Shown here piece after piece: positions 1 to 61,187 of a stretch of 61,187 nucleotides of DNA (position 1 is its first letter; every line of letters starts with the position of its first letter). This stretch comes from Candidatus Omnitrophota bacterium. GTDB lineage: Bacteria; Omnitrophota; Gorgyraeia; Tantalellales; Tantalellaceae. The position numbers and the translations under genes are program-made. Where the stretch lies: positions 1-61,187 of the forward strand of contig JBDRBY010000046.1 in assembly GCA_043822245.1 (NCBI GenBank). The letters run 5' to 3'. The notes below the pieces were generated by a model, which saw only the letters and a program-made list of their open reading frames with translations, was not told where the DNA came from and did not search any database.

Positions 1-2
1 AC

Positions 3-485
3 TTTATTGTTGAGTTTTTAAAAATACATCCCTTTGAAGACGGCAACGGGCGTCTTTCTCGCGTGCTTACTAATTTACTCCTATTGCGATCGGGATATTT
101 ATTCGTACAGTATGTTTCGCACGAGCAATTAGTTGAAAAAAGAAAGGATGAATATTATATCGCTTTGCGTAAATCACAAGAAACATTTAAGACCGTTCGC
201 GAAACTATTTCGCCTTGGCTTAATTTTTTTACATCTCTTATAAAAGAGCAGGGTGATAAAGCGTTATTCCTTCTTGAAAAAGAAAGCATTGAAGACATAC
301 TATCACCAAAGCAAAACGAGGTTTGGCAATATCTCGCTATTGCTGAAATTAGCAGCCCAAGCGATATTGTAAAAGCTACAGGCATTGTTATGCCGACAGT
401 GCGCCAAGCGCTTGAGCGGCTGGTTGAGCTCGGCAAGATAAAAAGAACCGGACAAGGAAGGGGAACGAGGTATCGGAGGGTTTAG
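3..485 (+). CDS. Fic/DOC family protein, 5'-truncated by window edge
   Basis: Translation from nt 3 reads FIVEFLKIHPFEDGNGRLSR, matching the Fic motif HPFx(D/E)GNGR. The C-terminal part looks like a winged helix (SPSDIVKATGIVMPTVRQALERLVELGKI). Stop at 483-485. Confidence 0.85.
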   Translation, partial: FIVEFLKIHPFEDGNGRLSRVLTNLLLLRSGYLFVQYVSHEQLVEKRKDEYYIALRKSQETFKTVRETISPWLNFFTSLIKEQGDKALFLLEKESIEDILSPKQNEVWQYLAIAEISSPSDIVKATGIVMPTVRQALERLVELGKIKRTGQGRGTRYRRV

Positions 486-566
486 GCAAGAAGATAAAAG
501 ATAAAGCTGGGGCTATAATGAAAGTGTTTGACAAATACACAAGAGACAATCCGACATCATGGCAAA

Positions 567-676
567 TAATTCGGGGGACACAATACTTAATTTTGGTGCG
601 AGAAAGAATAACTAATTAAGTATTGTGTCCCCCGAATTACATAAGTATTGTGTCCCCCGAATTACACCCCGAATTA
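567..676. repeat. long palindrome (CGGGGGACA..TTAATT family) plus extra half-copies
   Basis: The 26-bp arms 567-592 (TAATTCGGGGGACACAATACTTAATT) and 614-639 are exact reverse complements. Partial extra arms lie at 642-664 and 667-676. A related palindrome is at 9420-9494. Confidence 0.85.
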
Positions 677-711
677 CACCAGCTTATTCATAACATCCGG
701 CAGATGGGATT

Positions 712-729
712 GGGGTCACCCATTATGCC
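712..729. repeat. left copy of 18-bp direct repeat GGGGTCACCCATTATGCC flanking the TA cassette
   Basis: The identical 18-mer recurs at 1438-1455. Confidence 0.8.
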
Positions 730-783
730 TGCCCTCGGATTTTTTTCATAGGGCGGCCTTTAGAAAATTCCTTACTTTCGTCC

Positions 784-812
784 TTGACGATTTCCTTGCA
801 ATATGGTACACT
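784..812 (+). promoter_or_regulatory. sigma-70-like promoter of the TA cassette
   Basis: TTGACG (784-789), 17 nt spacer, TACACT (807-812). A GGAGGTGGAG RBS follows, then ATG at 832. Confidence 0.4.
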
Positions 813-831
813 TATTGTGGAGGTGGAGAAT

Positions 832-1089
832 ATGACTATTACAATGACAGCTAAGCATCAGATAACGATACCTATAAGGATAACGACCGCTTTGGGATTA
901 AAAAAAGGATGTATGTTTGATGTAACGGTTTCGAAGAATGGGATAGAGCTTGTTCCTCTTGAAACAAAAAAGAGAGTATTTACAGAAGAGGAATATGAAA
1001 AATTAGAGACTTTGGCGTTGAGAGAAAAGGGAAAAGAGAAACGTGTGACAATGGAATTTATCAACAAGCTGAAAAAGGGAAAGGGTTAA
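832..1089 (+). CDS. AbrB/MazE (SpoVT-AbrB) family antitoxin
   Basis: MTITMTAKHQITIPIRITTALGLKKGCMFDVTVSKNGIELVPLE is a typical SpoVT-AbrB swapped-hairpin N-terminus. The RBS favours ATG 832 over the ORF-track start 784. The toxin ORF begins 4 nt downstream. Confidence 0.7.
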   Translation: MTITMTAKHQITIPIRITTALGLKKGCMFDVTVSKNGIELVPLETKKRVFTEEEYEKLETLALREKGKEKRVTMEFINKLKKGKG

Positions 1090-1092
1090 GCA

Positions 1093-1395
1093 GTGTCGTT
1101 GTATCTTTATTTTTGTCCATCGTTTAATAGAAGCCTTAAAATCTTGGGTTCTGAACAAAAGAAGGTGGTCGGGAGGATATTGGAAGCCTTGACTGTCTAT
1201 TATTCTAGCAATTGCAATTTGTTGAAAGCACAGAATATAGCCCCGCGATTTTTTTATAAACAATTAAAAAAACCGTTTTATGAAGCTGGGGGAGAACGAA
1301 ATATACGGATTGTGATAAGAAAAAATGGCGAACAATGTGTTGCCATGATAGCCGGTAATCACGATCAAATAAAACGGTTTTTAGCGAATAGTTAA
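1093..1395 (+). CDS. RelE/ParE-superfamily toxin (GTG start)
   Basis: 100 aa. The N-terminus F.RSLKILGSEQKKVVGRILEAL and the C-terminus RIVIRKNGEQCVAMIAGNHDQIKRFL follow the RelE/YafQ-like pattern (..R..f......i.l..iG.HD..Y). Tightly coupled to the antitoxin. Confidence 0.55.
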   Translation: MSLYLYFCPSFNRSLKILGSEQKKVVGRILEALTVYYSSNCNLLKAQNIAPRFFYKQLKKPFYEAGGERNIRIVIRKNGEQCVAMIAGNHDQIKRFLANS

Positions 1396-1437
1396 ACCAA
1401 CGTTGAAGTAGACATTCCTTGAGCTGATAGGCTGATA

Positions 1438-1455
1438 GGGGTCACCCATTATGCC
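1438..1455. repeat. right copy of 18-bp direct repeat GGGGTCACCCATTATGCC
   Basis: Identical to 712-729. Confidence 0.8.
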
Positions 1456-1466
1456 CCCTTTATCTT

Positions 1467-1550
1467 ATGCCTAAACTACCATTAATATCCGCGAAAAAAA
1501 ACATAAAAGCATTTGAAGGAATAGATTATCAAGTTATTCGCCAGCAAAGA
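1467..1550 (+). pseudogene. HicA-toxin N-terminal remnant
   Basis: MPKLPLISAKKNIKAFEGIDYQVIRQQR matches the HicA/YcfA N-terminus (MPKLPvvSgkeliKaLek.GfevvRQkGSH). Similarity is lost exactly where the GSH motif should follow. Confidence 0.5.
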
Positions 1551-1613
1551 ATTGTCAAGATCTCGCCAATTCTAATCATATCTAAGAATTTCTACCCAAA
1601 ACCAACTTTCTTG

Positions 1614-1622
1614 TGGTATAAT
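1614..1622 (+). promoter_or_regulatory. extended -10 element TGGTATAAT upstream of the giant ORF
   Basis: TGnTATAAT at 1614-1622, 38 nt before ATG 1660. Confidence 0.35.
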
Positions 1623-1659
1623 AAAAGTTTTGCAAATTTGTATATGGACGCCATATGTA

Positions 1660-4600
1660 ATGAAACGTACACACTTATTTAGATCATTATTAGTTAGTGC
1701 AACCAAAGTTTTTATCATTTTTGCTTTGTTTTTAAATGATGAGGCAGGGGCAATAGCTCCGTGGATGTCGTCTCAGATTCCGATGATTAAGTTGGAGATT
1801 CGCGCGGCAATGGAACGGGGCCGGATTATTGTGGCCCGCGATGATGAAGACAGGGCTTTGCTAAAACGATATAGAGCGGACGCGGTATTGTTAGAATCAT
1901 GGAAGTATCTTGTTTCGGAAGAGGTAGCGGCGGATGAAACCAGACTGATTAGGATAATTATACATGAGGATATAGAAGCCTTGATGCAGATATTGAGGGA
2001 AAGCGACAGATACAGGTATGACGCGATAAAGGATCTTTTGCTCAGTAACGGGCAGATAAAACAATATTACTACGGCCTTTGTCATAACGGGAAGGAACCG
2101 GAACATCTAACAGCGGATTTTTTGCTGAACGATATGGTAGCGAAAGCGTTAGAGATAATGTTTATGGTGCAAAATGGCTTTATCACATTGGAGGATTGTA
2201 ATTTAGATGAAGTGCAGGTTAAAGAAGCGCGGTTTTATTGGGCCATAGAGAAGGTAATAAAAGCTAATCGATATAACTATTTCAGAGAGGGGCTGTTTAT
2301 ATCGAAGGAAGACGCGCGGATAAGAAAGAAGAAAATAACGGAAGCGTTAGAGAGAGGATATAATTTTTACAAAGCGGCTTTGCCGGAGGCGTCGGTAATC
2401 CAGGCCTCGGCTCCGGATATTGTGGATCGCATAATTGAATGGCACCATTCGGGAAAAGGGCTCAAAGATGGAGATTATGTAATAACAAGGGTTAATCTCG
2501 GGAAACGTAAGTGTTTTAAAAGTAGGGGGAAAAGCGCTCGGTTTAGTTTTATTTTATCCGGACATGAAGAAGATCTTGAACAGACAACAGTCGTGTTTTT
2601 GGCGGAAGAAGATATAAATCACGGGTTAGTAGTAAACTGCCATTACCTGGAGGATTACAAATTAGCCAGGACAACGAATCCCATTGTAACTTTCAAATAT
2701 TCAACAAAAAAGAGTGGTATAGAAAAAGTTAATCTGGCGGCTCTGGATATCATTTATGTGAATTATGATTTTCCTAGATACGATTCCGGGAAAATAATAT
2801 CACTGCAAAGGCCGTATAAAACAACGATACATAATAACGGTACTATATGGGTGGGAATTCCTCCGGGGATAGAAACACATTTTCCCTGTCGTGGCAGTGA
2901 ATTTTTTGCGTCTGGAAAAATGGAAAATATTGGTAAAGAAGTGGTTGTTTTGGTTGAGGATGATAAAAACCATGGACAGGTTATCAATATTTATTTGTCC
3001 GATGAATATGTTGGAGAAGAGAATTCGATTCCAATTAAGACTTATCAATACTGGAAAGAGAGAAAACACAAGAACAGCGAGAATACAAGGGCTGTATTGG
3101 TCAGGTTGAATGTTTTAGATATTATACGGAGCAAAGAGGGGCAGGAGTTAAAAATATTTAATAGGCCGGTTAAAGCGGCGATTTTAAAACGAGATGAAAA
3201 GCGTTATGTTTGTATTATTTCGTTTATGCAGGGTACTCCGCACGAAAAAGTTGTTACATTGTCTATCCCAGGGGTATATATGAAAAGAAAAGACGCGGAT
3301 AGCATGGCTATGATATGTGTTGAAAAGGATCCGAATCATGGTCAGATAATTAATGTGTATTCCGAAAAAGATTTCAAGGAACAACCCGAAGCACGCCGAA
3401 CCCCTATAGTTACGTACAAATATTTCGATAAAGAAACCGCGCGTGAAATTCGAGGAGATAAAGCTCGCCTTTTTCGCCCCATAGATCTGATGTGTTTCGA
3501 TATAAGAAAATATTACAAAGAAAAAGGGCAGATTGAAGCAAAAGACAGGGTCGGTAAACGGATTGTGAAAAAATTGTCAGAAGATAAATTCGCTATTATC
3601 CTGCATAAAATTTTAACCAAACAAAGAACTATTGTGTTAAGCCTGCAAGATGTCGCTAAAGATGTTTTTCAATCCGTTAATTTACCCCTTATGGCGTCCA
3701 TTAAGATTGATAAGGACAAAGATTATGGCGCGTATATACATATCTCAAAAGACAATACTGTGCTGGCGAGATATTATTTTTTTCGGATACTGGAAGAATG
3801 TAAAGATGCGGATTTTGAAAGAATGGCATTTTTAGATTATGTCCTTGGAAACAACAATGTTTATGGAAATCCCGTTGTTCCGCGCGAGTTTTACTATAAG
3901 TGTAAAATCCATAAACTCGGAAATATAAAGATGAATTATCGAGGGCGAGAATACACGCTAACACGGTTGGGTGAATTAAATGGATACGAAAAAAAATTAG
4001 GGCATCCCATTGAAGAACTTGTTTTTGTGCCGGTTGCGGATGCCAAATATGGATACAGGATTTGTGTGCATAACGCCGCAGAATATAGAAAAAATATAGA
4101 CAGGGTTCCGGATGTAGTTCTGGTAAGAAATGGTTACTACAAAAAATTGATACCGATAGAGAAAATAGATATTTTTAACGCCAGAGAATTAATGAATAAG
4201 AGTTTTTATTATCAGGCAAAAAGTATTTTAACACATTTTCTCAAAACGGCTCCCAACAACGTGGAGGCGGCAAAATTTTTGAATACAGTAAATTATATGA
4301 TAAATTTCCCGGGAGGCATCCCTTTTGATAAACGGATCGCTTTTAACTTAAGTAGTTTGGGGAACGCTTTTATCGAAGAAAAAGATACAACTAAAGAGAA
4401 GAATTATTTTCACGCGTTAATGGGGAAAACACATGAAGAAACAGAAAAACTGTTTGTGGATATATTGGGATATCTGGATTTTGATGAACACGCTTTACCG
4501 TATCAAGTTTATATCAATTGTGCTGTTTTAGCTGTTTTAGCAGAATTTCCGGCCACGTTGAAAACACCTGATATGGCACTGAAAGTTTCGAAGTTTCTAT

Positions 4601-6552
4601 GTTATAACGGTGAAGGGAAGGAAGCATTATTTTCAGCAGGAAGGTCTTTTTTTGAATCGATTCCGGATGAAGTAAAATTTATCTTTAGCGGCAAGAACGC
4701 GAAGACGTACGAGTCGCGCGGCAGAAAAGATTCAGATGAAATAACGGCATATATGAGCGATATGTCTAAGTATCCTCGGCTTACCAGGTTGGGTGAGATT
4801 GCCTTAGGTGTACTAGCCCGATGTGGAGATGAAAAAGCGCGGGATATCCTTATTAACTGTAATTGGAGGCTTGTGTACTCGCTAGCAAAGAAGCGGGCAC
4901 GTTATTATGAAGGCATGGATTTAATGGATTTAATAAGTGTCGGGCATGAAGGTTTGATTAAAGGCAGTGATAAATATTTGCCGTATCTTGGAACAAGGTT
5001 TTCAACAGGGGTATATGTGTGGATACAGTCGTCCATTACCAGGTGGGCCAGGGATAATGCCCATCAGATCAAAATAAAAGACAATATGCAGGAAAAGATG
5101 CGTATTTTTAATAAAAAATGTAATGTCGCGGGTATTGATGTTCAAAAAAGGATGTCGATGCCGGAGGAGGAACTGGCGGAGTGTATTGACATGAAAGTTC
5201 GGGAAATTGAGAAAATTAGGTGTATTATCAGAATGATTAGTGATTTAACTAAGTCAGAGAAGGAAACCCCTTACGAAAATAATAACGGAGATGAAAAAGA
5301 AAAAACAGTCAGTTCAAATGATGGAGGGCATGATGTATTAGAAATGGAAAATATGATTGACAAAACAATAAACGAGATGAAGAAACGACTGGAAATGGAC
5401 GAAACCGCGCTAATGGTATTTGAACACCGAATAGCCGTGTCTTTAAAAGGGGATGGAAATCTAAAAAGTTATTCGGGAGTCGCCGCTTTATGTGATAATT
5501 TTAGTGGTAGGCAAGTTGAGCGTAAGGAAAAGGTTGTAGTTATACCCGAATTGCTGAAATTAATGAAAGAATGGAACCTTGAGTCAAAAGATTTCTTTTT
5601 AAAGAATATCACAACCGGATCTCCTGGAGCGGCGTTACGTACAATTTTTAAAAAATTTAAATTTAATAGATTTAGTAAAAAGGGCCTGTACCAATTGCGG
5701 AAGAAGATAAAAGAAGATACGTATTCTCGTTCAACAGTGGATATGGAGATAGGAGTATTAACAGCGCTCAATGTACTCATAAAACCGGAGAGAGGTGTGT
5801 ATCGGCTTAATCCTGTTTTTAAAGGGGATACTGAAGCTGAGACGGAAAGCAACATTGCCGCGGTGTATAACATAAAATTTCGCGTAGGAAAAGACAAACG
5901 AACGGATGTCCCGATGGGATGTTTTAGTATCCCTGATGATAAAATGCCGTTGGTAAAAGAATGTGTGCGGATGCAGATTGCCCATAGTTGGCATAAAAAA
6001 GCGGCAGAGGCTACTGACACTAAAAAAACATATACGATTAAATTATGGTCAGGTTACGCGGCACCCGGACAGGCAGTTACACTCGCGCGTATTGAGAAAA
6101 TGTATCGAAATTGTCCATACAGAGTTGAGTTTGTTGAATTAAAAGAACTTGTCGCGTTTGCTAAGGATAAAGAAAACGAAAAAGAGAGCACTGTAATAAT
6201 TTTGCCGTATAATGAGTTAGAGCCAAGACAACAACGTGATTTGCAAGATAACAAAACGCGCGTAATTTACACAAAATTTTCAAATAGAGATCAATTGCAG
6301 GCGGATGATATTGTACAGCTCGAGGCCATAATTGGATTGGGAACCGCGTATTTAATTGACAACGAAACCGCGTTTATGAATTTATGTAGCATACTTATGG
6401 ATAATGATAAAGACACGGACATAGTGATAAATCTTAAATCACTAAAAGAGAATCCACTGGCGTATATCGTGTGTATCAAAATAGAAAAAATCAACCTGGA
6501 AGATCTTCCCCGCCTCAACGACAGATTAAACGCGATGGTTAAGTCGTTGTAA
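1660..6552 (+). CDS. giant multidomain protein (~1,630 aa) with embedded sigma-70-like module
   Basis: The open frame runs from 1630 (TTG) with ATG at 1660 (MKRTHLFRSLLVSATKVFIIFALFL). Nt ~4740-5580 encode sigma-70 region 2/3/4-like sequence (NWRLVYSLAKKR..DLISVGHEGLIKG..RFSTGVYVWIQSSITRWARD). Five ~110-130-aa tandem modules lie at ~2600-4140. Confidence 0.8.
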   Translation: MKRTHLFRSLLVSATKVFIIFALFLNDEAGAIAPWMSSQIPMIKLEIRAAMERGRIIVARDDEDRALLKRYRADAVLLESWKYLVSEEVAADETRLIRIIIHEDIEALMQILRESDRYRYDAIKDLLLSNGQIKQYYYGLCHNGKEPEHLTADFLLNDMVAKALEIMFMVQNGFITLEDCNLDEVQVKEARFYWAIEKVIKANRYNYFREGLFISKEDARIRKKKITEALERGYNFYKAALPEASVIQASAPDIVDRIIEWHHSGKGLKDGDYVITRVNLGKRKCFKSRGKSARFSFILSGHEEDLEQTTVVFLAEEDINHGLVVNCHYLEDYKLARTTNPIVTFKYSTKKSGIEKVNLAALDIIYVNYDFPRYDSGKIISLQRPYKTTIHNNGTIWVGIPPGIETHFPCRGSEFFASGKMENIGKEVVVLVEDDKNHGQVINIYLSDEYVGEENSIPIKTYQYWKERKHKNSENTRAVLVRLNVLDIIRSKEGQELKIFNRPVKAAILKRDEKRYVCIISFMQGTPHEKVVTLSIPGVYMKRKDADSMAMICVEKDPNHGQIINVYSEKDFKEQPEARRTPIVTYKYFDKETAREIRGDKARLFRPIDLMCFDIRKYYKEKGQIEAKDRVGKRIVKKLSEDKFAIILHKILTKQRTIVLSLQDVAKDVFQSVNLPLMASIKIDKDKDYGAYIHISKDNTVLARYYFFRILEECKDADFERMAFLDYVLGNNNVYGNPVVPREFYYKCKIHKLGNIKMNYRGREYTLTRLGELNGYEKKLGHPIEELVFVPVADAKYGYRICVHNAAEYRKNIDRVPDVVLVRNGYYKKLIPIEKIDIFNARELMNKSFYYQAKSILTHFLKTAPNNVEAAKFLNTVNYMINFPGGIPFDKRIAFNLSSLGNAFIEEKDTTKEKNYFHALMGKTHEETEKLFVDILGYLDFDEHALPYQVYINCAVLAVLAEFPATLKTPDMALKVSKFLCYNGEGKEALFSAGRSFFESIPDEVKFIFSGKNAKTYESRGRKDSDEITAYMSDMSKYPRLTRLGEIALGVLARCGDEKARDILINCNWRLVYSLAKKRARYYEGMDLMDLISVGHEGLIKGSDKYLPYLGTRFSTGVYVWIQSSITRWARDNAHQIKIKDNMQEKMRIFNKKCNVAGIDVQKRMSMPEEELAECIDMKVREIEKIRCIIRMISDLTKSEKETPYENNNGDEKEKTVSSNDGGHDVLEMENMIDKTINEMKKRLEMDETALMVFEHRIAVSLKGDGNLKSYSGVAALCDNFSGRQVERKEKVVVIPELLKLMKEWNLESKDFFLKNITTGSPGAALRTIFKKFKFNRFSKKGLYQLRKKIKEDTYSRSTVDMEIGVLTALNVLIKPERGVYRLNPVFKGDTEAETESNIAAVYNIKFRVGKDKRTDVPMGCFSIPDDKMPLVKECVRMQIAHSWHKKAAEATDTKKTYTIKLWSGYAAPGQAVTLARIEKMYRNCPYRVEFVELKELVAFAKDKENEKESTVIILPYNELEPRQQRDLQDNKTRVIYTKFSNRDQLQADDIVQLEAIIGLGTAYLIDNETAFMNLCSILMDNDKDTDIVINLKSLKENPLAYIVCIKIEKINLEDLPRLNDRLNAMVKSL

Positions 6553-6640
6553 CATATTTTGGGCATTTTCAAGATTGTCATCCCTGAAATTTCGTCCATG
6601 TCATCCCGACCGAACGAAGTGAGGGGAGGGATCTTTAACG

Positions 6641-6652
6641 CCCCCCCCCCCC
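6641..6652. repeat. homopolymer C12
   Basis: 12 consecutive C, directly abutting the GTAG hairpin at 6653. Confidence 0.9.
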
Positions 6653-6680
6653 GTAGAGACGCGATTTATCGCGTCTCTAC
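6653..6680. repeat. GTAG-prefixed perfect palindrome (REP-like)
   Basis: GTAGAGACGCGA-TTTA-TCGCGTCTCTAC, a 12-bp stem. A near-identical copy is at 16904-16931. Confidence 0.8.
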
Positions 6681-6805
6681 TTGTAGAAAGTGTCCATAAT
6701 TATTGACACTATGGATAGTTTTTGTGTTGGATAGACATTGTGTTAACTGATATTATGAACGACAACCATGGTACGAGGCATTTTTGTGTGCAAATAAAAT
6801 AAGAT

Positions 6806-7243
6806 ATGAATAAATTTATGCAAGCCGCGATTGAAGAGGCGAAGAAGGGGAGGGAAGAAGGTGGTATCCCCATTGGTTCTGTTCTTGTTTATCGAGGCGA
6901 AGTTATTGGGCGGGGGCATAATCGGCGTGTGCAAAAAGGAAGTGTTATTCTTCACGGGGAAATGGACGCGTTGGAAAACGCCGGCCGAAAATCGGTGTCC
7001 GTATATCGGGAATCGGTACTTTACACTACTCTTTCCCCATGTTCAATGTGCTCAGGCGCGATTTTACTGTACAGTATTCCTCACGTGATCGTTGGAGAAA
7101 ATAAAACATTCATGGGAGAAGAAGAATTACTGCGGTCCAAAGGCGTAAAAGTTGAGGTACTCCAAGATCCAACTTGCGTTAATCTAATGAACGAGTTTAT
7201 CAACAAAAACCCTGAATTATGGAATGAAGACATCAGAGTTTAA
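6806..7243 (+). CDS. cytosine deaminase, yeast FCY1-type (CMP/dCMP zinc-deaminase fold)
   Basis: The HGE..(TLSPCSMCSGA) zinc motifs are present. Collinear with my memory of S. cerevisiae Fcy1 (GGVPIG..GRGHN.R.QKGS..LHGE...LEN.GR......LYTTLSPC.MC.GAI..Y.IP..V.GEN). Confidence 0.8.
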   Translation: MNKFMQAAIEEAKKGREEGGIPIGSVLVYRGEVIGRGHNRRVQKGSVILHGEMDALENAGRKSVSVYRESVLYTTLSPCSMCSGAILLYSIPHVIVGENKTFMGEEELLRSKGVKVEVLQDPTCVNLMNEFINKNPELWNEDIRV

Positions 7244-7346
7244 AGATTTAAAACTTTTTATTGACAAAAATATAAAGATATGAAATAATGATCCCCGAGA
7301 AGAATAGGTAGAGCAACATTGTTATTAACAAACAAAGGGGCGAGTT

Positions 7347-7844
7347 ATGAAAAGTAAAGGTATCATTGCGGGAACGTTGGCGGTAGTAATTTTTCTAACA
7401 GGTTGTGCGAGTATTGTCAGCAAAAATATGTATCCAGTTACGTTCAACAGCCATCCGGACGAAGCAACAATCATTATAAAGGACGAAACAGGGAAACAGA
7501 TATACAAGGGTCGAACACCAACCACACTTTCTTTGTCTTCAGGAGAAGCGTATTTCCATCCCAAAAAATATACTATTATGTATTCAAAAACTGGATACGA
7601 AGAACAGACCACAGAAGTTAGGGCTGGTATAGATGGTTGGTATTTTGGCAATATCATTTTTGGTGGGTTAATTGGTTTACTGATTGTAGATCCATTAACA
7701 GGCAATATGTGGAAATTGCCTCCGGAGATAATAATAACACTATCTGAACAAGTAAACACAGTTACTACAGGACAAAGTTTGAAAATCGCAACCATAGATC
7801 AGGTCCCGGAGGATTTAAAAGAACAACTGATTAAGGTCAACTAG
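7347..7844 (+). CDS. PEGA-domain-like lipoprotein
   Basis: Signal peptide with lipobox LTGC. The PEGA-like segment is VTFNSHPDEATIIIKDETGKQIYKGRTPTTLSL..YTIMYSKTGYEEQ. A hydrophobic GWYFGNIIFGGLIGLLIV segment follows. Confidence 0.55.
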   Translation: MKSKGIIAGTLAVVIFLTGCASIVSKNMYPVTFNSHPDEATIIIKDETGKQIYKGRTPTTLSLSSGEAYFHPKKYTIMYSKTGYEEQTTEVRAGIDGWYFGNIIFGGLIGLLIVDPLTGNMWKLPPEIIITLSEQVNTVTTGQSLKIATIDQVPEDLKEQLIKVN

Positions 7845-7975
7845 GGATATCTTTAGCAATGTGGGTTTGCGTTGTGAACGATAGCGTAAACACGAAGGGA
7901 GGGCTGGGAAAATAACGTCACAGGTCGGAGTTTATGTGAATGAATAGGTTTGGAATTCAAAACGGAGGCGAAAAA

Positions 7976-8776
7976 ATGAAAAGGCTATTGACAATGACGA
8001 TATGTTTGATTCTTGCAAGCGCGGGAAATGTTTTGGCTGAAGTAGAATTGCAGAAGCACACAGTGGAATTAGGAACTGAAATATCATACATCAAGTACGA
8101 AGAACCCGATGTAATGGATGAAACAGGTGCAATGTATGGAATAGTTGGGTCTTATACTTATCACGATATGTTTATGGCAAAGGCAGAGGTGAAAGGTAGT
8201 ATGGGGAAGGTAGATTATGATGGACAACTCTCAGATGGCACACCGTACACAATAAATGGTATATTGGACTACATGATAGAGGCCAGAGGGTTGATTGGAT
8301 ATGACATTTCAATGTTAGATGCAACATTTTTTACTCCTTATGTGGGTTTTGGATATAGGTACTTGAGTGATAACGCGGGAGTTGATGTATATGGGTACGA
8401 TAGAGAATCGAATTATTTCTATAGTCCAATAGGGGTGGAGATTATCACGAAATTTGAAAATGGATGGTCTATTGGAGGGTTGGTCGAATATGATCTCTTT
8501 TGGTATGGATTGCAGAAAAGCCATTATGAAGATGTCGCGGTGGGACTAAACGTTGTTAACAACGACCAAAATGACGGCTGGGGAGTTAGAGGATCGATAA
8601 AGGTAATAAAGGAATGGGAAAATGCGGGTATAGTTGTAGAACCTTTTGTGAGATATTGGAGTATTGGCGAATCGGAAGGAGCGAGTATTACCTACAGTGG
8701 GTCATACGTTGGTTCCGCGTATGAACCGGAAAACAATTCGTTAGAAATTGGCGGAAAAATCGCGGTGCTTTTTTAG
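7976..8776 (+). CDS. outer-membrane beta-barrel protein (unknown family)
   Basis: Signal peptide MKRLLTMTICLILASAGNVLA, alternating aromatic/Gly-rich beta-strand pattern and a C-terminal ...IAVLF. ATG 7976 with RBS GGAGG is preferred over ORF start 7940. Confidence 0.6.
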   Translation: MKRLLTMTICLILASAGNVLAEVELQKHTVELGTEISYIKYEEPDVMDETGAMYGIVGSYTYHDMFMAKAEVKGSMGKVDYDGQLSDGTPYTINGILDYMIEARGLIGYDISMLDATFFTPYVGFGYRYLSDNAGVDVYGYDRESNYFYSPIGVEIITKFENGWSIGGLVEYDLFWYGLQKSHYEDVAVGLNVVNNDQNDGWGVRGSIKVIKEWENAGIVVEPFVRYWSIGESEGASITYSGSYVGSAYEPENNSLEIGGKIAVLF

Positions 8777-8815
8777 TAAGTTTATTTTAAAAAGGCTACT
8801 CTAGGATAGGAGGAT

Positions 8816-9379
8816 ATGATGAAGAGAATCATTAGTTTTGTGGCAGTTTTGACTGTTTTAAGTTCCATTATGGCATCAGGATGCGCTTTCGGCACAAGAA
8901 GACCAAAACTGGAATATTCAGCCATAACTCCCGTTTGTTCACAAAAAGACGTTAGAATACGAGTAGAAAAGATTAGTGACGTAAGGCCTGATAAAGATGT
9001 TATTGGAAATGTGAGGAATGGTTTTGGGATGAAGACAGCCGATGTTGTAACTACCACGGATATTGCGGATTGGGTTACTAACGCGTTGAAATTGGAATTA
9101 AACAACGCTGGGTATAAGGTTACAGTTAAAGAGTCTGATAACGAAATATCGGGTGAAATTGTGAGAGTGTTTTGCACGGCGAATTTCAATTATGAAGGTG
9201 AGGTTATTGTCAGTATTATTTTGAAAGTGGGGAGTAAAGTTGTAATTAATAAGACTTACTCTGGTAAAGCAACTGCTCTCAATTGGGCAGCCACGTCTAA
9301 GAGCTATGGTACAACTCTTCAAAGGTCGTTGCAGCAAGTTATGAAGCAAATAGTTGGAGATGTTGAAAGAAGCTTGTAA
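8816..9379 (+). CDS. lipoprotein, YajG-like architecture
   Basis: Signal peptide with lipobox ASGC. About 165 aa mature, with overall resemblance to E. coli YajG (from memory); weak. Confidence 0.5.
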   Translation: MMKRIISFVAVLTVLSSIMASGCAFGTRRPKLEYSAITPVCSQKDVRIRVEKISDVRPDKDVIGNVRNGFGMKTADVVTTTDIADWVTNALKLELNNAGYKVTVKESDNEISGEIVRVFCTANFNYEGEVIVSIILKVGSKVVINKTYSGKATALNWAATSKSYGTTLQRSLQQVMKQIVGDVERSL

Positions 9380-9397
9380 AACGAAGCAAGGACGTGA

Positions 9398-9724
9398 TTG
9401 GTATTTTTTTTGTTTTTGGATAACTCGGGGGACAGAGTATTTAATTGCAGTGAACGCAAATATCAGCAATTAAGTATGATGTCCCCCGAGTTATTCAAAT
9501 ATTATGTTCAAACAGATATTTTGAATTGGAAAGATTATGTCACAGAATGGAACGGAAAATTGGACGAAGTTGAAATAAAAATACAGATATTCGATTTGTC
9601 AACAGGTGAAAAAGTCAATTCTGTTCTTATTGAAGGCAACGGAACTTATTTTACAATGGGCGGATACCATCCGCAACATATAATCAGTAAAGAGATCGGA
9701 ATATATGTGAAAGAGTTGGTATAG
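9398..9724 (+). CDS. small hypothetical protein (start uncertain; N-terminus runs through a palindromic repeat)
   Basis: The ORF's first ~30 codons are encoded by the 9420-9494 palindrome. The plausible real start is ATG 9476/9479 or the ORF may be non-coding. Confidence 0.3.
   Translation: MVFFLFLDNSGDRVFNCSERKYQQLSMMSPELFKYYVQTDILNWKDYVTEWNGKLDEVEIKIQIFDLSTGEKVNSVLIEGNGTYFTMGGYHPQHIISKEIGIYVKELV
9420..9494. repeat. long imperfect palindrome (CGGGGGACA..TTAATT family)
   Basis: Outer arms ATAACTCGGGGGACA (9420-9434) and TGTCCCCCGAGTTAT (9480-9494) are exact complements. Inner arms match 10/14. Same family as 567-639. Confidence 0.8.
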
Positions 9725-9731
9725 GTATTTA

Positions 9732-11330
9732 CTACGCGGCGGTGTTTAGTTGTTGGATGGTTAGTCTGTAGTATTCTTCTAAAGAACTTGTAGGGAGCGT
9801 TTGGGCTTGGGGGATGATTATGTGGCGGGTAAAGTTTGGCGCGTTTCCTAGAGATATGGCCTTACCTGTTATTCTTTTGTATTGTTTTTCGATAAAATCT
9901 ATTAAGCAGTTGTATTCGCTCATTTCGTCCGCGGATATATCAATTGGAATGTGAGATACCGCGAATACGATATTCAGCATGCCCACTATCCGCAATAACT
10001 GGCCGTCTAAATTGCCTTCAATGTTGATACTGCCTTCGCCGATCGGGATTTTTGAATCTTTTGAAACGTAACGGGATAGCGCTAATAAGGGAATGTTTTC
10101 GTTGCAGCAGGGGATTATCGTGATACGTTTAGGGTCAGGAGCTTTTGTTCGCAATAAATCGACATAGGCTTGAAGCAACGCCTCGGGTGAATTTTTTACA
10201 CGCGGTTCCAATCCGGCTTTCAGGCTGTATTCATCAAATCTTATTTTGTTGTATCTTAGTTCATAGATTTCATCTTTTTGAAAAGATGCCGGAATCAGTT
10301 TGTCCGTAAGTGTAAGAGCATTTTCAATGTCATTATCAGAAGCTGTGATAGGTTCCAAGATCACTTTTTGTTGTTCTTCCGGCGATGTTTGATACACGGT
10401 ATTTGGGTGCGTCGGGAAGTTCCAGGGGACGGCAGTTTCAGAGGAGGGCGCCGCGGGATAAAGATCATTGCCGGTAGTTGTGATTTTTTGTTTTTTGAAT
10501 CCGAAATAAAGTATTGATGAATATAGAAGACTTCCTAGAACTGTGAGTATGCAGGGAGCAACGTGCTTGGAGAAAGTGAAATACCAATTGACCGCGAAGA
10601 AAGCGGTGCTGTAAGCGAGTACCGCCAAAGTCGCGTATTTTACCCATGGTTTTATTTGTAATTTGTGAGTTTTAGCGCTTTCCTTATAAGCCATACAAAA
10701 CATAAAGATAGCGAACGGTATTTCGCAAAATGATACAAGCGCGTTTTTGGTTGAGAAACTTATTGAAATTCCGATGCTGGGTAGTCCAAATATACCGCCT
10801 AATGCTATGACCCAACATGGAAAAGCCCATCGAAGAGTTTGTACGAATTCCAGCGATTTTCCTTGAATGATTTGTCGTAAAGTTTGTTTCTTTAGCGGCT
10901 CATTATCTTTGGGCCAAAATTTTTCAACAAGACTATATGTTAGAAAAGCTAGAGAAATACTGATAAGCCCGGTAAAGGGCTGATCCGCGAGGCCGATCAT
11001 GTAAGGGGGAATGGATTTAAGCCAAATTGTGTAAGTAAACGGCCAAAACCAGCAATAAAAAAGGTTTGTTAACAAAAAGACCGCTTTGATTTTTCGCCAA
11101 TCGATTTTAAACTTTAAGTCAGAGTCAGGTTGAGTTTTTTTGTTTGATGCAAAGTTTATAAGTTGAGCGAAATATTCCCCGCCCGTCAAAAAAACGTTAT
11201 AATTCACGATGATTTTTAAATCGGTACAGCTTAGTATCTTAAAGTACGCGGATAGGTTACCAAAACCCAGTAGTTCTAATAGCAATTTTTCGGGAAGAAA
11301 AAATTGAATCAGTATGAAAAAGAGTGCCAT
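9732..11330 (-). CDS. multi-pass membrane protein with ~230-aa soluble C-terminal domain, unknown family
   Basis: 532-aa ORF with at least 8 hydrophobic segments in the N-terminal 300 aa. This is the only convincing minus-strand gene in the window. Confidence 0.6.
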   Translation of the reverse strand: MALFFILIQFFLPEKLLLELLGFGNLSAYFKILSCTDLKIIVNYNVFLTGGEYFAQLINFASNKKTQPDSDLKFKIDWRKIKAVFLLTNLFYCWFWPFTYTIWLKSIPPYMIGLADQPFTGLISISLAFLTYSLVEKFWPKDNEPLKKQTLRQIIQGKSLEFVQTLRWAFPCWVIALGGIFGLPSIGISISFSTKNALVSFCEIPFAIFMFCMAYKESAKTHKLQIKPWVKYATLAVLAYSTAFFAVNWYFTFSKHVAPCILTVLGSLLYSSILYFGFKKQKITTTGNDLYPAAPSSETAVPWNFPTHPNTVYQTSPEEQQKVILEPITASDNDIENALTLTDKLIPASFQKDEIYELRYNKIRFDEYSLKAGLEPRVKNSPEALLQAYVDLLRTKAPDPKRITIIPCCNENIPLLALSRYVSKDSKIPIGEGSINIEGNLDGQLLRIVGMLNIVFAVSHIPIDISADEMSEYNCLIDFIEKQYKRITGKAISLGNAPNFTRHIIIPQAQTLPTSSLEEYYRLTIQQLNTAA

Positions 11331-11642
11331 AACTACAATTGTTGGACAGTATAATTTTAAACCTTCCCAGACAGAAAAAGGTTTTTTGAAATGTTTTAGT
11401 AAAAAAGATTTAGTTTGAAATTTTTCTTTAAATTCACTTGTGTCGAGACGCGTTGGAACCTGAAGAGCAGTTTTTTAAGCAAGAGATGTCTGCGGGCAGG
11501 CCCATGAGATATTGTTGAGTAGTATCAGGCATACCACTTCCACGGCTATGAGTTTAAAACAAAAATTACGTTTTTTTGAGTACATCACAGGTTTCTCACA
11601 ATTTATTATACCAGAGTAATCGCGTTAGCTCAAGAAAAAGTA

Positions 11643-11683
11643 ATTTAACCAGGTTAGACTAATTGAGTTTAACCTGGTTAAAT
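11643..11683. promoter_or_regulatory. 14-bp perfect inverted repeat, operator-like
   Basis: ATTTAACCAGGTTA (11643-11656), 13 nt, TAACCTGGTTAAAT (11670-11683). Lies ~45 nt upstream of the -10 of the hydrolase-glpK operon. Confidence 0.45.
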
Positions 11684-11724
11684 CCATTCAAGAGAAAAAA
11701 TTTTAACAAAAAAAATGATGACAG

Positions 11725-11733
11725 TGTTATAAT
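11725..11733 (+). promoter_or_regulatory. extended -10 (TGTTATAAT) 5 nt upstream of ATG 11739
   Basis: TATAAT at 11728-11733 is preceded by TGT. No RBS fits before the ATG, so the mRNA may be leaderless. Confidence 0.4.
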
Positions 11734-11738
11734 GCGGT

Positions 11739-12557
11739 ATGCTTCCGGTTGTGACGGATAAAAAAACGGGTGTTGTTTATAGGCGGTGGCAGGCGCCGGT
11801 GCCGGGGGCTGTTTTGCTGTTGATTCACGGGCTGGGGGCGCATAGCGCCAGGTGGGAGTTTTTGGCGGATTTTTTTCTGGCGCGAAATATTTCTTCCTAC
11901 GCGGTAGAGCTTAGTGGGTTTGGAGAAACCCAAGGTTTACGCGGGCACGTGGATTCGTTTGATGTTTATTACGATGATATCCGCCGGTTATTAAGAATTA
12001 TCCAGGAAGAAAATCCGGGGACGAAGGTTTTTCTTCTCGGCGAGAGTATGGGGGCGTTGATTGCTTTTATGCTCGCGGCGCTGGAGCCGGATTTATTTAA
12101 CGGGCTTATATGTGTTTCTCCCGCTTTTTTGAATAGAATGAAGTTTTCCCTCCTGAGTTATACCGCGATTTTTTTGTCTTTACTCTACAATCCTAAAAAA
12201 CAATTTAATATGCCGTTTAATCCTGAAATGTGCACGAGTGACGAAGCGTATCAGAAACAAATGGATTCCGATTCTCGGGAACATCGGCTGGCGACATCAA
12301 AACTTTTGTTTAACATAGCTCTTGCCCAGGCAAGGGCGGGAATAGTAAAAAATAAAATCAAAACCGCTGTTTTGTTTTTGCTCGCGGGTAATGATAAATT
12401 AGTAGATTCGCGCGTGAGTGAAAATATCTTTAACGTCTTAAAAATTAAAGATAAGGCCATGTTTCGATATCCGAATATGCTGCACGCTCTTTCGATAGAA
12501 TCGGGAAAAGAAAAAGTGTTTGAGGATATTCTTTCTTGGATTTTTAAAAGGGGATGA
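11739..12557 (+). CDS. alpha/beta hydrolase (lysophospholipase / monoacylglycerol lipase-like)
   Basis: HGLGAHS oxyanion region, nucleophile elbow GESMGA and a C-terminal ..MLHAL.. His region. Overlaps the glpK start. Confidence 0.8.
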   Translation: MLPVVTDKKTGVVYRRWQAPVPGAVLLLIHGLGAHSARWEFLADFFLARNISSYAVELSGFGETQGLRGHVDSFDVYYDDIRRLLRIIQEENPGTKVFLLGESMGALIAFMLAALEPDLFNGLICVSPAFLNRMKFSLLSYTAIFLSLLYNPKKQFNMPFNPEMCTSDEAYQKQMDSDSREHRLATSKLLFNIALAQARAGIVKNKIKTAVLFLLAGNDKLVDSRVSENIFNVLKIKDKAMFRYPNMLHALSIESGKEKVFEDILSWIFKRG

Positions 12558-14041
12558 TAATGAAATATATTTTGTCCTTAGACCAGGGGACAACCGGAAG
12601 CCGGGCTGTAATCTATGACAAAAATGGAAAAAGAATCGCGAGCGCGTATCAGGAATTTCCGCAATATTTTCCCCGTCCGGGGTGGGTAGAACACAACCCG
12701 GAAGAGATTTGGAAAAGTGTTGAGAGTTCAATTCAAAAAGTCCTTAAAAAAGTTCCCAAAGATTCTATTTCCGCGATAGGGATTACAAATCAGCGCGAGA
12801 CAACTCTTATGTGGGACGCGGAAACAAACAAGCCTGTTTACAATGCGATTGTGTGGCAGTGCAGGAGAACGGCCGCGCGGTGCAATCAAATAAAGCGCGA
12901 AAAAAGTGAATTTGAATTTTTTAGAAAAAGAACAGGGCTTCCGGTTGACGCGTATTTTTCCGCGACAAAGATTGAATGGATATTGAAAAATGTGAAGGGA
13001 GTTTTAGCCAAAGCAAAAAACGGCAAAATCCGGTTTGGCACGACTGATTCATGGATTTTGTGGAAATTGACTAGCGGGTCAGCCCATGCAACTGATTACA
13101 CAAACGCCTCGCGTACGATGCTCTTTAACATTGAAAAATTGCGGTGGGATGAAGATATTCTTAAAAAATTTGGTATTCCGGCACAAATACTTCCCGAGGT
13201 AAAGAAGTCCTCAGATTTCTTCGGCGAAACAGTAAAGATTGGCAGGCTTCAGGCGGGTATTCCCATATCCGGCATTGCCGGAGACCAGCAGGCGGCGCTT
13301 TTCGGCCAGACGTGTTTTCAGCCGGGTGAGATGAAAAATACTTATGGAACTGGTTGTTTTGTTTTGCTGAATACCGGCGCGAAACGTTTTGTTTCAAAAC
13401 ACGGCCTTATTACAACTCTGGCATGCGGCCCGTCCGGCGAGCCGGTATACGCGCTTGAAGGCGCGGTGTTTATAGCCGGCGCGGCGATTCAATGGCTGAG
13501 GGACGGGTTAAAGATACTTACTGGCGCGGCTCAATCCGAAAAAATGGCAAAATCGGCCGCGGATAACGCGGGTGTGTACTTCGTGCCGGCGTTTGTCGGG
13601 CTGGGGGCGCCGTATTGGGATCCGGACGCGCGCGGAAGCATTGTTGGTATTACCCGCGGGGTGAATTCAAACCATATTGCCAGAGCCGTGCTTGAAGCGA
13701 TGTGTTATCAGACAAAAGATGTGATTGAGGCTATGCGGAAAGATTCGGCTCTTGCGATACGCGGTTTAAAAATTGACGGAGGCGCGGCCGCGAATAATTT
13801 TATGTGTCAGTTTCAGGCGGATATCCTGGGAGTTAAAGTTGTTAGGCCGGAAATTGTTGAAACTACGTCTTTAGGCGCGGCGTATCTCGCGGGCCTCGCG
13901 GTAGGTTATTGGCAAAACACGGATGAAATTAAAAAGTTATGGAAAGAGGATAAAATCTTTGTTCCAAAAATGCGAAAAAAAACCGCGTTAAAACTTTACG
14001 CGGAATGGGGCGAAGCGGTCAAACGGACGCTTTCTCGTTGA
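12554..14041 (+). CDS. glpK: glycerol kinase
   Basis: LSLDQGTTGSRAVIYD, GITNQRETT..WD, FGTTDSWILWKLT and GDQQAALFGQ are classic FGGY/GlpK motifs. 495 aa. Confidence 0.95.
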   Translation: MIMKYILSLDQGTTGSRAVIYDKNGKRIASAYQEFPQYFPRPGWVEHNPEEIWKSVESSIQKVLKKVPKDSISAIGITNQRETTLMWDAETNKPVYNAIVWQCRRTAARCNQIKREKSEFEFFRKRTGLPVDAYFSATKIEWILKNVKGVLAKAKNGKIRFGTTDSWILWKLTSGSAHATDYTNASRTMLFNIEKLRWDEDILKKFGIPAQILPEVKKSSDFFGETVKIGRLQAGIPISGIAGDQQAALFGQTCFQPGEMKNTYGTGCFVLLNTGAKRFVSKHGLITTLACGPSGEPVYALEGAVFIAGAAIQWLRDGLKILTGAAQSEKMAKSAADNAGVYFVPAFVGLGAPYWDPDARGSIVGITRGVNSNHIARAVLEAMCYQTKDVIEAMRKDSALAIRGLKIDGGAAANNFMCQFQADILGVKVVRPEIVETTSLGAAYLAGLAVGYWQNTDEIKKLWKEDKIFVPKMRKKTALKLYAEWGEAVKRTLSR

Positions 14042-14055
14042 ACAAACATCAAATT

Positions 14056-14089
14056 TCTCCCTTTGACAAAGGGAGATTAAGAGGGATTT
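14056..14089 (+). repeat. solo variant cap of the FEKG-type element family
   Basis: TCTCCCTTT-GAC-AAAGGGAGA hairpin followed by TTAAGAGGGATTT. Same variant as 33487-33524. Confidence 0.7.
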
Positions 14090-14095
14090 GCGTTT

Positions 14096-15547
14096 ATGAG
14101 TATGTATGATGTAACGATTATTGGCGCGGGGGTTGTGGGGACTTCAATCGCGCGGGAACTTTCCCGGTATAGACTGAAAGTCGCGCTTCTTGAAAAAGAA
14201 GAAGAGCTCGCTTTTGGAGTTTCAAAATCGAATAGCGGTATTATCCATCCGGGCACTCAAAATCCTCCGAATTCATTAAAAGGAAAACTGTGCGTTCAGG
14301 GAAACCTGCTTACGCGAAAACTAGCTAAAGAACTTGGCGTGGATTTCAAAGAAGTGGGGGAGTTGATAGTGGCGTTCTCGGACGAAGAAATTCCCGCCCT
14401 GCTTGAGTTAAAAGAAAGGGCGGAGGCGTTAAAGGTTCCGCGCCTCAGGATTGTTAACGCCGAATGGCTTAGAAAGAATGAGCCGAATCTCTCAAGTGAA
14501 GCCCGCGCGGTGCTTTACGCGCCAAGTGCCGGCATTATCAGCCCGTACCGGTTAGTATACGACCTTTGTGAAAATGCCGTAAAAAATGGGGTAAAGCTTT
14601 TTACGTCAGCACGTGTTGAAAATATCGCGGTGCCCCTAGTCTCAGCTTCCAAAAAACCGTATTTTGAAATTTTCACTTCAAAGGGTATATTTAAAACGCG
14701 GTATATCATTAACGCCGCGGGGCTTTTCGCGGACGAAATTTCGAGTATGGTTGGCGTGGGAGATTTTCAAATAAAGCCGCGCAAGGGTGAAGAATTTCTT
14801 TTAGATAAAAAAAGAGAAAATTTAACCAGGCATCTTATTTTCCCTTTGCCTTCAAAAAATTCAAAAGGTATTTTAGTTATTAAAACCGCTGACGGAAATC
14901 CGATGATTGGCCCGACCGCGGAAGAGGTAAAAGACAAATATGATTTGACGACCACGGATGAAGGTTTTCGCGAAGTGATTGCCGGGGCGCGGAAAATGAT
15001 ACCTTTGATAAACGCAAGCGATGTTATCGCTTATTTTGCGGGCCTGCGACCGGCGGCTGGTGAGGATTTTATTATTCGTCATGAAGATAAGGTGCCGGGG
15101 TTTGTAAATGTCGCGGGAATTCAGTCGCCGGGGTTAACGGCCGCGCCGGCCATAGCGTTGTTGGTCAAGAAAATATTAAAAAACAACGGCTTGAAAATGA
15201 AAAGAAAATTAAATTTTCATAAATACCGCAAAAAAACAGTTCACTTATTCTCGGCGGGGTTGTCAAAAACAAAGAAACTTGTTAAAGAAAATCCTGAATA
15301 CGGAGATATTGTCTGCAGATGCGAAATGGTTTCCGCAAAAGAGGTAAACGCCGCGATTGAACGGGGAGCGAGCACGCTCGACGGGATAAAGTTTAGGACC
15401 CGAGCCCAGGCAGGTAGGTGCCACGGCGGGTTTTGTACCACGCGGCTTATGAAAATTTTGGCTGAAAAAAAGAACCGCGCGGCCGTGGATATAACAAAAA
15501 GAGGCCGTGGGTCGGAAATTATTAAACAGGATAGGGCGAATGGTTGA
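14096..15547 (+). CDS. FAD-dependent glycerol-3-phosphate dehydrogenase/oxidase-type subunit with C-terminal BFD-like [2Fe-2S] domain
   Basis: The N-terminus DVTIIGAGVVGTSIAREL is a FAD dinucleotide fold. The C-terminal CRCEMVS..GRCHGGFC is a BFD-like cluster. Context is glpK plus oxidoreductase plus DUF1667, a known three-gene set in anaerobes. Confidence 0.8.
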   Translation: MSMYDVTIIGAGVVGTSIARELSRYRLKVALLEKEEELAFGVSKSNSGIIHPGTQNPPNSLKGKLCVQGNLLTRKLAKELGVDFKEVGELIVAFSDEEIPALLELKERAEALKVPRLRIVNAEWLRKNEPNLSSEARAVLYAPSAGIISPYRLVYDLCENAVKNGVKLFTSARVENIAVPLVSASKKPYFEIFTSKGIFKTRYIINAAGLFADEISSMVGVGDFQIKPRKGEEFLLDKKRENLTRHLIFPLPSKNSKGILVIKTADGNPMIGPTAEEVKDKYDLTTTDEGFREVIAGARKMIPLINASDVIAYFAGLRPAAGEDFIIRHEDKVPGFVNVAGIQSPGLTAAPAIALLVKKILKNNGLKMKRKLNFHKYRKKTVHLFSAGLSKTKKLVKENPEYGDIVCRCEMVSAKEVNAAIERGASTLDGIKFRTRAQAGRCHGGFCTTRLMKILAEKKNRAAVDITKRGRGSEIIKQDRANG

Positions 15548-16517
15548 ACGGGATTTAGTTATAGTAGGCGGCGGAAGCGCGGGAATGGCCGCGGCGATTT
15601 CCGCGCGTGAAAATGGTGTAAAAGATATTTTACTTTTGGAAAGGGATCAATATTTAGGCGGGTTATTGAATCAGTGTATACATACCGGCTTTGGTGTTGA
15701 TTATTTTAAAGAGGTTTTAACCGGGCCTGAATACGCGGATCGTTTTATAAAAAAACTTAAGGGTATAGAGCGGATAGAAATTAGTTTAAAGTCAATGGTG
15801 GCGCGGCTCACAAAGGATAAAGTGCTGACTTTTTTTAAACCCGGCAAAGTGATTGAATTAAAAGCAAAAGCGATAATTATGGCAACAGGGTGCCGGGAAA
15901 AAACCCGTGAGATGATACATATTGCGGGAACAAGGCCTGCCGGCGTGTATTCCGCGGGGCTGGCGCAAAAAATGATCAATATCGAAGGTTTTTTGCCGGG
16001 GAATGAAGTAGTAATTGCCGGCTCCGGAGATATCGGCCTGATTATGGCGCGGCGTTTTACTTTTGAGGGCGCCGAGGTGAAAGCGATTATTGAAATTCAA
16101 AAACAAACAAAAGGGCTCGCGCGAAACCTGATTCAGTGTGTGGAGGATTTTGACATACCGGTTTATTACAGTTACAAAATACTCAAGATTTATGGGAAAG
16201 GCAGGGTTGAAGGGGTTAGCGTGGTAAAGGTGGATGATGATTTTAACGAAGTGCCGAGTTCGATGTTTGAAATTAAGTGTGACACTGTTTTAATTTCCGT
16301 GGGGCTTGTCCCTGAAAATGAACTCATAGAAATGGCGGGAGTCGTGCTTGATGAAAAAACAAATACGCCCGTCTCGGATGATTTGAACAAGACATCAATC
16401 CATGGCCTTTTTGTATGCGGGAACGCTTTTAAGGTGTATGATCTTGTTGATTCGGTTTCAAAGGATAGCACCATCGCCGGCCGCCTCGCGGCGGAATACC
16501 TCAGGAGCATTACATGA
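15540..16517 (+). CDS. NAD(P)/FAD-dependent pyridine nucleotide-disulfide oxidoreductase
   Basis: Two dinucleotide folds, DLVIVGGGSAGMAAA and VVIAGSGDIGL. ATG 15540 overlaps the upstream stop (ATGGTTGA) and is preferred over GTG 15507. Confidence 0.8.
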   Translation: MVERDLVIVGGGSAGMAAAISARENGVKDILLLERDQYLGGLLNQCIHTGFGVDYFKEVLTGPEYADRFIKKLKGIERIEISLKSMVARLTKDKVLTFFKPGKVIELKAKAIIMATGCREKTREMIHIAGTRPAGVYSAGLAQKMINIEGFLPGNEVVIAGSGDIGLIMARRFTFEGAEVKAIIEIQKQTKGLARNLIQCVEDFDIPVYYSYKILKIYGKGRVEGVSVVKVDDDFNEVPSSMFEIKCDTVLISVGLVPENELIEMAGVVLDEKTNTPVSDDLNKTSIHGLFVCGNAFKVYDLVDSVSKDSTIAGRLAAEYLRSIT

Positions 16518-16882
16518 CGAAAACAATAATCTGTACTGAATGTCCCGAGGGATGTATCTTAGCTATAAACTCAGAAAACTATAAAGTAACAAAAGTCTCA
16601 GGGCATAAATGCCCTAAAGGTAAAAAATATGCCTCGGCAGAAATTGAAAATCCTGTTAGAATATTAACCTCAACGGTATTAACACAAGCTCTTTCCATAA
16701 AAATGGTACCGGTTAGAACAGATAAACCTATTCCGAAATTTATGATTTCAGAAGCGATGAAAGCTATAAAGGACATCAGGCTTGTTAACCCGGTTCAAAC
16801 GGGAGATGTGATTGCCGAAAACTTTTTAAGCCTTAATGTGAATTTAATCGCGAGTAGAGACGCCCCAGTGGAACGTCCATAG
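16514..16882 (+). CDS. DUF1667 domain protein
   Basis: IICTECPEGC......GHKCPKG..YA Cys pattern, ~120 aa. The start overlaps the upstream stop (ATGA). Confidence 0.75.
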   Translation: MTKTIICTECPEGCILAINSENYKVTKVSGHKCPKGKKYASAEIENPVRILTSTVLTQALSIKMVPVRTDKPIPKFMISEAMKAIKDIRLVNPVQTGDVIAENFLSLNVNLIASRDAPVERP

Positions 16883-16903
16883 AGACGTTTCCACAGTAAC
16901 CCT

Positions 16904-16931
16904 GTAGAGGCGCGATTTATCGCGTCTCCAC
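16904..16931. repeat. GTAG-prefixed palindrome (REP-like), paralogue of 6653-6680
   Basis: GTAGAGGCGCGATTTATCGCGTCTCCAC. A second hairpin GTGGAACGTC..GACGTTTCCAC at 16868-16894 contains the DUF1667 stop codon. Confidence 0.8.
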
Positions 16932-16951
16932 AACAAACAAAAGGAACCAAA

Positions 16952-17218
16952 ATGAAAGAAGACGTCCGAAGAAAATTTCATGATGTTTTGTGTTGTTTGC
17001 ATAAAATAACCATTCAGGCAGGTTCAAACGTAGAGAAGGCGAAAATAAAACGTGTTGAAGATATGAATGAAAATGAAATGAAAGAATTCCTTTTGCAGGC
17101 GTTAAAAACGCTAGCTTCTCTTGAAAAAACCGCTCTTGAAACTGGGATGGTTGTGGAAGACCTTAAAAAAAACGTTTATAAGAATCTTAAAATCGACAAT
17201 TCAGAGCCTCTTAAGTGA
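16952..17218 (+). CDS. hypothetical protein (88 aa)
   Basis: ATG with upstream AAAGGAA. Helical, charged sequence. The stop overlaps the next ORF. No family recognised. Confidence 0.4.
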   Translation: MKEDVRRKFHDVLCCLHKITIQAGSNVEKAKIKRVEDMNENEMKEFLLQALKTLASLEKTALETGMVVEDLKKNVYKNLKIDNSEPLK

Positions 17219-17235
17219 CGGGAAGGGAATACGGA

Positions 17236-18060
17236 ATGGAATATAAAATGATGATTGTTGACGATGAAGAGATTGTGTCGTCAACTCTTAGCACTGTTTT
17301 CTTAAACCAGGGGTATAAAACAGTTATAGCCAATTCGGGCGAAGCCGCGAAAGAGATAATAGACAAAGAACCGTTGGATTTATTGTTGCTCGATATCGAG
17401 ATGCCGAAGGTATCAGGGCTTGAAGTGTTGAAATATGCCAAGGACAAGTGCCCAGAGGTTAAAATTATTGTTCTTACTGGGTACAGTGAATACAAAGATA
17501 AGGTTTTGGCCCTTGGCTGTGACGTGTTTATCTCGAAACCGGTTGCTATGAATACTTTGACATTAAAAGTGGCGGGACTCTTAAGCAAAAAAGGCTACGA
17601 AGAAAGAAAAGAACATTCGTTAGGCATGAAATTATATGATGCGCCGAAAGGCAAACCGCTCGCGGATATTTTGCTGATTGAGCCGATTGAAGAAATAGCC
17701 TGCCGGATTTCAGCCTTTCTGGAAGATCCTTCAAAATGCGGCGGATATTATCAGACGTACACAGTCGATACCAAAGAAAAAGCTTTGACAATACAATACC
17801 TGTTATACAGCGCTCTTGTCCTTATAGACTTGCAATCAACGCAAGGTTCTTTAGAACTCATACGCAGTTTACAAAAAACCAAATACCCGCCAAAAGAATT
17901 TGTTTTCTATTTTAAACCTGAAATTCCCTCCGCCAGAAATGAAGCGGAAGCCATGGACGCCAAATATTGGGAGGGAAACCCATTTGATGAAAAAAGCCTT
18001 ACCGAGCTTTCCCAGATCATAAAAACAATTTCCGTTAAATACGGACTAATCAAAAAATAG
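17236..18060 (+). CDS. response regulator: receiver domain plus ~150-aa unknown C-terminal domain
   Basis: MMIVDDEE..., LDLLLLDIEMPKVSGLEVL, IIVLTGY and FISKP are CheY-like REC motifs. ATG 17236 after GGGAAGGGAA is preferred over GTG 17215. Confidence 0.8.
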   Translation: MEYKMMIVDDEEIVSSTLSTVFLNQGYKTVIANSGEAAKEIIDKEPLDLLLLDIEMPKVSGLEVLKYAKDKCPEVKIIVLTGYSEYKDKVLALGCDVFISKPVAMNTLTLKVAGLLSKKGYEERKEHSLGMKLYDAPKGKPLADILLIEPIEEIACRISAFLEDPSKCGGYYQTYTVDTKEKALTIQYLLYSALVLIDLQSTQGSLELIRSLQKTKYPPKEFVFYFKPEIPSARNEAEAMDAKYWEGNPFDEKSLTELSQIIKTISVKYGLIKK

Positions 18061-18085
18061 CCGTGTATTGAAAATCAAAATAAAT

Positions 18086-18114
18086 TTGACAAAATCACAA
18101 AACAATGCGATACT
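18086..18114 (+). promoter_or_regulatory. sigma-70-like promoter P1
   Basis: TTGACA (18086-18091), 17 nt, GATACT (18109-18114). Confidence 0.35.
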
Positions 18115-18139
18115 ACTCGAAATTACAAAAACAGGCAAT

Positions 18140-18168
18140 TTGACATAAAAAAACAACTTTACAAATAT
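18140..18168 (+). promoter_or_regulatory. sigma-70-like promoter P2
   Basis: TTGACA (18140-18145), 17 nt, AAATAT (18163-18168). Reads toward the repeat array at 18252. Confidence 0.3.
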
Positions 18169-18251
18169 GAAGAGAGTGTGATATTGTCAAGGTTGGAATT
18201 CGATAGTGTCAAAAATAACATGAAAGAATTATGAAAGAAAGAGTGAAGTAG

Positions 18252-18460
18252 TTTCCCTTCTCTTTTTTGAAAAAAGGGCAGATCTTTTCCACCCTTTTGA
18301 AAAAGCGTCAGAACTTTTCTTCTTTGAAAAAGCGTCAGAACTTTTCGTCTTTGAAAAAGCGTCAGAACTTTCCTTCTTTGAAAAAGCGTCAGAACTTTTC
18401 TTCTTTGAAAAAGCGTCAGAACTTTCCCCCCTTTGAAAAAGGGGGCCAGGGGGATTTAAT
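18252..18460 (+). repeat. FEKG-type element: 27-bp tandem array plus (+) cap
   Basis: About 5 copies of TTTGAAAAAGCGTCAGAACTTTTCTTC plus 2 degenerate units. Ends in CCCCCCTTTGAAAAAGGGGGCCAGGGGGATTTAAT. Confidence 0.9.
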
Positions 18461-18534
18461 ACAAGATGAACTGTAAAATGAATCTGAAATCAAATGCATA
18501 TCGATTGTGGAGAGAAATGACAAAATCCCCCTAA
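18461..18534 (+). pseudogene. DUF559 5' remnant fused to a (-) cap
   Basis: The mini-ORF 18466-18534 reads MNCKMNLKSNAYRLWREMTKSP*. Compare the intact DUF559 N-terminus MLNYKPNLKSKAQQLRKEMTDS: 12 of 20 aligned residues match with a one-codon gap. It has the same ACA[AC]GATG junction after the (+) cap and the same TCCCCCTAA stop inside the (-) cap. Confidence 0.6.
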
Positions 18535-18553
18535 CCCCCTTTTCCAAAGGGGG
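18523..18553 (-). repeat. (-) cap of FEKG-type element
   Basis: AAAATCCCCCTAACCCCCTTTTCCAAAGGGGG is the reverse complement of the (+) cap consensus. Confidence 0.85.
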
Positions 18554-18666
18554 AATTTTAAGGGGGAGGGAAGTTAATATTAGATAACTGCTTTAGATGC
18601 AAAGGATTAAGAAAAATTTGGATACAAACTTTTGACAATACCTTGGAAAGGAGTGGGAGGTAAAGA

Positions 18667-19659
18667 ATGAAACGGTACAAATACGCCGCGTTATCGGCGA
18701 TAATAGATAAATTTGACAAAAAAAAGATAATGGTAATTGGGGATTTGCTTCTTGACCAATTTTTGTGGGGAGAAGTTTCTAGAATATCCCCGGAAGCGCC
18801 CGTTCCGGTAGTTTGGGTTAAAAAAGAAGGCTTTATGCCAGGCGGCGCCTGTAACGTGGCTAATAATCTAGCGAAATTAGGCGCGAAAGTTTTACTTGTC
18901 GGCATTGTGGGAAAAGACGAAAACGCGGAAATATTGAAAGATAAGCTGAAAGAACAGGGGATTTGCACTCAGGGAATTATTTCCGATAAAACCAGGACTA
19001 CCATTCTTAAAACGCGCGTTATCGCGCATCATCAGCAGGTTGTTCGTATCGATAGAGAAGAGATAGGCCATATTTCAGGCAAGCTTTTGTTTCAAGTGCA
19101 GGATTACCTGAGAGAGAATATTAAAAATTGTGATGGAATAATTATCGAAGATTATGGGAAAGGAGTCATTACGCCGTCTCTTCTTAAAATGGCGGTTCCT
19201 TTGGCGAAAAGGCATAACAAGGTTATAGCGGTAGACCCAAAAGAAAATCATTTTTCATATTACAAAGGTGTTAGTGTGGTAACTCCAAACCATCACGAGG
19301 CGGGAGTGGCGGTGGGGCTTCTCATTGACAATGATGCGGCACTGAAAGAGGCCGGTAGGAGGCTGTTAAAAAAGCTTAAAGCCGATGTTGTGTTAATAAC
19401 GCTTGGAGAAAATGGAATGATGGTGTTTGAAAGAGGGAAAACCCCGCGGCAGATTCCTACACTGGCACAGGAAGTGTTTGATGTTTCAGGCGCGGGAGAT
19501 ACTGTTATAGCTGTTTACACGTTATCCGCGATAAGCGGCGCGCCGCCGATTACTGCCGCGCATATAGCTAATTGCGCCGCGGGTATAGTTGTAGGTAAAA
19601 TTGGTGTGGCAGTTGTAGAAAAAAAAGAATTGCTAGATAAAATAAAAAGTAGCATATAG
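18667..19659 (+). CDS. rfaE: D-glycero-beta-D-manno-heptose-7-phosphate kinase (RfaE domain I type, PfkB family)
   Basis: VIGDLLLDQFLWGEVSRISPEAPVPVV and DVSGAGDTV are PfkB/RfaE-I motifs. At 330 aa it is the kinase domain only. Confidence 0.85.
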   Translation: MKRYKYAALSAIIDKFDKKKIMVIGDLLLDQFLWGEVSRISPEAPVPVVWVKKEGFMPGGACNVANNLAKLGAKVLLVGIVGKDENAEILKDKLKEQGICTQGIISDKTRTTILKTRVIAHHQQVVRIDREEIGHISGKLLFQVQDYLRENIKNCDGIIIEDYGKGVITPSLLKMAVPLAKRHNKVIAVDPKENHFSYYKGVSVVTPNHHEAGVAVGLLIDNDAALKEAGRRLLKKLKADVVLITLGENGMMVFERGKTPRQIPTLAQEVFDVSGAGDTVIAVYTLSAISGAPPITAAHIANCAAGIVVGKIGVAVVEKKELLDKIKSSI

Positions 19660-19674
19660 TATCCAAACGCTAAT

Positions 19675-20433
19675 ATGAAGATAATAGCAGTTATTCCGGC
19701 AAGATGGCATTCGACCAGGTTTGAAGGAAAAGTTTTGGCGGACATAAATGGTAAGCCAATGGTCCAGCACGTTTGGGAAAGAGTTAAACGCGCGCGCGCG
19801 ATTGATGAGGTTATTGTCGCGGTGGATACGGAGAAAGTTTTTAAAGCCGTGGAAAAATTCGGCGGTAAAGCGGTTTTTACTTCACAGGGGCATCCTTCAG
19901 GCACGGACAGGATTTCTGAAATCGCCAATTCGATTGACGCGGATATTTTTGTTAATGTTCAGTCGGATGAACCGCTTGTGCGTCCCTCAATGATTGACGC
20001 GCTGGCTCAGGTGTATGAGCGGGAGGGAGATATAAAGATGGCCACGCTCATTAAGAGGATTCATGAAAAAAGGGAGATATCAGATCCTAATGTTGTTAAA
20101 GTAGTTATTGATAGAAGGGCTTTCGCGTTATATTTTTCAAGGAGCCCGATACCGTTTATTCGGGATGAGACCCCCGGAGAGGATATGAGCGCCAGGTATT
20201 TTAAGCACATCGGGCTATATTCGTATACAAGGGATTTTTTGCTCACATATGCTAATCTTTCTAAGTCAATTTTGGAGAATGAAGAAAAATTAGAACAATT
20301 ACGGGTTTTGGAGCATGGCTATAAAATAAAAACAATAGAGACGCGGTATGAGACCGCGGGAGTTGACACCGCGGAGGATCTGGAGAGGGTCAGGAATATG
20401 TTGAGGAGAGAGGACATCAAAAACTATGAATAG
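19675..20433 (+). CDS. kdsB: 3-deoxy-manno-octulosonate cytidylyltransferase
   Basis: MKIIAVIPARWHSTRFEGKVLADINGKPMVQHV..., VNVQSDEP; 252 aa. Confidence 0.9.
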   Translation: MKIIAVIPARWHSTRFEGKVLADINGKPMVQHVWERVKRARAIDEVIVAVDTEKVFKAVEKFGGKAVFTSQGHPSGTDRISEIANSIDADIFVNVQSDEPLVRPSMIDALAQVYEREGDIKMATLIKRIHEKREISDPNVVKVVIDRRAFALYFSRSPIPFIRDETPGEDMSARYFKHIGLYSYTRDFLLTYANLSKSILENEEKLEQLRVLEHGYKIKTIETRYETAGVDTAEDLERVRNMLRREDIKNYE

Positions 20434-21253
20434 TAAAATTGTGAAAGTAAAAGATATTGTGTTTGGGAAAGAGAAACCTCTTGTTTTGATCGCGGGGCCG
20501 TGTGTTATTGAGTCCAGGGAAAGCGCGTTTTATCACGCGCGGAGAATAAAAGAAATAACTAAAAAGTTTGCCGTGCCGTTTATTTTTAAATCGAGTTATG
20601 ACAAAGCGAACAGGAGTTCCGTGAATTCTTTTAGAGGCCCGGGAATAGAAGAGGGTCTGGAAATTTTGCAAGCTATTCGTGAAGATTTAAAAATTCCGAT
20701 TCTCAGCGATGTACATTGCACCAAAGAACTCACCCGCGCGGCGAAAGTTTTGGATGTGATACAAATACCGGCGTTTTTATGCAGGCAGACTGATTTGATT
20801 GTCGAGGCGGCTTCTTTTGGAAAGCCGATTAATGTTAAAAAAGGGCAATTTATGGCCCCGCGAGAGATGAAGAATGTGATAGCTAAGATTGAATCTACAG
20901 GCAATAAAAATATCCTCTTAACGGAGAGGGGGACTACTTTTGGGTACAACACGCTTGTGAATGATTTTCGGGCAATCGTCATAATGGCTGAGACGGGGTA
21001 TCCGGTTATATATGATGCCACCCATTCCGTGCAGATGCCGGCAGGCAGGGGCTCGTCAAGCGGCGGAGATTCAAAGTACGTGCTTCCTCTTTCAAAAGCC
21101 GCTGTGGCAGTGGGTTGTGACGCGCTTTTTGTTGAAGTTCACGCCCATCCGGATAAAGCCATGAGTGATGGCCCGAATATGCTAAAACTGGAAGATCTTG
21201 AAAATTATTTATCTCAGATAAAACAAATAGAGAAGGCGGCAAGAAAAAGATGA
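20426..21253 (+). CDS. kdsA: 3-deoxy-8-phosphooctulonate (KDO8P) synthase
   Basis: LIAGPCVIES, FKSSYDKANRSS, IPAFLCRQTDL and ATHSVQMP motifs; 275 aa. Confidence 0.95.
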   Translation: MNSKIVKVKDIVFGKEKPLVLIAGPCVIESRESAFYHARRIKEITKKFAVPFIFKSSYDKANRSSVNSFRGPGIEEGLEILQAIREDLKIPILSDVHCTKELTRAAKVLDVIQIPAFLCRQTDLIVEAASFGKPINVKKGQFMAPREMKNVIAKIESTGNKNILLTERGTTFGYNTLVNDFRAIVIMAETGYPVIYDATHSVQMPAGRGSSSGGDSKYVLPLSKAAVAVGCDALFVEVHAHPDKAMSDGPNMLKLEDLENYLSQIKQIEKAARKR

Positions 21254-22209
21254 CTATTTCCAGCGCGAAAAAAGTACTAATCAATGAGAGCAAGGCAATA
21301 GCTAAACTTGTGGAAAAATTAGACGTTCAGTTTGAAAGGGTTGTCGATCTTTTAGCCAAGAATAAAGGGCGTGTCATAATTACTGGAATGGGAAAACCTG
21401 GATTTATAGCTCAAAAGGTTTCCGCTACTATGTCTTCAACCGGTACGCCCTCACTTTATCTTCATCCGGCCGAGGCGCTTCACGGAGACCTCGGACGAGT
21501 TACTAAAGATGATGTTATTATAGCGTTTTCCAATAGCGGTGAAACCGAAGAAATAATAAGGCTGATTCCTATAATAAAGAAGATAGGCGTTAAGCTGATT
21601 GCCGTTACAGGCAAAAAGAAATCAACCTTGGCCGCGAACAGCGATTTTGTTATTGACAGTTCTGTTGATTCTGAAGCTTGTCCCATGGGGTTAGCCCCGA
21701 CTACATCAACTACCGCGATGTTGGCTTTAGGCGACGCCCTCGCGATCGCCCTTCTTGAAAGAAAAAATTTTCAGCCGAAAGATTTCGCGTTGTTTCATCC
21801 CGGAGGCGCGCTAGGTAAACGCCTTCTTCTAAAAGTACAGGACATAATGAGAATAAAGCTGAACACGCCTATCGTGAAAGAAAATACCAGGATAAAGGAT
21901 GTTCTTCTAATAATCACAAAAATGCGCGCCGGCTCGGCAAGTGTTGTAGATTCTAAAGGTGTATTAACAGGCATATTTACGGACGGGGATTTAAGAAGGC
22001 ATTTTGAAAAAGGGCGGGACCTTTTAAGTTGTAAAGTCGGAGATGTTATGACAAAGGCCCCCGTGACAATCACGCAGGATCGTTTAGCCGCGGAAGCTTT
22101 TGAAATTTTACGCGCGAAAAAAATCGATGAAATCCCGGTTGTTGACAAAAAAGGCCATCCAATTGGGATTCTGGATGTGCAGGATATCTTAAAAGCGGGA
22201 TTGGTGTGA
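21250..22209 (+). CDS. kdsD: arabinose-5-phosphate isomerase (SIS plus 2 CBS)
   Basis: GRVIITGMGKPGFIAQKVSATMSSTGTP..LHPAEALHGDLG, then a CBS pair. Confidence 0.9.
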   Translation: MTISSAKKVLINESKAIAKLVEKLDVQFERVVDLLAKNKGRVIITGMGKPGFIAQKVSATMSSTGTPSLYLHPAEALHGDLGRVTKDDVIIAFSNSGETEEIIRLIPIIKKIGVKLIAVTGKKKSTLAANSDFVIDSSVDSEACPMGLAPTTSTTAMLALGDALAIALLERKNFQPKDFALFHPGGALGKRLLLKVQDIMRIKLNTPIVKENTRIKDVLLIITKMRAGSASVVDSKGVLTGIFTDGDLRRHFEKGRDLLSCKVGDVMTKAPVTITQDRLAAEAFEILRAKKIDEIPVVDKKGHPIGILDVQDILKAGLV

Positions 22210-22220
22210 GGAATGAAAAA

Positions 22221-22243
22221 TTTAAAATGCAAAATGTAAAATT
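22221..22243. repeat. AT-rich 23-mer TTTAAAATGCAAAATGTAAAATT
   Basis: An identical 23-mer lies at 36393-36415. Confidence 0.85.
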
Positions 22244-22279
22244 ATAAAAGTAAAATTGTAATTTAAAAGGGAGAATTTT

Positions 22280-22816
22280 ATGGGGCAATATTCTTTGGAT
22301 GTTATTGAAAGGGCGAAGAAGATAAAGCTTTTGGCGTTAGACGTGGATGGCGTGCTTACAGACGGCAGAATCATATACGGCTCATATGGGGATGAATTAA
22401 AGAATTTTGATGTTAACGACGGGTTGGGAATACTTCTCGTTAAACGAGCGAGACTTAAATGTATAATCTTGACTGCTAAGGGTGCCAAGGTGGTTACCAA
22501 AAGAGCGAAAGAGTTGGGGATAGACAAGGTGTATCAGAATTTTCATTATAAAATTGAGGCCTTAAAAAAGATTCGAGCGAAGTTTAGAGTAAAAGAAGAA
22601 GAAATTTGTTTTGTAGGCGATGATCTTATAGATATTCCCATCTTAAAAAGGTCAGGCCTCGCGGTATCTCCGCCTAACGCCGTGGATGATGTTAAAAAAT
22701 TCGCTCATTTTATTACAAAAAAATCAGGCGGACGCGGAGCGGTAAGAGAAGTATGCGACCTTCTTTTAAAAGCGCAGGAAAAATGGGACAAAGCGACAGC
22801 GCGGTACTTTGAGTAA
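22280..22816 (+). CDS. kdsC: KDO-8-phosphate phosphatase (HAD-IIIA, YrbI family)
   Basis: LLALDVDGVLTDG.I, DG.G and VGDDLIDIP; 178 aa. Confidence 0.85.
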   Translation: MGQYSLDVIERAKKIKLLALDVDGVLTDGRIIYGSYGDELKNFDVNDGLGILLVKRARLKCIILTAKGAKVVTKRAKELGIDKVYQNFHYKIEALKKIRAKFRVKEEEICFVGDDLIDIPILKRSGLAVSPPNAVDDVKKFAHFITKKSGGRGAVREVCDLLLKAQEKWDKATARYFE

Positions 22817-22819
22817 AAC

Positions 22820-23182
22820 ATGTACACAATAAAAGTTATATCACAATTTAGCGGGGCGCATAATCTTAGAGGGTATAAGGGTAAATGTGAAGGTCTGCAT
22901 GGCCATAACTGGCAGGTAGAAGTGACGGCGGCGTCTGAAGTTCTTAATGAGATGGCAATGGTGATGGATTTTAAAGATCTCAAAGAGATTCTTAACGGTG
23001 TTATCTCTGTTTTTGATCATAAGCATTTGAATGAAATCGAATATTTTAAAAAAATTAATCCAACTTCGGAAAGTATAGCGAAGTACATTCATAACGAAAT
23101 AGTTAAGAAAATTCCTGAAGTAAAGATTCAACAAGTGACGGTATGGGAAACGGAATCGTCGTCGGCGGAATATAGTGAATAG
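22820..23182 (+). CDS. queD: 6-carboxy-5,6,7,8-tetrahydropterin synthase
   Basis: FSGAHNLRGYKGKCEGLHGHNW.VEV....MVMDF..LK; 120 aa. Confidence 0.9.
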   Translation: MYTIKVISQFSGAHNLRGYKGKCEGLHGHNWQVEVTAASEVLNEMAMVMDFKDLKEILNGVISVFDHKHLNEIEYFKKINPTSESIAKYIHNEIVKKIPEVKIQQVTVWETESSSAEYSE

Positions 23183-23231
23183 CATTTAGTGAATAGTGGG
23201 TAGTGAATAGGGGGGGGGGGGGATAGTGAAG
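23173..23231. repeat. 14-bp-phased TAGTGAATAG repeats interrupted by a G13 homopolymer
   Basis: TAGTGAATAG at 23173, 23187 and 23201. G13 at 23210-23222. TAGTGAAG at 23224 contains the queC GTG start. The first copy contains the queD stop. Confidence 0.85.
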
Positions 23232-23882
23232 AGTAGGGCGGTGGTGTTACTTTCGGGGGGGATGGATTCGGCGGTTACGCTTTATATGGCAAAACAGAGA
23301 TATGAATGTAACGCGCTTATATTTAATTACGGGCAAAAAGCGAAAAAAGAGACAGAGTGCGCTCAAAAGATAGCTGTAACGTCAGGATGCGAATATTGTT
23401 TGATGAATATTTCTCTACCGTGGAAAGGCAGTTCCCTTTTGGATGATAAAAAAGATATACCGTCCGGAAAGATAAGCGCGCCCGGAAAAATTCCGGATAC
23501 ATATGTTCCCGCGAGAAATATTATTTTTTTAAGCTTTGGTGTTTCTTTCGCGGAAGCAATCGGCGCGCGATCGGTATTTATCGGCGCGCACGAGATGGAT
23601 TTTTCCAATTATCCTGATTGCCGCGAAGAATTTTTTGAAAGTTTTCAGGAAACAATTCGTCGTGGCACAAAAACCGGCACGGAACGCGCGGGCATAAAAA
23701 TTGAAACGCCTATTCTTTTTAAAACGAAAAAAGAAATAGTAGAAATTGGCTGGAAACTTGGTGTTCCATTTGACCTTACATGGTCATGTTATCGAGGGGG
23801 AGAGGCCCCTTGCGGCAAGTGCGAGTCATGCTTGTTTCGGACAAAAGCATTTAGCGATGCTGGGGTAACTTTAGAAAATTGA
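23226..23882 (+). CDS. queC: 7-cyano-7-deazaguanine synthase (GTG start)
   Basis: VVLLSGGMDSAV PP-loop and C-terminal CYRG...CGKCESC zinc motif; 218 aa. Confidence 0.9.
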   Translation: MKSRAVVLLSGGMDSAVTLYMAKQRYECNALIFNYGQKAKKETECAQKIAVTSGCEYCLMNISLPWKGSSLLDDKKDIPSGKISAPGKIPDTYVPARNIIFLSFGVSFAEAIGARSVFIGAHEMDFSNYPDCREEFFESFQETIRRGTKTGTERAGIKIETPILFKTKKEIVEIGWKLGVPFDLTWSCYRGGEAPCGKCESCLFRTKAFSDAGVTLEN

Positions 23883-23937
23883 AGGTGAAGGTAAAGGGTT
23901 ACGCTCGGTATATAATTTCTAACTTTAAATTTTTTAT

Positions 23938-24627
23938 ATGAACGCGAAAATATCAGAACTATTTTTATCGTATCAGGGTGAGGGGCCGTTTACGGGAAGC
24001 CGCCAGCTGTTTGTCCGTTTTTACGGATGCAATCTTAATTGCGTTTATTGTGATACTTTTTTGAGCAGTTATAAGTCTTTTTCTAAAGATAATCTGTTAG
24101 GTAAAATCCTGGATTTTGGGGATGACTATAATGAGCTGAGCCTTACGGGCGGAGAGCCTTTATTGTACGCGGATTTTTTAAAAGAATTTTTGCCGCTCTT
24201 TAAAAAACATCGCTCCAATGCTGTTTATTTAGAAACAAATGGCGTGTTGTCGGAAGAGCTTAAGAAGATTTTTGACTATGTTGACATAGTCGCTATGGAT
24301 ATTAAACTTCCGTCTTCTACTGGGAAAACTGAAGATTTATGGAAAGAGCATACTGATTTTATTAAGTACGCCTCGGACCGAGAGCTTATAATAAAGGCGG
24401 TTATTACCGACTCAACAACGATTGATGACATAAAGACAATGAGTGGTATATTGAAAGGCATAGATAAAGAATATACGGTTGTCTTACAGCCGGTCACGCC
24501 TGTTAATGATCTAGTTAAGGCGCCAGACGAAGAGATGCTCTCTTATTTTAAGGGATATGTTGTTCAGACAACCGGTAAAAACGCCGCGATATTGGGTCAA
24601 ACGCACAAGTGTTTGGGTATAAGATAA
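23938..24627 (+). CDS. queE: 7-carboxy-7-deazaguanine synthase (radical SAM)
   Basis: ELFLSYQGEGPFTG..QLFVRFYGCNLNCVYCDT; 229 aa. Confidence 0.85.
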   Translation: MNAKISELFLSYQGEGPFTGSRQLFVRFYGCNLNCVYCDTFLSSYKSFSKDNLLGKILDFGDDYNELSLTGGEPLLYADFLKEFLPLFKKHRSNAVYLETNGVLSEELKKIFDYVDIVAMDIKLPSSTGKTEDLWKEHTDFIKYASDRELIIKAVITDSTTIDDIKTMSGILKGIDKEYTVVLQPVTPVNDLVKAPDEEMLSYFKGYVVQTTGKNAAILGQTHKCLGIR

Positions 24628-24656
24628 TAGAAATGAAAAACGCAAAATTCAAAACC

Positions 24657-24680
24657 GTATGGCAAAGGCACGCCTTTGCC
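24657..24680. repeat. REP-like hairpin GTATGGCAAAGG-CACG-CCTTTGCC
   Basis: GGCAAAGGCACGCCTTTGCCGATA is identical to 56404-56427. Confidence 0.8.
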
Positions 24681-24697
24681 GATATTTAAGGGGATAA

Positions 24698-25090
24698 ATG
24701 AAAAAGAATTATGAAGGGCTTCAGGAAAATGTCAGGAAGTTAAAATTTCCTAAAATAGATGTTTGGGAGAATAAGTATCAGGACAGAAGGTATGTGGTGA
24801 AGTTTGATACGTCTGAGTTTACGTGCATATGCCCTAAGACGGGCCTTCCGGATTTCGCGCGTATTTTTATAGAATATTCTCCCCGCGAATGGTGCATTGA
24901 ATTAAAATCGTTCAAAGAGTATATAGTTTCTTACAGAGACCGCGGAATGTTTCACGAGCATGTTGTTAACCGAATGATTCAGGATCTCGCGGAAGCCTGC
25001 CTGCCTTTTTGGATAAACATAAGGGGGGTTTTTAACACGCGCGGTGGGATTACGACGACTGTGGAGGCGGGGATAGGGGATAGGGGATAG
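24698..25090 (+). CDS. queF: NADPH-dependent 7-cyano-7-deazaguanine reductase (YkvM type)
   Basis: EFTCICPKTGLPDFA and EHVVNRM (QueF motif region); 130 aa. Confidence 0.9.
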   Translation: MKKNYEGLQENVRKLKFPKIDVWENKYQDRRYVVKFDTSEFTCICPKTGLPDFARIFIEYSPREWCIELKSFKEYIVSYRDRGMFHEHVVNRMIQDLAEACLPFWINIRGVFNTRGGITTTVEAGIGDRG

Positions 25091-25096
25091 GGAATA
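25069..25096. repeat. 4 x 7-bp tandem GGGGATA
   Basis: GGGGATA GGGGATA GGGGATA GGGAATA spans the queF stop (25088-25090) and ends 2 nt before GTG 25099. Confidence 0.85.
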
Positions 25097-25098
25097 GG

Positions 25099-25986
25099 GT
25101 GAAGATAAAAACTCGGAGATATTACATATATTACGCGTCAAAAATTTTGTTCTTTGCGATAAGTTTAATTCCGCGTAAAATAAGCCTTGTTATCGCGGAT
25201 TTCTTAGGCAGAAAAGCTTTCTCGTTGCTTCCAAAATATCGAGATATAACAATATCGAATTTGAATGAGGCGTTTGGCGGTGATCATGAAAAAAATTTAC
25301 GCATGGCAAGGGATGTTTTTCGCGGCCTCGCGAAAAGCGGCGCTGATTGGATAAAATTAATGTCTCTTGGCAAAAAAGGCGCTCTTCGGCTTGTAAGCGA
25401 ATGTCAGGGGCTGGAATATCTGGATAAGACTTTAGGAAACGAGAGAGGCGCGATTCTTCTTGCTTCTCATTTTGGCAATTGGGAACTTTTGTCCGCGTAT
25501 CTTTCAACAAGAGGATACAAAGGCGCAATAATAGTAAGAAGGCTGTACTTTTATAAGTATGACAATTTTATAGTAAGGCTGAGGCGGAAGTTCGGTGTGC
25601 AGGTTGTATATCGAGATGAATCACCGAAAAAATTATTAAAAGTGCTTAAAAAAGGCGAAATGTTGGGGATTTTGGCGGATCAGGATGTTGACAGTACAAG
25701 CGGTGTATTTGTGAATTTTTTTGGGAAGAGCGCGTACACGCCCACGGCGCCGGTAAAATTCGCTATGGCCGCGAGAGTAGATATAGTACCGGCTTTCATG
25801 ATACGTAAGCCGGATGATTCTTATAAGTTGGTAGTAGAAAAACCGATTACCCTGTTACCGGAGAAAGATAAGGCAGAGAGTGTGCGAAAGTATACTCAGC
25901 TTTGGACAGATATTCTTGAGAAATATGTGAGGCAATATCCTGAGCAATGGGTATGGTTGCATAGAAGGTGGAAGACTGAGAAATAA
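25099..25986 (+). CDS. lipid A (Kdo2-lipid IVA) late acyltransferase, LpxL/HtrB family (GTG start)
   Basis: N-terminal TM segment. LLASHFGNWELLS is the HtrB-family H(x4)E-type motif region, plus ILADQD. 295 aa in LPS gene context. Confidence 0.75.
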   Translation: MKIKTRRYYIYYASKILFFAISLIPRKISLVIADFLGRKAFSLLPKYRDITISNLNEAFGGDHEKNLRMARDVFRGLAKSGADWIKLMSLGKKGALRLVSECQGLEYLDKTLGNERGAILLASHFGNWELLSAYLSTRGYKGAIIVRRLYFYKYDNFIVRLRRKFGVQVVYRDESPKKLLKVLKKGEMLGILADQDVDSTSGVFVNFFGKSAYTPTAPVKFAMAARVDIVPAFMIRKPDDSYKLVVEKPITLLPEKDKAESVRKYTQLWTDILEKYVRQYPEQWVWLHRRWKTEK

Positions 25987-25988
25987 TT

Positions 25989-26870
25989 ATGACTAAAAAG
26001 ATTGTTTGGCTTATAACATGTGTGGCTCTTGTGGCGGGTTTATGGCTTTGGAAGCCGTGGCAGGCTAAGAGCGCGGGAGTGGATGAGTCCCTTTCTTCTT
26101 CGAATGCGGAGCGAAGTGAGGAGTTTGAGCAAGAGGTTTTATCTTTCGTTATAGACGGGCGAAGCGCGAACGGCGTGAATGAGTGGCATTTAGAAGGTGA
26201 GTCCGCCGAGATTGTGGATGAAATCATATATCTGAACCATTTAAAAGCGGTAGTTTATGGAGAAGATAATTCTGCTAATTTGTTCTCAGATTACGGAGTC
26301 TACCATAAACAAACCGGTGAGGTGGAACTTGTCGGCAATGTAAAAGTTATTTCTAAGGATGGGGCCGTTCTTTTGACGGATAAAGCCGTATGGTCGCAGA
26401 TAACCAAAGAAGTTTCCACGGATGAGATTGTCCGTATAACGCATGAAAAAATGGTAGCTGTAGGCAGGGGAGGCATGGCGAATTCTGAAGAAAAGAAGGC
26501 GATGCTTACAAAAGATGTTAAGGTGACGATCGAACCGGATACAACTGTGACCTGTGATGGGCCTTTGGCGGTTGATTACGAAAAAAGTAAAGCTGTGTTT
26601 TACGATAATGTCAGAGTAGAGGATGCCGATGGTGTGCTTTTTTCAGACAAACTTACAGTAGAATTTGATAAAGACGCGGGGAAAGTCGTCAGGGTTATAG
26701 CCGAAGGTAATGTGAGAATAAAAAAAGGCAAAAGTTACACACTTAGCGAAAAGGCGGTATATACTGACAGTACCAAGCATGCCCGGCTTTTAGGAAACCC
26801 GAGAGTGATTATCGACCCTATGGAATTGTCGAAATTCGAGGATTTTGGAGCCATAAAAGGAAAAAGCTAA
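25989..26870 (+). CDS. LptC-like plus LptA/OstA-like fused LPS transport protein
   Basis: N-terminal anchor IVWLITCVALVAGLWLW. An LptC-like half follows (..LFSDYGVYHKQTGEVELVGNVKVISKDGAVLLTDKAVW), then an OstA-like half (AVFYDNVRVEDADGVLFSDKLTVEF...AEGNVRIKKG..LSEKAVYTDSTKHARLLGNPRV). lptB follows directly. Confidence 0.6.
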   Translation: MTKKIVWLITCVALVAGLWLWKPWQAKSAGVDESLSSSNAERSEEFEQEVLSFVIDGRSANGVNEWHLEGESAEIVDEIIYLNHLKAVVYGEDNSANLFSDYGVYHKQTGEVELVGNVKVISKDGAVLLTDKAVWSQITKEVSTDEIVRITHEKMVAVGRGGMANSEEKKAMLTKDVKVTIEPDTTVTCDGPLAVDYEKSKAVFYDNVRVEDADGVLFSDKLTVEFDKDAGKVVRVIAEGNVRIKKGKSYTLSEKAVYTDSTKHARLLGNPRVIIDPMELSKFEDFGAIKGKS

Positions 26871-26912
26871 CCAGACTCGCTCCAACGAGCGACGAAAAGT
26901 GAGCGACGAAAA

Positions 26913-27635
26913 ATGCATTTACTGGAAACTCGAGAATTGGAGAAAGAATATAGCGGCAGAAGTGTCGTAAGAGGCGTTAGCATCAATGTGCAAAGAAGTG
27001 AAATTGTAGGACTTTTAGGCCCAAATGGCGCGGGCAAAACAACCACATTTTATATGGTCACAGGTATTATAAAGCCTGACAGAGGGCATGTTATCTTTGA
27101 TAAAAAAGACATAACTGATCTGCCAATATATCAGAGGGCTCGTTCAGGGATAGGTTATCTTTCCCAGGAACCATCTATTTTTAGAAAACTTACCGTTGAA
27201 GAAAATATTATGGCCATTATGGAAACCCTTGGGTTCCCTCGTCAAGAAAGGGCCCGCCAGCTGGATAATTTGCTCAATCAGCTAAAAATAGCGCATTTAC
27301 GTAAAAATAAGGCTTATACTCTATCGGGCGGGGAGAGAAGGAGGCTTGAGATAACCAGGACATTGGTTACAAATCCTATGTTCATATTGTTAGATGAACC
27401 GTTTAGTGGTATAGATCCGATCGCGGTGTATGATTGTCAGGAAGTAATCAGAGAGTTAAAAAGCATGGGATTGGGTATTCTTCTTACGGATCACAATGTG
27501 CGCGAAACACTCACAATAACAGATAGAGCGTACATTATGTACGAAGGCCAGATTCTTATCTCCGGCACAAAAGAAGAATTAATAAACGACCCCCAAGCCA
27601 GGGAGATATATTTAGGAGAGACGTTTAGCATTTGA
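26913..27635 (+). CDS. lptB: LPS export ABC transporter ATP-binding protein
   Basis: [12 protein letters not shown] Walker [12 protein letters not shown] signature and [12 protein letters not shown] Walker B; 240 aa. Confidence 0.95.
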
Positions 27636-27693
27636 AATCAACCTGCCAAAAACATCATATTTTCTATTAAAATCAAATAATTATACCAATCAC

Positions 27694-27728
27694 AAAAAAT
27701 CCCCCTACCCCCTTTTTCAAAGTGGGGG
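27694..27728 (-). repeat. solo (-) cap of FEKG-type element
   Basis: AAAAAATCCCCCTACCCCCTTTTTCAAAGTGGGGG. Confidence 0.8.
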
Positions 27729-27937
27729 AAAATTGGTGGCATTTAATTTTTAGAGTTGGTATTAAGTGCTTGAATTGACAAGGGGATAATGATATGATTA
27801 CGACAATAGGAGAGAATTTTGGTGGTGTTTTTGGTGGTCAATCCCTGTAAAATTCAAACAAGATTGCTTCCCGACGCGCTCCGCTCGCGGCCGTTTTTGA
27901 CACGAAATATTTAGATATTGAAAAACTGGATGTATGA

Positions 27938-27946
27938 TGATATATT
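27938..27946 (+). promoter_or_regulatory. extended -10 TGATATATT upstream of hpf
   Basis: TGnTAnnnT lies 23 nt before ATG 27969. The same geometry occurs at 18630, 30666 and 33727. Confidence 0.3.
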
Positions 27947-27968
27947 GTAGCTTTTCAAAAGGGGGAAT

Positions 27969-28301
27969 ATGGAAATAATTATTACTAGCAGGAATATGGA
28001 TCTGAGCAATACTCTAAAAAGGTATGTGCGCAAAAGGTTAAGCAAAGTAAAACGTCTCTACAAACGTATTTACAGGTGTGAAGTTATTTTGGAAGAAGAA
28101 AAAATTAGAAAAAACGTGGAAGTAGTTATCCATCTTAAAAGAAATAGAATAGTCGCGAAGGAAAGTTCTTTAGACGTTTTTACGTCAATTGACGAGACTG
28201 TTGATAAAGTGAAAACACAACTAAGAAGGTTAAATGACAGAGTTTTGTCTGTTAGAAAACAGAGGAAAGAAGTCAGAAGGCAAAAAACAGTGGACTTTTA
28301 A
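27969..28301 (+). CDS. hpf: ribosome hibernation promoting factor (short HPF/RaiA)
   Basis: MEIIITSRNMDLSNTLKRYVRKRLSKV......V.LEEEK follows the sigma-54 modulation protein family pattern; 110 aa. Confidence 0.85.
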   Translation: MEIIITSRNMDLSNTLKRYVRKRLSKVKRLYKRIYRCEVILEEEKIRKNVEVVIHLKRNRIVAKESSLDVFTSIDETVDKVKTQLRRLNDRVLSVRKQRKEVRRQKTVDF

Positions 28302-28308
28302 AATAACT

Positions 28309-29577
28309 ATGAAAAGTAAGATAAAAAAATTAAAGGGGACGCTTCGGCAGTTTGATATAGATGTGCCGCGCGCGGTTGTGGATGACGTGTTAAATAAAAT
28401 CCTGGAGGATTTTAGGCGGGAAGCTAAAATACCGGGTTTTCGGCAGGGCAAAGCGCCTGTGGGCCTTGTGCGCAAAAGATACCAAAAAGAAGCGGAAGAT
28501 GAATTAAAACAGGATCTAATCCCTAAGGCGTACCAGGAGGCGTTGGAAGAGAGTGAAGTAAATCCGGTAAGTTATCCTGAAATATCGGATGTAATTTTTG
28601 CCGCGGACGGAAGCCTTTCCTTCAAAGCGGTGTTTGATGTTTATCCGGCAGTCGGACTTAAAAAATATAAGGCTTTAAAGGTTACTACGCGAAAGGTTAA
28701 GGTTACGGAAGAAGAAATAAAGGAATCGCTTACGCGCGTCCAAAATATATGTGCGGAACATATTGATGTAGCGAGGCCTCTTGAAAAAGGAGATTTTGCC
28801 GTATGTGATGTTGAAACCTTTGTTGATGGTAAAAATGTCGCGAAAAAACGCGAAAATATGTGGATTGAGGTTAGCAAAGAAGCGTCTATGCTTGGTATGG
28901 GAGAATATCTTCAAGGTTTAAAAATAAGCGACAAAAAAGATGTGGAAACGGTTTTGCCGGAAGGGTATCCGGACAAGAAATACGCGGGGAAGAAAGCTGT
29001 GTTCAAAGTTGAGGTTAAACAGACCAAAGAAAAGAGGATGCCTGAACTGGGTGAGGAATTAGCTTCTAAGCTTAAAAAAAACAGCATAGATGAAGTTCGG
29101 GAAGAATTGAAATCAAGCCTGTTGGAGAGAAAAGAAAGCGATGCTAAAGCCGAAATGAAAAATCAAATCATGGAACAATTATTAAAAAGCCATCCTTTTG
29201 ATTCTCCGGGATCTATGGTTGCCAGGCAGTATAAAGTTCTTGTCCAAAAAACCGAAAATGAATCGCGGGAAAAAGGCGTGGATAAAGAAACAATAGGATC
29301 AAATCAAAAAGAATTGGAACAAAAACTGCTTAAAGAAGCTGAAAACAAAGTTCGATTGTATTTTATACTTGACGAAATAGCTAAGAAAGAGAAGATTGAT
29401 GTGACCGAAGAGGAGACAGATAAATGGCTGGAAAATCTCGCGGATTCTTTCAAAAACCCTTTTGAGGAAGTGAAAAAATATTATGAGAAACACAATCTTA
29501 TTGAAGGGTTGAGAGAACAGCTGAGGGAAGAAAAGACGCTGGATTTTCTTCTCCAAGAAGCGAAAATAGCGGATTAA
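28309..29577 (+). CDS. tig: trigger factor
   Basis: The N-terminus [14 protein letters not shown] is the TF signature. Followed by clpP. ATG 28309 is preferred because ORF start 28234 overlaps hpf. Confidence 0.9.
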
Positions 29578-29612
29578 TTACAGGAGCGATAACCGAACCC
29601 AGGGGGGGGATA

Positions 29613-30194
29613 ATGAACATAGTACCGATGGTCATCGAAAAAGAGGGCAGGCTCGAGAGGGCGTATGATATTTATTCGCGGTTATTAAAGGACAGGATAA
29701 TTTTCATTGGTTCGCCTATAGATGATAATGTGGCGAACATAGTAGTCGCGCAGCTTTTATATCTTCAAACAGAGGACTCTGACAAAGACATCAACATTTA
29801 TATCAACAGCCCCGGTGGAAATGTTACGAGCGGTTTATCCATTTATGATACTATGCAATTTGTTAAGCCGGATGTGAATACTTATTGTATGGGCCAGGCC
29901 GCCAGTATGGGCGCGGTGCTGTTGGCCGCTGGTACAAAAGGTAAAAGGTACGCCCTGCCTTATTCCAGGATCATGATGCATCAGCCATGGGGTGGGACTC
30001 AAGGTACCGCTACTGATATTCATATCCAGGCTCAGGAGATACTGAGAATTAAAGATATGCTGGAAGGTATTCTTGTGAAACATACAGGACAAACGCTAAA
30101 ACGCGTACAAGCGGATACGGATAGAGACTATTTTATGAGCGCGAAAGAAGCGAAGGATTATGGAATAGTAGACCAGGTAGTTACCAGCGCATAA
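29613..30194 (+). CDS. clpP: ATP-dependent Clp protease proteolytic subunit
   Basis: [25 protein letters not shown] (Ser), MMHQP (His) and a downstream Asp. 193 aa. A G8 tract 29602-29609 serves as the RBS region. Confidence 0.95.
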
Positions 30195-30240
30195 CACGCA
30201 GTGATATACGCTAAGGTAGTATCAAAGGAAGCAAAAAAAA

Positions 30241-30443
30241 GGATACAAAATTGTTTCCCCCCTTTGAAAAAGGGGGAAAAAGGTAAGTTTCTTTATCGTT
30301 TCCACTTTGTGAAAAAGGGGGAAAAAGGTAAGTTTCTTTATCGTTTCCACTTTGTGAAAAAGGGCGCAAAATTGTTTACTTCTTTTGAAAAAGGATACAA
30401 AATTGTTTCCCCCCTTTGAAAAAGGGGGATAGGGGGATTTAAC
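30241..30443 (+). repeat. FEKG-type element: mixed 31/45-bp units plus (+) cap
   Basis: GGATACAAAATTGTTTCCCCCCTTTGAAAAA units at both ends. Two 45-bp units (period 30271 to 30316). Ends in GGGGGATAGGGGGATTTAAC. Confidence 0.9.
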
Positions 30444-30482
30444 GCGCGAGCCGTCACGAAGAAAAAACAGCCAACATCGAAA

Positions 30483-30569
30483 GAGGGCTACGGAGTGGAC
30501 ATAGAAGCAAATTTTGCGGATATAAGTTCAGAAATGAAAATGATTTGTAAGGTGGTGGAGAGAAAATAA
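30483..30569 (+). pseudogene. DUF559 3' remnant between (+) and (-) caps
   Basis: 30519-30566 matches the 3' end of the intact DUF559 gene at about 35 of 48 nt by eye. Translation ADISSEMKMICKVVERK* compares with RDTDSVMEVIYKVVEGKIKSP*. It is joined to the (-) cap in the same way. Confidence 0.6.
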
Positions 30570-30650
30570 ATCCCCCTAGCCCCCTTTTTCAAAGGGGGGA
30601 AAAGATAAGCCTTTTTTCAAAAGGGGGAGAAAGATAAGCTTTTTCAAGGG
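30568..30650 (-). repeat. (-) cap plus 2 array units
   Basis: AAATCCCCCTAGCCCCCTTTTTCAAAGGGGGG AAAAGATAAGCCTTTTTTCAAAAGGGGGAG AAAGATAAGCTTTTTCAAGGG. Confidence 0.85.
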
Positions 30651-30702
30651 ACATTTAACGAAAACTTTTGATAGTATCACGCTAATCAGAGGAGGGACAT
30701 TG

Positions 30703-31833
30703 ATGAAGAAATACAGGCTGTTGTCACCAGGGCCCACGCCGGTTCCTGAGAAGATTTTGTTAAAGATGGCGGATACAATAATGCATCATAGAACGCCTCA
30801 GTTTCAGGTTGTTTTAAAAAATGTGCATGAAAAGCTAAAAAAGGTTTTTCAGACTGTAAATCCGGTGTTTATTTTAGCGTCAAGCGGAACCGGCGCGATG
30901 GAAAGTTCTGTAATAAATTTCTTATCCAGGGGAGATAAGGCTATTGTGGTTAGGGGCGGAAAGTTTGGAGAACGATTTAGCGAAATTTGTGGAATGTATG
31001 GTGTAACAGCCATAGATTATGACGTCACCTGGGGCGAAGCCGCGGATCCCGGAGTTATAGAAAAACTCTTAAAAGAGTCTCCAGAGGTAAAAGCTGTATA
31101 TGCCACTTTGTGTGAGACATCAACAGGTGTGGTAAACGACATCAAGGAAATAGCTAAAAAGGTTTCTTTAACCGACGCGATACTTGTGGTGGACGCTATA
31201 AGCGGTTTAACCGCGGATGAATTAAGGCCCGACGAATGGGCGGTTGACGTGGTGGTTTCAGGTTCGCAAAAAGGGCTTATGCTTCCGCCGGGGATCGCGT
31301 TTTTAAGCCTTAGTCCAAAGGCGGAGAAACTTATGCAGTCGTCAGATTTGCCTAAATATTATTTTGATTTAAAGGCCGCCAAAAAAGCGCATGAAAAAAA
31401 TGATACGCCGTGGACTCCGGCTGTTTCTTTGATTATGGGGCTGGACAGCGCGTTGGATATGATACTGGAGGAAGGATTAGATAATGTGCTGAAAAGGCAC
31501 GCGTGTTTGGCAAACGCGGTACGGGAAGCGGTAAAGAGTATTGGGCTTGAAATTTTTGCCCAAAGGCCGTCAAACGCGGTGACATCGGTAAAAGTGCCGG
31601 CGGGAGTTGACGGCTCAGCGCTGGTAAAAAAGATGAGAGATGAACAAGGGATAACCATAGCCGGCGGGCAGGGAATTCTTAAGGGAAAAATTTTTAGGAT
31701 AGCGCATCTTGGTTATATGGACGGATATGATGAGATTTCCGCTGTCGCCGGAGTAGAAATGGTTCTTAAACAGCTTGGTTATAAAGTTGAGTTAGGCAAA
31801 GGTGTTGGGAAGTTGCAGGAAATGTTAGGGTAG
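30703..31833 (+). CDS. class V aminotransferase (serine-pyruvate/alanine-glyoxylate family; possibly phosphoserine aminotransferase role)
   Basis: LLSPGPTPVP and SGSQKGLMLPPG (PLP lysine). Adjacent to serA. RBS GGAGGG lies 6 nt before ATG 30703. Confidence 0.85.
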   Translation: MKKYRLLSPGPTPVPEKILLKMADTIMHHRTPQFQVVLKNVHEKLKKVFQTVNPVFILASSGTGAMESSVINFLSRGDKAIVVRGGKFGERFSEICGMYGVTAIDYDVTWGEAADPGVIEKLLKESPEVKAVYATLCETSTGVVNDIKEIAKKVSLTDAILVVDAISGLTADELRPDEWAVDVVVSGSQKGLMLPPGIAFLSLSPKAEKLMQSSDLPKYYFDLKAAKKAHEKNDTPWTPAVSLIMGLDSALDMILEEGLDNVLKRHACLANAVREAVKSIGLEIFAQRPSNAVTSVKVPAGVDGSALVKKMRDEQGITIAGGQGILKGKIFRIAHLGYMDGYDEISAVAGVEMVLKQLGYKVELGKGVGKLQEMLG

Positions 31834-31860
31834 AAATTTTTAAAGAGAGGAGTAAAACTT

Positions 31861-33450
31861 ATGGCGATAAAAATATTAGTGAGTGATCCTTTATCCAAGG
31901 AAGGGATCGTGATATTAAAAGAGGCGAACTTCGAAGTTGACGAAGTTTTTAAGCTTAGTGAGGAAGATTTGGTTAAAAAGATAAAAGGGTATGATGCCCT
32001 CGTTATAAGAAGCGGCACTACTGTGACAAAAAAAATAATAGAAGCTTCGGACACTTTGAAAATTATTGGTAGAGCGGGAGTGGGCCTGGATAATGTCGAC
32101 GTCGAGTCTGCGTCTAAAAAGGGTATTATTGTAATGAATGCCCCTAGCGGAAATACTATATCGACCGCGGAACATGCTTTCAGTCTTATGCTTTCTCTTT
32201 CAAGAAATATTCCACAGGCAAACCAGTCCGTGAAACAAGGTAAGTGGGAAAGAAAAAAATTTATGGGAGTGGAATTGTACGGGAAAACCTTGGGAATTAT
32301 CGGGCTTGGCCGGATTGGCACGGAATTCGCTAAGAGAGCTCTTAGTTTTGGCATGAAAATAATAGCGTTTGATCCGTTTCTTTCGGAAGAACGCGCTGAA
32401 TCTCTTAGCGTGGAGCCTGTGAATTTGGATGATCTTTTCAAAAGGTCCGATTTTATTACGATACACACGCCGCTTACAGATGATACCAGGCATCTTATTG
32501 ATGAGGATGCCTTTAAAAAAATGAAAAATGGAGTTCGTATCATAAACGCCGCTAGAGGGGGCATTATCGATGAGAGTGCTTTGGCGAAGTATATAGCTTC
32601 CGGCAAAGTAAGCGGAGCCGCGCTTGATGTGTACGAAACTTCGGAAACACCGCCGAAAGACAGCCCCGTCGTGGGCATGGATAACGTTGTAACTACACCT
32701 CATTTAGGCGCGTCTACGGAAGAAGCGCAGATAAACGTGGCTATAGATGTCGCCAAAGCTGTAAGAGACGCGCTTTTGGGAAAAGGATTTCGTAACGCGG
32801 CTAATGTGCCTGCCATGGAAGAAGAAGCACTGAGGAGAGTGAGGCCGTACATCAACTTGGCGGAACGCTTAGGTTCGATACAGACTCAGCTTATTAGTGA
32901 GCCTATCAAGAGCATTACAGTGACCTACATAGGCGAGGTAGCGGACGCGGATGTGTCGATAGTTACATCCGCGTTGATGAAAGGCATATTCAATCCAATC
33001 CTGGAAGAGGAAGTCAATTACGTAAACTCTCTTCTGGTAGCTAAAGAGAGAGGGGTTGAGGTTGTTGAAAAAAAGACTTCTAAAATAACGGATTTCGCGA
33101 ATCTGATTAGTGTTGAATTTGATACCGGTAAAAAGAAACATTTTATTATGGGCACGCTTTTCGCCAATAAAGAGCCGCGAATTGTCAAAATGGATAAGTT
33201 TTATGTGGAGGCCATTCCTGACGGGTATATGCTTGTTGTGTCTAACAGGGACGTACCCGGAGTTGTGGGTAAGTTGGGAACGCTTTTGGGGGAACAAGGC
33301 ATCAATATCGCGGAAATGAGTTTTGGCAGAGATAAAAGCACGAAGGAGGCGATTAGTTTGCTAAATGTGGATAGTGAAGTTCCAAAAGACGTTATTGAAA
33401 AACTTAAAAAAGAAGATGACATATATGATGTGAAACAGGTTAAGGTGTGA
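31861..33450 (+). CDS. serA: D-3-phosphoglycerate dehydrogenase (with ASB and ACT domains)
   Basis: GIIGLGRIGTEFA NAD fold, the catalytic R..E..H region (NAARGG, TPHLGAST) and a C-terminal ACT domain (VSNRDVPGVVGKLGTLLGEQGINIA); 529 aa. Confidence 0.95.
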   Translation: MAIKILVSDPLSKEGIVILKEANFEVDEVFKLSEEDLVKKIKGYDALVIRSGTTVTKKIIEASDTLKIIGRAGVGLDNVDVESASKKGIIVMNAPSGNTISTAEHAFSLMLSLSRNIPQANQSVKQGKWERKKFMGVELYGKTLGIIGLGRIGTEFAKRALSFGMKIIAFDPFLSEERAESLSVEPVNLDDLFKRSDFITIHTPLTDDTRHLIDEDAFKKMKNGVRIINAARGGIIDESALAKYIASGKVSGAALDVYETSETPPKDSPVVGMDNVVTTPHLGASTEEAQINVAIDVAKAVRDALLGKGFRNAANVPAMEEEALRRVRPYINLAERLGSIQTQLISEPIKSITVTYIGEVADADVSIVTSALMKGIFNPILEEEVNYVNSLLVAKERGVEVVEKKTSKITDFANLISVEFDTGKKKHFIMGTLFANKEPRIVKMDKFYVEAIPDGYMLVVSNRDVPGVVGKLGTLLGEQGINIAEMSFGRDKSTKEAISLLNVDSEVPKDVIEKLKKEDDIYDVKQVKV

Positions 33451-33486
33451 TTTAGTGTGTAACGGTGGATCGGAACAAGCATCAAT

Positions 33487-33524
33487 TTCTCCCTTTGAAA
33501 AAGGGAGTTTAAGAGGGATTTAAC
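33487..33524 (+). repeat. variant (+) cap
   Basis: TTCTCCCTTTGAAAAAGGGAGTTTAAGAGGGATTTAAC. A (-) cap follows 12 nt later. Confidence 0.8.
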
Positions 33525-33536
33525 GGGTATTTAAAC

Positions 33537-33706
33537 AAAAATCCCCCTAACCCCCTTTTTCAAAGGGGGGAGCAACGAAGCCCTTTTTCAAAGGGGGGAG
33601 CAACGAAGCCCTTTTTCAAAGGGGGGAGCAACGAAGCCCTTTTTCAAAGGGGGGAGCAACGAAGTCCTTTTTCAAAGGGGGGAGCAACGAAGTCCTTTTT
33701 TTCAGG
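33537..33706 (-). repeat. (-) cap plus 28-bp tandem array
   Basis: AAAAATCCCCCTAACCCC, then 5 copies of CTTTTTCAAAGGGGGGAGCAACGAAG[CT]C plus a degenerate unit. Confidence 0.9.
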
Positions 33707-33761
33707 TGGATATGTTTGGTGGAAAATTTTGACAATACTCAGAGATACAAAAGGAGCTTAG

Positions 33762-35015
33762 ATGGCAAGAGCGAAACAAAATATAATCAGGTTTATCGAT
33801 GTAACTAATCGTGACGGAGTTCAGACCTCACGTTTAGGCTTGGCGAAATTACAAAAAACTTTGGTAAACATCTACCTGAACAAGATGGGGGTATTTCAGT
33901 CTGAATTTGGGTTTCCGTTTACGAGGCACGAACTCAACTACCTTAACGCGAATTTAGAACTGGCAAGAGAAAAGGTTATTTATCCCATGAGGCTTTCCGG
34001 ATGGATACGGGCGATTGAGGCTGATGTGAAGAAAACGGTTAGAGATACCAAAGTGGAGTATCTTAACATGTCAATCTCCACGTCCGATCAAATGATAAAG
34101 CATAAATTTTCCGGCAAAATGGGGAAAAATGATATCATTGAGTCTGTCACGCGCGCGGTAAAACTCGCGCGCGAAGAGGGCATAAAGGCTATCGGAGTCA
34201 ACGCGGAGGATGCCTCCAGGACAGATATGGATTATCTTATTGAGTTCAGCCAGGCGGCTAAAAATGCCGGAGCGGATCGTGTGCGGTATTGTGATACTTT
34301 AGGATATGATGATCCTTTCACGATATACGACAGGATTTGCGCTCTTGCCGAAGCTGTAAATCTTCCGATAGAGCTTCATTGCCATAATGATTTAGGTATG
34401 GTTGTGGCGGTAAGTGTGGCCGGGGCGAAGGCCGCGATTGACAGCGGCGTTGATGCCTACATTAACACAACCGTTAATGGCATGGGAGAAAGAGCGGGTA
34501 ACGCTGATTTGGTAAGTTGTATCCTGGCGCTAAAATATTCGAGCGGTTTTTTTAACAATCCGAAATATAAACTAGATCCGAATATTAACCTTAAAATGGC
34601 TTGGAAAATTGCTAAGTACGCCTCTTACGCTTTTGGCGTGCCGATTCCCGTTAATCAGGTGGGTGTGGGCGCGAACGCGTTCGCGCATGAATCCGGGATC
34701 CATGCTGACGGCGCGCTAAAGAACAGAAGAAATTATGAGCTTTACGATTTTGAAGAACTTGGCCGCGGTGAACCGGAAATTATTGATACTGGAAGGAATA
34801 TAACAGCGGGCGAATACAGCGGGATAAAAGGGTTTAGGAATGTGTACAATAAATTAGAGATTAAGTTTAAAGACGATGAAGAGGCCACGAAAATATTGGA
34901 GCTTGTGCGGTATGCTAATGTTCACACGCAAAAACCGCTGGTTCGAGATGAACTGCGTTTTATCGCGAAGTATCCCGATATCGCTCAAAAAATATTTACG
35001 ATGACACCGGAGTGA
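33762..35015 (+). CDS. HMGL-like (pyruvate carboxyltransferase) enzyme, isopropylmalate/homocitrate/citramalate synthase family
   Basis: DVTNRDGVQT..., HCHNDLGM and TVNGMGERAGNADL are family motifs. 417 aa; specificity not assignable by eye. Confidence 0.75.
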   Translation: MARAKQNIIRFIDVTNRDGVQTSRLGLAKLQKTLVNIYLNKMGVFQSEFGFPFTRHELNYLNANLELAREKVIYPMRLSGWIRAIEADVKKTVRDTKVEYLNMSISTSDQMIKHKFSGKMGKNDIIESVTRAVKLAREEGIKAIGVNAEDASRTDMDYLIEFSQAAKNAGADRVRYCDTLGYDDPFTIYDRICALAEAVNLPIELHCHNDLGMVVAVSVAGAKAAIDSGVDAYINTTVNGMGERAGNADLVSCILALKYSSGFFNNPKYKLDPNINLKMAWKIAKYASYAFGVPIPVNQVGVGANAFAHESGIHADGALKNRRNYELYDFEELGRGEPEIIDTGRNITAGEYSGIKGFRNVYNKLEIKFKDDEEATKILELVRYANVHTQKPLVRDELRFIAKYPDIAQKIFTMTPE

Positions 35016-35068
35016 GAGACTGAAGTGGGGAAACAGATGACAGAAAACTTGAGACATCTGACCTCTGA

Positions 35069-36511
<1,443 letters not shown>

Positions 36512-36546
36512 TATGGTTTTAATTTTACGTTTAAAAGGAGGAAGTA

Positions 36547-37188
36547 ATGAAGACAAAAGGATTATTTTTAGCAGTAATAGCAATTGTTGCGGTCAGCTTT
36601 TTGACATCAGGCTGTGCCGTAAATTTTTACAAACAAAATCCGCGCAGTAAAAAGAAAATAGAGGCGCTGGAAGCCAAGGTTATGGATTTAGAAACTGAAC
36701 GTGAAACAGAACGCATAAAATTTGAGGAAGTCCAGCGCATATTAGCTAAGAAATTTCAGGAAGAGATTACTGAAAAACAGATGTCACTAAAAATGAATGA
36801 GGGACAGCTGGTCATTATTGTGTCCGATGATATCTTGTTTGATTCGGGTAAATCACGGGTAAAAGAAAGCGCTCGCGCGGTTCTTGACAAAGTGGCAGAG
36901 GTTATAAACAAAGAAGTTCCGGGTAAAAACATAGGCATTAGCGGGCATACTGACAATCTGCCTATAAAACATTCAAATTGGACATCCAACTGGGAACTCT
37001 CTACCTCTCGAGCCACGAATGTGCTGCATTACCTTATAGAGAGAAGCATTCCTCCGGAAAGATTATCCGCGACAGGATACGGAGAGCATCGTCCTATTGT
37101 TTCTAATGAGGATAGTGAAGGCCGCTCTCAAAACAGAAGAGTTGAGATTGCGATTCTTCCGGAATTTACAGAAAAAAGACCGAATTAG
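36547..37188 (+). CDS. OmpA/MotB-family peptidoglycan-binding lipoprotein
   Basis: Lipobox LTSGC, a coiled-coil linker and an OmpA-like C-terminus (FDSGKSRV....L..V, GHTDN.P, NWELSTSRA, GYGE..P, NRRVEI). Confidence 0.8.
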   Translation: MKTKGLFLAVIAIVAVSFLTSGCAVNFYKQNPRSKKKIEALEAKVMDLETERETERIKFEEVQRILAKKFQEEITEKQMSLKMNEGQLVIIVSDDILFDSGKSRVKESARAVLDKVAEVINKEVPGKNIGISGHTDNLPIKHSNWTSNWELSTSRATNVLHYLIERSIPPERLSATGYGEHRPIVSNEDSEGRSQNRRVEIAILPEFTEKRPN

Positions 37189-37203
37189 TTCGAATTCTAA
37201 ACC

Positions 37204-37902
37204 ATGGATTCTTTACCCCAGCATATCGCGATAATAATGGATGGGAATGGCAGATGGGCGAAAAAAAGGAATTTGCCGCGTATCATGGGGCATCGTGCCG
37301 GGTTGAGGGCTGTGCAAACCGTAATTGAAGTAGCCGCGCGCCGTGGTATAAAAGCTCTCACGCTGTATACTTTTTCCACAGAAAATTGGAAACGTCCTAG
37401 GATGGAGATTGACGCTTTGATGAGCCTTTTAGAAAAGGCGATAAAAGAAAATTTAAAAAAACTGTTAGAAAATAATGTACGGTTTAACGTTATCGGGATT
37501 CGAGATAATCTTTCGCCGGTGCTGAGAGATTTAATCAAAGGCGCGGAAGAAAAAACTTCTTCAAATTCCGGCATGATTTTGACTTTAGCTTTGAGTTATG
37601 GATCCCGGCAGGAAATAGTTAACGCGATAAAAAAACTGTATCTTAAAGTTGAAGAAGGAACTTTGGATATATCTAATTTAAAAGAGGAAGATTTCGAGGA
37701 ATTTCTTTATACAAAAAACCTGCCGCGGTTGGATTTGATTATTCGTACTTCGGGAGAGATGCGGCTGAGTAATTTTTTATTATGGCAAGCGGCTTATTCT
37801 GAGATTTATGTCACAGATACTTTATGGCCCGATTTTGAGGAAAAAGAGATGGAGAAAGCTTTAGCGGAATACGAAAAACGGAACAGGAGATTTGGTGAAT
37901 AA
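37204..37902 (+). CDS. uppS: isoprenyl transferase (undecaprenyl diphosphate synthase)
   Basis: HIAIIMDGNGRWA, FSTENWKRP and RTSGEMRLSNFLLWQ; 232 aa. Confidence 0.95.
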   Translation: MDSLPQHIAIIMDGNGRWAKKRNLPRIMGHRAGLRAVQTVIEVAARRGIKALTLYTFSTENWKRPRMEIDALMSLLEKAIKENLKKLLENNVRFNVIGIRDNLSPVLRDLIKGAEEKTSSNSGMILTLALSYGSRQEIVNAIKKLYLKVEEGTLDISNLKEEDFEEFLYTKNLPRLDLIIRTSGEMRLSNFLLWQAAYSEIYVTDTLWPDFEEKEMEKALAEYEKRNRRFGE

Positions 37903-38713
37903 ATTTGCCTGGAGAACGATTGTCACTTTGATTTTAGTATCTATTGTTGGGGTGGTGATATACGTTTTCCCAAATTGGATATTTTCTTTGGTAATTGTTT
38001 TGTTTATTGCTTTTGGTCAGCTTGATTTTTTTCGTTTAGTTGAGAGCAGAAAAATATTTGTGTACAAATATTTTGGAATTATCGCGGGCTGCGGTATTCC
38101 GATTGTTATTTTTATCGGGGATAAACTCCCCAGCCTTAAAAATCTCGATCCGCTTTTGATAGTCGCGGCATGCCTCGTAACATTTGTTCTTCAATTTACC
38201 AGGCGAGATAACGCGAAGGACCATCTTACAGGGACCGCGCTTACCTTGTTTTCACTTTTTTATATTGCCTGGTTTTTTTCCTTTTTCGTAAAAATAAAGC
38301 TTTTAGATAACGGATCTAATTTGACGGCTTTTCTCATTCTTATTACCAAATCCGCCGATATCGGCGCTTATGTGATAGGCAGTTGTATCGGTAGGACAGA
38401 GCTCATTCCAAGGATAAGCCCAAAGAAAACAAAAGAAGGAACCATTGGCGGTATTGTTGTAAGCGCGGTTATCGCTCTTACATTAGGAAGGATTCTTACG
38501 AATTTTTCTTTTGTGCACCTTTTTATTTTAGGAGTTGTTTTAGCGGTGCTTGGCCAAGTGGGAGATTTAGCGGAAAGCCTTATTAAAAGAGACTGTGGAG
38601 CGAAAGATGCCGGTTCTTACTTACCCGGCATCGGCGGCGCGCTGGACATTATGGACAGCCTGCTTTTTACCGCGCCCGTGTTTTATTTTTACGTAAAAAT
38701 TATGCAAAGCTAA
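37892..38713 (+). CDS. cdsA: phosphatidate cytidylyltransferase (TTG/GTG start)
   Basis: Multi-TM protein with SPKKTKEGTIGG and C-terminal SLIKRDCGAKDAGSYLPGIGGALDIMDS. Classic uppS-cdsA-dxr-rseP context. Confidence 0.9.
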   Translation: MVNKFAWRTIVTLILVSIVGVVIYVFPNWIFSLVIVLFIAFGQLDFFRLVESRKIFVYKYFGIIAGCGIPIVIFIGDKLPSLKNLDPLLIVAACLVTFVLQFTRRDNAKDHLTGTALTLFSLFYIAWFFSFFVKIKLLDNGSNLTAFLILITKSADIGAYVIGSCIGRTELIPRISPKKTKEGTIGGIVVSAVIALTLGRILTNFSFVHLFILGVVLAVLGQVGDLAESLIKRDCGAKDAGSYLPGIGGALDIMDSLLFTAPVFYFYVKIMQS

Positions 38714-38717
38714 TTTT

Positions 38718-38793
38718 GGAATAGAAATTCCCTTTCTTCTGAAAAAGGAATAGGAAATTCCCCCCTTTGAAAAAGGGGGCTAGGGGGATTTAA
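38718..38793 (+). repeat. FEKG-type element: 2 units plus (+) cap
   Basis: GGAATAGAAATTCCCTTTCTTCTGAAAAA GGAATAGGAAATTCCCCCCTTTGAAAAAGGGGGCTAGGGGGATTTAA. Confidence 0.9.
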
Positions 38794-38870
38794 TCCGCGC
38801 CCTAATCAATGATAATAACCCAAAGTGGCTGGATTTGGTCAAGGCGAGATACAGTTTATCGCGGACAATT

Positions 38871-40013
38871 ATGAAAAATATTACCATATTAGGATCAACA
38901 GGATCGGTTGGAAGGAATGTTCTAGATGTAATAAGGAGTTATCCGGGGATGTTTAGAGTAAAAGCCCTCTCCAGCAATGAAAATATTTCATCCCTTCTTG
39001 AACAGGCGGAAGAATTCAAACCGGCTTCCGTGGTAATAGCCAGAGAAGAGTTTTACTCTGAATTTAAAAAAAAATGCCCCTTTGGTGTTAAAATTTTTTC
39101 AGGGCCGGAATTTCTTGAAGAAGCGGCGCGAGAAAAAGACACGGATATTATTTTCATGGCTATTTCAGGCACTCACGCGTTAAAACCGCTTATGGCCGCG
39201 CTTTCGGCCGGAAAAACTGTCGCTCTCGCGAGTAAAGAACCGGTAGTTAGTGCCGGTGAGATAATACAAGCCGCGCTGAAGAAATATGGATCACGTATCC
39301 TGCCGGTGGATTCGGAACACAGCGCCGCCGCGCAATGCCTATCCGGTAAATCTAAAGATTACGTGAAGACTTTGTATATAACAGGTAGCGGCGGGCCTTT
39401 AAGAGAACGTCCTTTGGAAGAATTTGATTCTCTTTCGATTAATGAGGTTTTGAACCATCCTGTATGGAAGATGGGCCGGAAAATAACAGTTGATTCCGCG
39501 ACTCTTATGAACAAAGGGTTAGAAGTGATAGAGGCGCGGTGGCTTTTTGATATTCCTTCTGATAAAATAAAAATTGTTATACACCCGGAATCCGTTGTGC
39601 ATTCTATGGTGGAATTTATTGACGGAACCATAAACGCGGGCTTATCTTGTCCGGATATGCGGTTTCCAATACTAAAAGCGCTTTTTTTTCCAGAGATGGT
39701 AGAAAACTCTTTTCCAAGAGTAGATTTTAATATCGTGAACAAATTGTCGTTTTTCGAGGCGGATACTGAAAAATTTCCCGCCATTAATATAGCTCTTAGC
39801 GCTCTTGAATCTGGAGGGACATACCCGGCGGTTTTAAACAGTTCTAACGAAGCGGCAGTAAAATGTTTTTTGGAAGGAAAGGCTAAATTTACGGATATTA
39901 TGAAACTTATAACAAAGGTTATGGAAAAACACCAAAGTGTGAATAACCCGTCTTTAGAGCAGATACTTTCCGCTGAAGAATGGGCAGAGAAGGAGGTGTC
40001 GCGATTTTGTTAA
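38871..40013 (+). CDS. dxr: 1-deoxy-D-xylulose-5-phosphate reductoisomerase
   Basis: ILGSTGSVG, PVDSEHSA, NKGLEVIEA and HPESVVHSMVEF. ATG 38871 is preferred over ORF start 38835. Confidence 0.95.
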   Translation: MKNITILGSTGSVGRNVLDVIRSYPGMFRVKALSSNENISSLLEQAEEFKPASVVIAREEFYSEFKKKCPFGVKIFSGPEFLEEAAREKDTDIIFMAISGTHALKPLMAALSAGKTVALASKEPVVSAGEIIQAALKKYGSRILPVDSEHSAAAQCLSGKSKDYVKTLYITGSGGPLRERPLEEFDSLSINEVLNHPVWKMGRKITVDSATLMNKGLEVIEARWLFDIPSDKIKIVIHPESVVHSMVEFIDGTINAGLSCPDMRFPILKALFFPEMVENSFPRVDFNIVNKLSFFEADTEKFPAINIALSALESGGTYPAVLNSSNEAAVKCFLEGKAKFTDIMKLITKVMEKHQSVNNPSLEQILSAEEWAEKEVSRFC

Positions 40014-41065
40014 CAGGAATTATAGTTTTTATTGTTTTTGGAATACTGATCATCGTACACGAGGCAGGTCATCTAATAGCCGCGAAGAAAGCGGGTATCA
40101 GAGTCGAGGCTTTTTCTCTGGGCATGGGCAAAAGGCTTTTTGGCATTGCAATCGGAGGCACAGATTACAGAGTGTCGCTTATTCCGTTCGGTGGTTTTTG
40201 CCAGATGGCGGGGGAAGACCCTCATCAGGCTAAAGGCGCGAAAGATGAATTTGGTTCAAAACCTGTTGGAGCGCGGTTTTGGGTAGTAGCGGCCGGATCC
40301 ATAACGAATTACATATTCGCTTTTTTGCTTTTCAGCATTGTTTTTATGATAGGCTCGCCTGTTGTTTCAAACGAAGTTGGCCAGCTTTTGAAAGGTTATC
40401 CGGCAGAGAAAGCGGGAATAAAAACAGGGGACAAGATTTTAAGCGTTAACGGCAAAAAAGTTGAATATTGGGATGACATTGTGTCGGAAATAGCGAAAGG
40501 TTCCTTGGCTTTAAAGCCGCTTGAGATGGAAATATTGAGGAGTAAAGAAACGATGATTGTAGAAGTTACTCCTGAAGTATCAACTGTGACTAATATCTTT
40601 AACCAGAAGATATCCCGGCCTGTAGTAGGAATAGCGCCCGAAAATAAAATTTTAGCAGTTTCTTACAACCCTGTTAAAGCGTTATTTTATGGCGGGAAAA
40701 AACTGATAGCGCTTACCGCTGTGACGTATAAAAGCATATGGCTTCTTTTGACCGGAGGTATGCCCCTTAAAACATCAGTATCAGGGCCCATCGGTATCGC
40801 GTGCCTTATAGGGCAGGCCGCGAATATGGGACTTGTGTATCTTATTTTAGTGATGGCGCATATCAGCATGGCCTTGGCCGTATTTAATCTTTTGCCGTTT
40901 CCCGTTCTTGATGGCGGGCACATCTTTTTTTTAATTATCGAAAAATTACGCGGCAAGCCTTTAAGCGTAAAGACGCAGGAGATAATCGCGCAAGCCGCGC
41001 TTGTCGGCCTTATCAGCCTGGCGTTGTTTGTCAGCTGGCAAGACATATTGAGAATTATCCGATAA
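39980..41065 (+). CDS. rseP: RIP metalloprotease RseP (site-2 protease); start may be TTG 40007
   Basis: HEAGH zinc motif, a PDZ domain (GDKILSVNGK) and C-terminal NLLPFPVLDGGH. RBS AGGAGG at 39991-39996 favours a start near 40004-40007. Confidence 0.9.
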   Translation: MGREGGVAILLTGIIVFIVFGILIIVHEAGHLIAAKKAGIRVEAFSLGMGKRLFGIAIGGTDYRVSLIPFGGFCQMAGEDPHQAKGAKDEFGSKPVGARFWVVAAGSITNYIFAFLLFSIVFMIGSPVVSNEVGQLLKGYPAEKAGIKTGDKILSVNGKKVEYWDDIVSEIAKGSLALKPLEMEILRSKETMIVEVTPEVSTVTNIFNQKISRPVVGIAPENKILAVSYNPVKALFYGGKKLIALTAVTYKSIWLLLTGGMPLKTSVSGPIGIACLIGQAANMGLVYLILVMAHISMALAVFNLLPFPVLDGGHIFFLIIEKLRGKPLSVKTQEIIAQAALVGLISLALFVSWQDILRIIR

Positions 41066-41068
41066 AAA

Positions 41069-42112
41069 ATGAAACGTAGAAACACACGAACAATTACGGT
41101 AGGCAAATTAAAAATCGGGTCAAAACATCCTGTGAGCATCCAGTCTATGCTGAAGACGGATATTTCCGATATTTGTTCCGCGATTGCCGAAGCGCGCGCG
41201 TTGGAAGAGGCCGGATGCGAACTTATACGCGTGGCAGTTAAAGAAAAAAAAATACTTGAAACTTTGCCCGTTCTTAAGCAAAACATAAATATTCCTATCT
41301 GCGCGGATATACATTTCGATTATAAACTTGCCGTTGAAGCGATAGAGCGGGGCGCGGACAAGATAAGAATAAACCCGGGCAATATTAAAAAACCGAAAGA
41401 AATTCGCGCGATAATTGATTGCGCGAAAGAAAATAAAATACCGATAAGGATAGGGATAAACTCAGGGTCCACCGGCAGTACCAAGAGCAGTGGTATGGTA
41501 AAGTCGCTCCTGGAATATCTAGCCCATTTTGAACGCGAAAATTTTCATAACATCATTATCTCTATCAAATCTTCCGACGTAAAAACAACTGTTGACGCGT
41601 ATAGAAAAATGGCGTTAAGATGCGATTATCCCTTTCATCTCGGCCTTACCTCTACCGGGCCGGTTTCTCGAGGAAAAGTGAAATCGAGCATATGTATAGG
41701 TGCTCTTTTGTTGGACGGGATAGGCGATACTATAAGGGTTTCTTTAACCGCGGGATCAAAAGAAGAGGTAGCTTCGGCCAAGGATATACTCAGCGCGTTG
41801 GATATTAGAAACTTCGGCCCTAAGATAATATCCTGCCCCACATGTGGCAGATGCCAAGTTAATTTAGTTTCAATTGTCAATGAATTATCGGATATCCTCC
41901 AACGATCAACGGCCAACGGCCAACGGCCAACGACTATAGCAGTTATGGGATGCGAAGTTAACGGCCCCGGTGAGGCGAAACACGCGGATATAGGGATAGC
42001 CTTTGGCAAAGGCAAAGGCGCGATATTCCGCGAAGGTAAGATAATAAAGACAGTAAAAGCAATCGACGCGGTAAAAGAAATAATGTCGGAAATTAAAAAT
42101 TTTTCATTTTAG
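41069..42112 (+). CDS. ispG: 4-hydroxy-3-methylbut-2-en-1-yl diphosphate synthase
   Basis: VSIQSM, RINPGN and the C-terminal CPTCGRC....MGCEVNGPGE cluster motif; 347 aa. Confidence 0.95.
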   Translation: MKRRNTRTITVGKLKIGSKHPVSIQSMLKTDISDICSAIAEARALEEAGCELIRVAVKEKKILETLPVLKQNINIPICADIHFDYKLAVEAIERGADKIRINPGNIKKPKEIRAIIDCAKENKIPIRIGINSGSTGSTKSSGMVKSLLEYLAHFERENFHNIIISIKSSDVKTTVDAYRKMALRCDYPFHLGLTSTGPVSRGKVKSSICIGALLLDGIGDTIRVSLTAGSKEEVASAKDILSALDIRNFGPKIISCPTCGRCQVNLVSIVNELSDILQRSTANGQRPTTIAVMGCEVNGPGEAKHADIGIAFGKGKGAIFREGKIIKTVKAIDAVKEIMSEIKNFSF

Positions 42113-42147
42113 CTTTACATTTTTAATTATTAACACAGGAGATTAAC

Positions 42148-43413
42148 ATGAGATGGTCTAACACATTTATACCAACATTAAAAGAAGACCCGCAGGACGC
42201 TGAAGCCATAAGCCACAAACTCATGGTGAGGGCGGGCCTTATCAGGCGCCTTAGCGCTGGAGCGTACACGTACCTTCCTTTAGGGTACAAAATTCTTAAA
42301 AAAGTGGAGAATATAATCCGTGAAGAAATGAACGCCTCCGGCGCCAGCGAGCTTTTAATGCCGGCATTACAGCCCATGGAATTATGGAAAAAGACAGGAA
42401 GAGATGCTGATATGGGCGAGGTGATGATCCGTTACAAGGACAGGCATGGGAAAACTACAGTTTTGGGCCCGACGCATGAAGAAGTTATTACTGATCTCGT
42501 TTCCAGGGAAGTCAGGTCGTACAAAGATCTTCCCGTCATCTTATATCAGATACAGACAAAATTCCGGGATGAAATTCGCCCCCGGTTCGGCGTGGTAAGA
42601 AGCTGTGAATTTATAATGAAAGACGCTTACAGTTTTGATGTTACCCCTGGCGCGATGGAAGAAAATTACAAGAAAATGTACGGCGCGTATTGCCGGATTT
42701 TTGAAAGGTGCGCTTTGCCCTACTTAGCGGTAGAAGCGGACCCTGGCCTTATGGGCGGCACAGTGTCGCATGAATTTATGGTGCCTTCAAATATCGGGGA
42801 AGATAAGGTTTTTAAATGTTCAGGATGCGATTACGCGGCAAGTATGGAAATAGCCGAAAAAGGGGTTACTTCGGGCGGGTTATGCCCAAAATGTAAGAAA
42901 GCAAAAGGAGAAATTATAAATGCCATAGAAATCGGCCACACATTTAAGCTTGGGACAAAGTATTCTAAACCTTTAAACGCATCATTTTTAGACGAAAAAG
43001 GTAAAGAAAATTTTATTGTAATGGGCTGTTATGGTATTGGGGTTAACAGGATTCTTGCCGCTTTTATAGAAACAAGCCATGATGCTGATGGCATTATCTG
43101 GCCGGAATCTATCAGCCCCTACGAGATAGTAGTGATTCCCTTAAGGAGCGATAATAAGGCTGTACAGGCGGAAGCGGAACGCGTGTATGGTGAATTGAAG
43201 GAACATGGATTTGATGTCCTCATAGACGACCGGGATAAATCAGCCGGAATAAAATTCAAAGACGCCGATTTAATAGGTTTCCCCACACAGGTAATAATAG
43301 GTGAAAAAAGTTTTAAACAAAATAAGGTCGAAGTCAAACAGCGAAAAACCGGAAAAACAACCTTGATTGACAGGGAAACCGTAGGGACAGGCCTAAGGCC
43401 TGTCCGTTTCTAA
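42148..43413 (+). CDS. proS: proline--tRNA ligase, bacterial type lacking the INS editing domain
   Basis: Bacterial-type N-terminus (TLKE.P.DAE..SH.LM.RAG.IR....G.Y..LP), motif 2 (FRDE.RPRFG..R..EF.MKDAYSF) and motif 3 (GCYGIGV.R). Only 421 aa. A ~40-aa CxxC..CxxC segment replaces the ~180-aa INS. Confidence 0.9.
   Translation: MRWSNTFIPTLKEDPQDAEAISHKLMVRAGLIRRLSAGAYTYLPLGYKILKKVENIIREEMNASGASELLMPALQPMELWKKTGRDADMGEVMIRYKDRHGKTTVLGPTHEEVITDLVSREVRSYKDLPVILYQIQTKFRDEIRPRFGVVRSCEFIMKDAYSFDVTPGAMEENYKKMYGAYCRIFERCALPYLAVEADPGLMGGTVSHEFMVPSNIGEDKVFKCSGCDYAASMEIAEKGVTSGGLCPKCKKAKGEIINAIEIGHTFKLGTKYSKPLNASFLDEKGKENFIVMGCYGIGVNRILAAFIETSHDADGIIWPESISPYEIVVIPLRSDNKAVQAEAERVYGELKEHGFDVLIDDRDKSAGIKFKDADLIGFPTQVIIGEKSFKQNKVEVKQRKTGKTTLIDRETVGTGLRPVRF
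43381..43405. repeat. GTAG-prefixed hairpin inside the proS 3' end
   Basis: GTAGGGACAGGCC-TAA-GGCCTGTCC encodes the last residues (VGTGLRPVRF*) of the ORF. Confidence 0.75.
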
Positions 43414-43495
43414 TAACAACTTCGTTGTCGAGACGAGATACCCTTTGACAGGCTCAGGACAAGCTGTTTTGTCTCTGTTGTTTTTTAATTTTTTC

Positions 43496-43524
43496 TTGAC
43501 AAGAATGAAGCGAGGCGGTAAAAT
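43496..43524 (+). promoter_or_regulatory. near-consensus sigma-70 promoter of the rimP-nusA-infB operon
   Basis: TTGACA (43496-43501), 17 nt, TAAAAT (43519-43524). Confidence 0.55.
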
Positions 43525-43554
43525 TATGGCTAATGATAAGTGTCAAAAACCTAA

Positions 43555-43580
43555 GTGGGCCGTATGCCCGCTTTTTTTTT
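43555..43580 (+). terminator. short hairpin plus T9 in the rimP leader (attenuator-like)
   Basis: GTGGGC-CGTAT-GCCCGC (6 bp including one G-U) followed by T9 at 43572-43580. About 30 nt downstream of the predicted TSS and 47 nt before the rimP ATG. Confidence 0.4.
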
Positions 43581-43626
43581 CTATCTTGTTGATCTAAACT
43601 GGCTAGATTAACATTGGATTAACATT

Positions 43627-44088
43627 ATGAATAGTAGAATTCCTGAACAATTAGAAGAGTTCATTCGGCAAGAGGCGGAGAGGCTGGGGTGTGTGCTGGT
43701 GGAGGTAATTGCCAAAGGTTCCAGGCAGGGGCCTCTTTTGGAGGTTATTATGGATAAACAAGGTGGTATTACTCTTGGTGAGTGCGGGACTTTTAATAAA
43801 AAAGTTATGGCTTGGATAGCGGAAAACAAGATGTTTGTCCGCGGGTGCACTCTCGATGTTTCTTCTCCCGGGCTTGACCGGGAAATCAAAACAGACAGCG
43901 CTTTTTTATGGGCGCGGGGGAAACAGGTTAGAGTGACCTTGCGGGAAGGCCTGGATGGTAAATATGTGTTTTCAGGCAGGCTTGTAGAAAAAAACGATAA
44001 CGGCGAGATTGTTTTAGAAGAAACAGCCGGTGGAGAAACAGTGAACATTGATAACAAAAATGTCGCAAAAATAAAACTAAACATGTAG
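43627..44088 (+). CDS. rimP: ribosome maturation factor RimP
   Basis: 153 aa. LEVSSPGLDR-type motif (LDVSSPGLDREIK). Immediately upstream of nusA. Confidence 0.9.
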   Translation: MNSRIPEQLEEFIRQEAERLGCVLVEVIAKGSRQGPLLEVIMDKQGGITLGECGTFNKKVMAWIAENKMFVRGCTLDVSSPGLDREIKTDSAFLWARGKQVRVTLREGLDGKYVFSGRLVEKNDNGEIVLEETAGGETVNIDNKNVAKIKLNM

Positions 44089-44110
44089 AGACAGGCCTAC
44101 GGCCTTGTTC
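44085..44110. repeat. GTAG-prefixed REP-like element whose TAG is the rimP stop codon
   Basis: GTAGAGACAGGCCTACGGCCTTGTTC; TAG at 44086-44088. Confidence 0.7.
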
Positions 44111-44127
44111 GTTAAGGAGAGAATATT

Positions 44128-45366
44128 ATGAATGGTGAACTACTAATAGCTATAGAAAGGCTTGAGAGAGAAAAAGGCATAAAAAAAGATATCCTTTTTG
44201 AGGCCATTGAAAGCGCTCTAATAAGCGCGGCACGAAAGGTTATAGATGACCCTGAAATCATGAAAGAGGATATTGATGTTACCATAAATAAAGATACCGG
44301 TGAAATTGAGGTTTTTAGTGAAGGTGAAAAAATTAATAATGAAAGATTCGGCAGAATCGCCGCGCAAACTGCCAAACAGGTTATTATACAAAAGATCAGA
44401 GAAGCGGAAAGAGACGTGATTTATGAAAAGTATCTTAAAGAAGTGGGCACTATCATAAGTGGGTCAGTGCATCGTTTTGAGAAAGGAAATGTCATAGTTG
44501 AGTTGGATGACGCTGAAGCTGTCTTACAGAGATCCGGGCAGGTTCAGAGAGAGAGGTTCCGGCAGGGTGAACTGGTAAGGGCGTATGTTCTTAAAGTTAA
44601 CAAAAATTCCGGAGGCCCGGAGATAGTATTGTCCCGCACGGACACGGGTTTTATAAAAAAACTATTTGAGTTAGAAGTTCCTGAAATATCTCAAGGAATT
44701 GTTGAAATCAAAGCGATAGCCAGAGAACCCGGGGAAAGGACAAAGATTGCTGTTCTTTCTAAAGACGATAAGGTTGATGCCGTGGGCGCGTGTGTCGGTA
44801 TGCGCGGGTCAAGAGTGAGAGATATTGTAAAAGAACTGCATGGAGAGAGGATAGATATCGTTCCGTGGAATAGTGATATACGCGAATACGTGCCTTCCGC
44901 CGTAAACCCTGCTGAGATTTCTAAAATGGTTATAGACAGGGACAAAAAGAGTATAATTTTGACAGTTCCGAAAGATCAACTTTCACTTTTAATTGGGAAA
45001 AAAGGCAGGAATATCAGATTGGCCTCTAAGCTTGTGGGTTGGGAATTGGTTGCTGATGCCGAGAGAGAAGAGCAGTCGCCGATAGAAGTCGCCGGCGCTC
45101 AGTCTTTAGATGTATTGTCTCTCGGTAAAAAAACAAGAGAAACTTTGGAAGAAGCGGGGTATGATACTCTGAGAAAACTGAAAGAAGCGGGTGTTGAAAA
45201 GCTAGTAGAATTAAGCGGCATAGGGGATAAAACCGCTGAAAAAATAATTACTGCCAGCGAAGATCTTCTATCAGCGGAATCCCAGGTAGAAAAAAGAGAC
45301 AAGTTAGATGAAAAAATCTCTGAGTTGCAGGAAAAAGAAGAAAAAAACCCGGAGGAGCAAACCTAA
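44128..45366 (+). CDS. nusA: transcription termination/antitermination factor NusA
   Basis: N-terminal domain, S1 (GTIISGSVHRFEKGNVIVEL), two KH domains (GACVGMRGSRV; LIGKKGRNIRLA) and a C-terminal HhH tail; 412 aa. Confidence 0.95.
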   Translation: MNGELLIAIERLEREKGIKKDILFEAIESALISAARKVIDDPEIMKEDIDVTINKDTGEIEVFSEGEKINNERFGRIAAQTAKQVIIQKIREAERDVIYEKYLKEVGTIISGSVHRFEKGNVIVELDDAEAVLQRSGQVQRERFRQGELVRAYVLKVNKNSGGPEIVLSRTDTGFIKKLFELEVPEISQGIVEIKAIAREPGERTKIAVLSKDDKVDAVGACVGMRGSRVRDIVKELHGERIDIVPWNSDIREYVPSAVNPAEISKMVIDRDKKSIILTVPKDQLSLLIGKKGRNIRLASKLVGWELVADAEREEQSPIEVAGAQSLDVLSLGKKTRETLEEAGYDTLRKLKEAGVEKLVELSGIGDKTAEKIITASEDLLSAESQVEKRDKLDEKISELQEKEEKNPEEQT

Positions 45367-45422
45367 TCTTCCGTAACGAGCGCCGAGCGACGAAAGACAA
45401 GCGACGAACAAAGAGGTGTTTA

Positions 45423-47774
45423 ATGGCAGTAAAGATTTGTGATTTAGCTAAAGAATTGGGTGTTAAAAATGAAGATATTTTGGACCAGCTCAGAAGGCTC
45501 TACGTGGAAGCCGAGGATGAGACAAGCGAGATAGACAATAAGATAGCGGGTTTGGTTCGTATTAAATTGGGCGGGGTGAAAGCTGTTATTAAACCGTCTA
45601 AGCCGAAGAAGGAAAAACCCAAAAAAGCCGTGGCAACAAAGCCTGTTAAAGAGTCGCCTTCGGATAAATCTTCTCAGGAATTTTCAGAAAAACCGGAAAA
45701 GAAAATTCTTGAGAAAGAAGAAATTTTTGAGAAAAAATCCGAGAATCAGAAGCCTAAAGATACGGTGGATGATTTAAAGGAATCTGCAAGCGGGAATTCT
45801 AAAAAGAAGGATAAAACAGTAAAAGAAACCGTGGAGTTTGATTTAACCGGTGAGAAGCCCTCGAAATTCAAGGTATCGAAGAAGCGCCATAAATCCCCTA
45901 AATTCAGGGCTGCTATAGAAATTGTGGAAAGAGCCCCTGGTGATAAAACCAAAAAGTCAGAGGCTGGTTCGTTTATGCCGGAAGTTAAAATTGCTTCCGA
46001 TAGGAAGACCAGGCCGAAAATAGCGGTACAATTTCCCATATCCGTGAGAGGCTTAGCTCCTCGTATTAATTCAAAACCCAATTTAATTATCAAATATTTA
46101 ATGAGTAGCGGTGTTGTTGCCAATATAAATCAGGATTTAGGCGAAGAGATTGTTCGTAAGATTATGGAATACTTTGGATATGAATTGGAAATCCCGAAAA
46201 CTATTGAATCCATGGAAAAAGAATTAGTATCGGACCTTTATGATACTGATAGGGCAGATCTTGTGCCACGGGCGCCGGTTGTTACTTTCATGGGCCATGT
46301 TGATCATGGCAAAACTTCTCTTCTCGATTACATAAGAAAGACCATGGTTACTAAAGGCGAAAAGGGCGGGATTACTCAGCATATTGGAGCGTATAAAGTT
46401 GAAACTGCCAGCGGAGCGGTAACATTTTTAGACACGCCGGGGCACGCGGCGTTTACCGCTATGCGCGCGAGAGGCGCTCATGCTACGGATGTGGTTGTGC
46501 TTGTTGTCGCGGCAGATGACGGTGTTATGCCTCAAACAAAAGAAGCTATAGATCACGCGCGGGCCGCGAAAGTTCCGATTGTTGTCGCGATTAACAAATG
46601 CGACCTTCCCGGAGCCAATCCTGATAAGGTTAAGGCGGACTTGCAAAAAGAAAAAATTGTCGCTGAATCATGGGGCGGAGATGCCATTATGGTAGAAGTT
46701 TCCGCGCGCACGGGTGAAGGAGTGAATCGGCTTGTTGAGATGCTTATGCTGGAATCTGAAATGCTTGAACTTAAAGCGAATCCAAAATTACGGGCCAGAG
46801 GTGTGGTTATAGAAGGAAAGAAAACGCCGGGCCAGGGTGTAGTAGCTACTCTGTTAGTGCAAAACGGGACTTTGCGCCCCGGTGATATAGTTCTCTGCGG
46901 GTCTTATTATGGAAAGCTAAAGGCTATGATGAATGATAAAGGCGCCAGGATAAATGAAGCTAGCCCCGCAACCCCGGTTGAGATTCTAGGCCTCTCTGGA
47001 GTTCCTGAAGCCGGTGAAGAATTCTTTGTCGTAAAAGATGAAAAAAAAGCGAAGACATTGTCCTTATTGAAATACCAGCAGAATAACCGCAAAAACACCG
47101 AGGGCAACCAGCATGTTACGCTTGAGGATCTGTACAGCCGCATCAAGGAAGGAAGCATAAAGGAGCTTCGAATAATACTAAAGGCTGATGTTCAGGGATC
47201 TGTTGAGGCGCTTAAGCATTCTTTGGAAGAACTCGCTACAAGCGAGGTGAAAGTAAAAATAATTCATGACGCGGTTGGAGACATTAACGAATCTGACGTG
47301 ATGCTCGCGATAGTTTCTAACGCTTTGATAATAGGGTTTCACGTTAAAATCAATAATCAAGCTGAAGAGATGTCAAAATCAGAAAAACTTGACGTTCATA
47401 TTTATGACATCATATATGAGGCTATCGCGGATGTAAAAGCCGGCATGGAAGGTTTGCTTGAGCCCGTGGAGCGGGAGATTTTTCACGGCAGGGCGCAAAT
47501 TAAAGAGATTTTTTCCGCTAAAAACACTAAGATAGCCGGATGCGCCGTTATTAAGGGAACTGTTTATCGGAGGGACAGAGTAAGGGTGAAAAGAGGCCAG
47601 GAAACAGTTTTTGAGGGAGAGATTGACGCTCTTAAAAGGTTTAAAGATGATGTTAAAGAAGTAAGAGAAACGTTTGAGTGCGGCATTTCGATAAAAGGGT
47701 TTAATGACGTAAGAAAAAATGATGTGCTAGAGACTTTTGCTATTGAAAAAATTGCTAGAAGATTGGAAAAATAA
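45423..47774 (+). CDS. infB: translation initiation factor IF-2
   Basis: VVTFMGHVDHGKTSLLD, DTPGH and NKCD GTPase motifs with a conserved C-terminal domain; 783 aa. Confidence 0.95.
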   Translation: MAVKICDLAKELGVKNEDILDQLRRLYVEAEDETSEIDNKIAGLVRIKLGGVKAVIKPSKPKKEKPKKAVATKPVKESPSDKSSQEFSEKPEKKILEKEEIFEKKSENQKPKDTVDDLKESASGNSKKKDKTVKETVEFDLTGEKPSKFKVSKKRHKSPKFRAAIEIVERAPGDKTKKSEAGSFMPEVKIASDRKTRPKIAVQFPISVRGLAPRINSKPNLIIKYLMSSGVVANINQDLGEEIVRKIMEYFGYELEIPKTIESMEKELVSDLYDTDRADLVPRAPVVTFMGHVDHGKTSLLDYIRKTMVTKGEKGGITQHIGAYKVETASGAVTFLDTPGHAAFTAMRARGAHATDVVVLVVAADDGVMPQTKEAIDHARAAKVPIVVAINKCDLPGANPDKVKADLQKEKIVAESWGGDAIMVEVSARTGEGVNRLVEMLMLESEMLELKANPKLRARGVVIEGKKTPGQGVVATLLVQNGTLRPGDIVLCGSYYGKLKAMMNDKGARINEASPATPVEILGLSGVPEAGEEFFVVKDEKKAKTLSLLKYQQNNRKNTEGNQHVTLEDLYSRIKEGSIKELRIILKADVQGSVEALKHSLEELATSEVKVKIIHDAVGDINESDVMLAIVSNALIIGFHVKINNQAEEMSKSEKLDVHIYDIIYEAIADVKAGMEGLLEPVEREIFHGRAQIKEIFSAKNTKIAGCAVIKGTVYRRDRVRVKRGQETVFEGEIDALKRFKDDVKEVRETFECGISIKGFNDVRKNDVLETFAIEKIARRLEK

Positions 47775-47776
47775 AA

Positions 47777-48763
47777 ATGAAAAAAACTATTCTCAGCGGC
47801 ATGAGGCCTACAGGTATGCTTCATCTTGGGCATCTTGTGGGAGCTTTAAATAATTGGGCAGAATTGCAGGAGAAATACAACTGTTTTTTTATGGTGGCTG
47901 ACTGGCATGCCTTGATGAGTGAATATGAGGGGCCTTCAAGCGTAAAAGAAAATAGTATTGAAATCATTAAGGATTGGCTTTCATGCGGCATAGACCCCGA
48001 AAAAAGCACAATTTTTATACAAAGCATGGTGCCGGAACATTTAGAGCTGGCGATGGTATTCGGTCTTTTGACACCTCTCGCGTGGCTTGAAAGGTGCGCT
48101 ACTTACAAGGAACAGCTCAGGGAGATTAAAGGCCGCCTTCTCGCGACTTATGGTTTTTTAGGTTATCCGGTTCTTCAGAGCGCGGATATCGCTCTTTATA
48201 AAGCGGATGTAGTCCCTATTGGAGTTGACCAGCTACCGCATTTGGAACTGGCAAGAGAGATTATCCGCAGGTTTCATTCTTTGTACGGGAAGAAGATATT
48301 TAATGAACCGGAACCCATGTTGACCAAGGTTTCTAAGCTGGTTGGCTTGGATAACCGCAAGATGTCCAAAAGTTATGGAAATTTTATTTCTTTGTCTGAT
48401 TCACCTGAAGTCGTGAAGAAAAAGGTTTATAGTATGTACACTGACCCGAATAGGACAAGCGCGGATATTCCGGGTAAAGTGGAAGGCAACCCTGTGTTTA
48501 TCTATCACGACATATTCAATCCTGACAAAGATGAAATAGACGACTTGAAAAAAAGATACCGTTCCGGTAAAGTAGGGGATGTTGAGGTGAAGAAAAAACT
48601 GAGCGTGGCTTTAAATAATTTTCTTGAACCCATACGCCGAAAGAGAGCGGGCTTGTCGGATGAATATGTGCGGGGCATTATAGCGGACGGAGCTCGAGGG
48701 GCGTCTAAGGCGGCCAAGAGTACAATGATTAAAGTTAAGGAGTGTTTGAAGCAGGCATTTTAG
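47777..48763 (+). CDS. trpS: tryptophan--tRNA ligase
   Basis: SGMRPTGMLHLGHLVG (HIGH region) and KMSKS present (RKMSKSYGN); 328 aa. Confidence 0.95.
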   Translation: MKKTILSGMRPTGMLHLGHLVGALNNWAELQEKYNCFFMVADWHALMSEYEGPSSVKENSIEIIKDWLSCGIDPEKSTIFIQSMVPEHLELAMVFGLLTPLAWLERCATYKEQLREIKGRLLATYGFLGYPVLQSADIALYKADVVPIGVDQLPHLELAREIIRRFHSLYGKKIFNEPEPMLTKVSKLVGLDNRKMSKSYGNFISLSDSPEVVKKKVYSMYTDPNRTSADIPGKVEGNPVFIYHDIFNPDKDEIDDLKKRYRSGKVGDVEVKKKLSVALNNFLEPIRRKRAGLSDEYVRGIIADGARGASKAAKSTMIKVKECLKQAF

Positions 48764-48772
48764 ATAAATACC

Positions 48773-49549
48773 ATGTCCTACAAAGTAAAACTTAACATTT
48801 TTGAGGGGCCGTTAGATCTTCTGCTGTTTCTTATCAAAAAAGAAAAAATTGATATTTATGATATTCCTATCGCTTCGGTTACTGATCAGTATTTGGAATA
48901 TATGAATTTGATAAAACTCCTGGATTTGGATATTGCCGGTGAATTTCTTGTAATGGCCGCGACTTTGATACATATAAAAAGCAAAATGCTTCTGCCTCAG
49001 GACGAAGTTGTTGAGGAAGAAGAAGAGCGGGATCCCAGGGAAGAGCTTATCGAGAGGCTCCTCGAATATAAGAAATATAAGGACGCGGCTGAAAAATTAA
49101 AGGATTTGAAGGAAAGAAATAAAGATATATTTTTCAGGCAGGTTCCCCCTGATAAAACTTCGATAATAGCCGAAGACGGAACAGAGTATTTTCAGGCGAG
49201 TTTGTTTGAACTCATTACCGCTTTCAAAGGGGTACTTAAGAAAGTTCAAAAAAAATCTGTTCATAGAGTCACGAAAAATAGATTTACTGTTGAGGATAAG
49301 ATTCACGCGGTGTATCATATTTTCGCGAAGCAGGAAAAAATTTATTTTTTATCGTTATTTCAGCAAGCTGAAGATAAAGATGAGGCAATAGTTATATTCC
49401 TGGCGGTATTAGAGCTCATAAAAAGGAGAGAAGTGCTTATCGCCCAAAAAGGCCTTTTTGAAGAAATTGAAATTATTAGAAATCCGGAATTGGTCCATAG
49501 TCTGGCGTATAGCGTTAGCGAGGAAAGGAACCCCGTTTCCCCCCTTTGA
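48773..49549 (+). CDS. scpA: segregation and condensation protein A
   Basis: FEGPLDLLLFLIKKEKIDIYDIPIA..TDQYL is the ScpA signature N-terminus. The last ~9 codons and stop lie in the repeat array. Confidence 0.9.
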   Translation: MSYKVKLNIFEGPLDLLLFLIKKEKIDIYDIPIASVTDQYLEYMNLIKLLDLDIAGEFLVMAATLIHIKSKMLLPQDEVVEEEEERDPREELIERLLEYKKYKDAAEKLKDLKERNKDIFFRQVPPDKTSIIAEDGTEYFQASLFELITAFKGVLKKVQKKSVHRVTKNRFTVEDKIHAVYHIFAKQEKIYFLSLFQQAEDKDEAIVIFLAVLELIKRREVLIAQKGLFEEIEIIRNPELVHSLAYSVSEERNPVSPL

Positions 49550-49693
49550 AAAAGGAAAGGACCCTGTTCCCCCCTTTGAAAAAGGAAAGGACCCTGTTCC
49601 CCCCTTTGAAAAAGGAAAGGACCCTGTTCCCCCCTTTGAAAAAGGAAAGGACCCTGTTCCCCCCTTTGAAAAAGGGGGCTAGGGGGATTTAAT
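49522..49693 (+). repeat. FEKG-type element: 30-bp tandem array (5 units) plus (+) cap
   Basis: GGAAAGGACCCTGTTCCCCCCTTTGAAAAA x4 plus one variant. Ends in GGGGGCTAGGGGGATTTAAT. Confidence 0.9.
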
Positions 49694-49781
49694 CCAAGCA
49701 TCCCCCATCGCTTCGCGAATCAAAGTGCCGGGGGCGGCAAAGCAGTTTTATTAATAGTCAAAATATTAACACGGTGCCCAT

Positions 49782-50330
49782 ATGCAAAACGTAGACAAAA
49801 TAAAAAACATAATTGAAGCTCTTCTTATTATCTCAGAGGACGGATTAAGCGCCGAAGATTTTAAAAAAGCGGTGCCTGATTCCGATATCAGCGACATTGA
49901 GGAAGGGATTCATCTTTTAAAAAATGAGTACGCCCTTCCCGCGCGGGCGTTTAATCTCGCGGAAATAGCCGGAAAGTATCGAATAGTGACTAAACCGGAA
50001 TATATGCCGTGGATAGATAACCTGTATCAAAAAGAAAAAGACAGATTAACCCTACCTGCTTTAGAAACCCTGGCTATTATCGCTTATAATCAGTCTATCA
50101 CACGTGCTGAGATTGAAAATGTCAGGGGAGTTAATTCAGGGGGGGTGATTAAGACGATTTTAGAAAAAGAACTTATCGAGATAAAAGGCAGAAGAGACAT
50201 AGCGGGACGGCCTCTTATGTATGGAGTTACTGAAAAATTTTTGAAAATATTCGGACTAAATTCCCTAAGTGACCTGCCGTCATTGAAGGATTTTAAAGAG
50301 GACGAATTGGAATTTGTAGCGGGGGGTTAA
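49782..50330 (+). CDS. scpB: segregation and condensation protein B
   Basis: IIEALL.ISE..L, LETLAIIAY.QSITRAEIE.VRGV and GRP..YGVT..FL..FGL; 182 aa. Confidence 0.9.
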   Translation: MQNVDKIKNIIEALLIISEDGLSAEDFKKAVPDSDISDIEEGIHLLKNEYALPARAFNLAEIAGKYRIVTKPEYMPWIDNLYQKEKDRLTLPALETLAIIAYNQSITRAEIENVRGVNSGGVIKTILEKELIEIKGRRDIAGRPLMYGVTEKFLKIFGLNSLSDLPSLKDFKEDELEFVAGG

Positions 50331-50344
50331 TGGTTTACGCGTTC

Positions 50345-50443
50345 AAAAATCCCCCTAGCCCCCTTTTTCAAAGGGGGGACAAAATTGAAAGAGGAAAGGA
50401 ACCCGTTCCCCCCTTTGGAAAAAGGGGGCTAGGGGGATTTAAT
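50345..50443. repeat. complete FEKG-type element: (-) cap, one unit, (+) cap
   Basis: AAAAATCCCCCTAGCCCCCTTTTTCAAAGGGGGG ... GGAAAGGAACCCGTTCCCCCCTTTGGAAAAAGGGGGCTAGGGGGATTTAAT, with ~32-bp terminal inverted repeats. Confidence 0.9.
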
Positions 50444-50492
50444 AAAGACAGCCAAAGTTCCCCCACAACCGCGGTTTAAACAGGAGCTAAGA

Positions 50493-51566
50493 ATGGATTC
50501 AAAAAAAATAACCAATTTCAGAAAAGAAATCAATAAACTGGATTCTCTTATAACTGACTTGATTAATAAAAGGGGCAAGGTTAGCCTTAACATTGGTGAA
50601 CTCAAAAAAAGTAAAAACCAGCCGGTTTACAGACCTGAGAGGGAAAGCCAGGTTTACAACCAGGTTACTAGAAAAAATCAGGGGCCTTTAACCGATGAAT
50701 CCATAAGGGCGGTATACCGTGAAATTATGTCAGCATGCCTTTCTTTGGAACACCCCCTAACGATCGCGTTTTTAGGCCCTGAACTTACTTTCACACAGCA
50801 GGCCGCTTTAAAAAAATTCGGTTCAAGTGTAAACTATCTTGCCTGCGATAATATTCCTGAAGTTTTTAGCGAAGTAGAAAAGGAAAATGCCGAGTATGGA
50901 GTAGTGCCTATAGAAAATTCTACCGAAGGTGCGGTTAACCACACTATGGATGTGTTTGTCGATTCTCCGCTTATGATTTGTTCTGAAATTTATTATCCAA
51001 TCAAGCACAGCCTGCTGAGCAAAAACAAAACTCTAAAATCCATTAAAAAGGTTTATTCCAATCCGCATGTTTTTGGGCAGTGCCGCTGGTGGCTTGAAAA
51101 GAATTTACCTTTCGCGGAGCTTTGTGACGTTGCCTCAACCGTTAAGGCGGCCGAGATAGTGTCCAAGATTTCAGATTCAGCCTGTATAGCGAGTGAACTC
51201 GCGGCAAAAAAATATCTGCTCAAGGTTTTGGCCAGGTCAATAGAAGATTCGCCTATCAATGAAACCCGGTTTCTTGTTGTGGGAAAACAAATGAGTAAAA
51301 TTTCAGGCAGGGACAAGACTTCTATACTTTTTTCAGTGAAGGACAAACCTGGAATCCTGCATGATGTACTGAGCCCTTTTAAAAAAGGTGGCATTAACCT
51401 GACAAAAATCGAATCCAGGCCGCTAAAAAAGAAAGCCTGGAAATATTACTTTTTTATCGATATGGAAGGGCACTATGAAACGCCCAAAATTAAAAAAGCG
51501 TTAAGTCAATTAGAAAAGAAATGTTATTTCCTAAAAATTTTGGGATCATATCCTAACGGAAGATAG
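50493..51566 (+). CDS. pheA: bifunctional chorismate mutase / prephenate dehydratase (P-protein)
   Basis: N-terminal CM (LRKEINKLDSLI..LINKR), PDT (IAFLGPELTFTQQAA; VPIENSTEGAV; TRFLVV) and ACT (TSILFSVKDKPGILHDVL). Confidence 0.9.
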   Translation: MDSKKITNFRKEINKLDSLITDLINKRGKVSLNIGELKKSKNQPVYRPERESQVYNQVTRKNQGPLTDESIRAVYREIMSACLSLEHPLTIAFLGPELTFTQQAALKKFGSSVNYLACDNIPEVFSEVEKENAEYGVVPIENSTEGAVNHTMDVFVDSPLMICSEIYYPIKHSLLSKNKTLKSIKKVYSNPHVFGQCRWWLEKNLPFAELCDVASTVKAAEIVSKISDSACIASELAAKKYLLKVLARSIEDSPINETRFLVVGKQMSKISGRDKTSILFSVKDKPGILHDVLSPFKKGGINLTKIESRPLKKKAWKYYFFIDMEGHYETPKIKKALSQLEKKCYFLKILGSYPNGR

Positions 51567-51575
51567 AAGTTAGAA

Positions 51576-51630
51576 GAAAAAGGAAGGAACCCATTCCCCC
51601 CTTTGAAAAAGGGGGCTAGGGGGATTTAAT
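51576..51630 (+). repeat. FEKG-type element: one unit plus (+) cap
   Basis: GAAAAAGGAAGGAACCCATTCCCCCCTTTGAAAAAGGGGGCTAGGGGGATTTAAT. An unrelated 9-bp-stem hairpin GACACATTT..AAATGTGTC follows at 51631-51661. Confidence 0.9.
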
Positions 51631-51763
51631 GACACATTTAAGGTATTACCTCAAATGTGTCAGAATGAAAAATTAAAAAACACAATTAAAAATCTAAAAA
51701 TTGATTTTTAATTTTAAATTGTAACTTTACATTTTTCATTTTTAATTGTACATTTACAAAACC

Positions 51764-52852
51764 ATGTGCAAAAAACATCTAAACAACATAAAACCGTACA
51801 AGCAGGGTAAACCCATTGAAGAAGTAAAACGCGAACTTGGGCTTAAAAAGGTTATAAAACTCGCTTCAAATGAAAGCCCCCGCCCTCCTTCAAAAAAAAC
51901 AATAGAGGCGATTAAGAAGCAGGCCGCGTCAGTAAACCGATACCCGGATGGGGGGTGTTTTTATCTCAGAGAGGCTTTGAGCAAGAAACTCTCTATTCCT
52001 GGAGACAATATTGTTTTTGGAAACGGGTCTGATGAGATTATTATCTTAGCGCTTCAAGCCTTCGTTAAGCCCGGTGACGAAGTTATTACGGCAAATCCCA
52101 CGTTTCTTGTTTACGGCATAGCCTCTATGGTAAAAGGCGCGCGGGTCCGCGAAGTTCCCCTGAAAAATTACAAATACGATCTTGAAGCCATGCTTAAGGC
52201 TGTTACCCGAAGGACCAGGGTTGTATTTATTGCCAATCCCGATAATCCCACAGGGACATATGTGACAAAAAAAGAATTGGATTTGTTTTTAAAAAATGTT
52301 CCGCGGGATATACTCGTTTTTATTGATGAAGCATATTATGAATTCGCGAGGGGCGGCGATTATCCTGAAACTTTGAGCCTGATTAAAACAGGAAACCGTA
52401 ACATTATAATCGCGAGGACTTTTTCTAAAGCCTACGGCCTTGCCGGATTAAGAATCGGCTACGGCCTCGCGGGGAAAGATATAGCTGATATCCTAAACAA
52501 GGTGAGAGAACCGTTTAATGTGAATTCTCTCGCGCAGACAGCGGCAATCGCGGCTCTGAGTGACGATTCTTACATGGAAGAGACGATAAAATTTATCAAG
52601 GAAGAAAAGGAAAAATATTGCGGTGTATTTAAATCATTAAACGTGGGATATCTTCCAAGTAAAGCTAATTTCATTCTTATAAACACAAAAAGGGATTCAA
52701 AAGAAATTTTTAACCGTCTCCTCGCGAAAGGAATTATCGTGCGGGAAATGTCGGAGTGGGGGCTCGATGGATTTATAAGAGTAACCATAGGCCTCCCGGA
52801 TGAGAATAAAGCGTTTTTTAAGGCGTTTAGAGAGATTGTTGCCAAAGTGTGA
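51764..52852 (+). CDS. hisC: histidinol-phosphate / aromatic aminotransferase (class II)
   Basis: LASNESP, GNGSDE, PDNPTG and FSKAYGLAGLRIGY (PLP lysine). ATG 51764 is preferred over TTG 51746. Confidence 0.85.
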   Translation: MCKKHLNNIKPYKQGKPIEEVKRELGLKKVIKLASNESPRPPSKKTIEAIKKQAASVNRYPDGGCFYLREALSKKLSIPGDNIVFGNGSDEIIILALQAFVKPGDEVITANPTFLVYGIASMVKGARVREVPLKNYKYDLEAMLKAVTRRTRVVFIANPDNPTGTYVTKKELDLFLKNVPRDILVFIDEAYYEFARGGDYPETLSLIKTGNRNIIIARTFSKAYGLAGLRIGYGLAGKDIADILNKVREPFNVNSLAQTAAIAALSDDSYMEETIKFIKEEKEKYCGVFKSLNVGYLPSKANFILINTKRDSKEIFNRLLAKGIIVREMSEWGLDGFIRVTIGLPDENKAFFKAFREIVAKV

Positions 52853-52854
52853 GG

Positions 52855-53130
52855 AAAAAATCCCCCTAACCCCCTTTTTCAAAGGGGGGACAGAATTGAA
52901 AAAGGAGTGGAAACATTTCCCTTCCACTCTTTGAAAAAGGAGTGGAAACATTTCACTTTTACCATTTGAAAAAGGAGTGTAAACATTTTCCTTCCACTCT
53001 TTGAAAAAGGAGTGTAAACATTTTCCTTCCACTCTTTGAAAAAGGAGTGTAAACATTTTCCTTCCACTCTTTGAAAAAGGAGTGTAAACATTTCCCCCCT
53101 TTGAAAAAGGGGGGCGAGGGGGGATTTAAC
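52855..53130. repeat. complete FEKG-type element, 35-bp units x6
   Basis: (-) cap, ACAGAATTGAAAAA, GGAGTG[GT]AAACATTT..CCACTCTTTGAAAAA units, then (+) cap CCCCCCTTTGAAAAAGGGGGGCGAGGGGGGATTTAAC. Confidence 0.9.
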
Positions 53131-53135
53131 ACACG

Positions 53136-53504
53136 ATGTTAAATTACAAACCAAACTTAAAATCAAAGGCTCAGCAATTACGAAAAGAAATGACCGACAG
53201 TGAAAGAAAACTATGGTCAAGATTGAGAGGAAAGCAAATTTTAGATGTTCAATTTTACCGGCAGAAGCCCATTGGAAATTATGTCGTGGATTTTTACGCG
53301 TCCAAAGTGAAAATAGTGGTTGAAGTGGATGGATCTGGGCACATGGAGGAAGGGCAGGCGCTAAAGGATGCACCACGAGATGAATATTTAAAACGTCAGG
53401 GATTAGATGTGTTACGTTTTGATAATTTGCAGGTTTTGCGGGATACGGATTCGGTAATGGAAGTGATTTATAAGGTGGTGGAAGGGAAGATTAAATCCCC
53501 CTAA
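53136..53504 (+). CDS. DUF559 (Vsr-like / PD-(D/E)XK-type) endonuclease domain protein
   Basis: LRKEMTDSERKLWSRLRGKQILDVQFYRQKPIGNYVVDFYASKVKIVVEVDGSGH....D..RDEYLKRQGLDVLRFDN matches the DUF559 pattern (LR.nmT.aE..LW..LR....kFrRQ.piG.YivDFyc...klviElDG..H). 122 aa. Confidence 0.9.
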   Translation: MLNYKPNLKSKAQQLRKEMTDSERKLWSRLRGKQILDVQFYRQKPIGNYVVDFYASKVKIVVEVDGSGHMEEGQALKDAPRDEYLKRQGLDVLRFDNLQVLRDTDSVMEVIYKVVEGKIKSP

Positions 53505-53660
53505 CCCCCTTTTTCAAAGGGGGGACAGAATTGAAAAAGGAGTGGAAACATTTCACTTTTACCATTTGAAAAAGGAGTGTAAACATTTTCCTTCCACTCT
53601 TTGAAAAAGGAGTGTAAACATTTCCCCCCTTTGAAAAAGGGGGGCGAGGGGGGATTTAAC
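53491..53660. repeat. complete FEKG-type element, 35-bp units x3 (paralogue of 52855-53130)
   Basis: Same caps, same linker and same unit types as the left copy. Its first 14 nt encode the last 4 codons and stop of DUF559. Confidence 0.9.
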
Positions 53661-53697
53661 TCCCCCCTCCCTAAAAAAAAACAACACAGGAGAAATT

Positions 53698-54714
53698 ATG
53701 ATTATCGTTCTGAAATCTTCCGCTACTAAAAAACAGATAAGCCACATTATAGAAAAGATAGAAAAACTGGGGCTTAAGCCATGGTTGTCCTGTGGCGTGG
53801 AACGTTCAATTATCGGCGTAATTGGAGAAGAACAGGTTGTAAGGACTCTGCCGCTTGAGGGATTCCCAGGGGTAGAAAAGGTTATGACAATTCTTAAGCC
53901 GTACAAACTGGCGTCTCTTGATTATAAAAGCACTCCCAGTGAAATAAAAATAGCAGATGGCGTGACTATTGGCGGCAAAAAAATAGTTGTCATGGCCGGC
54001 CCGTGTTCTGTTGAGAACAGAGCGATGCTGATGGAAACGGCCGAAGAAGTAAAAAAATCCGGAGCTGTATTTTTAAGAGGCGGCGCGTTTAAGCCAAGAA
54101 CAAGCCCGTATAGTTTTCAAGGTCTGGGGGAGGAAGGCCTGAAATATTTGAGGGAAGCCGGAAAAAAAACAGGCCTTCTTGTTGTGACGGAACTAATGGA
54201 TATTCGTATGCTTGGAATGATGGTTAAATACGCGGACATCATACAGGTAGGCGCGCGTAATATGCAAAATTTTGATCTTTTAAAAGAACTCGGCAAGATA
54301 AGAAAACCCGTGCTTTTAAAAAGAGGAATAGCCAACACTATAAATGAATTTCTTATGAGCGCTGAATACATTCTCGCGGGCGGGAACGACAACGTGATTT
54401 TGTGTGAACGTGGCATCCGGACCTTTGAAACTTTTACCAGATTCACGCTTGATTTAAACGCTGTCGCCGCCATAAAAAGTTTAAGCCATCTTCCTATTAT
54501 CGTTGATCCGTCTCATGGGACAGGCAGGTGGAATTTAGTGCTTCCGGCGGCCTTAGCCGCGGTTGCTTCCGGTGCCGACGGGCTTATGATAGAGGTCCAT
54601 CCTAATCCGGAAGAAGCGTTTTCCGACGGGGATCAATCGTTGCTCCCGGCTAAGTTCGCGAAACTGATGGAAGGCGTAAAAACCGTCGCGAAAGCAGTTG
54701 GGAGGACAGTTTAA
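53698..54714 (+). CDS. aroF: 3-deoxy-7-phosphoheptulonate (DAHP) synthase, type I-beta with N-terminal regulatory domain
   Basis: MIIVLK...I..I..KI...G (ferredoxin-like N-domain), then [41 protein letters not shown] and DPSHG motifs. 338 aa. Confidence 0.9.
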
Positions 54715-54850
54715 TAATCCCCCTAACCCCCTTTTTCAAAGGGGGGAAAGAACTGAGATAAAGAGGAAAGGGCGAGAAGTTTCCCCACTTTGAAAAAGGA
54801 AATGGACCCGTTTCCACCCTTTGAAAAAGGGTGGCTAGGGGGGATTTAAT
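54715..54850. repeat. complete FEKG-type element: (-) cap, 2-3 units, (+) cap
   Basis: TAATAATCCCCCTAACCCCCTTTTTCAAAGGGGGG ... GGAAATGGACCCGTTTCCACCCTTTGAAAAAGGGTGGCTAGGGGGGATTTAAT. Confidence 0.9.
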
Positions 54851-54884
54851 TCAACCAATAGGAATTAAACTTAGAGGACAAGAT

Positions 54885-55736
54885 ATGAAAAAAATAGTTG
54901 TTATTGGCATGGGGCTTATTGGAGGGTCCATTGGCAAGGCTGTTATAAAAAGATCTCCGGTCAGAGAAGTGATTGGGGTTTGCCGCAGCCAGTCTTCATT
55001 GGAGAGGGCTGTTAAAGAAAAAGCCTTGACTAAAGGATATGTAAACGATTACGAAAAAGCTTTCCGTGGCGCGGAACTTATTGTTATCGCGGTTCCTTTT
55101 CACAAGATACAAAATATATTAGAAGAGATATCCGGAATAATCACGGACAAAACGACCGTTGTTACAGATGTGGGCAGCGCGAAAAAAACCATAGTTAAAT
55201 ATGCCGCTCGTTTCAAAAATCAGTTTTCTTTTGTGGGCGCTCATCCGCTCGCGGGTTCGGAAAAAACAGGCGTGGAAAATTCCGACGCGGATCTTTTTCA
55301 AGGTGCGTCGTGCGTGTTAACGCGCGCTTCGGCGACAGTAGAAAAAGACCTTAAGGAAGTCCGTGTTTTTTGGGAGAGTATTGGGGCAAAGGTAAGCATT
55401 GAAACACCGGATAAGCATGACGAGATAGTGGCTTTTACAAGCCACCTGCCTCACGCGGTCGCTTACGCTTTAACCGGAACAGGCGTCAAAAAGAAAGAAT
55501 GGGTTAAATACATCTCAAGCGGGTTTAGAGATACAACACGCGTGGCGTCTTCAGATCCGGCGCTATGGAGCAATATCTTTTTGAACAATAAAGGCCATTT
55601 ATTAAAAGCTGTCAATGAATTTAAAAAAATACTTTCCGGCATAGAAAAAGATATACTTTCTGAAAAAAAAGACGCTCTTGAAAATAGGTTTAAGACGTAT
55701 AAGGAGAAGAGGGATGACATCTTTCAAAAACGCTAA
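54885..55736 (+). CDS. tyrA: prephenate dehydrogenase
   Basis: KIVVIGMGLIGGSIG NAD fold plus GAHPLAGSEKTG and SHLPH. ATG 54885 is preferred because ORF start 54831 lies inside the repeat cap. Confidence 0.85.
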   Translation: MKKIVVIGMGLIGGSIGKAVIKRSPVREVIGVCRSQSSLERAVKEKALTKGYVNDYEKAFRGAELIVIAVPFHKIQNILEEISGIITDKTTVVTDVGSAKKTIVKYAARFKNQFSFVGAHPLAGSEKTGVENSDADLFQGASCVLTRASATVEKDLKEVRVFWESIGAKVSIETPDKHDEIVAFTSHLPHAVAYALTGTGVKKKEWVKYISSGFRDTTRVASSDPALWSNIFLNNKGHLLKAVNEFKKILSGIEKDILSEKKDALENRFKTYKEKRDDIFQKR

Positions 55737-56403
55737 AACCATAGCGATTGACGGGCCCGCCGGAAGCGGTAAAAGCACGGTAAGTAAACTTACCGCGGAA
55801 AGATTGGGGTATATGTACGTGGATACGGGCGCTATGTACAGAGCGTTAACCTTGAAAGTGATGAAAAAAAATATCAGTTTCGATAATAAAGAAGAAATCA
55901 TAAAACTTTCAGCGAATCTTGATTTAAAATTTTTAGTATCCGAAGAAAAAACAAAGACTAATCGCGTTGTATTAGACGGATTTGACATCACAGCGGAAAT
56001 TAGAAAAATGGAAGTTACTGGCAATGTCAAGTATGTCGCGAAAATCCCCGCTGTTAGAGAAAACATGGTTAATTTTCAAAGGCGGCTGATAGAAGAGATG
56101 AATCACGGTGCGGTTATGGAAGGCAGGGATATAGGTACCGTGGTACTTCCGGGGGCAAAATACAAGTTTTATCTTGACGCTTCTTTTGACGAACGAGTCG
56201 AACGCCGGCTGGCGGAACTAAAAGCGAAAGGCGAGGTTATCACGCGTGATGAGGTGGCAAATGACCTTAAACAGCGGGACCATACTGACAAGACGCGAGA
56301 AACAGGCCCCCTGCGCAAAGCCGCTGACGCGCTATACCTCGACACAACAAATCTTTCCGTCGAAGAGGTTATTACGAAAATTATTACTTGTATAAACCCG
56401 TAG
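55714..56403 (+). CDS. cmk: (d)CMP kinase
   Basis: IAIDGPAGSGKSTVSK P-loop, DTGAMYRA and GRDIGTVV. ATG 55714 is preferred over ORF start 55678. Confidence 0.9.
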   Translation: MTSFKNAKTIAIDGPAGSGKSTVSKLTAERLGYMYVDTGAMYRALTLKVMKKNISFDNKEEIIKLSANLDLKFLVSEEKTKTNRVVLDGFDITAEIRKMEVTGNVKYVAKIPAVRENMVNFQRRLIEEMNHGAVMEGRDIGTVVLPGAKYKFYLDASFDERVERRLAELKAKGEVITRDEVANDLKQRDHTDKTRETGPLRKAADALYLDTTNLSVEEVITKIITCINP

Positions 56404-56423
56404 GGCAAAGGCACGCCTTTGCC
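56400..56423. repeat. GTAG-prefixed hairpin whose TAG is the cmk stop codon
   Basis: GTAGGGCAAAGG-CACG-CCTTTGCC; TAG at 56401-56403. Paralogue of 24657-24680. Confidence 0.8.
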
Positions 56424-56440
56424 GATACACCCCAAAACAA

Positions 56441-57049
56441 ATGTTTTACAGAATCTCACGATTTATATTTAAAGTGTTTCTTTATATTTTTTTTAAGATC
56501 CGTTTTTTCGGCAAAGAGAATATTCCGGACAGACCGTATATTGTTGCGGCAAATCATGCTAGTTTAATAGATCCTCCTTTAGTTGGGGTAGCTTGTGAGA
56601 AAGACGACGTAGATTTCATGGCTAAAGAGGAACTTTTTAACGCTCCTATTTTAGGGCTTTGGACTCGTTCAGTAGGCTGTATTAAAGTGAGGCGCGGGGC
56701 AAACAGTGTCAAAAGTTTAAAAGAAGCGCTAAGGCGTGTAAATAATGGCAGGGTTGTTAGTGTTTTTCCCGAAGGAACCAGATCTAGTGACGGAAGCCTA
56801 CAGTCGGCAAAAAGAGGTATTGGCTTTTTGATTGCTCGGGCAAATGTTCCGGTTGTTCCAATTTATATCCAAAATTCAGCGCAAGCTATGCCGAAGAGTG
56901 GAGGGATTAAACCAGGGGTGACTATTAATATTTTTATCGGTAAACCAATTTTGCCGGATGATTTCAAAAGCAGTGAAGATTCATCAAAAAGAGATTACGA
57001 AAAAGTATCCAACATTGTTATGGAGCACATTTCCGCGTTAGTGAAATAA
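56441..57049 (+). CDS. plsC: 1-acyl-sn-glycerol-3-phosphate acyltransferase
   Basis: NHASLIDP (H(x4)D block) and FPEGTRS block; 202 aa. Confidence 0.85.
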   Translation: MFYRISRFIFKVFLYIFFKIRFFGKENIPDRPYIVAANHASLIDPPLVGVACEKDDVDFMAKEELFNAPILGLWTRSVGCIKVRRGANSVKSLKEALRRVNNGRVVSVFPEGTRSSDGSLQSAKRGIGFLIARANVPVVPIYIQNSAQAMPKSGGIKPGVTINIFIGKPILPDDFKSSEDSSKRDYEKVSNIVMEHISALVK

Positions 57050-57194
57050 TCCCCAGCAATATAGACATATGTCTTGACATAAGGGATAACAAGGGAACAG
57101 CACCCTTTAAAAGCAAAACGAAGGGGTACCACTTGTGGAAAAAATCTCCCCCGGTCCCTTTTTGTTAAAGAGGGAAAAATTAATTGAAAAATTC

Positions 57195-57217
57195 GTAGGG
57201 GCACCCTTGTGGTTGCC
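57195..57217. repeat. GTAG-prefixed hairpin GTAGGGGCACCCTTGTGGTTGCC
   Basis: GGCACC-CTTGT-GGTTGCC imperfect stem after GTAG. Confidence 0.6.
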
Positions 57218-57255
57218 TTTTTTAAAGGGGAGCGTGCGAGGCAATTAAATAACGA

Positions 57256-57284
57256 TTGCATATTTTTGTTAAAAAGAGTAAAAT
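57256..57284 (+). promoter_or_regulatory. sigma-70-like promoter of rpsA
   Basis: TTGCAT (57256-57261), 17 nt, TAAAAT (57279-57284). Confidence 0.4.
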
Positions 57285-57362
57285 ACAGATTTAAGTGGTG
57301 ATTTAAAATCAGAACGAGAGGTGCCCCTGTGTCGGGGGAACCATTAGGAGGGTGATTCGTTA

Positions 57363-58964
57363 ATGGAATTCGAAAAAAGGACAGACAAACTAAGTGTGGA
57401 GCTCGCGGAGCTTTACGAGAAAAGTATAGTAGACATCAAAGAGGGACAACTTTTAAAAGGTCGGATAGTTCAGATGACTGAGAAGGAGATTTTGGTAGAC
57501 ATCGGATATAAATCTGAAGGCGTTATCTACAAGTCGGAGCTTACCAACGCGGACAAGTTAAAGATTGGTTCGGAGATCGATGTTATGCTTGAAGCCAAAG
57601 AGAACGATGTGGGAATGGTCGTACTTTCTCATGATAAGGCAAAGAAGTTCAGAGGCTGGCAGAGTATCATGACGAACAATAAAGAAGGCGATATTGTTGA
57701 AGGCAAGGTAATGAAGAAAGTAAGAGGCGGGTTTATGGTGGATGTGGGGATGGAAGCCTTTTTGCCTGCTAGCCTATCCATGATGCAGGATTTCGGCGGA
57801 GGCGATAATATCGTGGGCCGGACTATGGAATTTAAGATAGTAAAGATCAATATCGCGCGTAAAAACATAGTGCTTTCAAGAAAAGAGATTGTTGAAGAAA
57901 AACGGCGCGATGAAAAGCGCACGATAATGGAAAGCCTGAACAGGGGAGATATTGTTAAAGGTATTGTGCGCAACATAACTGATTTTGGAGCCTTTGTTGA
58001 TATCGGCGGAGGAATAACGGGGCTTCTCCATATTACTGATATGAGCTGGGCCAGAGTTAATCATCCGAGTGAGGTTGTGAAAATTGACGATGAAATAGAG
58101 GTCAAGGTTTTGGATTTTGATAAAAAAACGGTCCGGGTTTCTTTAGGCTTGAAACAAAGTGGACCCAATCCGTGGGAGAGCATAGCCGAGAAGTATACAG
58201 AAGGTGCCATAGTTTCCGGCAAGGTTTCAAACGTTATGCCGTATGGGATATTTGTTGAGCTGGAGAAGGGGATAGAAGGTCTGATTCATATTTCCGAATT
58301 TTCCTGGTCCAAAAGATTTAATCATCCCAATGAGAAATTCAAAGTAGGAGATAAAGTCGAAGCTGTTGTTTTAAAAGTTGATAAAGACAAGCAGAAACTT
58401 TCTTTAGGGATAAAACAGTTGGATAAAGATCCATGGGAAGGGGTAGAAGAGCGTTATAAAGTCGGCGAATATCTGAAGGGAAAAATTAGCACTGTAACGG
58501 ATTACGGCGCGTTTGTAGAGTTGGAAAAGGGGATTGAGGCGCTCATTCATGTTTCAGATTTGTCGTGGACAAAAAGAATTACTCATCCTAAGGAACTTTT
58601 GAAAAAAGGCAGTGAAATAGAAGGCGTAGTTTTAAACGTTGATGAACAAAATAGACGGATAGCTCTCGGTGTAAAACAATTGACTCAAGATCCGTGGGAT
58701 GAGATAGTAAAGAAATACAATCCCGGCACGGTCTGTGAAGGCAAAGTTGTTAATATTACCAACTTTGGTATATTCGTAGAGCTTGAAAAAGATTTGGAAG
58801 GGCTCCTGCATGTTTCAGAAACCAGTCTTGCTGTTTCCCAGAAGATGGAAGATCTATACAAGGTTGGCGATGCCGTTAAAGTAAAGGTTATCCACATAGA
58901 CGGGATCCAAAAAAAGATTGCGCTCAGTACTAAATTAGAAGAAGAGGGGTCTGTGGATAAATGA
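57363..58964 (+). CDS. rpsA: 30S ribosomal protein S1 (six S1 domains)
   Basis: Repeated G.iv.G.V......GafV.l..g.eGl.H.Se.s motifs occur six times. Classic cmk-rpsA neighbourhood. 533 aa. Confidence 0.95.
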   Translation: MEFEKRTDKLSVELAELYEKSIVDIKEGQLLKGRIVQMTEKEILVDIGYKSEGVIYKSELTNADKLKIGSEIDVMLEAKENDVGMVVLSHDKAKKFRGWQSIMTNNKEGDIVEGKVMKKVRGGFMVDVGMEAFLPASLSMMQDFGGGDNIVGRTMEFKIVKINIARKNIVLSRKEIVEEKRRDEKRTIMESLNRGDIVKGIVRNITDFGAFVDIGGGITGLLHITDMSWARVNHPSEVVKIDDEIEVKVLDFDKKTVRVSLGLKQSGPNPWESIAEKYTEGAIVSGKVSNVMPYGIFVELEKGIEGLIHISEFSWSKRFNHPNEKFKVGDKVEAVVLKVDKDKQKLSLGIKQLDKDPWEGVEERYKVGEYLKGKISTVTDYGAFVELEKGIEALIHVSDLSWTKRITHPKELLKKGSEIEGVVLNVDEQNRRIALGVKQLTQDPWDEIVKKYNPGTVCEGKVVNITNFGIFVELEKDLEGLLHVSETSLAVSQKMEDLYKVGDAVKVKVIHIDGIQKKIALSTKLEEEGSVDK

Positions 58965-59308
58965 GATTACCGCGGGCGTTAATGGTGGCCTGGATATTTT
59001 TAACGTTTGCTGTTGATTCGCACGCGTTGTTAGTAAGCCAGACCGCTAAAGCTGAGAGTGAAAAAAAACAAAGCTTTGGAGCAAATTCTTCAGATGTGTG
59101 TTCGGAGTCGGTTGAGCTTAAATTGCTGGATGAATATTTAAACAGGAAAATTAAAAATATTCTTGCCGCGATTGAAGGCCTTTCAGAACGGTTTTCCGAT
59201 ATAGAACAAAAACTTGCCGATCTCAATTTATCGATTAATAAAATAATGGAAAAAATAGATGGTGTCATAAACAAACCTCATCAAGAAGTTAAAATGGAGT
59301 TTAGGTAA
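58961..59308 (+). CDS. hypothetical secreted coiled-coil protein
   Basis: Signal-peptide-like MRLPRALMVAWIFLTFAVDSHA. The start overlaps the rpsA stop (ATGA). No family recognised. Confidence 0.45.
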   Translation: MRLPRALMVAWIFLTFAVDSHALLVSQTAKAESEKKQSFGANSSDVCSESVELKLLDEYLNRKIKNILAAIEGLSERFSDIEQKLADLNLSINKIMEKIDGVINKPHQEVKMEFR

Positions 59309-59397
59309 GTTTGTTGGGATTACTTCGTCACCGTTTTACTCGCAATGACATGAAACGGGCCTTGGTCTGTTTCTTAAGCTAAGCCTGATTCTAAATC

Positions 59398-60594
59398 ATG
59401 TATTCATTATCAGAACAAATCACAAAAATAAAAAGAGGGACGGAGGAAATAATAAATCTTCCGGAATTAGAAAAGAAGATTTCTTTAAAACGTCCTCTTA
59501 TCGTAAAGGCGGGGTTTGACCCTTCCGCGCCGGATATACATTTAGGCCATACTGTTCTCCTGCGCAAGATGCGGCATTTTCAAGAATTGGGGCATGACGT
59601 TTATTTTCTTATAGGAGATTTTACCGGCCGCATAGGAGACCCCTCGGGGCGTTCAAAAACGCGTAAGACACTTTCTCAAGATGAAGTTAGAGAAAATGCC
59701 GCCACGTACAAAAAACAAATATTTAAAATACTCGCGAAGGATAAAACAAAAATAGTTTTTAATTCAAAATGGTGTTCAAAACTTGGGACCGAAGGTATAT
59801 CTGATCTTTTATCCCGGTACACTGTGGCGCGGATGCTTGAGAGAAATGATTTTCAGAATAGATACAAAAAAAATGAACCGATAAGCATGATTGAGTTTTT
59901 GTACCCGCTTTTGCAGGGATACGATTCGGTTGTTATGAAAGCGGATGTTGAATTGGGGGGCACGGATCAAAAGTTTAATTTGCTTGTCGGAAGAGACCTT
60001 CAGAGAAGTTACGGCATTGATGAACAAGTGGTGATTACTCTGCCTATCCTTGAAGGGCTTGCCGGCGTGGATAAAATGTCAAAGTCTCTCAATAATTATG
60101 TGGGCATAAACGACGCTCCGGATGAGATGTTTGGAAAAATTATGTCCATCTCGGATAGTTTAATGTGGCGCTATTATGAGCTTCTTACAGATGAAGACTA
60201 TCTCAAAATAAAAGCCAGTGTTGAAAGCGGCGGGATGCATCCTAAAAAAGTTAAATCTGATTTGGCGAAAACAATTGTCGCGGAATACCATGACAGAGAT
60301 GCCGCGGCGGAGGCTTGCAAAAATTTTGAAACAGTATTCACAAAAAGGAAAGAGCCGGAAGAGATGCCGGAATATTTTTTTACCGTGCCCGAGATTAACC
60401 CAATTGACGCTATGGTGAAGACAGGATGCGCCGGTTCAAAAAGCGAGGCGCGGCGGTTGATAGAACAGGGCGCGGTATTTTTTGACGGCAAAAAAATTGA
60501 AGACATAAACATGAAACTTGATTTGGATAAAGCTGGAAAAATATTAAAAGTCGGCAAGCGCAGATTTCGAAAAATATTTCAAAAAAAAGCTTGA
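59398..60594 (+). CDS. tyrS: tyrosine--tRNA ligase (with C-terminal S4 domain)
   Basis: GFDPSAPDIHLGH (HIGH), KMSKS present (DKMSKSLNN) and C-terminal S4 (SKSEARRLIEQGAV..DG); 398 aa. Confidence 0.95.
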   Translation: MYSLSEQITKIKRGTEEIINLPELEKKISLKRPLIVKAGFDPSAPDIHLGHTVLLRKMRHFQELGHDVYFLIGDFTGRIGDPSGRSKTRKTLSQDEVRENAATYKKQIFKILAKDKTKIVFNSKWCSKLGTEGISDLLSRYTVARMLERNDFQNRYKKNEPISMIEFLYPLLQGYDSVVMKADVELGGTDQKFNLLVGRDLQRSYGIDEQVVITLPILEGLAGVDKMSKSLNNYVGINDAPDEMFGKIMSISDSLMWRYYELLTDEDYLKIKASVESGGMHPKKVKSDLAKTIVAEYHDRDAAAEACKNFETVFTKRKEPEEMPEYFFTVPEINPIDAMVKTGCAGSKSEARRLIEQGAVFFDGKKIEDINMKLDLDKAGKILKVGKRRFRKIFQKKA

Positions 60595-60618
60595 CAAGAT
60601 TATATAATCAAGTACAAT
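60591..60618 (+). promoter_or_regulatory. rRNA operon promoter
   Basis: TTGACA (60591-60596, overlapping the tyrS stop), 16 nt, TACAAT (60613-60618), with an upstream A-tract (UP-like). Confidence 0.5.
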
Positions 60619-60636
60619 ACCACTTGCGCCTGGATA

Positions 60637-60671
60637 AAAACTCTCCTGCGTTGTAATTGCAGGAGAGTTTT
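60637..60671 (+). promoter_or_regulatory. 13-bp-stem hairpin in the rRNA leader (boxB-like or tyrS terminator)
   Basis: AAAACTCTCCTGC-GTTGTAATT-GCAGGAGAGTTTT followed by GTTT. Confidence 0.4.
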
Positions 60672-60682
60672 GTTTAGGCAAA

Positions 60683-60694
60683 GTTCTTTGAAAA
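60683..60694 (+). promoter_or_regulatory. boxA-like antitermination motif
   Basis: GTTCTTTGAAAA versus E. coli boxA GCTCTTTAACAA (from memory). Lies downstream of the hairpin and 36 nt before the 16S. Confidence 0.3.
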
Positions 60695-60729
60695 TCAAAT
60701 AGTCAAAAGCACATGGGTCTTTGAAGATT

Positions 60730-61187
60730 AAACTGGAGAGTTTGATCCTGGCTCAGAACGAACGCTGGCGGCGTGGATTAGGCATGCAAGTCGAACGATC
60801 CCTTTCTTTGAGGGGGATAGTGGCAAACGGGTGAGTAACGCGTGAGTAATTTACCTTTGGGTTTGGAACAACCTGTCGAAAGGCAGGCTAATACCGGATA
60901 AGACCACAATTCCTAAGGAATTGCGGTTAAAGGTGGGGATCCTGAAAATGGACCTATCGCCCATTGATGAGCTCGCGTCCTATCAGCTTGTTGGTGAGGT
61001 AAAAGCTTACCAAGGCGATGACGGGTAGCTGGTCTGAGAGGATGGTCAGCCACACTGGGACTGAGACACTGCCCAGACTCCTACGGGAGGCTGCAGTCGA
61101 GAATCTTTTGCAATGCCCGAAAGGGTGACAATGCGACGCCGCGTGAGCGATGAAGGCCTTCGGGTTGTAAAGCTCTGTCAGCTCGGA
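60730..61187 (+). rRNA. rrs: 16S ribosomal RNA, 5' ~460 nt (truncated by window edge)
   Basis: AGAGTTTGATCCTGGCTCAG (27F site) at 60737-60756, ...GGCGGCGTGGATTAGGCATGCAAGTCGAACG, and ACTCCTACGGGAGGCTGCAGTCGAGAATCTTTTGCAATG (the 341-360 region). Confidence 0.97.

What the first reader, a model, noticed from the sequence alone, without database searches (positions are those of the whole stretch)
1660..6552. ~1,630-aa ORF with a complete sigma-70 module buried behind a >1,000-aa N-terminal extension
One uninterrupted frame spans the region. Nt ~4740-5580 encode recognisable sigma-70 sequence. Region 2 reads INCNWRLVYSLAKKRARYYEGMDLMDLISVGHEGLIKGSDKYLPYLGTRFSTGVYVWIQSSITRWARD, against the consensus NLRLVvsiAkky....leDLiQEGniGLmkAvekFd...G.kFSTYAtwWIrqaI.Rai. 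A region-3-like MSMPEEELAECIDMKVREIEKI follows, then a degenerate region 4 (ETALMVFEHRIAV...SYSGVAALCDNFSGRQVERKEK). In front are a hydrophobic N-terminus, ~300 aa of unknown fold, five tandem modules and a helical region. Behind are ~320 aa that include a wHTH-like stretch. Sigma factors I know of are 200-600 aa. ECF sigmas with C-terminal extensions exist, but I am not aware of this architecture. The gene sits in an accessory island next to Fic, a TA cassette and a HicA remnant.
Basis: partly seen in the sequence, partly recalled or inferred. Interest (0 to 1): 0.8.

Follow-up and report, generated by a model that had tools for sequence, protein, structure and literature searches.

The report
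Signal-peptide-bearing giant sigma-70 fusion protein
This is a real 1,630-residue gene from an uncultured Omnitrophota-type bacterium in which a complete but degenerate sigma-70 transcription-factor module sits inside a previously undescribed family of large proteins that look exported, which raises the untested possibility that a bacterium sends a sigma factor outside its own cytoplasm.

Summary
One ORF (ATG 1660 to stop 6552, 1,630 aa) carries a genuine sigma-70 module at aa ~1020-1297. Pfam Sigma70_r2 passes its gathering score. NCBIfam RpoD/RpoS models give E~1e-20 over regions 1.2-3. An AlphaFold model aligns to whole sigmaS/sigmaA chains, so sigma2, sigma3 and sigma4 are all present.

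It is not an assembly chimera. Colinear relatives (about 30-35% identity) occur in independent assemblies, and one is identical on five contigs.

The main new finding is that the sigma module is one payload of a modular family. Every relative that carries a source name is from Candidatus Omnitrophota. The family has a signal-peptide-like N-terminus with an L(A/S)P motif, an optional N-domain, a variable middle, and a C-terminal winged-helix plus alpha/beta domain always at the extreme C-terminus (83 clusters, proteins of 114-4,580 aa). Other payloads include GNAT, NUDIX, methyltransferase, radical-SAM and M23 peptidase domains.

In this copy the promoter-melting and -35-reading residues are degenerate. 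Residues equivalent to three sigma70 positions linked to core binding in region 2.2 are also substituted.

The mechanism is unresolved. My favoured reading is an exported RNAP-targeting effector. The rivals are a tethered latent sigma factor and a pseudo-sigma. I found no published description. Rating: new variant of a known kind, interest 0.68.

The parts
1660..6552 (+). Whole gene: 1,630 codons plus stop. An alternative in-frame TTG lies at 1630.
   Evidence: ORF list; N-termini of relatives align to the ATG at 1660
1614..1622 (+). Extended -10-like TGGTATAAT, 37 nt upstream of the ATG. Possible promoter, not tested.
   Evidence: read directly; the consensus scan did not list it because there is no good -35
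1660..1752 (+). Signal-peptide-like N-terminus, aa 1-31: MKRTHLFR (net +3), h-region VFIIFALFL, c-region NDEAGA, then IAPWMSSQ.
   Evidence: the only hydrophobic segment in the protein. The same n-h-c/AxA + L(A/S)P pattern occurs in 41 of 75 M-starting relatives; most of the others look N-terminally truncated. The heuristic is crude (control).
1753..2394 (+). N-domain, aa 32-245, with conserved motifs APW.ASQ and IIHEDxEALMQIL.
   Evidence: 26-55% identical to ten relatives, including P0007, P0009 and P0024, which lack the modules; no PDB profile hit
2431..2778 (+). Repeat module 1 (aa 258-373).
   Evidence: HHalign M1-M2 99.3%, M1-M3 98.3%; beta-rich in the model
2779..3150 (+). Repeat module 2 (aa 374-497), motif VVVLVEDDKNHGQVINIY...PIKTYQY.
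3151..3522 (+). Repeat module 3 (aa 498-621).
   Evidence: HHalign M2-M3 99.6%
3523..3870 (+). Repeat module 4 (aa 622-737), divergent.
   Evidence: HHalign M3-M4 88.7%
3871..4197 (+). Repeat module 5 (aa 738-846), divergent.
   Evidence: HHalign M2-M5 93.4%
4210..4716 (+). All-helical domain (aa 851-1019). It precedes every confidently detected sigma module of the family and occupies the position of region 1.1.
   Evidence: no Pfam or PDB relative
4741..4833 (+). Sigma region 1.2 (aa 1028-1058).
   Evidence: Pfam r1_2 weak; aligned in NCBIfam and PDB matches
4849..5061 (+). Sigma region 2 (aa 1064-1134). The core-binding scaffold is kept. The melting and -12 residues are changed, and three region 2.2 positions (406, 407, 409) are also substituted.
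   Evidence: Pfam Sigma70_r2 25.4 bits vs GA 24; residue comparison
5077..5253 (+). Sigma region 3.0/3.1 (aa ~1140-1198), with a family-specific Cys in 'F.K.C..GID'.
5254..5334 (+). Acidic, low-confidence linker at the position of region 3.2 (aa 1199-1225).
   Evidence: pLDDT 30-42; 'ETP' motif aligned to SigA
5323..5538 (+). Degenerate sigma region 4 (aa ~1222-1293), four helices.
   Evidence: family alignment; Foldseek alignments spanning whole sigmaS chains; no Pfam r4 hit
5551..5934 (+). C1: winged-helix-like subdomain plus connecting helix (aa 1298-1425).
   Evidence: AlphaFold model with mean pLDDT 87; present in many of the C-domain proteins (about 60 of the 87 mapped)
5935..6549 (+). 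C2: five-stranded alpha/beta (flavodoxin/receiver-like) subdomain ending in a long terminal helix (aa 1426-1630).
   Evidence: no significant PDB fold match

Best explanation
Shown: window 1660-6552 is one genuine gene. It encodes a member of a previously undescribed modular protein family whose named members are all from Candidatus Omnitrophota. The family chassis is a signal-peptide-like N-terminus followed by an L(A/S)P motif, often a ~210-aa N-domain, a variable payload, and a C-terminal winged-helix-like domain (C1) plus alpha/beta domain (C2) that ends the protein. In this gene the payload is five beta-rich repeat modules, a helical domain, and a complete sigma-70 module derived from group 1/2 sigmas (regions 1.2, 2, 3.0/3.1, an acidic 3.2 linker, and 4).

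Inferred mechanism (the step I commit to): the protein is exported through Sec by its N-terminal signal. The sigma module acts as an RNA-polymerase-core-binding warhead rather than a conventional promoter-specificity factor. The region 2.1/2.2 scaffold is kept, although residues equivalent to sigma70 Q406, E407 and N409, which I recall as core-binding determinants, are substituted. The melting aromatics (equivalents of sigma70 Y430 and W433) and the -35-reading residues of region 4.2 are replaced. Its target would be the RNAP of another cell, a prey or host of these putatively predatory or parasitic nanobacteria, where it would compete with the resident sigma and block or redirect transcription. 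The sister proteins of the same chassis would deliver acetyltransferase, methyltransferase, NUDIX, radical-SAM or peptidoglycan-hydrolase payloads.

Not shown: export, delivery into another cell, and RNAP binding.
For: Real gene and real architecture. ORF. The same domain order is seen in P0002, P0004, P0005, P0011, P0012 and P0015 from independent assemblies. P0004 is identical on 5 contigs from at least 3 samples.

Sigma module.. Foldseek's top 50 PDB hits are all sigmaS/sigmaA/sigma70 chains at probability 1.0, with alignments spanning the whole 277-residue sigmaS chain.

Chassis. The C-domain is found in 83 representative clusters, 58 at E<1e-10. It is C-terminal wherever its terminal C2 part is detected, in proteins of 114-4,580 aa. 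The N-domain is shared with proteins that lack modules or sigma.

Export. An n-region with net positive charge, a 9-20-residue h-region and a small-x-small site are conserved family-wide despite sequence divergence. Genuine lipoprotein and OMP genes in the same window have the same look. One chassis member carries an M23 peptidase; from general knowledge, that enzyme class acts outside the cytoplasm.

Action in a cytoplasm. The other payloads (GNAT, NUDIX, SAM methyltransferase, DOT1-like, radical SAM/SPASM, HTH, AAA) need cytoplasmic cofactors or DNA. Export followed by action in a recipient cell reconciles the two sets.

Warhead rather than conventional sigma. NLRLV..AKK, DL...G..GL and (K/R)FSTYA are conserved, while Y430 becomes G, W433 becomes V, R436/Q437 become Q/S, and the region 4.2 recognition residues become G-R-Q-V-E-R.

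Lifestyle. Omnitrophota are proposed to be host-dependent predators or parasites (PMC10066038). Their long proteins are mostly SP/TM-bearing with 'cytoplasmic-type' Pfam content (10.64898/2026.06.07.730766). Effector roles have been proposed for the giant ones (10.1101/2023.11.21.568195).
Against: No secretion, translocation, chaperone or immunity genes lie next to any of the seven loci examined. All are solitary genes among housekeeping genes.

The signal-peptide call rests on a home-made heuristic that also flags about 3 cytoplasmic Rossmann enzymes in the window. No SignalP or DeepTMHMM run was possible.

No known mechanism would carry a 180-kDa Sec-exported protein into another bacterium's cytoplasm.

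The C-terminal wH + alpha/beta domain resembles a one-component regulator layout (weak matches to HTH+SIS regulators and KaiA), which suits an intracellular DNA-associated role in the producer.

Alternative sigma factors also diverge at the 'melting' positions, so degeneracy does not prove loss of sigma function. Several paralogues (P0007, P0017, P0002 second unit) keep canonical WW and region 4.2 motifs. Three region 2.2 positions that I recall as core-binding determinants are also substituted in this copy, which weakens the claim that core binding is retained.

The taxonomy of the window itself is inferred only from its relatives (one search gave no names).
Confidence: 0.35

Rival explanations
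1. Latent, envelope-tethered sigma factor of the producer cell. The N-terminal hydrophobic segment anchors or targets the protein to the membrane. The repeat modules and N-/C-domains sense a signal, and regulated proteolysis releases the helical+sigma part (or sigma+C1/C2), which then directs the cell's own RNAP to a dedicated regulon. This would be a one-polypeptide analogue of pro-sigmaK/pro-sigmaE or of anti-sigma/sigma pairs.
For: Complete sigma2-sigma3-sigma4 fold. Core-binding scaffold conserved. Several paralogues keep canonical -10 and -35 reading residues and pass Pfam r4 (P0017; P0002 and P0007). A helical domain sits where autoinhibitory region 1.1 sits. There is no dedicated anti-sigma gene nearby, so regulation could be built in. 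Solitary genes among housekeeping genes fit a cellular regulator. The C-terminal winged helix could add DNA contacts.
Against: With positive charges before the hydrophobic segment and only one such segment, the positive-inside rule puts the >1,590 remaining residues outside the cytoplasm, where a sigma cannot meet RNAP. The h-region (9-14 residues in most members) is short for a stable anchor. The same chassis carries an M23 peptidase. This copy lacks the key melting and -35 residues. Multiple paralogues with unrelated enzymatic payloads are not what a signalling sigma family looks like.
Confidence: 0.3
2. Pseudo-sigma or scaffold. The sigma fold has been co-opted as a protein- or DNA-binding module with no transcription-initiation role, for example tethering RNAP or nucleoid to the envelope or acting as a structural part of a large assembly. 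The repeats are the functional part.
For: Promoter-melting aromatics and region 4.2 recognition residues vary almost freely between paralogues, and WW is kept in only 5 of 18 units. Pfam r4 is below threshold in most members and r3 is never detected by Pfam. A family-specific invariant Cys and 'GIDP' motif in region 3.0 suggest a new constraint. Whole units are duplicated in tandem in P0002 and P0003, which is odd for a stoichiometric initiation factor.
Against: Regions 2.1, 2.2 and 2.3 stay recognisably conserved over ~30% identity relatives, which implies selection on the surface that contacts the beta-prime clamp helices. NCBIfam scores of ~74 bits to RpoD/RpoS models are high for a decayed domain.
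Confidence: 0.2
3. Artefact: the long ORF is a frameshift- or assembly-joined chimera of separate genes (an exported repeat protein, a sigma factor and a regulator).
For: Single contig from a metagenome. The window's proteins are singletons in the 90% clusters. No reads were available.
Against: The same order N-domain, modules, helical, sigma, C1, C2 recurs in at least six independently assembled relatives at ~30-35% identity. P0004 is encoded identically on five contigs from several samples. Composition and GC skew are uniform across the ORF. The alignments run through all domain junctions without breaks.
Confidence: 0.02
4. Component of an MZA-type anti-phage defence system (an MzaA-like sigma protein).
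For: NCBIfam MzaA E=1.6e-20 and PADLOC MzaA E=9e-10. Toxin-antitoxin-like genes lie upstream.
Against: The matches cover only the sigma part (profile positions 474-657 of 726, and 430-519 of 683). The score of 73.5 bits is far below the cut-off of 800. Generic RpoD/RpoS models score the same. No other PADLOC model hit. No MutL/Z1/AAA-type partner genes are nearby. Relatives sit among housekeeping genes.
Confidence: 0.02

Closest known systems
Group 1/2 sigma-70 factors (RpoD/SigA, RpoS)
   Same: Regions 1.2, 2.1-2.4, 3.0/3.1, an acidic 3.2 linker and a four-helix region 4 occur in the same order. The best sequence and fold matches are SigA and RpoS.
   Different: It is 3-5 times longer. It has a signal-peptide-like N-terminus, more than 1,000 aa of unrelated domains in front and 335 aa behind. 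Key residues differ (Q406S, E407V, N409H, Y425T, Y430G, W433V, R436Q, Q437S, and the region 4.2 recognition helix). Scores are far below every equivalog cut-off (74 vs 350-570 bits).
MzaA (sigma-70-family protein of the MZA anti-phage system) and large phage sigma proteins (PHROG 351, profile length 928)
   Same: These are precedents for a sigma-70 module embedded in a much longer protein with a long N-terminal extension. Both profiles hit the sigma part.
   Different: Only the sigma segment matches. No similarity exists outside it. There are no MZA partner genes and no phage context. Foldseek against viral models aligns only the sigma part.
ECF sigma factors with fused regulatory extensions (e.g. 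ECF41/42-type C-terminal extensions; from general knowledge)
   Same: The concept of a sigma factor fused to extra domains that regulate it in cis.
   Different: ECF sigmas have only regions 2 and 4. This module has regions 1.2 and 3 and matches group 1/2 models. ECF extensions are C-terminal and cytoplasmic or transmembrane, not a Sec-type N-terminus with five repeats.
Pro-sigmaK / pro-sigmaE of Bacillus (membrane-associated inactive precursors; general knowledge)
   Same: An N-terminal segment keeps a sigma inactive or membrane-associated until it is processed.
   Different: Those pro-sequences are about 20-30 aa and are removed by dedicated membrane proteases encoded elsewhere in sporulation regulons. 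Here the pre-sigma part is more than 1,000 aa and looks like a cleavable export signal plus folded domains.
Nuclear-encoded plastid sigma factors (SIG1-6) with transit peptides (general knowledge)
   Same: A sigma-70 protein carries an N-terminal targeting peptide and is moved across membranes to programme the bacterial-type RNAP of another genetic compartment. This is the closest functional analogy for the effector reading.
   Different: That is eukaryotic organelle import, not a bacterial Sec signal. Plastid sigmas keep canonical promoter-recognition residues and lack the repeat and C-terminal domains.
Polymorphic multi-domain effectors/toxins (MARTX, Rhs/CDI-type) and Omnitrophota very long proteins
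   Same: Conserved delivery or chassis parts with swappable payload domains, several paralogues per genome, and signal peptides in front of 'cytoplasmic-type' enzymatic domains.
   Different: Here both termini are conserved and the middle varies, whereas polymorphic toxins vary at the C-terminus. No immunity genes, no T1SS/T5SS/T6SS partner genes and none of the known delivery domains were found. No sigma payload was mentioned in the three Omnitrophota papers I checked for these long proteins.

Membership tests
Sigma-70 family (Pfam clan; regions 1.2/2/3/4) | Region 2 HMM match at or above the gathering score | tested here: met
   PF04542 at aa 1064-1134, 25.4 bits vs 24, E=1.2e-5; NCBIfam E~1e-20
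Sigma-70 family (Pfam clan; regions 1.2/2/3/4) | Regions 1.2 and 3 present (group 1-3 sigmas) | tested here: met
   Pfam r1_2 is below threshold (13.7 vs 22) and there is no Pfam r3 hit. Full-length RpoD/RpoS/SigA alignments do run through 1.2 and 3.0/3.1 (aa 1020-1250), and the fold alignment covers them.
Sigma-70 family (Pfam clan; regions 1.2/2/3/4) | Region 4 (HTH that reads the -35 element) | tested here: inconclusive
   No Pfam r4 or r4_2 hit in this protein. The position-homologous segment aligns with bona fide region 4.2 of relatives. The model has four helices there and Foldseek aligns whole sigmaS chains. The recognition residues are not conserved.
Sigma-70 family (Pfam clan; regions 1.2/2/3/4) | Conserved -10 melting and recognition residues (sigma70 Y425, Y430, W433, W434, Q437, T440; numbering from my memory of the E. 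coli sequence) | tested here: not met
   Q has T, G, V, W, S, T at these positions
Sigma-70 family (Pfam clan; regions 1.2/2/3/4) | Binds RNAP core and confers promoter-specific initiation | not testable with these tools
   Needs pull-down and in vitro transcription
RpoD / RpoS equivalogs (NCBIfam) | Score above the curated cut-off | tested here: not met
   Best 74.4 bits vs cut-offs of 354-572
MzaA / MZA anti-phage system | Full-length MzaA match above the cut-off, plus mzaB-E neighbours | tested here: not met
   73.5 bits vs 800, sigma part only; PADLOC hit on the sigma part only; neighbours unrelated
ECF (group 4) sigma with fused extension | Only regions 2 and 4, with ECF-type profile matches | tested here: not met
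   Regions 1.2 and 3 are present, and the listed best 25 of 37 NCBIfam hits are all group 1-3 models
Omnitrophota SP / N-domain / payload / C1-C2 chassis family (defined here) | C1 (winged-helix-like) plus C2 (alpha/beta) domain ending the protein | tested here: met
   aa 1296-1630 matches 83 clusters. The terminal C2 part, wherever detected, ends the protein. E=1e-63 to P0002 and 2e-58 to P0004.
Omnitrophota SP / N-domain / payload / C1-C2 chassis family (defined here) | Signal-peptide-like N-terminus followed by an L(A/S)P(W) motif and the N-domain | tested here: met
   AGA|IAPWMSSQ. The N-domain is 26-55% identical to ten relatives.
Sec-exported proteins (SPase I signal peptide) | n-region positive, h-region 7-15 hydrophobic residues, small residues at -3/-1, and experimental cleavage or export | tested here: inconclusive
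   Sequence features are present and family-wide, but the heuristic has false positives. No dedicated predictor or experiment was available.

The most novel reading that the evidence does not exclude
Omnitrophota export sigma-70-domain proteins as inter-bacterial effectors. After Sec-dependent export and transfer into a prey or host cell, the sigma module engages the victim's RNA polymerase core and shuts down or reprogrammes its transcription. This would be a cellular counterpart of phage-encoded sigma factors and of plastid-targeted sigma factors. It would belong to a wider arsenal in which the same N- and C-terminal chassis delivers acetyltransferase, methyltransferase, NUDIX, radical-SAM and peptidoglycan-hydrolase payloads.
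Probability: 0.25. Interest if true: 0.95.

Novelty: new variant of a known kind. Interest (0 to 1): 0.68.

Why it matters
Sigma factors are the textbook cytoplasmic specificity subunits of bacterial RNA polymerase. I found no published example of a bacterial sigma-70 domain behind a Sec-type signal peptide, or of one used as a swappable cassette in a polymorphic family of large proteins.

If the protein is exported and acts on another cell's polymerase, it would be a new class of inter-bacterial effector. It would also give a concrete molecular handle on how ultra-small Omnitrophota exploit hosts, which is an open question for an uncultured phylum.

If instead it is a self-contained, envelope-tethered latent sigma, it would be a new one-polypeptide signalling design.

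Either way the work defines four uncharacterised domains: the N-domain, the ~120-aa beta-rich repeat, the pre-sigma helical domain, and the C-terminal winged-helix plus alpha/beta domain. The C-terminal domain defines a family of at least 83 sequence clusters, 17 of the 87 proteins I mapped carry a full sigma module, and automated annotation currently labels the named sigma-bearing members simply 'sigma-70 family RNA polymerase sigma factor'.

Tried and rejected
1. Word-index homology search with the C-terminal 335 aa alone returned nothing, not even the query itself. This is a limit of the index, because the exhaustive HMMER search then found 83 clusters.

2. The search for related loci on genome contigs failed with the C-domain alignment because it has no conserved 7-10-mer. 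With the whole protein it found only an unrelated Clostridium sigma factor. No GTDB-based taxonomic census was possible.

3. Profile search with the modules+sigma alignment added only one new member, P0091.

4. Fold search of the C-domain model against the PDB gave no hit below E=0.016, and all TM scores were 0.25 or less. KaiA, O-methyltransferase and SIS-regulator hits show only a generic HTH + alpha/beta resemblance.

5. Fold searches of the 1,055-aa model were swamped by sigma hits, and the models cannot be cut. The folds of the repeat modules and the helical domain therefore remain unclassified.

6. Sequence profiles of the N-domain, repeat module and helical domain against PDB and Pfam gave nothing significant. 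The YscU hit (E=0.027) is recorded as a lead only.

7. I suspected that the 532-aa membrane protein on the minus strand (9732-11330) shares the C2 domain. HHalign probability is 0.2%, so I rejected this.

8. No paralogue of any part of the protein lies elsewhere in the window (tblastn).

9. The MZA defence reading is rejected.

10. The 'HEDxE' motif of the N-domain was considered as a metalloprotease site. It is not HExxH and is not invariant (P0004 and P0053 lack it), so I rejected it.

11. Cluster look-up of housekeeping proteins from the window, meant to name the organism, returned only nameless singletons.

12. The promoter/terminator scan gave fewer hits than the shuffled controls.


Full report
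1. THE OBSERVATION

The + strand carries one uninterrupted ORF, 1630..6552. The first ATG is at 1660 and gives a 1,630-aa product beginning MKRTHLF. All full-length relatives begin at the equivalent Met followed by basic residues, so 1660 is the likely start. GC content (0.34-0.42) and GC skew are even across the ORF.

The sigma-70 claim holds:
- Pfam Sigma70_r2 matches aa 1064-1134 at 25.4 bits, above the gathering score of 24. Region 1.2 matches weakly.
- Full-length NCBIfam models for RpoD, RpoS and SigA align to aa ~1020-1250 with E=1e-20 to 1e-13.
- PHROG 351 (phage sigma) gives 6e-26.
- B. subtilis SigA (7ckq_F) aligns over aa 1021-1235 at 3e-15, running through regions 1.2, 2.1-2.4, 3.0 and 3.1.

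Region 4 gets no HMM hit in this protein. In the family alignment the segment 'SYSGVAAL..FSGRQVERKEK' lies under the recognisable 'TLxEIA..G.SRERIRQxE' of relatives. Some of those relatives pass Pfam Sigma70_r4 (P0017; P0002 and P0007 precomputed).

An AlphaFold model of aa 246-1300 (mean pLDDT 79.9) has four helices at that position. Foldseek's top 50 PDB hits are all sigmaS/sigmaA/sigma70 chains at probability 1.0. The alignments span 280-320 columns, which covers the whole 277-residue sigmaS chain.

2. ANATOMY

BLASTP against relatives and local iterative HMM searches divide the protein into seven parts.

aa 1-31: the only hydrophobic segment in the protein.

aa 32-245: an N-domain.

aa 258-846: five repeat modules of ~110-125 aa. 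The shared signature is 'V.V..D.NHGQVIN.Y...Y....P..TYKY....V.L..LD'. Profile-profile comparison shows that modules 1-3 are unambiguous repeats (98-99.6%). Modules 4 and 5 are distant relatives (M3-M4 89%, M2-M5 93%). In the model each module is a beta-rich unit with two short helices.

aa 851-1019: an all-helical domain that occupies the place of region 1.1.

aa 1020-1297: the sigma module.

aa 1298-1425 (C1) and 1426-1630 (C2): modelled with mean pLDDT 87 and pTM 0.86. C1 is a three-helix plus beta-hairpin winged-helix-like subdomain. C2 is a five-stranded alpha/beta flavodoxin/receiver-like subdomain that ends in a long C-terminal helix.

The C-domain has no significant PDB fold match (best E=0.016, TM 0.25 or less). 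The N-domain, repeat module and helical domain have no significant Pfam or PDB-sequence relatives.

3. NOT A CHIMERA, BUT A FAMILY

The whole-protein search found nine relatives of 1,195-2,744 aa. Every one that carries a source name is annotated Candidatus Omnitrophota (more).

P0002, P0004, P0005, P0011, P0012 and P0015 show the same domain order at ~30-35% identity. The alignment runs through every domain junction. P0004 is encoded identically on five contigs from several samples. An assembly join is therefore excluded for practical purposes.

4. THE SIGMA UNIT IS A CASSETTE IN A LARGER CHASSIS

An exhaustive HMMER search with the C-terminal 335 aa against 1.84 billion representatives found 83 clusters, 58 of them at E<1e-10. 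The host proteins range from 114 to 4,580 aa. Wherever the terminal C2 part is detected, it ends the protein.

Mapping my segment profiles onto these proteins gives a common design:
- a signal-peptide-like N-terminus followed by an L(A/S)P motif (LAPW.ASQ in the closest relatives);
- sometimes the N-domain;
- a variable middle;
- C1-C2, ending in '...LLxAA/SA/AV'.

The helical+sigma unit is the middle in 17 of the 87 proteins mapped. It occurs with the five modules (this gene, P0004, P0011 and others) or without them (P0007, P0017, P0021-23). It occurs twice in tandem in P0002 and P0003.

Other members carry no sigma at all. Their middles contain GNAT acetyltransferase, NUDIX, SAM methyltransferase, DOT1-like methyltransferase, histidine phosphatase, M23 peptidase, radical-SAM/SPASM, Xre-type HTH or AAA domains.

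P0003 and P0008 come from one genome, so paralogues coexist.

Seven loci were examined, including the window. None shares conserved neighbours or has adjacent secretion, anti-sigma or immunity genes. Apart from the window itself, which has toxin-antitoxin-like genes upstream, the genes sit alone among housekeeping genes.

5. THE N-TERMINUS

Of 75 relatives that begin with Met, 41 have this pattern:
- a positively charged n-region;
- an uncharged hydrophobic stretch of ~9-20 residues;
- a small-x-small site (AGA, AMA, SHA, GFA, AQA, SYA, AFA and others);
- then the L(A/S)P motif.

Most of the remainder look like N-terminally truncated fragments.

The pattern survives although the sequences themselves diverge. 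Bona fide lipoprotein and OMP genes a few kb downstream in the window look the same.

By the positive-inside rule, and with no second hydrophobic segment, the bulk of the protein would lie outside the cytoplasmic membrane.

My heuristic is crude. It also flags about three Rossmann-type enzymes. The signal peptide is therefore a strong suggestion, not a demonstration.

6. STATE OF THE SIGMA MODULE

Conserved:
- region 2.1 (NLRLV..AKK);
- the region 2.2 scaffold (DL...G..GL..A...F/Y.P);
- '(K/R)FSTYA'.

Variable: the residues that sigma70 uses to melt and read the -10 element and to read the -35 element vary almost freely between paralogues. In this gene:
- Q406S, E407V, N409H;
- Y425T, Y430G, W433V (W434 is kept);
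- R436Q, Q437S;
- the region 4.2 recognition stretch reads S-G-R-Q-V-E-R-K-E where sigma70 has T-R-E-R-I-R-Q-I-E.

Q406, E407 and N409 are positions I recall as core-binding determinants in region 2.2, so retention of core binding is not secure either.

Only five units keep the WW pair. One of them, P0007, is fully canonical.

All units except P0007 share a family-specific 'F.K.C...GIDP' motif with an invariant Cys in region 3.0.

The picture is a module under selection to keep the sigma2 scaffold that contacts the RNAP clamp helices. In many copies, including this one, it is not under selection for conventional promoter opening.

7. HOW IT MOST LIKELY WORKS

Two sets of facts pull in opposite directions.

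Pointing to export:
- the signal-peptide-like N-terminus;
- the M23 peptidase payload in the same chassis. From general knowledge, that enzyme class acts on peptidoglycan outside the cytoplasm.

Pointing to a cytoplasm: sigma, HTH, GNAT, methyltransferase, NUDIX and radical-SAM payloads need RNAP, DNA, acetyl-CoA, SAM or a reducing environment.

The reading that reconciles both is export followed by action in another cell's cytoplasm. In that reading this is a polymorphic effector family in which this gene's warhead is an RNAP-core-binding sigma module that would compete with the resident sigma.

This fits proposals in the literature:
- Omnitrophota are host-dependent predators or parasites (PMC10066038).
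- Their long proteins are mostly SP/TM-bearing yet full of 'cytoplasmic-type' domains (preprint 10.64898/2026.06.07.730766).
- Effector roles are proposed for their giant proteins (10.1101/2023.11.21.568195).

None of these papers mentions sigma domains.

I give this reading 0.35, because export, transfer and RNAP binding are all unshown and no delivery machinery is linked.

The main rival (0.30) is a latent, envelope-tethered sigma of the producer cell that is released by proteolysis. It is favoured by the complete fold, by the canonical paralogues and by the regulator-like C-terminus. It is disfavoured by the predicted topology, the M23 sibling and the degenerate residues in this copy.

A pseudo-sigma or scaffold role gets 0.20. 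Chimera and MZA-defence readings are effectively excluded.

8. COMPARISON WITH KNOWN SYSTEMS

By sequence and fold the module is a sigma-70 family member derived from group 1/2 sigmas. It fails every equivalog cut-off (74 bits vs 350 or more).

It is not an ECF sigma, because it has regions 1.2 and 3.

It is not MzaA: 73.5 bits vs 800, only the sigma part matches, and there are no partner genes.

MzaA and PHROG 351 show that long sigma-containing proteins exist, but they share nothing outside the sigma part.

Functionally the nearest analogies, from general knowledge, are:
- phage-encoded sigmas and plastid-targeted nuclear sigma factors, for the effector reading;
- pro-sigmaK and pro-sigmaE, for the latent-sigma reading.

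The chassis resembles polymorphic effector families in logic, but here both termini are conserved and none of the known delivery domains is present.

9. NOVELTY AND VERDICT

I found no description of this architecture or family in the searchable literature. Public annotation calls the named relatives 'sigma-70 family RNA polymerase sigma factor' or 'hypothetical protein'.

I rate it a new variant of a known kind: a sigma-70 domain in an unprecedented, apparently exported, modular context. There is a 0.25 chance that it represents something categorically new, an inter-cellular sigma effector.

Interest is 0.68. The feature is real and surprising, it defines a family and it is testable, but the mechanism rests on inference only.

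Noticed in passing
window 60730-61187: The 5' 445 positions of a bacterial 16S rRNA gene run off the end of the window (398 bits). The window equals a whole 61,187-bp contig. This fragment could be used to place the organism phylogenetically.
   Followed up: no
L004:11635-14634 (gene directly downstream of relative P0008): A 999-aa protein with no Pfam hit starts with the same kind of N-terminus (MRKITAITIAIILAVPPNAFC|LRPMA) and ends '...VAVDAAA'. P0006, P0008 and P0003 share the 'A|LRPIA' variant instead of 'A|LAPW'. Omnitrophota large proteins may therefore use a second N-terminal motif class.
   Followed up: partly
extreme C-termini of the family (window 6526-6549 and P0002-P0087): Nearly every member ends 2-3 residues after a conserved 'LL', with small non-polar residues (..MEELLRAV, ..LLSAV, ..LLVAA, ..LLTSA). 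This is reminiscent of ssrA/Tsp-type non-polar C-terminal degrons. The window protein is an exception (..NAMVKSL).
   Followed up: no
window 2431-3522 (repeat modules 1-3; motif at e.g. aa 434-441 'EDDKNHGQ'): The most conserved feature of the repeat is an Asn in a 'D-x-N-(H/R/Q)-G' turn between two beta-strands. A profile of the repeats gives a weak, non-significant match (E=0.027) to the YscU/FlhB autocleavage domain, which cleaves at an N|PTH turn. This is a possible autoproteolysis lead.
   Followed up: partly
window ~5149-5190 (aa ~1164-1177, sigma region 3.0): All family sigma units except the canonical P0007 share 'F.K.C...GIDP' with an invariant Cys that ordinary sigma70 and sigmaS lack. 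Its role is unknown.
   Followed up: no
window 9732-11330 (- strand): This is the only ORF of at least 150 aa on the minus strand that does not overlap a longer plus-strand ORF. It encodes a 532-aa hydrophobic, apparently multi-pass membrane protein with no Pfam hit. I suspected a shared C2-like end, but HHalign rejected it (probability 0.2%).
   Followed up: yes
window 1-1682: Upstream of the gene lie: a truncated ORF with a winged-helix C-terminus whose start looks Fic-like (63-485); a weak MazE/AbrB-like ORF (784-1089) followed by a 100-aa ORF without hits (1093-1395); and a 71-aa HicA-like remnant (1467-1682) that overlaps the start of the big gene. These genes are absent from the loci of relatives.
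   Followed up: partly
window 1614-1622: TGGTATAAT, an extended -10-like element, lies 37 nt upstream of the ATG, and there is no obvious Shine-Dalgarno sequence. In five of the six relatives' loci the gene is preceded by an intergenic spacer of 300-430 nt (160 nt in L008).
   Followed up: no
P0002 (aa 230-1262 and 1395-2434), P0003 (aa 64-1122 and 1150-2015), P0004 (aa 1343-1378): Whole modules+helical+sigma units are duplicated in tandem within single proteins. P0004 carries an extra region-4-like HTH after its degenerate one.
   Followed up: partly
window 1-61187: All but one of the non-overlapping ORFs of at least 150 aa are on the + strand. Cumulative GC skew rises monotonically over the first 14 kb examined, consistent with a single replichore arm.
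   Followed up: no

What the first reader, a model, noticed from the sequence alone, without database searches (positions are those of the whole stretch)
14056..54850. Pervasive intergenic element family: locus-specific tandem units around a constant CTTTGAAAAAG hairpin, closed by a conserved ~34-bp cap
At least 13 loci carry the family: 14056, 18252, 18523, 27694, 30241, 30568, 33487, 33537, 38718, 49522, 50345, 51576, 52855, 53491 and 54715. All are intergenic and lie between housekeeping genes. The constant parts are the core C(C)CTTTGAAAAAGG(G), with stem CCCTTT/AAAGGG and loop GAA, and the terminal cap CCCCCCTTTGAAAAAGGGGG-CTA-GGGGGATTTAA. The cap occurs in both orientations. Complete elements (50345-50443, 52855-53130, 53491-53660, 54715-54850) therefore have ~32-bp terminal inverted repeats. 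Between the caps, the unit sequence and period differ by locus: 27 bp at 18252, 31/45 bp at 30241, 28 bp at 33537, ~30 bp at 38718 and 49522, and 35 bp at 52855. Within one locus the units are homogeneous. The variable part often carries its own short palindrome (GGAAT..ATTCC, GGAAC..GTTCC, GGAGTGG..CCACTC). This combination fits neither CRISPR, classic REP/BIME nor ordinary MITEs as I know them.
Basis: seen in the sequence. Interest (0 to 1): 0.78.

Follow-up and report, generated by a model that had tools for sequence, protein, structure and literature searches.

The report
Triplex-motif repeats flanking a DUF559 nuclease gene
The repeated "cap" is a BoxC-like, triplex-forming DNA motif, a repeat class known for 30 years with no known origin, and here and in more than ten other bacterial phyla it forms the two inverted ends of a tiny cassette encoding a DUF559 endonuclease, which may be the enzyme that spreads such repeats.

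Summary
The core CTTTGAAAAAG occurs 35 times against 0.15 expected. There are 19 full caps, in both orientations, and homogeneous tandem arrays of 27-45 bp.

1. The cap has the C-stem / loop / G-stem / 3-nt loop / mirror G-stem build of BoxC/PIT/TMECO intrastrand-triplex motifs, a known orphan repeat class.
2. Window 53136-53504 is an intact DUF559 (Vsr-fold) endonuclease gene bracketed by inverted caps. One cap supplies its ribosome-binding site and the other its stop codon. A clear internally deleted copy lies at 18460-18528, and a probable one at 30443-30565.
3. The same cap-gene-cap unit occurs in Omnitrophota, Beta-, Delta- and Gammaproteobacteria. The exact cap occurs in at least 12 phyla. 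The closest syntenic relatives (80-88% identity) have none.

Distant DUF559 genes carry their own triplex-type motifs at their flanks: E. coli ycjD plus six other lineages. E. coli genomes with ycjD carry about three to four times more TMECO copies.

Best reading: a selfish nuclease cassette with gene-less derivatives. The arrays are slippage or repair products beside the structured cap. The nuclease's role in spreading the repeats is inferred, not shown.

The parts
53136..53504 (+). Intact DUF559 (Vsr-fold PD-(D/E)xK) endonuclease gene, 122 aa. This is the only protein encoded by the family.
   Evidence: Pfam PF04480, E = 5.9e-36. PDB 3HRL, E = 4.8e-19. AlphaFold2 pLDDT 87.6; nearest folds are 3HRL and homing endonuclease I-Bth0305I. 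The invariant residues D52, E63, D65 and H69 are kept.
53093..53129 (+). R-cap directly upstream of the DUF559 gene. Its second G-run sits about 13 nt before the ATG and serves as the ribosome-binding site.
53491..53525 (-). L-cap overlapping the 3' end of the DUF559 gene. The gene reads ...KIKSP* into AAATCCCCCTAA, so its stop codon is the cap's 3-nt loop.
52856..53129 (.). Upstream module: L-cap (52856-52890), 35-bp array x5.7 (52896-53096), R-cap.
   Evidence: It is a near-identical direct repeat of 53491-53659, including the unusual GGGGGGCGAGGGGGG cap.
53491..53659 (.). Downstream module: L-cap, 35-bp array x2.7 (53531-53624), R-cap (53623-53659).
   Evidence: Contig L105 carries the same gene with 4 units instead of 3.
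18252..18459 (+). Diverged units, then a 27-bp array x5.4 (18296-18441) ending in the R-cap (18425-18459).
18460..18528 (+). Internally deleted DUF559 remnant. The mini-frame ...NLKSNAYRLWREMTKSP* is the first ~22 codons fused to the last 3.
   Evidence: tblastn. Family HMM positions 3-22, E = 0.004. Alignment by eye to L088/L094.
18522..18556 (-). L-cap closing the deleted cassette.
30224..30442 (+). Arrays (45 bp x2.4 and 31 bp x2.7) ending in the R-cap (30408-30442).
30443..30565 (+). Probable heavily decayed DUF559 remnant between the R and L caps (..GYKFRNE.., ..MKMICKVVERK*).
   Evidence: Only weak, colinear HMM traces, E about 3-4. Tentative.
30566..30649 (-). L-cap (30566-30600) and L-side 28-bp array x2.1.
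33487..33700 (.). Variant R-cap (CTCCC/GGGAG/GAGGG, 33487-23), 13-bp spacer, L-cap (33537-71), then L-side 28-bp array x5.3. This is an 'empty' R-s-L pair.
14055..14090 (+). Solo variant R-cap (CTCCC / GGGAG / mirror GAGGG) between glpK and a glpD-like gene.
27695..27727 (-). Solo L-cap.
38718..38793 (+). Two units plus the R-cap (38759-38793) between cdsA and dxr.
49521..49692 (+). 30-bp array x5.1 plus the R-cap (49658-49692) between scpA and scpB. The scpA frame runs into the array.
50345..50442 (.). L-x-R doublet between scpB and pheA.
51576..51629 (+). One unit plus the R-cap after pheA.
54716..54849 (.). L-x-R doublet with two units between DAHP synthase and prephenate dehydrogenase. The R-cap stem carries the compensatory change CCACCC/GGGTGG.

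Best explanation
The cap is a BoxC/PIT/TMECO-type motif with potential to form an intrastrand triplex. Its parts are a C-stem, a 9-nt loop centred on a GNA triloop, a G-stem, a 3-nt loop (T/C)TA, and a mirror G-stem followed by ATTT.

Two caps in inverted orientation form the ends of a small selfish cassette whose only gene is a DUF559 (Vsr-fold) endonuclease. The cassette sits in operon spacers, co-oriented with host genes, and is expressed by read-through. The upstream cap gives the ribosome-binding site and the downstream cap gives the stop codon.

The cassette decays by internal deletion into R-remnant-L and R-s-L pairs. L-x-R doublets and single caps accumulate as gene-less derivatives.

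Inferred mechanism: the nuclease recognises the folded or palindromic cap and nicks or cuts there. Repair that copies from another cap-bearing locus spreads the gene and caps, in a homing or gene-conversion manner analogous to RAYT acting on REP/REPIN.

The structured cap also stalls replication or repair synthesis. Slippage between neighbouring direct copies of the loop core (TTGAAAAAGG) then amplifies 'core plus adjacent ~15-25 bp' into locally homogeneous arrays that differ between loci.

Shown: the motif architecture, the gene-cap linkage across phyla, the insertion status and the decay series.
Inferred: that DUF559 acts on the caps, and the slippage origin of the arrays.
For: Cap-gene-cap linkage
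- It is present in the window.
- It is present in all other loci examined with DUF559 at 60% identity or more: Omnitrophota L004 and L094, Betaproteobacteria L106, Deltaproteobacteria L109, L111 (GC 67%) and L112.
- It is present in the 44%-identity genes of Cellvibrio and Thalassocella.
- Database homologues carry cap-encoded N- and C-terminal extensions, including one that reads through an array.
- Homologues sit mostly on 0.5-1.5 kb contigs, as expected for repeats that break assemblies.

Mobility and horizontal transfer
- The exact cap occurs in at least 12 phyla, in hosts of 31-70% GC.
- Gene GC is below host GC in 8 of 8 loci.
- Syntenic relatives L194 (88% identity) and L195 (80%), and 80 further loci, have no caps. 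The aminotransferase and DAHP synthase genes overlap by 4 bp in L194, where the window has 845 bp.
- There is one intact copy plus one clear remnant (18460-18528) and one tentative remnant (30443-30565) in 61 kb.

Triplex class
- The architecture matches that in PMC4666352.
- Asymmetric variants have mirror-symmetric G stems: GGGAG..GAGGG, GGAGGG..GGGAGG, and in Neisseria GGGAGAGAG..GAGAGAGGG.
- Loop 1 is GNA in 214 of 221 caps.

Generality
- E. coli TMECO #9 lies 170 bp from ycjD, which is a DUF559 gene.
- Six of six distant DUF559 genes are flanked by lineage-specific triplex-type motifs.
- In an even-step sample of 5,426 E. coli genomes, 37 with ycjD have a median of 16 other TMECO-like places. 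Twenty-two without it have a median of 3.5.

Fold
- The nearest characterised structure is homing endonuclease I-Bth0305I. R2 RLE, TnsA and Vsr are also listed.
Against: - No cleavage or binding data exist for any DUF559 protein.
- A 120-aa metal nuclease cannot by itself carry out strand transfer.
- No target-site duplication or clean empty site was found.
- Only about 12 of 104 cap loci have a DUF559 frame within 8 kb.
- The arrangement differs between lineages: R-gene-L here; L-gene-R in Synechocystis and Deinococcus; direct copies in Neisseria.
- E. coli O157:H7 lacks ycjD yet keeps about 12 TMECOs. The E. coli correlation is not corrected for phylogeny.
- Holder et al. did not detect triplex formation in vivo or in duplex DNA.
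- Most of the comparative data are MAGs or short-read assemblies, in which repeats can be collapsed or chimeric.
Confidence: 0.55

Rival explanations
1. The caps are self-propagating structural repeats, spread by replication or repair accidents at non-B DNA or by some unidentified enzyme. DUF559 is only a passenger. Either it is a gene that tends to be captured between caps, or it is a host repair nuclease that processes such structures and is kept next to them.
For: - Caps greatly outnumber genes.
- Holder et al. found no mobility genes near TMECOs and proposed replication slippage and repair errors.
- E. coli O157:H7, which lacks ycjD, still has about 12 TMECOs.
- Cap orientation around the gene varies between lineages.
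Against: - The gene and caps are fused at nucleotide resolution in several phyla. The ribosome-binding site lies inside one cap and the stop codon inside the other.
- Each DUF559 clade has its own cognate motif sequence.
- The gene travels with the caps into hosts of very different GC content.
- Gene-bearing units are multi-copy and decay like selfish genes.
Confidence: 0.25
2. The elements are maintained mainly for an RNA-level host function in operons. The doublets would act as stable hairpins that protect upstream mRNA, attenuate read-through or uncouple translation, as proposed for REP/BIME, Correia and BOX elements.
For: - They lie between co-transcribed genes.
- Doublets fold very stably (z = -7.4).
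- Array units resemble terminators on the antisense strand.
- Stem changes are sometimes compensatory: CTCCC/GGGAG x7 and CACCC/GGGTG x1.
Against: - The closest relatives run the same operons without them, with overlapping genes.
- Mirror, not complementary, covariation of the third stem points to DNA. Purine-motif triplexes do not form in RNA (PMC4666352).
- PIT elements showed no promoter or terminator activity.
- No U-tract follows the hairpin on the sense strand.
- There is no Rfam match.
Confidence: 0.1
3. The arrays and caps are assembly or polishing artefacts, or a CRISPR-like array system.
For: The window is probably a MAG contig. Repeats are hard to assemble. L105 differs in unit number.
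Against: - The same cap occurs in over 100 independent assemblies, including complete chromosomes and isolate genomes.
- Array units are whole-unit repeats with no unique spacers.
- No cas genes were found among the genes scanned.
Confidence: 0.03

Closest known systems
BoxC / PIT elements / TMECO intrastrand-triplex motifs of E. coli and other bacteria (Bergler 1992; Hoyne & Maher 2000; Holder et al. 2015, PMC4666352)
   Same: - Three-block architecture: C-stem, loop, G-stem, 3-nt loop (TTA in type A), second G-stem that mirrors the first.
- Length about 35 nt, intergenic, in both orientations.
- Often found as inverted pairs that combine two loop types.
- Associated with local instability, and very widely distributed.
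- E. coli TMECO #9 also sits beside a DUF559 gene (ycjD).
   Different: - The stems are C5/G5, not CCCTCNCCC/GGGNGAGGG.
- Loop 1 is 9 nt and A/T-rich (TTT-GNA-AAA), not 3-6 nt.
- There is a conserved ATTT(AA) tail.
- There are long tandem arrays beside the motif.
- The published work reports no linked gene and states that no mobility functions were found. The DUF559 linkage was not found in any paper searched.
REP / REPIN populations and their RAYT (TnpA-REP) genes
   Same: - A single small nuclease-type gene is flanked by inverted copies of a short structured repeat.
- The repeat is otherwise present in many gene-less copies as singlets, inverted doublets and clusters in intergenic spacers.
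- The repeat sequence is specific to the protein clade.
   Different: - The protein is a PD-(D/E)xK Vsr-fold nuclease (PF04480), not a Y1 HUH transposase.
- The repeat has three stems and triplex potential rather than being a simple palindrome with a GTAG foot.
- This cap-gene pair crosses phyla, whereas RAYT/REP pairs are thought to be vertically inherited (from memory).
Vsr-like (EDxHD) homing endonucleases such as I-Bth0305I (PDB 3R3P)
   Same: - It is the nearest characterised fold (TM 0.78-0.80 on the target).
- It is a small selfish nuclease gene with presence/absence polymorphism between colinear genomes, and it decays by deletion.
   Different: - I-Bth0305I is intron-encoded with extra DNA-binding regions.
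- Here the gene is free-standing in operon spacers, is bounded by structured inverted repeats, and leaves many gene-less repeat copies.
- No target site is defined.
Pneumococcal BOX elements (boxA-boxB(n)-boxC) and E. coli BIME-2 clusters
   Same: Modular intergenic elements in which end modules bracket a variable number of tandem internal units.
   Different: - The sequences are unrelated.
- In BOX the internal unit is the same genome-wide, whereas here it differs between loci.
- No gene is linked to BOX.

Membership tests
BoxC/PIT/TMECO-type intrastrand triplex motifs (class) | [quoted passage not shown] | tested here: met
   CCCCC-TTTGAAAAA-GGGGG-(T/C)TA-GGGGG in 19 window caps and 242 caps overall. 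Pattern definition from PMC4666352.
BoxC/PIT/TMECO-type intrastrand triplex motifs (class) | The second G stem is the mirror image of the first (purine-motif triads), not its complement or a direct copy | tested here: met
   Asymmetric variants: GGGAG..GAGGG (7 copies, including window 14055 and 33487) and L016 GGAGGG..GGGAGG. Distant lineages (Neisseria, Azospirillum, Photobacterium, Deinococcus) are also mirror-symmetric. There is one counter-example, L031.
BoxC/PIT/TMECO-type intrastrand triplex motifs (class) | Intergenic, in both orientations, with inverted pairs that combine two loop-2 types | tested here: met
   11 R and 8 L caps. L is mostly TTA; R is mostly CTA, CGA, CCA or ATA. In Cellvibrio a C5-type cap pairs with a CCCTCCC-type cap that has a CCG-like loop.
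BoxC/PIT/TMECO-type intrastrand triplex motifs (class) | The single strand actually folds into a triplex | not testable with these tools
   Needs CD, NMR or footprinting. The folding tool models hairpins only.
TMECO sensu stricto (E. coli consensus) | Matches CCCTCNCCC N3-6 GGGNGAGGG N3 GGGNGAGGG | tested here: not met
   The stems are C5/G5 and loop 1 is 9 nt. There is no blastn match of the window element in 5,426 E. coli genomes.
REP/REPIN-RAYT system | The associated gene is a RAYT (Y1 HUH transposase) | tested here: not met
   The flanked gene is PF04480 DUF559.
REP/REPIN-RAYT system | A short structured repeat, as singlets and inverted doublets, flanks its own gene in inverted orientation | tested here: met
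MITE derived from an insertion sequence | Terminal inverted repeats plus target-site duplication, and a related autonomous element encoding a transposase | tested here: not met
   Inverted repeats are present. No duplication is seen at 10 or more junctions. The gene-bearing form encodes only DUF559. No transposase was found among the flanking genes scanned.
Homing endonuclease gene | A nuclease of a fold used by homing endonucleases, with presence/absence between colinear genomes | tested here: met
   Foldseek gives 3R3P I-Bth0305I. The gene is absent from syntenic L194, L195 and L114-L125.
Homing endonuclease gene | The enzyme cleaves the gene-less allele at the insertion site | not testable with these tools
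   Needs biochemistry. R-s-L pairs (window 33487-33571; L036, L064, L029) are candidate targets.
CRISPR array | Identical repeats alternating with unique spacers, and adjacent cas genes | tested here: not met
   Whole units repeat at 92-99% identity with no unique spacers. The neighbouring genes are housekeeping genes.
Vsr very-short-patch repair endonuclease (PF03852) | Member of the Vsr family proper, usually next to a dcm-type methyltransferase | tested here: not met
   Pfam assigns DUF559, not Vsr. The fold match to 1VSR is only TM about 0.45. The neighbours are aromatic amino-acid genes.

The most novel reading that the evidence does not exclude
DUF559 proteins are the long-missing cognate nucleases of BoxC/PIT/TMECO-type triplex repeats throughout Bacteria. 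This would be a RAYT-like but mechanistically distinct system. A Vsr-fold nuclease would recognise a folded three-stem DNA motif and drive its spread, and its own spread, by break-induced copying. One cap-gene lineage would have crossed at least 12 phyla.
Probability: 0.4. Interest if true: 0.88.

Novelty: new variant of a known kind. Interest (0 to 1): 0.75.

Why it matters
BoxC/PIT/TMECO motifs have been known since the early 1990s. They occur in hundreds of genomes and mark rearrangement hotspots. Yet the most detailed study states that no mobility function was ever found near them.

DUF559 is one of the commonest bacterial domains of unknown function. It includes E. coli YcjD and a solved Neisseria structure.

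A consistent, nucleotide-precise linkage between the two makes two old questions testable with simple experiments: what spreads these repeats, and what DUF559 does. The linkage is seen here from Omnitrophota to E. coli, Neisseria, Deinococcus and cyanobacteria.

It would also explain three other things:
- a frequent cause of contig breaks in metagenome assemblies;
- spurious 'PPFSKGG'-type reading frames;
- a source of variable-number tandem arrays inside operons.

Tried and rejected
- **Intrinsic terminators.** No T-tract follows the hairpin on the sense strand. Terminator-like hits lie only on the antisense strand.
- **Known RNA family.** Rfam gathering thresholds give only 16S rRNA. The E-value mode gives only chance miRNA-like hairpin hits.
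- **CRISPR.** There are no unique spacers.
- **Phage vector.** The cap pattern and the DUF559 gene have 0 hits in IMG/VR. Plasmid records hold only relatives below 60% identity.
- **Alternative pairing or direct-repeat reading of the second G-run.** Rejected in favour of mirror symmetry.
- **Vsr-site idea** (CTAGG/CCAGG in loop 2). Loop 2 is YTA-biased but also GTA and GCA, so this stays speculation.
- **Target-site duplications.** None were seen.
- **Exact-protein look-ups for the window's own genome.** These gave only one 669-bp contig.
- **JGI metagenome scan for close relatives.** It gave identity of 70% or less. Closer relatives came from the protein search.
- **Clean empty site in E. coli.** Strain Nissle lacks ycjD and TMECO #9, but the region is rearranged rather than precisely empty.
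- **The 30443-30565 remnant.** It is only weakly supported.
- **MAFFT alignment A1.** It contained mis-specified sequences and was not used.

Full report
**1.
- The 11-mer CTTTGAAAAAG occurs 35 times in 61 kb, against 0.15 expected.
- A profile built from caps found elsewhere detects 19 full-length caps in the window, 11 on the + strand ('R') and 8 on the - strand ('L').
- R caps read CCCCCC-TTTGAAAAA-GGGGG-CTA-GGGGG-ATTTAA. L caps are mostly the reverse complement of ...GGGGG-TTA-GGGGG-ATTTTT.
- The neighbouring genes are ordinary housekeeping genes on the + strand.
- The host is a Candidatus Omnitrophota bacterium, judged from the named best hits of its DAHP synthase.

**2. A gene sits inside the family.**
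- Window 53136-53504 encodes a 122-aa DUF559 protein (PF04480, E = 5.9e-36).
- It matches PDB 3HRL from Neisseria gonorrhoeae at E = 5e-19.
- The R-cap at 53093-53129 ends 8 nt before its ATG, and the cap's G-run is the only Shine-Dalgarno-like sequence there.
- The gene reads ...KIKSP* into the L-cap at 53491-53525, so the TAA of the cap's 3-nt loop is its stop codon.
- The gene-bearing unit is therefore R-cap / gene / L-cap, with the hairpins outermost.
- Both phases exist. The gene is flanked on each side by an L-array-R module. The two modules are near-identical direct repeats that differ in unit number, 5.7 against 2.7.
- Window 18425-18556 is R-cap / 70 bp / L-cap. The 70 bp read ...NLKSNAYRLWREMTKSP*, which is the first ~22 codons fused to the last three.
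- Window 30408-30600 is a similar pair around about 120 bp, with only faint colinear traces of the gene.
- Window 33487-33571 is an R-s-L pair with a 13-bp centre.
- This is a decay series of the kind seen for selfish genes.

**3. The unit is not local.**
- The taxa include Omnitrophota, Myxococcota, Gammaproteobacteria, Gallionella, Nitrospirales, Nitrospinota and Elusimicrobia.
  - The Gammaproteobacteria are Cellvibrio, Thalassocella, two Lysobacter isolates, Acinetobacter bouvetii and Methylococcaceae.
  - The Nitrospirales hits are two complete chromosomes.
- They also include Ignavibacteria/Kapaibacterium, Bacteroidota, 'Clostridia' MAGs, Desulfobacterota and Patescibacteria.
- Host GC ranges from 31% to 70%.
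- The window protein has 2,215 database relatives. The best are 60-78% identical and sit mostly on 0.5-1.5 kb contigs, the signature of a repeat that breaks assemblies.
- Every context I fetched shows the R-cap just upstream and the L-cap at or over the stop codon. These are a betaproteobacterium, a deltaproteobacterium, a 67%-GC contig where the gene sits between addB and addA, and a 42%-GC contig.
- The Omnitrophota loci L004 and L094, and the 44%-identity genes of Cellvibrio and Thalassocella, show the same arrangement.
- In all of them the gene is co-oriented with the host operon.
- Many database homologues carry N-terminal extensions such as SPFEKGGYGDLF or C-terminal ones such as KSPQPPFSKGE, which are translated caps. 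One reads through three upstream array units.
- Gene GC is below host GC in 8 of 8 loci, for example 0.49 against 0.69.

**4. The elements are insertions.**
- The two closest relatives I could find have DAHP synthase at 88% and 80% identity (L194, L195).
- Both keep the order rimP-nusA-infB-trpS-scpA-scpB-pheA-aminotransferase-DAHP synthase-prephenate dehydrogenase-cmk-plsC-rpsA.
- They have no cap and no DUF559 across 15-18 kb.
- In L194 the aminotransferase and DAHP synthase genes overlap by 4 bp. The window has 845 bp at that junction.
- Eighty further metagenome loci at 51-70% identity also lack caps.

**5. The cap belongs to a known class.**
- While checking E. coli's DUF559 gene ycjD, I found G/C-rich motifs of the same build around it.
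- A literature search led to Holder et al. 2015 (PMC4666352).
- BoxC/PIT/'TMECO' motifs are CCCTCNCCC-N3-6-GGGNGAGGG-N3-GGGNGAGGG. The second loop is TTA (type A) or CCG (type B).
- There are 23 copies in MG1655, always intergenic. Five inverted pairs always combine A with B.
- The motifs form a purine-motif intrastrand triplex in vitro as single strands, and they mark hypervariable loci.
- The test that separates a triplex motif from a plain hairpin is whether the second G-run mirrors the first. It does in the asymmetric variants:
  - GGGAG..GAGGG, 7 copies including window 14055 and 33487;
  - GGAGGG..GGGAGG in L016;
  - GGGAGAGAG..GAGAGAGGG in Neisseria.
- There is one counter-example.
- Loop 1 is centred on a GNA triloop in 214 of 221 caps.
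- Hairpin stems show two kinds of compensatory change, CTCCC/GGGAG and CACCC/GGGTG, against about 14 single mismatches.
- The cap does not match the TMECO consensus itself and has no blastn match in E. coli. It is therefore a new sequence family of a known class.

**6. The DUF559 link appears general and unreported.**
[quoted passage not shown] They do not mention ycjD, DUF559 or any endonuclease.
- Yet their TMECO #9 (1,351,239-1,351,204) lies 170 bp downstream of ycjD (1,351,407-1,351,760) on the same strand.
- ycjD itself ends ...RRSPSP* inside a degenerate motif and is followed by a partial duplicate of its own 3' end.
- I took six DUF559 genes at 39-45% identity, chosen only by tblastn rank: N. 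gonorrhoeae, a Synechocystis plasmid, Photobacterium, Azospirillum, Sinorhizobium and Deinococcus.
- All have lineage-specific G/C-rich motifs of this kind within about 100 bp, usually on both sides.
- The Neisseria flank recurs 11-14 times in the chromosome.
- ycjD is present in 3,378 of 5,426 complete E. coli genomes.
- In an even-step sample, 37 genomes with ycjD have a median of 16 other TMECO-like places (range 8-26). Twenty-two without it have a median of 3.5 (range 1-14).
- The Mann-Whitney p is 1e-9, not corrected for phylogeny. O157:H7 lacks ycjD but keeps about 12 TMECOs.
- No paper in the searchable library links DUF559 with these repeats or contains the cap sequence. Subscription literature could not be searched.

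**7. The protein.**
- Residues D52, E63, D65 and H69, together with R16, E23, W27, R81 and R94, are invariant across 15 sequences from seven lineages.
- The AlphaFold2 model has pLDDT 87.6.
- Its best structural matches are 3HRL and then the catalytic domain of homing endonuclease I-Bth0305I (TM 0.78-0.80 on the target).
- PvuRts1I, the R2 retrotransposon endonuclease, TnsA, Vsr (TM about 0.45) and Hjc rank lower.
- The fold is thus one repeatedly used by mobile elements. No activity is known for DUF559 itself.

**8. The arrays.**
- Arrays always lie on the hairpin side of a cap, seven on R sides and two on L sides.
- Each unit is the loop core (C)CTTTGAAAAAG(G) plus 15-35 bp.
- Older, diverged units lie distal to the cap.
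- The sequence just after L hairpins already contains a half-core (ACAGAA-TTGAAAAAGG). So two direct copies of about 10 bp sit 20-35 bp apart, which is the substrate for slipped-strand duplication.
- The same is seen in other phyla: L034, L050, L074, L078 and the P0040 extension.
- In L106 the G5-NN-G5ATTT part is tripled instead.
- The arrays alone do not fold unusually well (z = -0.9).
- Unit number differs between the two window modules and contig L105, at 6, 3 and 4 units.
- I read the arrays as by-products of stalling or breakage at the structured cap. This is consistent with the instability Holder et al. measured. It is inference.

**9. Mechanism and rivals.**
- *Best supported (0.55):* a selfish DUF559 cassette whose inverted triplex-motif ends are its cis sites. 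Gene-less derivatives are spread or maintained in trans by nuclease-induced breaks and templated repair.
- The main weaknesses are:
  - no biochemistry;
  - no target-site duplication or clean empty site;
  - variable cap orientation between lineages;
  - many cap loci with no gene nearby.
- *Passenger or repair-nuclease rival (0.25):* it explains the excess of caps, but not the nucleotide-level fusion of gene and caps or the clade-specific motif sequences.
- *RNA-level function rival (0.1):* it is weakened by the cap-free operons in the closest relatives and by the mirror covariation.
- *Artefact or CRISPR rival:* excluded for practical purposes.

**10. Verdict.**
- It is a new, phylogenetically very widespread sequence family of BoxC/TMECO-type triplex repeats.
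- To my searches it is the first case that ties this orphan repeat class to a specific gene family.

Noticed in passing
window 22212-22269, 36384-36414, 25069-25099, 41899-41932, 23187-23230; L194 and L195 operon spacers; L025, L026, L044, L050, L086: Heptamer tandem repeats fill many intergenic spacers: AATGTAA-like, GGGGATA x4.4 and CCAACGG x4.9. The related Omnitrophota contigs carry different heptamers (ACGCTAT, TACACGT, AACCGGC) at the same operon junctions. Several MAGs have heptamer arrays right next to caps. This is reminiscent of cyanobacterial STRR repeats.
   Followed up: no
The profile detects it only weakly.
   Followed up: partly
window 48773-49549 vs L194:5873-6700: The scpA reading frame runs 8 codons into the 30-bp array (..YSVSEERNPVSPL*). 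The relative stops at ..YSVSG*. The insertion therefore replaced the native stop codon.
   Followed up: partly
window 18214-18260; L011, L070, L089, L095: A conserved A/T-rich stretch (TAGTGTCAAAAA..ATGAAAGAA..ATGAAAAG) precedes some R-caps in different MAGs. It may be an older array or a promoter-like part of the element.
   Followed up: no
L002, L009, L015, L020, L066, L072, L081, L087 (Myxococcota MAG MO_167.B37): In this genome the cap is embedded in a longer conserved element (...GCTATGTCAAAC...cap...TCAAATAC...ATTGACGA). This suggests a lineage-specific composite repeat.
   Followed up: no
L196:4240-4420 (E. coli K-12, downstream of ycjD) and L199 (Photobacterium): In both, the 3' end of the DUF559 gene together with its downstream motif is partly duplicated in tandem. 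This is the same kind of local duplication that produces the arrays in the window.
   Followed up: partly
L194:7243-7456: The closest relative has a different palindromic repeat (GGGGTCAGACCTC...GAGGTCTGACCCC, units x3) in the scpB-pheA spacer, where the window has a cap doublet. The same operon junctions appear to be colonised by different repeat families.
   Followed up: no
window 617-680: A 25-bp direct repeat x2 (TAAGTATTGTGTCCCCCGAATTACA) is followed by a 12-bp sub-repeat. It is unrelated to the cap family.
   Followed up: no
window 1630-6552 and 9732-11330: There is a 1,640-aa open reading frame, and the only sizeable minus-strand gene in an otherwise strictly co-oriented 61-kb stretch. 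Neither was examined.
   Followed up: no

What the first reader, a model, noticed from the sequence alone, without database searches (positions are those of the whole stretch)
18441..18553. Decayed 5' fragment of a DUF559 gene between a (+) cap and a (-) cap
A 62-nt spacer lies between the (+) cap ending at 18460 and the (-) cap starting at 18523. It begins ACAAGATG, where the intact gene's junction is ACACGATG. It reads MNCKMNLKSNAYRLWREMT-KSP*, against the intact DUF559 N-terminus MLNYKPNLKSKAQQLRKEMTDS. That is 12 of 20 aligned residues identical with a one-codon gap. The frame runs into the same TCC CCC TAA stop inside the (-) cap. So a second locus once held a DUF559 copy in the same cap-gene-cap arrangement, and roughly 300 nt of it have since been deleted. 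This is how MITE-like derivatives arise from autonomous elements.
Basis: seen in the sequence. Interest (0 to 1): 0.75.

Follow-up and report, generated by a model that had tools for sequence, protein, structure and literature searches.

The report
Dead DUF559 nuclease gene remnant
The 62 bases between two facing hairpin repeats are the worn-down start of a small nuclease gene (DUF559), and they belong to a repeat-plus-nuclease mobile DNA family found in many bacterial phyla that I could not find described.

Summary
Window 18466-18534 reads MNCKMNLKSNAYRLWREMTKSP*, starts 6 nt after a (+) cap and stops at the TAA inside a (-) cap.

- **Homology.** A DNA profile built only from DUF559 genes of other genomes (caps excluded) hits 18467-18523 at E 1.4e-5, at profile positions 5-61. 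The only other hit in 61 kb is the intact gene at 53136-53504.
- **Deletion series.** The window also holds a 3' fragment (30443-30566) and a near-empty cap pair (33.5 kb). A sister Omnitrophota genome has a 131-nt internally deleted copy.
- **Family.** The cap-DUF559-cap layout recurs in Omnitrophota, Cellvibrio, Thalassocella and other genomes. The 29-nt cap pattern occurs in at least ten phyla.
- **Insertions.** The closest relatives keep gene order but have no caps, so the cap-bearing DNA compared (48.8-54.9 kb, including the intact copy) is inserted. This locus could not be compared. Related elements have 13-bp outer inverted ends and 7-9 bp target duplications.

The locus is a dead deletion derivative of a mobile cassette. 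Whether DUF559 drives the mobility (homing-like or RAYT-like) or is cargo of a MITE remains inferred. I found no literature on this association.

The parts
18202..18214 (.). Left outer inverted end of the composite element (GATAGTGTCAAAA)
   Evidence: It is the reverse complement of the right end at 18630-18642. The same ends bound the 30.4 kb element and L081.
18296..18441 (+). Tandem array of 5.4 units of 27 nt (TTTGAAAAAGCGTCAGAACTTTTCTTC) that runs into the (+) cap
   Evidence: Tandem Repeats Finder gives 93% matches and score 248. Arrays with the same TTTGAAAAAG core adjoin caps at five other places in the window.
18426..18460 (+). (+) cap: hairpin CCCCCC-TTTGAAAAA-GGGGG, then CCA-GGGGG-ATTTAA
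   Evidence: The cap core has 28 matches in the window against 0.02 expected.
18466..18522 (+). Remnant of the first 19 codons of a DUF559 gene (MNCKMNLKSNAYRLWREMT)
   Evidence: nhmmer E 1.4e-5 at profile positions 5-61. Protein HMM rank 2 of 2755 segments. Family-invariant positions L2, Y4 and R16 are replaced.
18523..18553 (-). (-) cap, which also supplies the codons K-S-P and the stop (TAA 18532-18534) of the remnant ORF
   Evidence: The two caps fold into one long stem as DNA: -29.1 kcal/mol, z -5.1.
18630..18642 (.). Right outer inverted end (TTTTGACAATACC)
   Evidence: The flanking 8-mers TTGGAATT and TTGGAAAG match at only 6 of 8 positions, so a target duplication here is not established.
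53136..53504 (+). Intact DUF559 gene (122 aa) between the (+) cap 53094-53129 and the (-) cap 53493-53524
   Evidence: Pfam PF04480 E 5.9e-36. All 30 family-invariant residues are present. Closest solved structure is 3HRL at E 4.8e-19.
52858..53129 (.). Left repeat block X: (-) cap, then about six 35-nt units, then (+) cap
53491..53659 (.). Right repeat block X, a shorter copy of the left block that shares its rare unit variants
   Evidence: Alignment A2.
30443..30566 (+). Second decayed copy: the 3' end of a DUF559 gene (...SSEMKMICKVVERK*) between the (+) cap around 30411-30442 and the (-) cap around 30566-30597
   Evidence: 40/50 nt to positions 305-353 of the window's gene stretch (53131-53490), z 11.5-12.2; 0 of 2962 genomic windows do as well.
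30208..30685 (.). Whole 30.4 kb composite element: outer ends GGTAGTATCAAAG (30215-30227) and TTTTGATAGTATC (30666-30678), flanked flush by the 7-bp direct repeat ACGCTAA (30208-30214 and 30679-30685)
33488..33570 (.). Convergent cap pair with only about 16 nt between the caps (empty form), followed by a 28-nt array at 33553-33700
   Evidence: The spacer has no recognisable gene remnant.

Best explanation
**What it is.** Window 18466-18522 is the dead 5' stub (19 codons) of a DUF559 (Vsr-like PD-(D/E)XK nuclease) gene. The gene once sat between a (+) cap and a (-) cap, and about 300 internal bases have been lost. The stub lies inside a composite of about 440 bp (18202-18642), made of outer inverted end, tandem units, cap, stub, cap and outer inverted end. 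I read this composite as a non-autonomous relic of a mobile cassette. It sits between a response-regulator gene and the heptose-7-phosphate kinase gene. The stub keeps none of the nuclease core, so it has no enzymatic function.

**Shown.**
- The stub is homologous to DUF559 genes.
- The cap-DUF559-cap layout recurs across phyla.
- Copies occur at several loci per genome, with a series of deletions.
- The cap-bearing DNA at 48.8-54.9 kb, which includes the intact copy, is absent from the closest relatives that keep the same gene order.
- Related copies carry 7-9 bp target duplications.

**Inferred mechanism (about 40% likely).** The DUF559 nuclease recognises the nearly palindromic cap DNA. By nicking or cutting at cap sites it provokes recombinational repair that copies the gene, with its caps, into other cap sites. 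This is homing-like. Copies then decay by internal deletion, leaving cap-spacer-cap hairpins such as this one. Alternatively, a transposase supplied in trans moves the whole TIR-bounded composite.
For: **Homology of the stub.**

**Same architecture elsewhere.**
- Found in L001, L002, L007, L096, L133, L079 and L006.
- DUF559 is the only recurrent ORF family next to caps; about 13 of 104 cap loci have it.
- At least 53 of the 120 closest homologs have ORF calls that run into cap-encoded peptide.

**Deletion series.** Convergent cap pairs have spacers of 13, 23-33, 41, 67, 102-129, 242, 266, 291 and 364-381 nt. L081 is a 131-nt internal deletion of a gene that is otherwise nearly identical in the aligned parts to two intact copies in the same genome.

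**Insertion.**
- L129 (88% aa identity in DAHP synthase) and L130 (80%) keep the order TrpS-ScpA-ScpB-PheA-aminotransferase-DAHP synthase-PDH, but have no cap in 10-11 kb.
- In L129 the aminotransferase and DAHP synthase genes overlap by 4 nt. The window has 845 nt there, holding X-DUF559-X.

**Transposition marks.** Flush direct repeats flank the outer ends: GGAGAATTA in L081 and ACGCTAA at window 30208 and 30679.

**Nuclease family.** Pfam DUF559 E 5.9e-36. A profile of the subfamily hits PDB 3HRL at E 3e-25. It also hits 3R3P, the nuclease domain of the homing endonuclease I-Bth0305I, at E 6.7e-4 (PMC3239194).

**Horizontal spread.** The 29-nt cap pattern matches exactly in more than 104 stretches from at least ten phyla. 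Homologs with names from Omnitrophota, Deltaproteobacteria and Betaproteobacteria are 62-74% identical.
Against: - No empty allele of this particular locus was found. Relatives lack synteny, or their contig ends 151 nt upstream of the kinase gene. The intact ancestor here is therefore inferred.
- The target duplication at this locus matches at only 6 of 8 positions.
- There is no biochemical evidence that DUF559 cuts caps.
- A PD-(D/E)XK nuclease alone is not known to make 8-bp target duplications. That points to a transposase supplied in trans, at least for the TIR-bounded form.
- The relatives lack caps altogether, so a cap-only empty site, which homing predicts, was not observed.
- Caps far outnumber DUF559 genes. 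Some cap-rich genomes (Myxococcota MO_167.B37) show cap pairs whose spacers are unrelated to the gene.
Confidence: 0.75

Rival explanations
1. DUF559 is only cargo. The composite is a MITE with ends GGTAGTGTCAAAA...TTTTGACAATACC and 7-9 bp target duplications. A DDE transposase encoded elsewhere in the genome moves it. The caps, arrays and DUF559 gene are passengers or later inserts, and the stub is decayed cargo.
For: - Outer inverted ends with flush direct repeats occur in L081 and at window 30.4 kb.
- Target duplications of this size are typical of DDE transposition (general knowledge of IS elements).
- The three MAG020 copies share the arrays and flanks, not only the gene.
Against: - Cap-DUF559-cap occurs without these outer ends: in Cellvibrio and Thalassocella and at the window's intact copy.
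- No longer element with the same ends and a transposase gene was seen in about 800 kb of loci.
- DUF559 is the only recurrent ORF beside caps across phyla.
Confidence: 0.3
2. The system is REP/RAYT-like. DUF559 is a host-retained nuclease that acts in trans to spread or maintain the caps (REP/BIME-like repeats). It is flanked by caps for the same reason that RAYT genes are flanked by REPs. Surplus gene copies then decay.
For: - The caps are short palindromic intergenic repeats in high copy (28 in 61 kb).
- They form mosaic clusters like BIMEs (Cellvibrio L079).
- The nuclease gene lies between inverted caps.
Against: - DUF559 is multi-copy with recent near-identical copies at different loci and decayed copies. 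RAYTs are typically single-copy and vertically inherited (PMC5581495 abstract).
- Close relatives lack both the caps and the gene.
- The nuclease fold and chemistry differ from HUH Y1 enzymes.
Confidence: 0.15
3. There was no internal deletion. A (-) cap, or a cap-bearing element, inserted into a full-length DUF559 gene at codon 20, and the rest of the gene was displaced or lost separately.
For: Caps are abundant and inserted at many sites in this genome. In the window's ScpA gene a repeat unit now supplies the stop codon.
Against: - No DUF559 sequence lies downstream of the (-) cap or anywhere else nearby.
- The right arm from the (-) cap to the outer end has normal length (77 nt against 64 nt in L081), so the missing part is internal.
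- L081 shows a clean internal deletion in a sister genome.
Confidence: 0.07
4. The resemblance is chance. An A-rich 62-nt spacer happens to look like the DUF559 N-terminus.
For: Against the window's own gene alone, the nucleotide local score is matched by 1.3% of random genomic windows.
Against: - nhmmer E 1.4e-5 with an independent profile, aligned at the correct end of the gene.
- 0 of 5000 protein shuffles reach the score.
- z 9.5 against L007.
- The start codon sits at the same offset from the cap as in the intact gene.
Confidence: 0.02

Closest known systems
REP / BIME repeats with their RAYT (TnpA-REP) nuclease; REPINs
   Same: - Short GC-stem palindromic repeats in intergenic DNA, in high copy.
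- They occur singly, as inverted doublets and in mosaic clusters.
- A small nuclease gene sits between repeats in inverted orientation.
   Different: - The nuclease is a Vsr-like PD-(D/E)XK protein (DUF559), not a HUH Y1 transposase.
- There is no GTAG or CGTC head on the repeat.
- The gene is multi-copy and decays.
- Close relatives lack the whole system.
- The same 29-nt repeat is shared by many phyla, whereas REP families are lineage specific.
Vsr-like (EDxHD) homing endonucleases: I-Bth0305I and the free-standing genes in 'fractured genes' (PMC3239194, PMC2677866)
   Same: - Related nuclease domain: the subfamily profile hits 3R3P at E 6.7e-4.
- A selfish, free-standing small nuclease gene.
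- I-Bth0305I is a homodimer with a pseudopalindromic core target, which would suit a cap pair.
- Degenerate copies are expected from the homing cycle.
   Different: - Those genes sit in introns, inteins or phage genes and target one conserved host gene.
- Here the putative target is a dispersed repeat in bacterial chromosomes.
- No cap matches were found in 2.9 million viral contigs.
- DUF559 here is a single domain of about 120 aa with no extra DNA-binding domain.
- Cleavage has not been shown.
MITEs derived from IS elements by internal deletion
   Same: Inverted ends, target duplications in sister copies, internal deletion of the only ORF, small size (about 290-490 bp), and intergenic location.
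   Different: - The short forms are not amplified as uniform families.
- The only ORF of the long form is a 119-122 aa nuclease, not a known transposase.
- The element carries internal tandem hairpin arrays.
Vsr and Vsr-like repair nucleases (E. coli Vsr; Caulobacter VsrA, a DUF559 protein, PMC12907096)
   Same: The same fold and Pfam clan. The linker between the two G-runs of the cap reads mostly C-Y-A-G-G, which is the Dcm/Vsr sequence context.
   Different: - No cytosine methyltransferase gene is next to the copy whose neighbours were checked; the called genes around L001, L002 and L133 show no such family either.
- These copies are multi-copy, repeat-flanked and decaying.
- A repair role has not been shown.

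Membership tests
DUF559 (Pfam PF04480), Vsr-like PD-(D/E)XK nuclease | Significant match to the family profile | tested here: met
   Intact copy 53136-53504: E 5.9e-36 over profile positions 3-108 of 109. Stub 18466-18522: matches only the N-terminal 20 positions.
DUF559 (Pfam PF04480), Vsr-like PD-(D/E)XK nuclease | Nuclease core with the invariant D52, E63, D65, H69, D78, R81, D82 and R94 | tested here: not met
   For the stub, the ORF ends after residue 19 of the family sequence, so none of the core is present. The intact copy keeps all of these residues.
MITE (internal-deletion derivative of a TIR transposon) | Terminal inverted repeats | tested here: met
   Outer ends 18202-18214 and 18630-18642, plus the convergent caps.
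MITE (internal-deletion derivative of a TIR transposon) | Target site duplication | tested here: inconclusive
   At this locus only 6 of 8 positions match (TTGGAATT against TTGGAAAG). Sister elements are perfect: ACGCTAA (7 bp) at window 30.4 kb and GGAGAATTA (8-9 bp) in L081.
MITE (internal-deletion derivative of a TIR transposon) | A longer parent element that encodes the transposase | not testable with these tools
   The long form encodes only DUF559. No transposase activity is known for this family, and no DDE gene with the same ends was seen in the loci held.
MITE (internal-deletion derivative of a TIR transposon) | Amplification of the short form into many near-identical copies | tested here: not met
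   The short copies in the window (18.4, 30.4 and 33.5 kb) differ in array unit, spacer and length.
REP/RAYT (REPIN) system | Abundant short extragenic palindromes | tested here: met
   28 cap cores in 61 kb against 0.02 expected. In 188 of 304 cases at least 5 base pairs close the TTTGAAAAA loop, against 1 of 302 in the control, with some compensatory stem variants.
REP/RAYT (REPIN) system | The associated nuclease is a HUH Y1 transposase, single-copy per genome | tested here: not met
   The protein is DUF559. One genome has three copies, and the window has one intact copy plus two remnants.
Homing endonuclease gene | Nuclease related to a proven homing endonuclease | tested here: met
   The subfamily profile hits 3R3P (I-Bth0305I) at E 6.7e-4.
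Homing endonuclease gene | The gene interrupts its own recognition site, and an empty, cleavable allele exists | tested here: inconclusive
   Cap pairs with short spacers exist. However, the orthologous sites in relatives lack caps entirely, and cleavage cannot be tested here.
Very short patch repair (Vsr) | Genetic linkage to a C5-cytosine methyltransferase gene | tested here: not met
   The neighbours of the intact copy are an aminotransferase and DAHP synthase. The called genes around L001, L002 and L133 show no methyltransferase family.

The most novel reading that the evidence does not exclude
The DUF559 nucleases of this subfamily are the mobilising or homing enzymes of a family of REP-like palindromic 'cap' elements spread over many bacterial phyla. 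This would be a second, independent repeat-nuclease partnership beside REP/RAYT, built on a Vsr-like PD-(D/E)XK fold. The roughly 0.6-kb cap-DUF559-cap cassette would then be one of the smallest self-propagating DNA elements known. The enzyme may act on the C-Y-A-G-G motif or on mismatches formed in cap hairpins.
Probability: 0.3. Interest if true: 0.85.

Novelty: new variant of a known kind. Interest (0 to 1): 0.6.

Why it matters
- **Function of DUF559.** DUF559 is a very large protein family with almost no assigned function; 25 papers in the library mention it, and none link it to repeats or mobility. A consistent tie between one DUF559 subfamily and a conserved 29-32 nt palindromic repeat gives a concrete hypothesis: the cap is its DNA substrate.
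- **A testable system.** Caps occur in cultured strains (Cellvibrio sp. NN19, Lysobacter antibioticus 13-6, Acinetobacter bouvetii), so the hypothesis can be tested at the bench.
- **Broader parallel.** If DUF559 drives cap spread, this parallels the REP/RAYT story with a different enzyme. It would explain repeat-rich intergenic DNA in Omnitrophota and other uncultured phyla.
- **Practical points.**
  - These cassettes may break metagenome assemblies, since many homologs sit on contigs under 1.5 kb.
  - They are inserted at the boundaries between operon genes, and repeat units can supply the upstream gene's stop codon, as in ScpA.
  - They create spurious ORF extensions such as ...PPFEKGGxGD....
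- **The stub itself.** It has no function. Its value is as a dated fossil of one insertion.

Tried and rejected
1. **Orthologous-site comparison for the 18.4 kb locus.**
   - Exact-protein look-ups of the window's kinase and DAHP synthase found nothing.
   - Metagenome relatives of the kinase (72% identity or less) have a thioredoxin gene upstream and no caps.
   - The closest relative's contig ends 151 nt upstream of the kinase gene and shows no caps.
   - So there is neither an intact ancestor nor an empty site for this locus.
2. **Known RNA families.** Rfam at gathering thresholds finds only the 16S rRNA start. At E up to 1 it gives only sub-threshold hairpin look-alikes such as miRNA precursors.
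3. **Caps as sigma-70 promoters or terminators.** The consensus scan does not flag caps as promoters. Only minus-strand hairpin-plus-T-run matches appear in array units, and counts are close to those in shuffles.
4. **Vehicles.** The cap pattern is absent from viral contigs. Cap-gene-cap has no blastn match in plasmids.
5. **Literature.** No paper contains the cap sequence. None links DUF559 to repeats.
6. **Gene remnants in short spacers.** The L081 41-nt spacer matches the 3' end of the gene at 13 of 15 positions but is not significant (132 of 2000 shuffles do as well). The window 33.5 kb spacer and a Myxococcota 26-nt spacer show no signal.
7. **Orientation of caps relative to flanking genes.** No bias was seen, because the pattern matches both cap types.
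8. **A longer autonomous element with the same outer ends.** None was found in the loci held.
9. **The left-end-like motif at 33179.** It lies inside a coding gene and is a chance match.
Full report
**1. The observation**

The sequence is as described.
- A (+) cap, CCCCCC-TTTGAAAAA-GGGGG-CCA-GGGGG-ATTTAA, spans 18426-18459.
- It is followed by T-ACAAG and an ATG at 18466.
- The ORF reads MNCKMNLKSNAYRLWREMTKSP* and stops at the TAA at 18532-18534, inside a (-) cap (18523-18553).
- The intact DUF559 gene (53136-53504, 122 aa, Pfam PF04480 E 5.9e-36) has the same layout. A cap ends at 53129, ACACG follows, then the ATG, and its last codons K-S-P-stop lie in the (-) cap.

**2. Is it more than chance?**

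- At the protein level the local BLOSUM62 score is 50. Shuffles give mean 18 and maximum 43, and 0 of 5000 reach 50.
- A protein HMM built from the 120 best homologs ranks the segment second of 2755 six-frame segments (E 0.058, HMM positions 3-22).
- Against the window's own gene the nucleotide match is unimpressive: 1.3% of random genomic windows do as well.
- Against DUF559 genes of other genomes it is strong: L007 39/50 with z 9.5, and L002 32/41 with z 7.4.
- The cleanest test is a DNA profile made only from five genes of other genomes, with the caps trimmed off and the window's gene left out. It hits 18467-18523 at E 1.4e-5, aligned to profile positions 5-61. Besides the intact gene, nothing else in 61 kb scores below E 0.5.
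- The stub has lost family-invariant residues (L2, Y4, R16), as expected for a dead copy.

**3.

- In the window, 30443-30566 lies between a (+) and a (-) cap and holds the 3' end of a DUF559 gene (...SSEMKMICKVVERK*). It matches the window's gene at 40/50 nt, z about 12, and 0 of 2962 genomic windows do as well.
- At 33.5 kb a cap pair has only about 16 nt between the caps.
- Across all loci fetched, convergent cap pairs have spacers of 13, 23-33, 41, 67 (this one), 102-129, 242, 266, 291 and 364-381 nt.
- The 242-nt case (L081) comes from the Omnitrophota genome MAG020. It is a clean 131-nt internal deletion of a gene that is otherwise nearly identical in the aligned parts to two intact copies at other loci of the same genome (L001, L133).
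- L033 is 5'-truncated. L091 is matched in two different reading frames, which I read as a frameshift.
- Spacers of 41 nt or less show no significant gene remnant. Deletion cannot be claimed as the origin of all cap pairs.

**4. What the family is**

- The window is from a Candidatus Omnitrophota genome, judging from the names of the closest DAHP synthase and heptose kinase homologs.
- The cap core occurs 28 times in the window, against 0.02 expected. It is found at ten intergenic sites among housekeeping genes.
- Caps occur singly, as convergent pairs and as divergent doublets. I call a divergent doublet X: a (-) cap, then tandem units, then a (+) cap.
- Tandem arrays of 27-35 nt units that share TTTGAAAAAG adjoin many caps.
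- The hairpin is real. In 188 of 304 TTTGAAAAA loops at least 5 Watson-Crick pairs close the loop, against 1 of 302 in a shifted control. A few compensatory stem variants occur (CCCTCCC/GGGAGGG, CCACCC/GGGTGG).
- The two caps around the stub fold into one long stem as DNA (-29.1 kcal/mol, z -5.1).
They come from Omnitrophota, Myxococcota, Gammaproteobacteria (Cellvibrio, Thalassocella, Lysobacter, Acinetobacter, Methylococcaceae), Gallionella, Desulfobacterota, Nitrospirales, Nitrospinota, Elusimicrobia, Bacteroidota, Ignavibacteria/Kapaibacteria, Clostridia-labelled MAGs and Patescibacteria.
- DUF559 is the only recurrent ORF family beside caps. About 13 of 104 cap loci carry it, almost always directly between a (+) and a (-) cap.
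- At least 53 of the 120 closest homologs have ORF calls that read into cap-encoded peptide, such as ...PPFEKGGxGD... or ...KSPxPPFxKG....
- Many homologs sit on very short contigs. That would fit assemblies breaking at repeats.
- In the window, in L002 and in Cellvibrio L079 the gene is flanked on both sides by copies of the same X block.

**5. Evidence that this is inserted, mobile DNA**

- Two relatives keep the gene order TrpS-ScpA-ScpB-PheA-aminotransferase-DAHP synthase-PDH-Cmk. They are L129 (88% aa identity in DAHP synthase) and L130 (80%). Neither has a single cap in 10-11 kb.
- In L129 the aminotransferase and DAHP synthase genes overlap by 4 nt. The window has 845 nt there, containing X-DUF559-X.
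- ScpA and ScpB abut in L129. In the window about 230 nt of array plus cap lie between them, and ScpA now ends at the TGA of the first TTTGAAAAA unit.
- In this lineage the repeated unit is larger than cap-gene-cap. The three MAG020 copies share the upstream array and the flanks.
- Outside the caps lie 13-bp inverted ends, GGTAGTGTCAAAA ... TTTTGACAATACC. They are found at:
  - window 18202 and 18630;
  - window 30215 and 30666;
  - L081 4426 and 4903;
  - single ends in L001, L073, L033, L051, L014 and L097.
- Flush direct repeats flank these ends: GGAGAATTA (8-9 bp) in L081 and ACGCTAA (7 bp) at 30208-30214 and 30679-30685. At the 18.4 kb locus only 6 of 8 positions match.
- I read these repeats as target site duplications.
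- The cap pattern is absent from 2.9 million viral contigs, and cap-gene-cap has no match in plasmids.

**6. How it most likely works**

Shown:
- the stub is a DUF559 remnant;
- it lies in a composite relic of about 440 bp (18202-18642);
- the family is multi-copy, inserted and decaying.

Inferred:
- DUF559 is a Vsr-like PD-(D/E)XK nuclease. The closest solved structure is 3HRL (E 3e-25).
- The next hit of the subfamily profile is 3R3P (E 6.7e-4). This is the nuclease domain of the homing endonuclease I-Bth0305I, a homodimer with a pseudopalindromic core target (PMC3239194).
- Free-standing Vsr-like homing genes are known (PMC2677866).
- A Caulobacter DUF559 protein (VsrA) causes DNA damage when its motif is unmethylated (PMC12907096).
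- The best-fitting model is that DUF559 recognises the nearly palindromic caps. Nicks or breaks at caps then promote copying of the gene with its caps into other cap sites, after which copies decay by deletion. I give this about 40%.
- The 7-9 bp duplications and outer ends argue that, at least in Omnitrophota, the whole composite is also moved by a conventional transposase in trans. In that MITE model DUF559 could be mere cargo (about 30%).
- A RAYT-like host-retained role is less likely (about 15%). The gene is multi-copy and absent from close relatives.

**7. Comparison with known systems and novelty**

- The system works like REP/BIME plus RAYT in layout, and like a homing endonuclease gene in its life cycle.
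- It is not a member of REP/RAYT (wrong nuclease, no GTAG or CGTC head, multi-copy).
- It is not a proven homing element (no empty cleavable site seen).
- It is not a typical MITE family (short forms are not amplified, no transposase identified).
- I found no paper that describes the cap or links DUF559 to repeats, and no Rfam family matches it.
- I rate the stub itself as ordinary: a fossil of a selfish gene. I rate the system it reveals as a new variant of a known kind.

**8. Verdict**

It is unproven on autonomy and incomplete on the element's real boundaries.
- Interest is 0.6, mainly for the cross-phylum cap-DUF559 partnership, which can be tested in cultured Cellvibrio or Lysobacter.

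Noticed in passing
window 30443-30566 (element 30208-30685): A second decayed DUF559 copy that keeps the 3' end of the gene. It is closest to the window's own intact gene. It lies inside a 464-bp element with 13-bp outer inverted ends and a perfect 7-bp flanking direct repeat, ACGCTAA.
   Followed up: yes
window 18202-18214 and 18630-18642; L081 4426-4438 and 4903-4915; single ends in L001, L073, L033, L051, L014, L097: Outward-facing TTTTGACA(A/C)TAC motifs in inverted orientation bound the cap/array/DUF559 composites in Omnitrophota-type genomes. L081 has an 8-9 bp flush direct repeat, GGAGAATTA. No transposase with these ends was found. A second left-end-like sequence (GATATTGTCAAGG, about 18180-18192) lies 10 nt upstream of the first.
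   Followed up: partly
window 48773-54900 compared with L129 and L130: The closest relatives keep the aro/scp gene order but have no caps. Genes that abut or overlap in L129 are separated in the window by 116-845 nt of cap DNA. Each relative instead has its own unrelated intergenic repeats at some of the same junctions, for example CATCCATTAAGGGGTC in L129 and TTAACCGGCAAACCGG in L130.
   Followed up: partly
window 49522-49549: The ScpA ORF now runs about 9 codons into the 30-nt repeat array and stops at the TGA of the first TTTGAAAAA unit (...YSVSEERNPVSPL*, against ...YSVSG* in L129). The DUF559 gene and its stub likewise take their stop codon from the (-) cap.
   Followed up: partly
window 52858-53129 and 53491-53659; L002 2908-2992 and 3374-3457; L079 4690-4780 and 5163-5240: In three phyla DUF559 is flanked on both sides by copies of the same divergent cap doublet (X-gene-X). 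In the window the two X blocks share rare unit variants. This fits integration next to, or duplication of, a pre-existing X.
   Followed up: partly
L079 4100-4790 (Cellvibrio): Four tandem 177-nt composite units, each made of three cap variants in a BIME-like mosaic, lie directly upstream of DUF559. In the variant cap CTCCCTCCC-TTTGAAAAA-GGGAGGG-CCG-GGGAGGG-ATTT the stem and the second G-run change together.
   Followed up: no
all caps, e.g. window 18441-18453: The linker between the two G-runs is mostly TTA (66), CTA (45) or CCA (12) of 199. The site therefore reads C/T-Y-A-G-G, the Dcm/Vsr sequence context (CCWGG and its deamination product CTWGG). This may be coincidence or a clue to the nuclease's substrate.
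   Followed up: partly
window 53337-53339 (codon 68 of the intact DUF559): The nearly invariant Q68 of the subfamily (...EVDGSQH...) is G in the window's intact copy. All 30 fully invariant residues are kept.
   Followed up: no
window 54831-54888: The mechanical ORF for the prephenate dehydrogenase gene starts at GTG 54831, inside or next to the cap. Comparison with L129 suggests the real start is the ATG at about 54886 (ATGAAAAAAATAGTT).
   Followed up: no
window 49555-49664 and 52905-52929 (minus strand): On the minus strand the array units form hairpins followed by T-runs (terminator-like), that is, antisense to the operon genes. Counts are only slightly above those in shuffles.
   Followed up: no
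window 60730-61187: The 5' 445 nt of a bacterial 16S rRNA gene run off the end of the window (Rfam RF00177, 398 bits).
   Followed up: no
window 617-680, 22212-22269, 25069-25099, 36384-36414, 41899-41932: Other small tandem repeats unrelated to the caps: a 25-nt unit twice, AATGTAA heptamers at two sites, GGGGATA 4.4 times, and CCAACGG 4.9 times.
   Followed up: no
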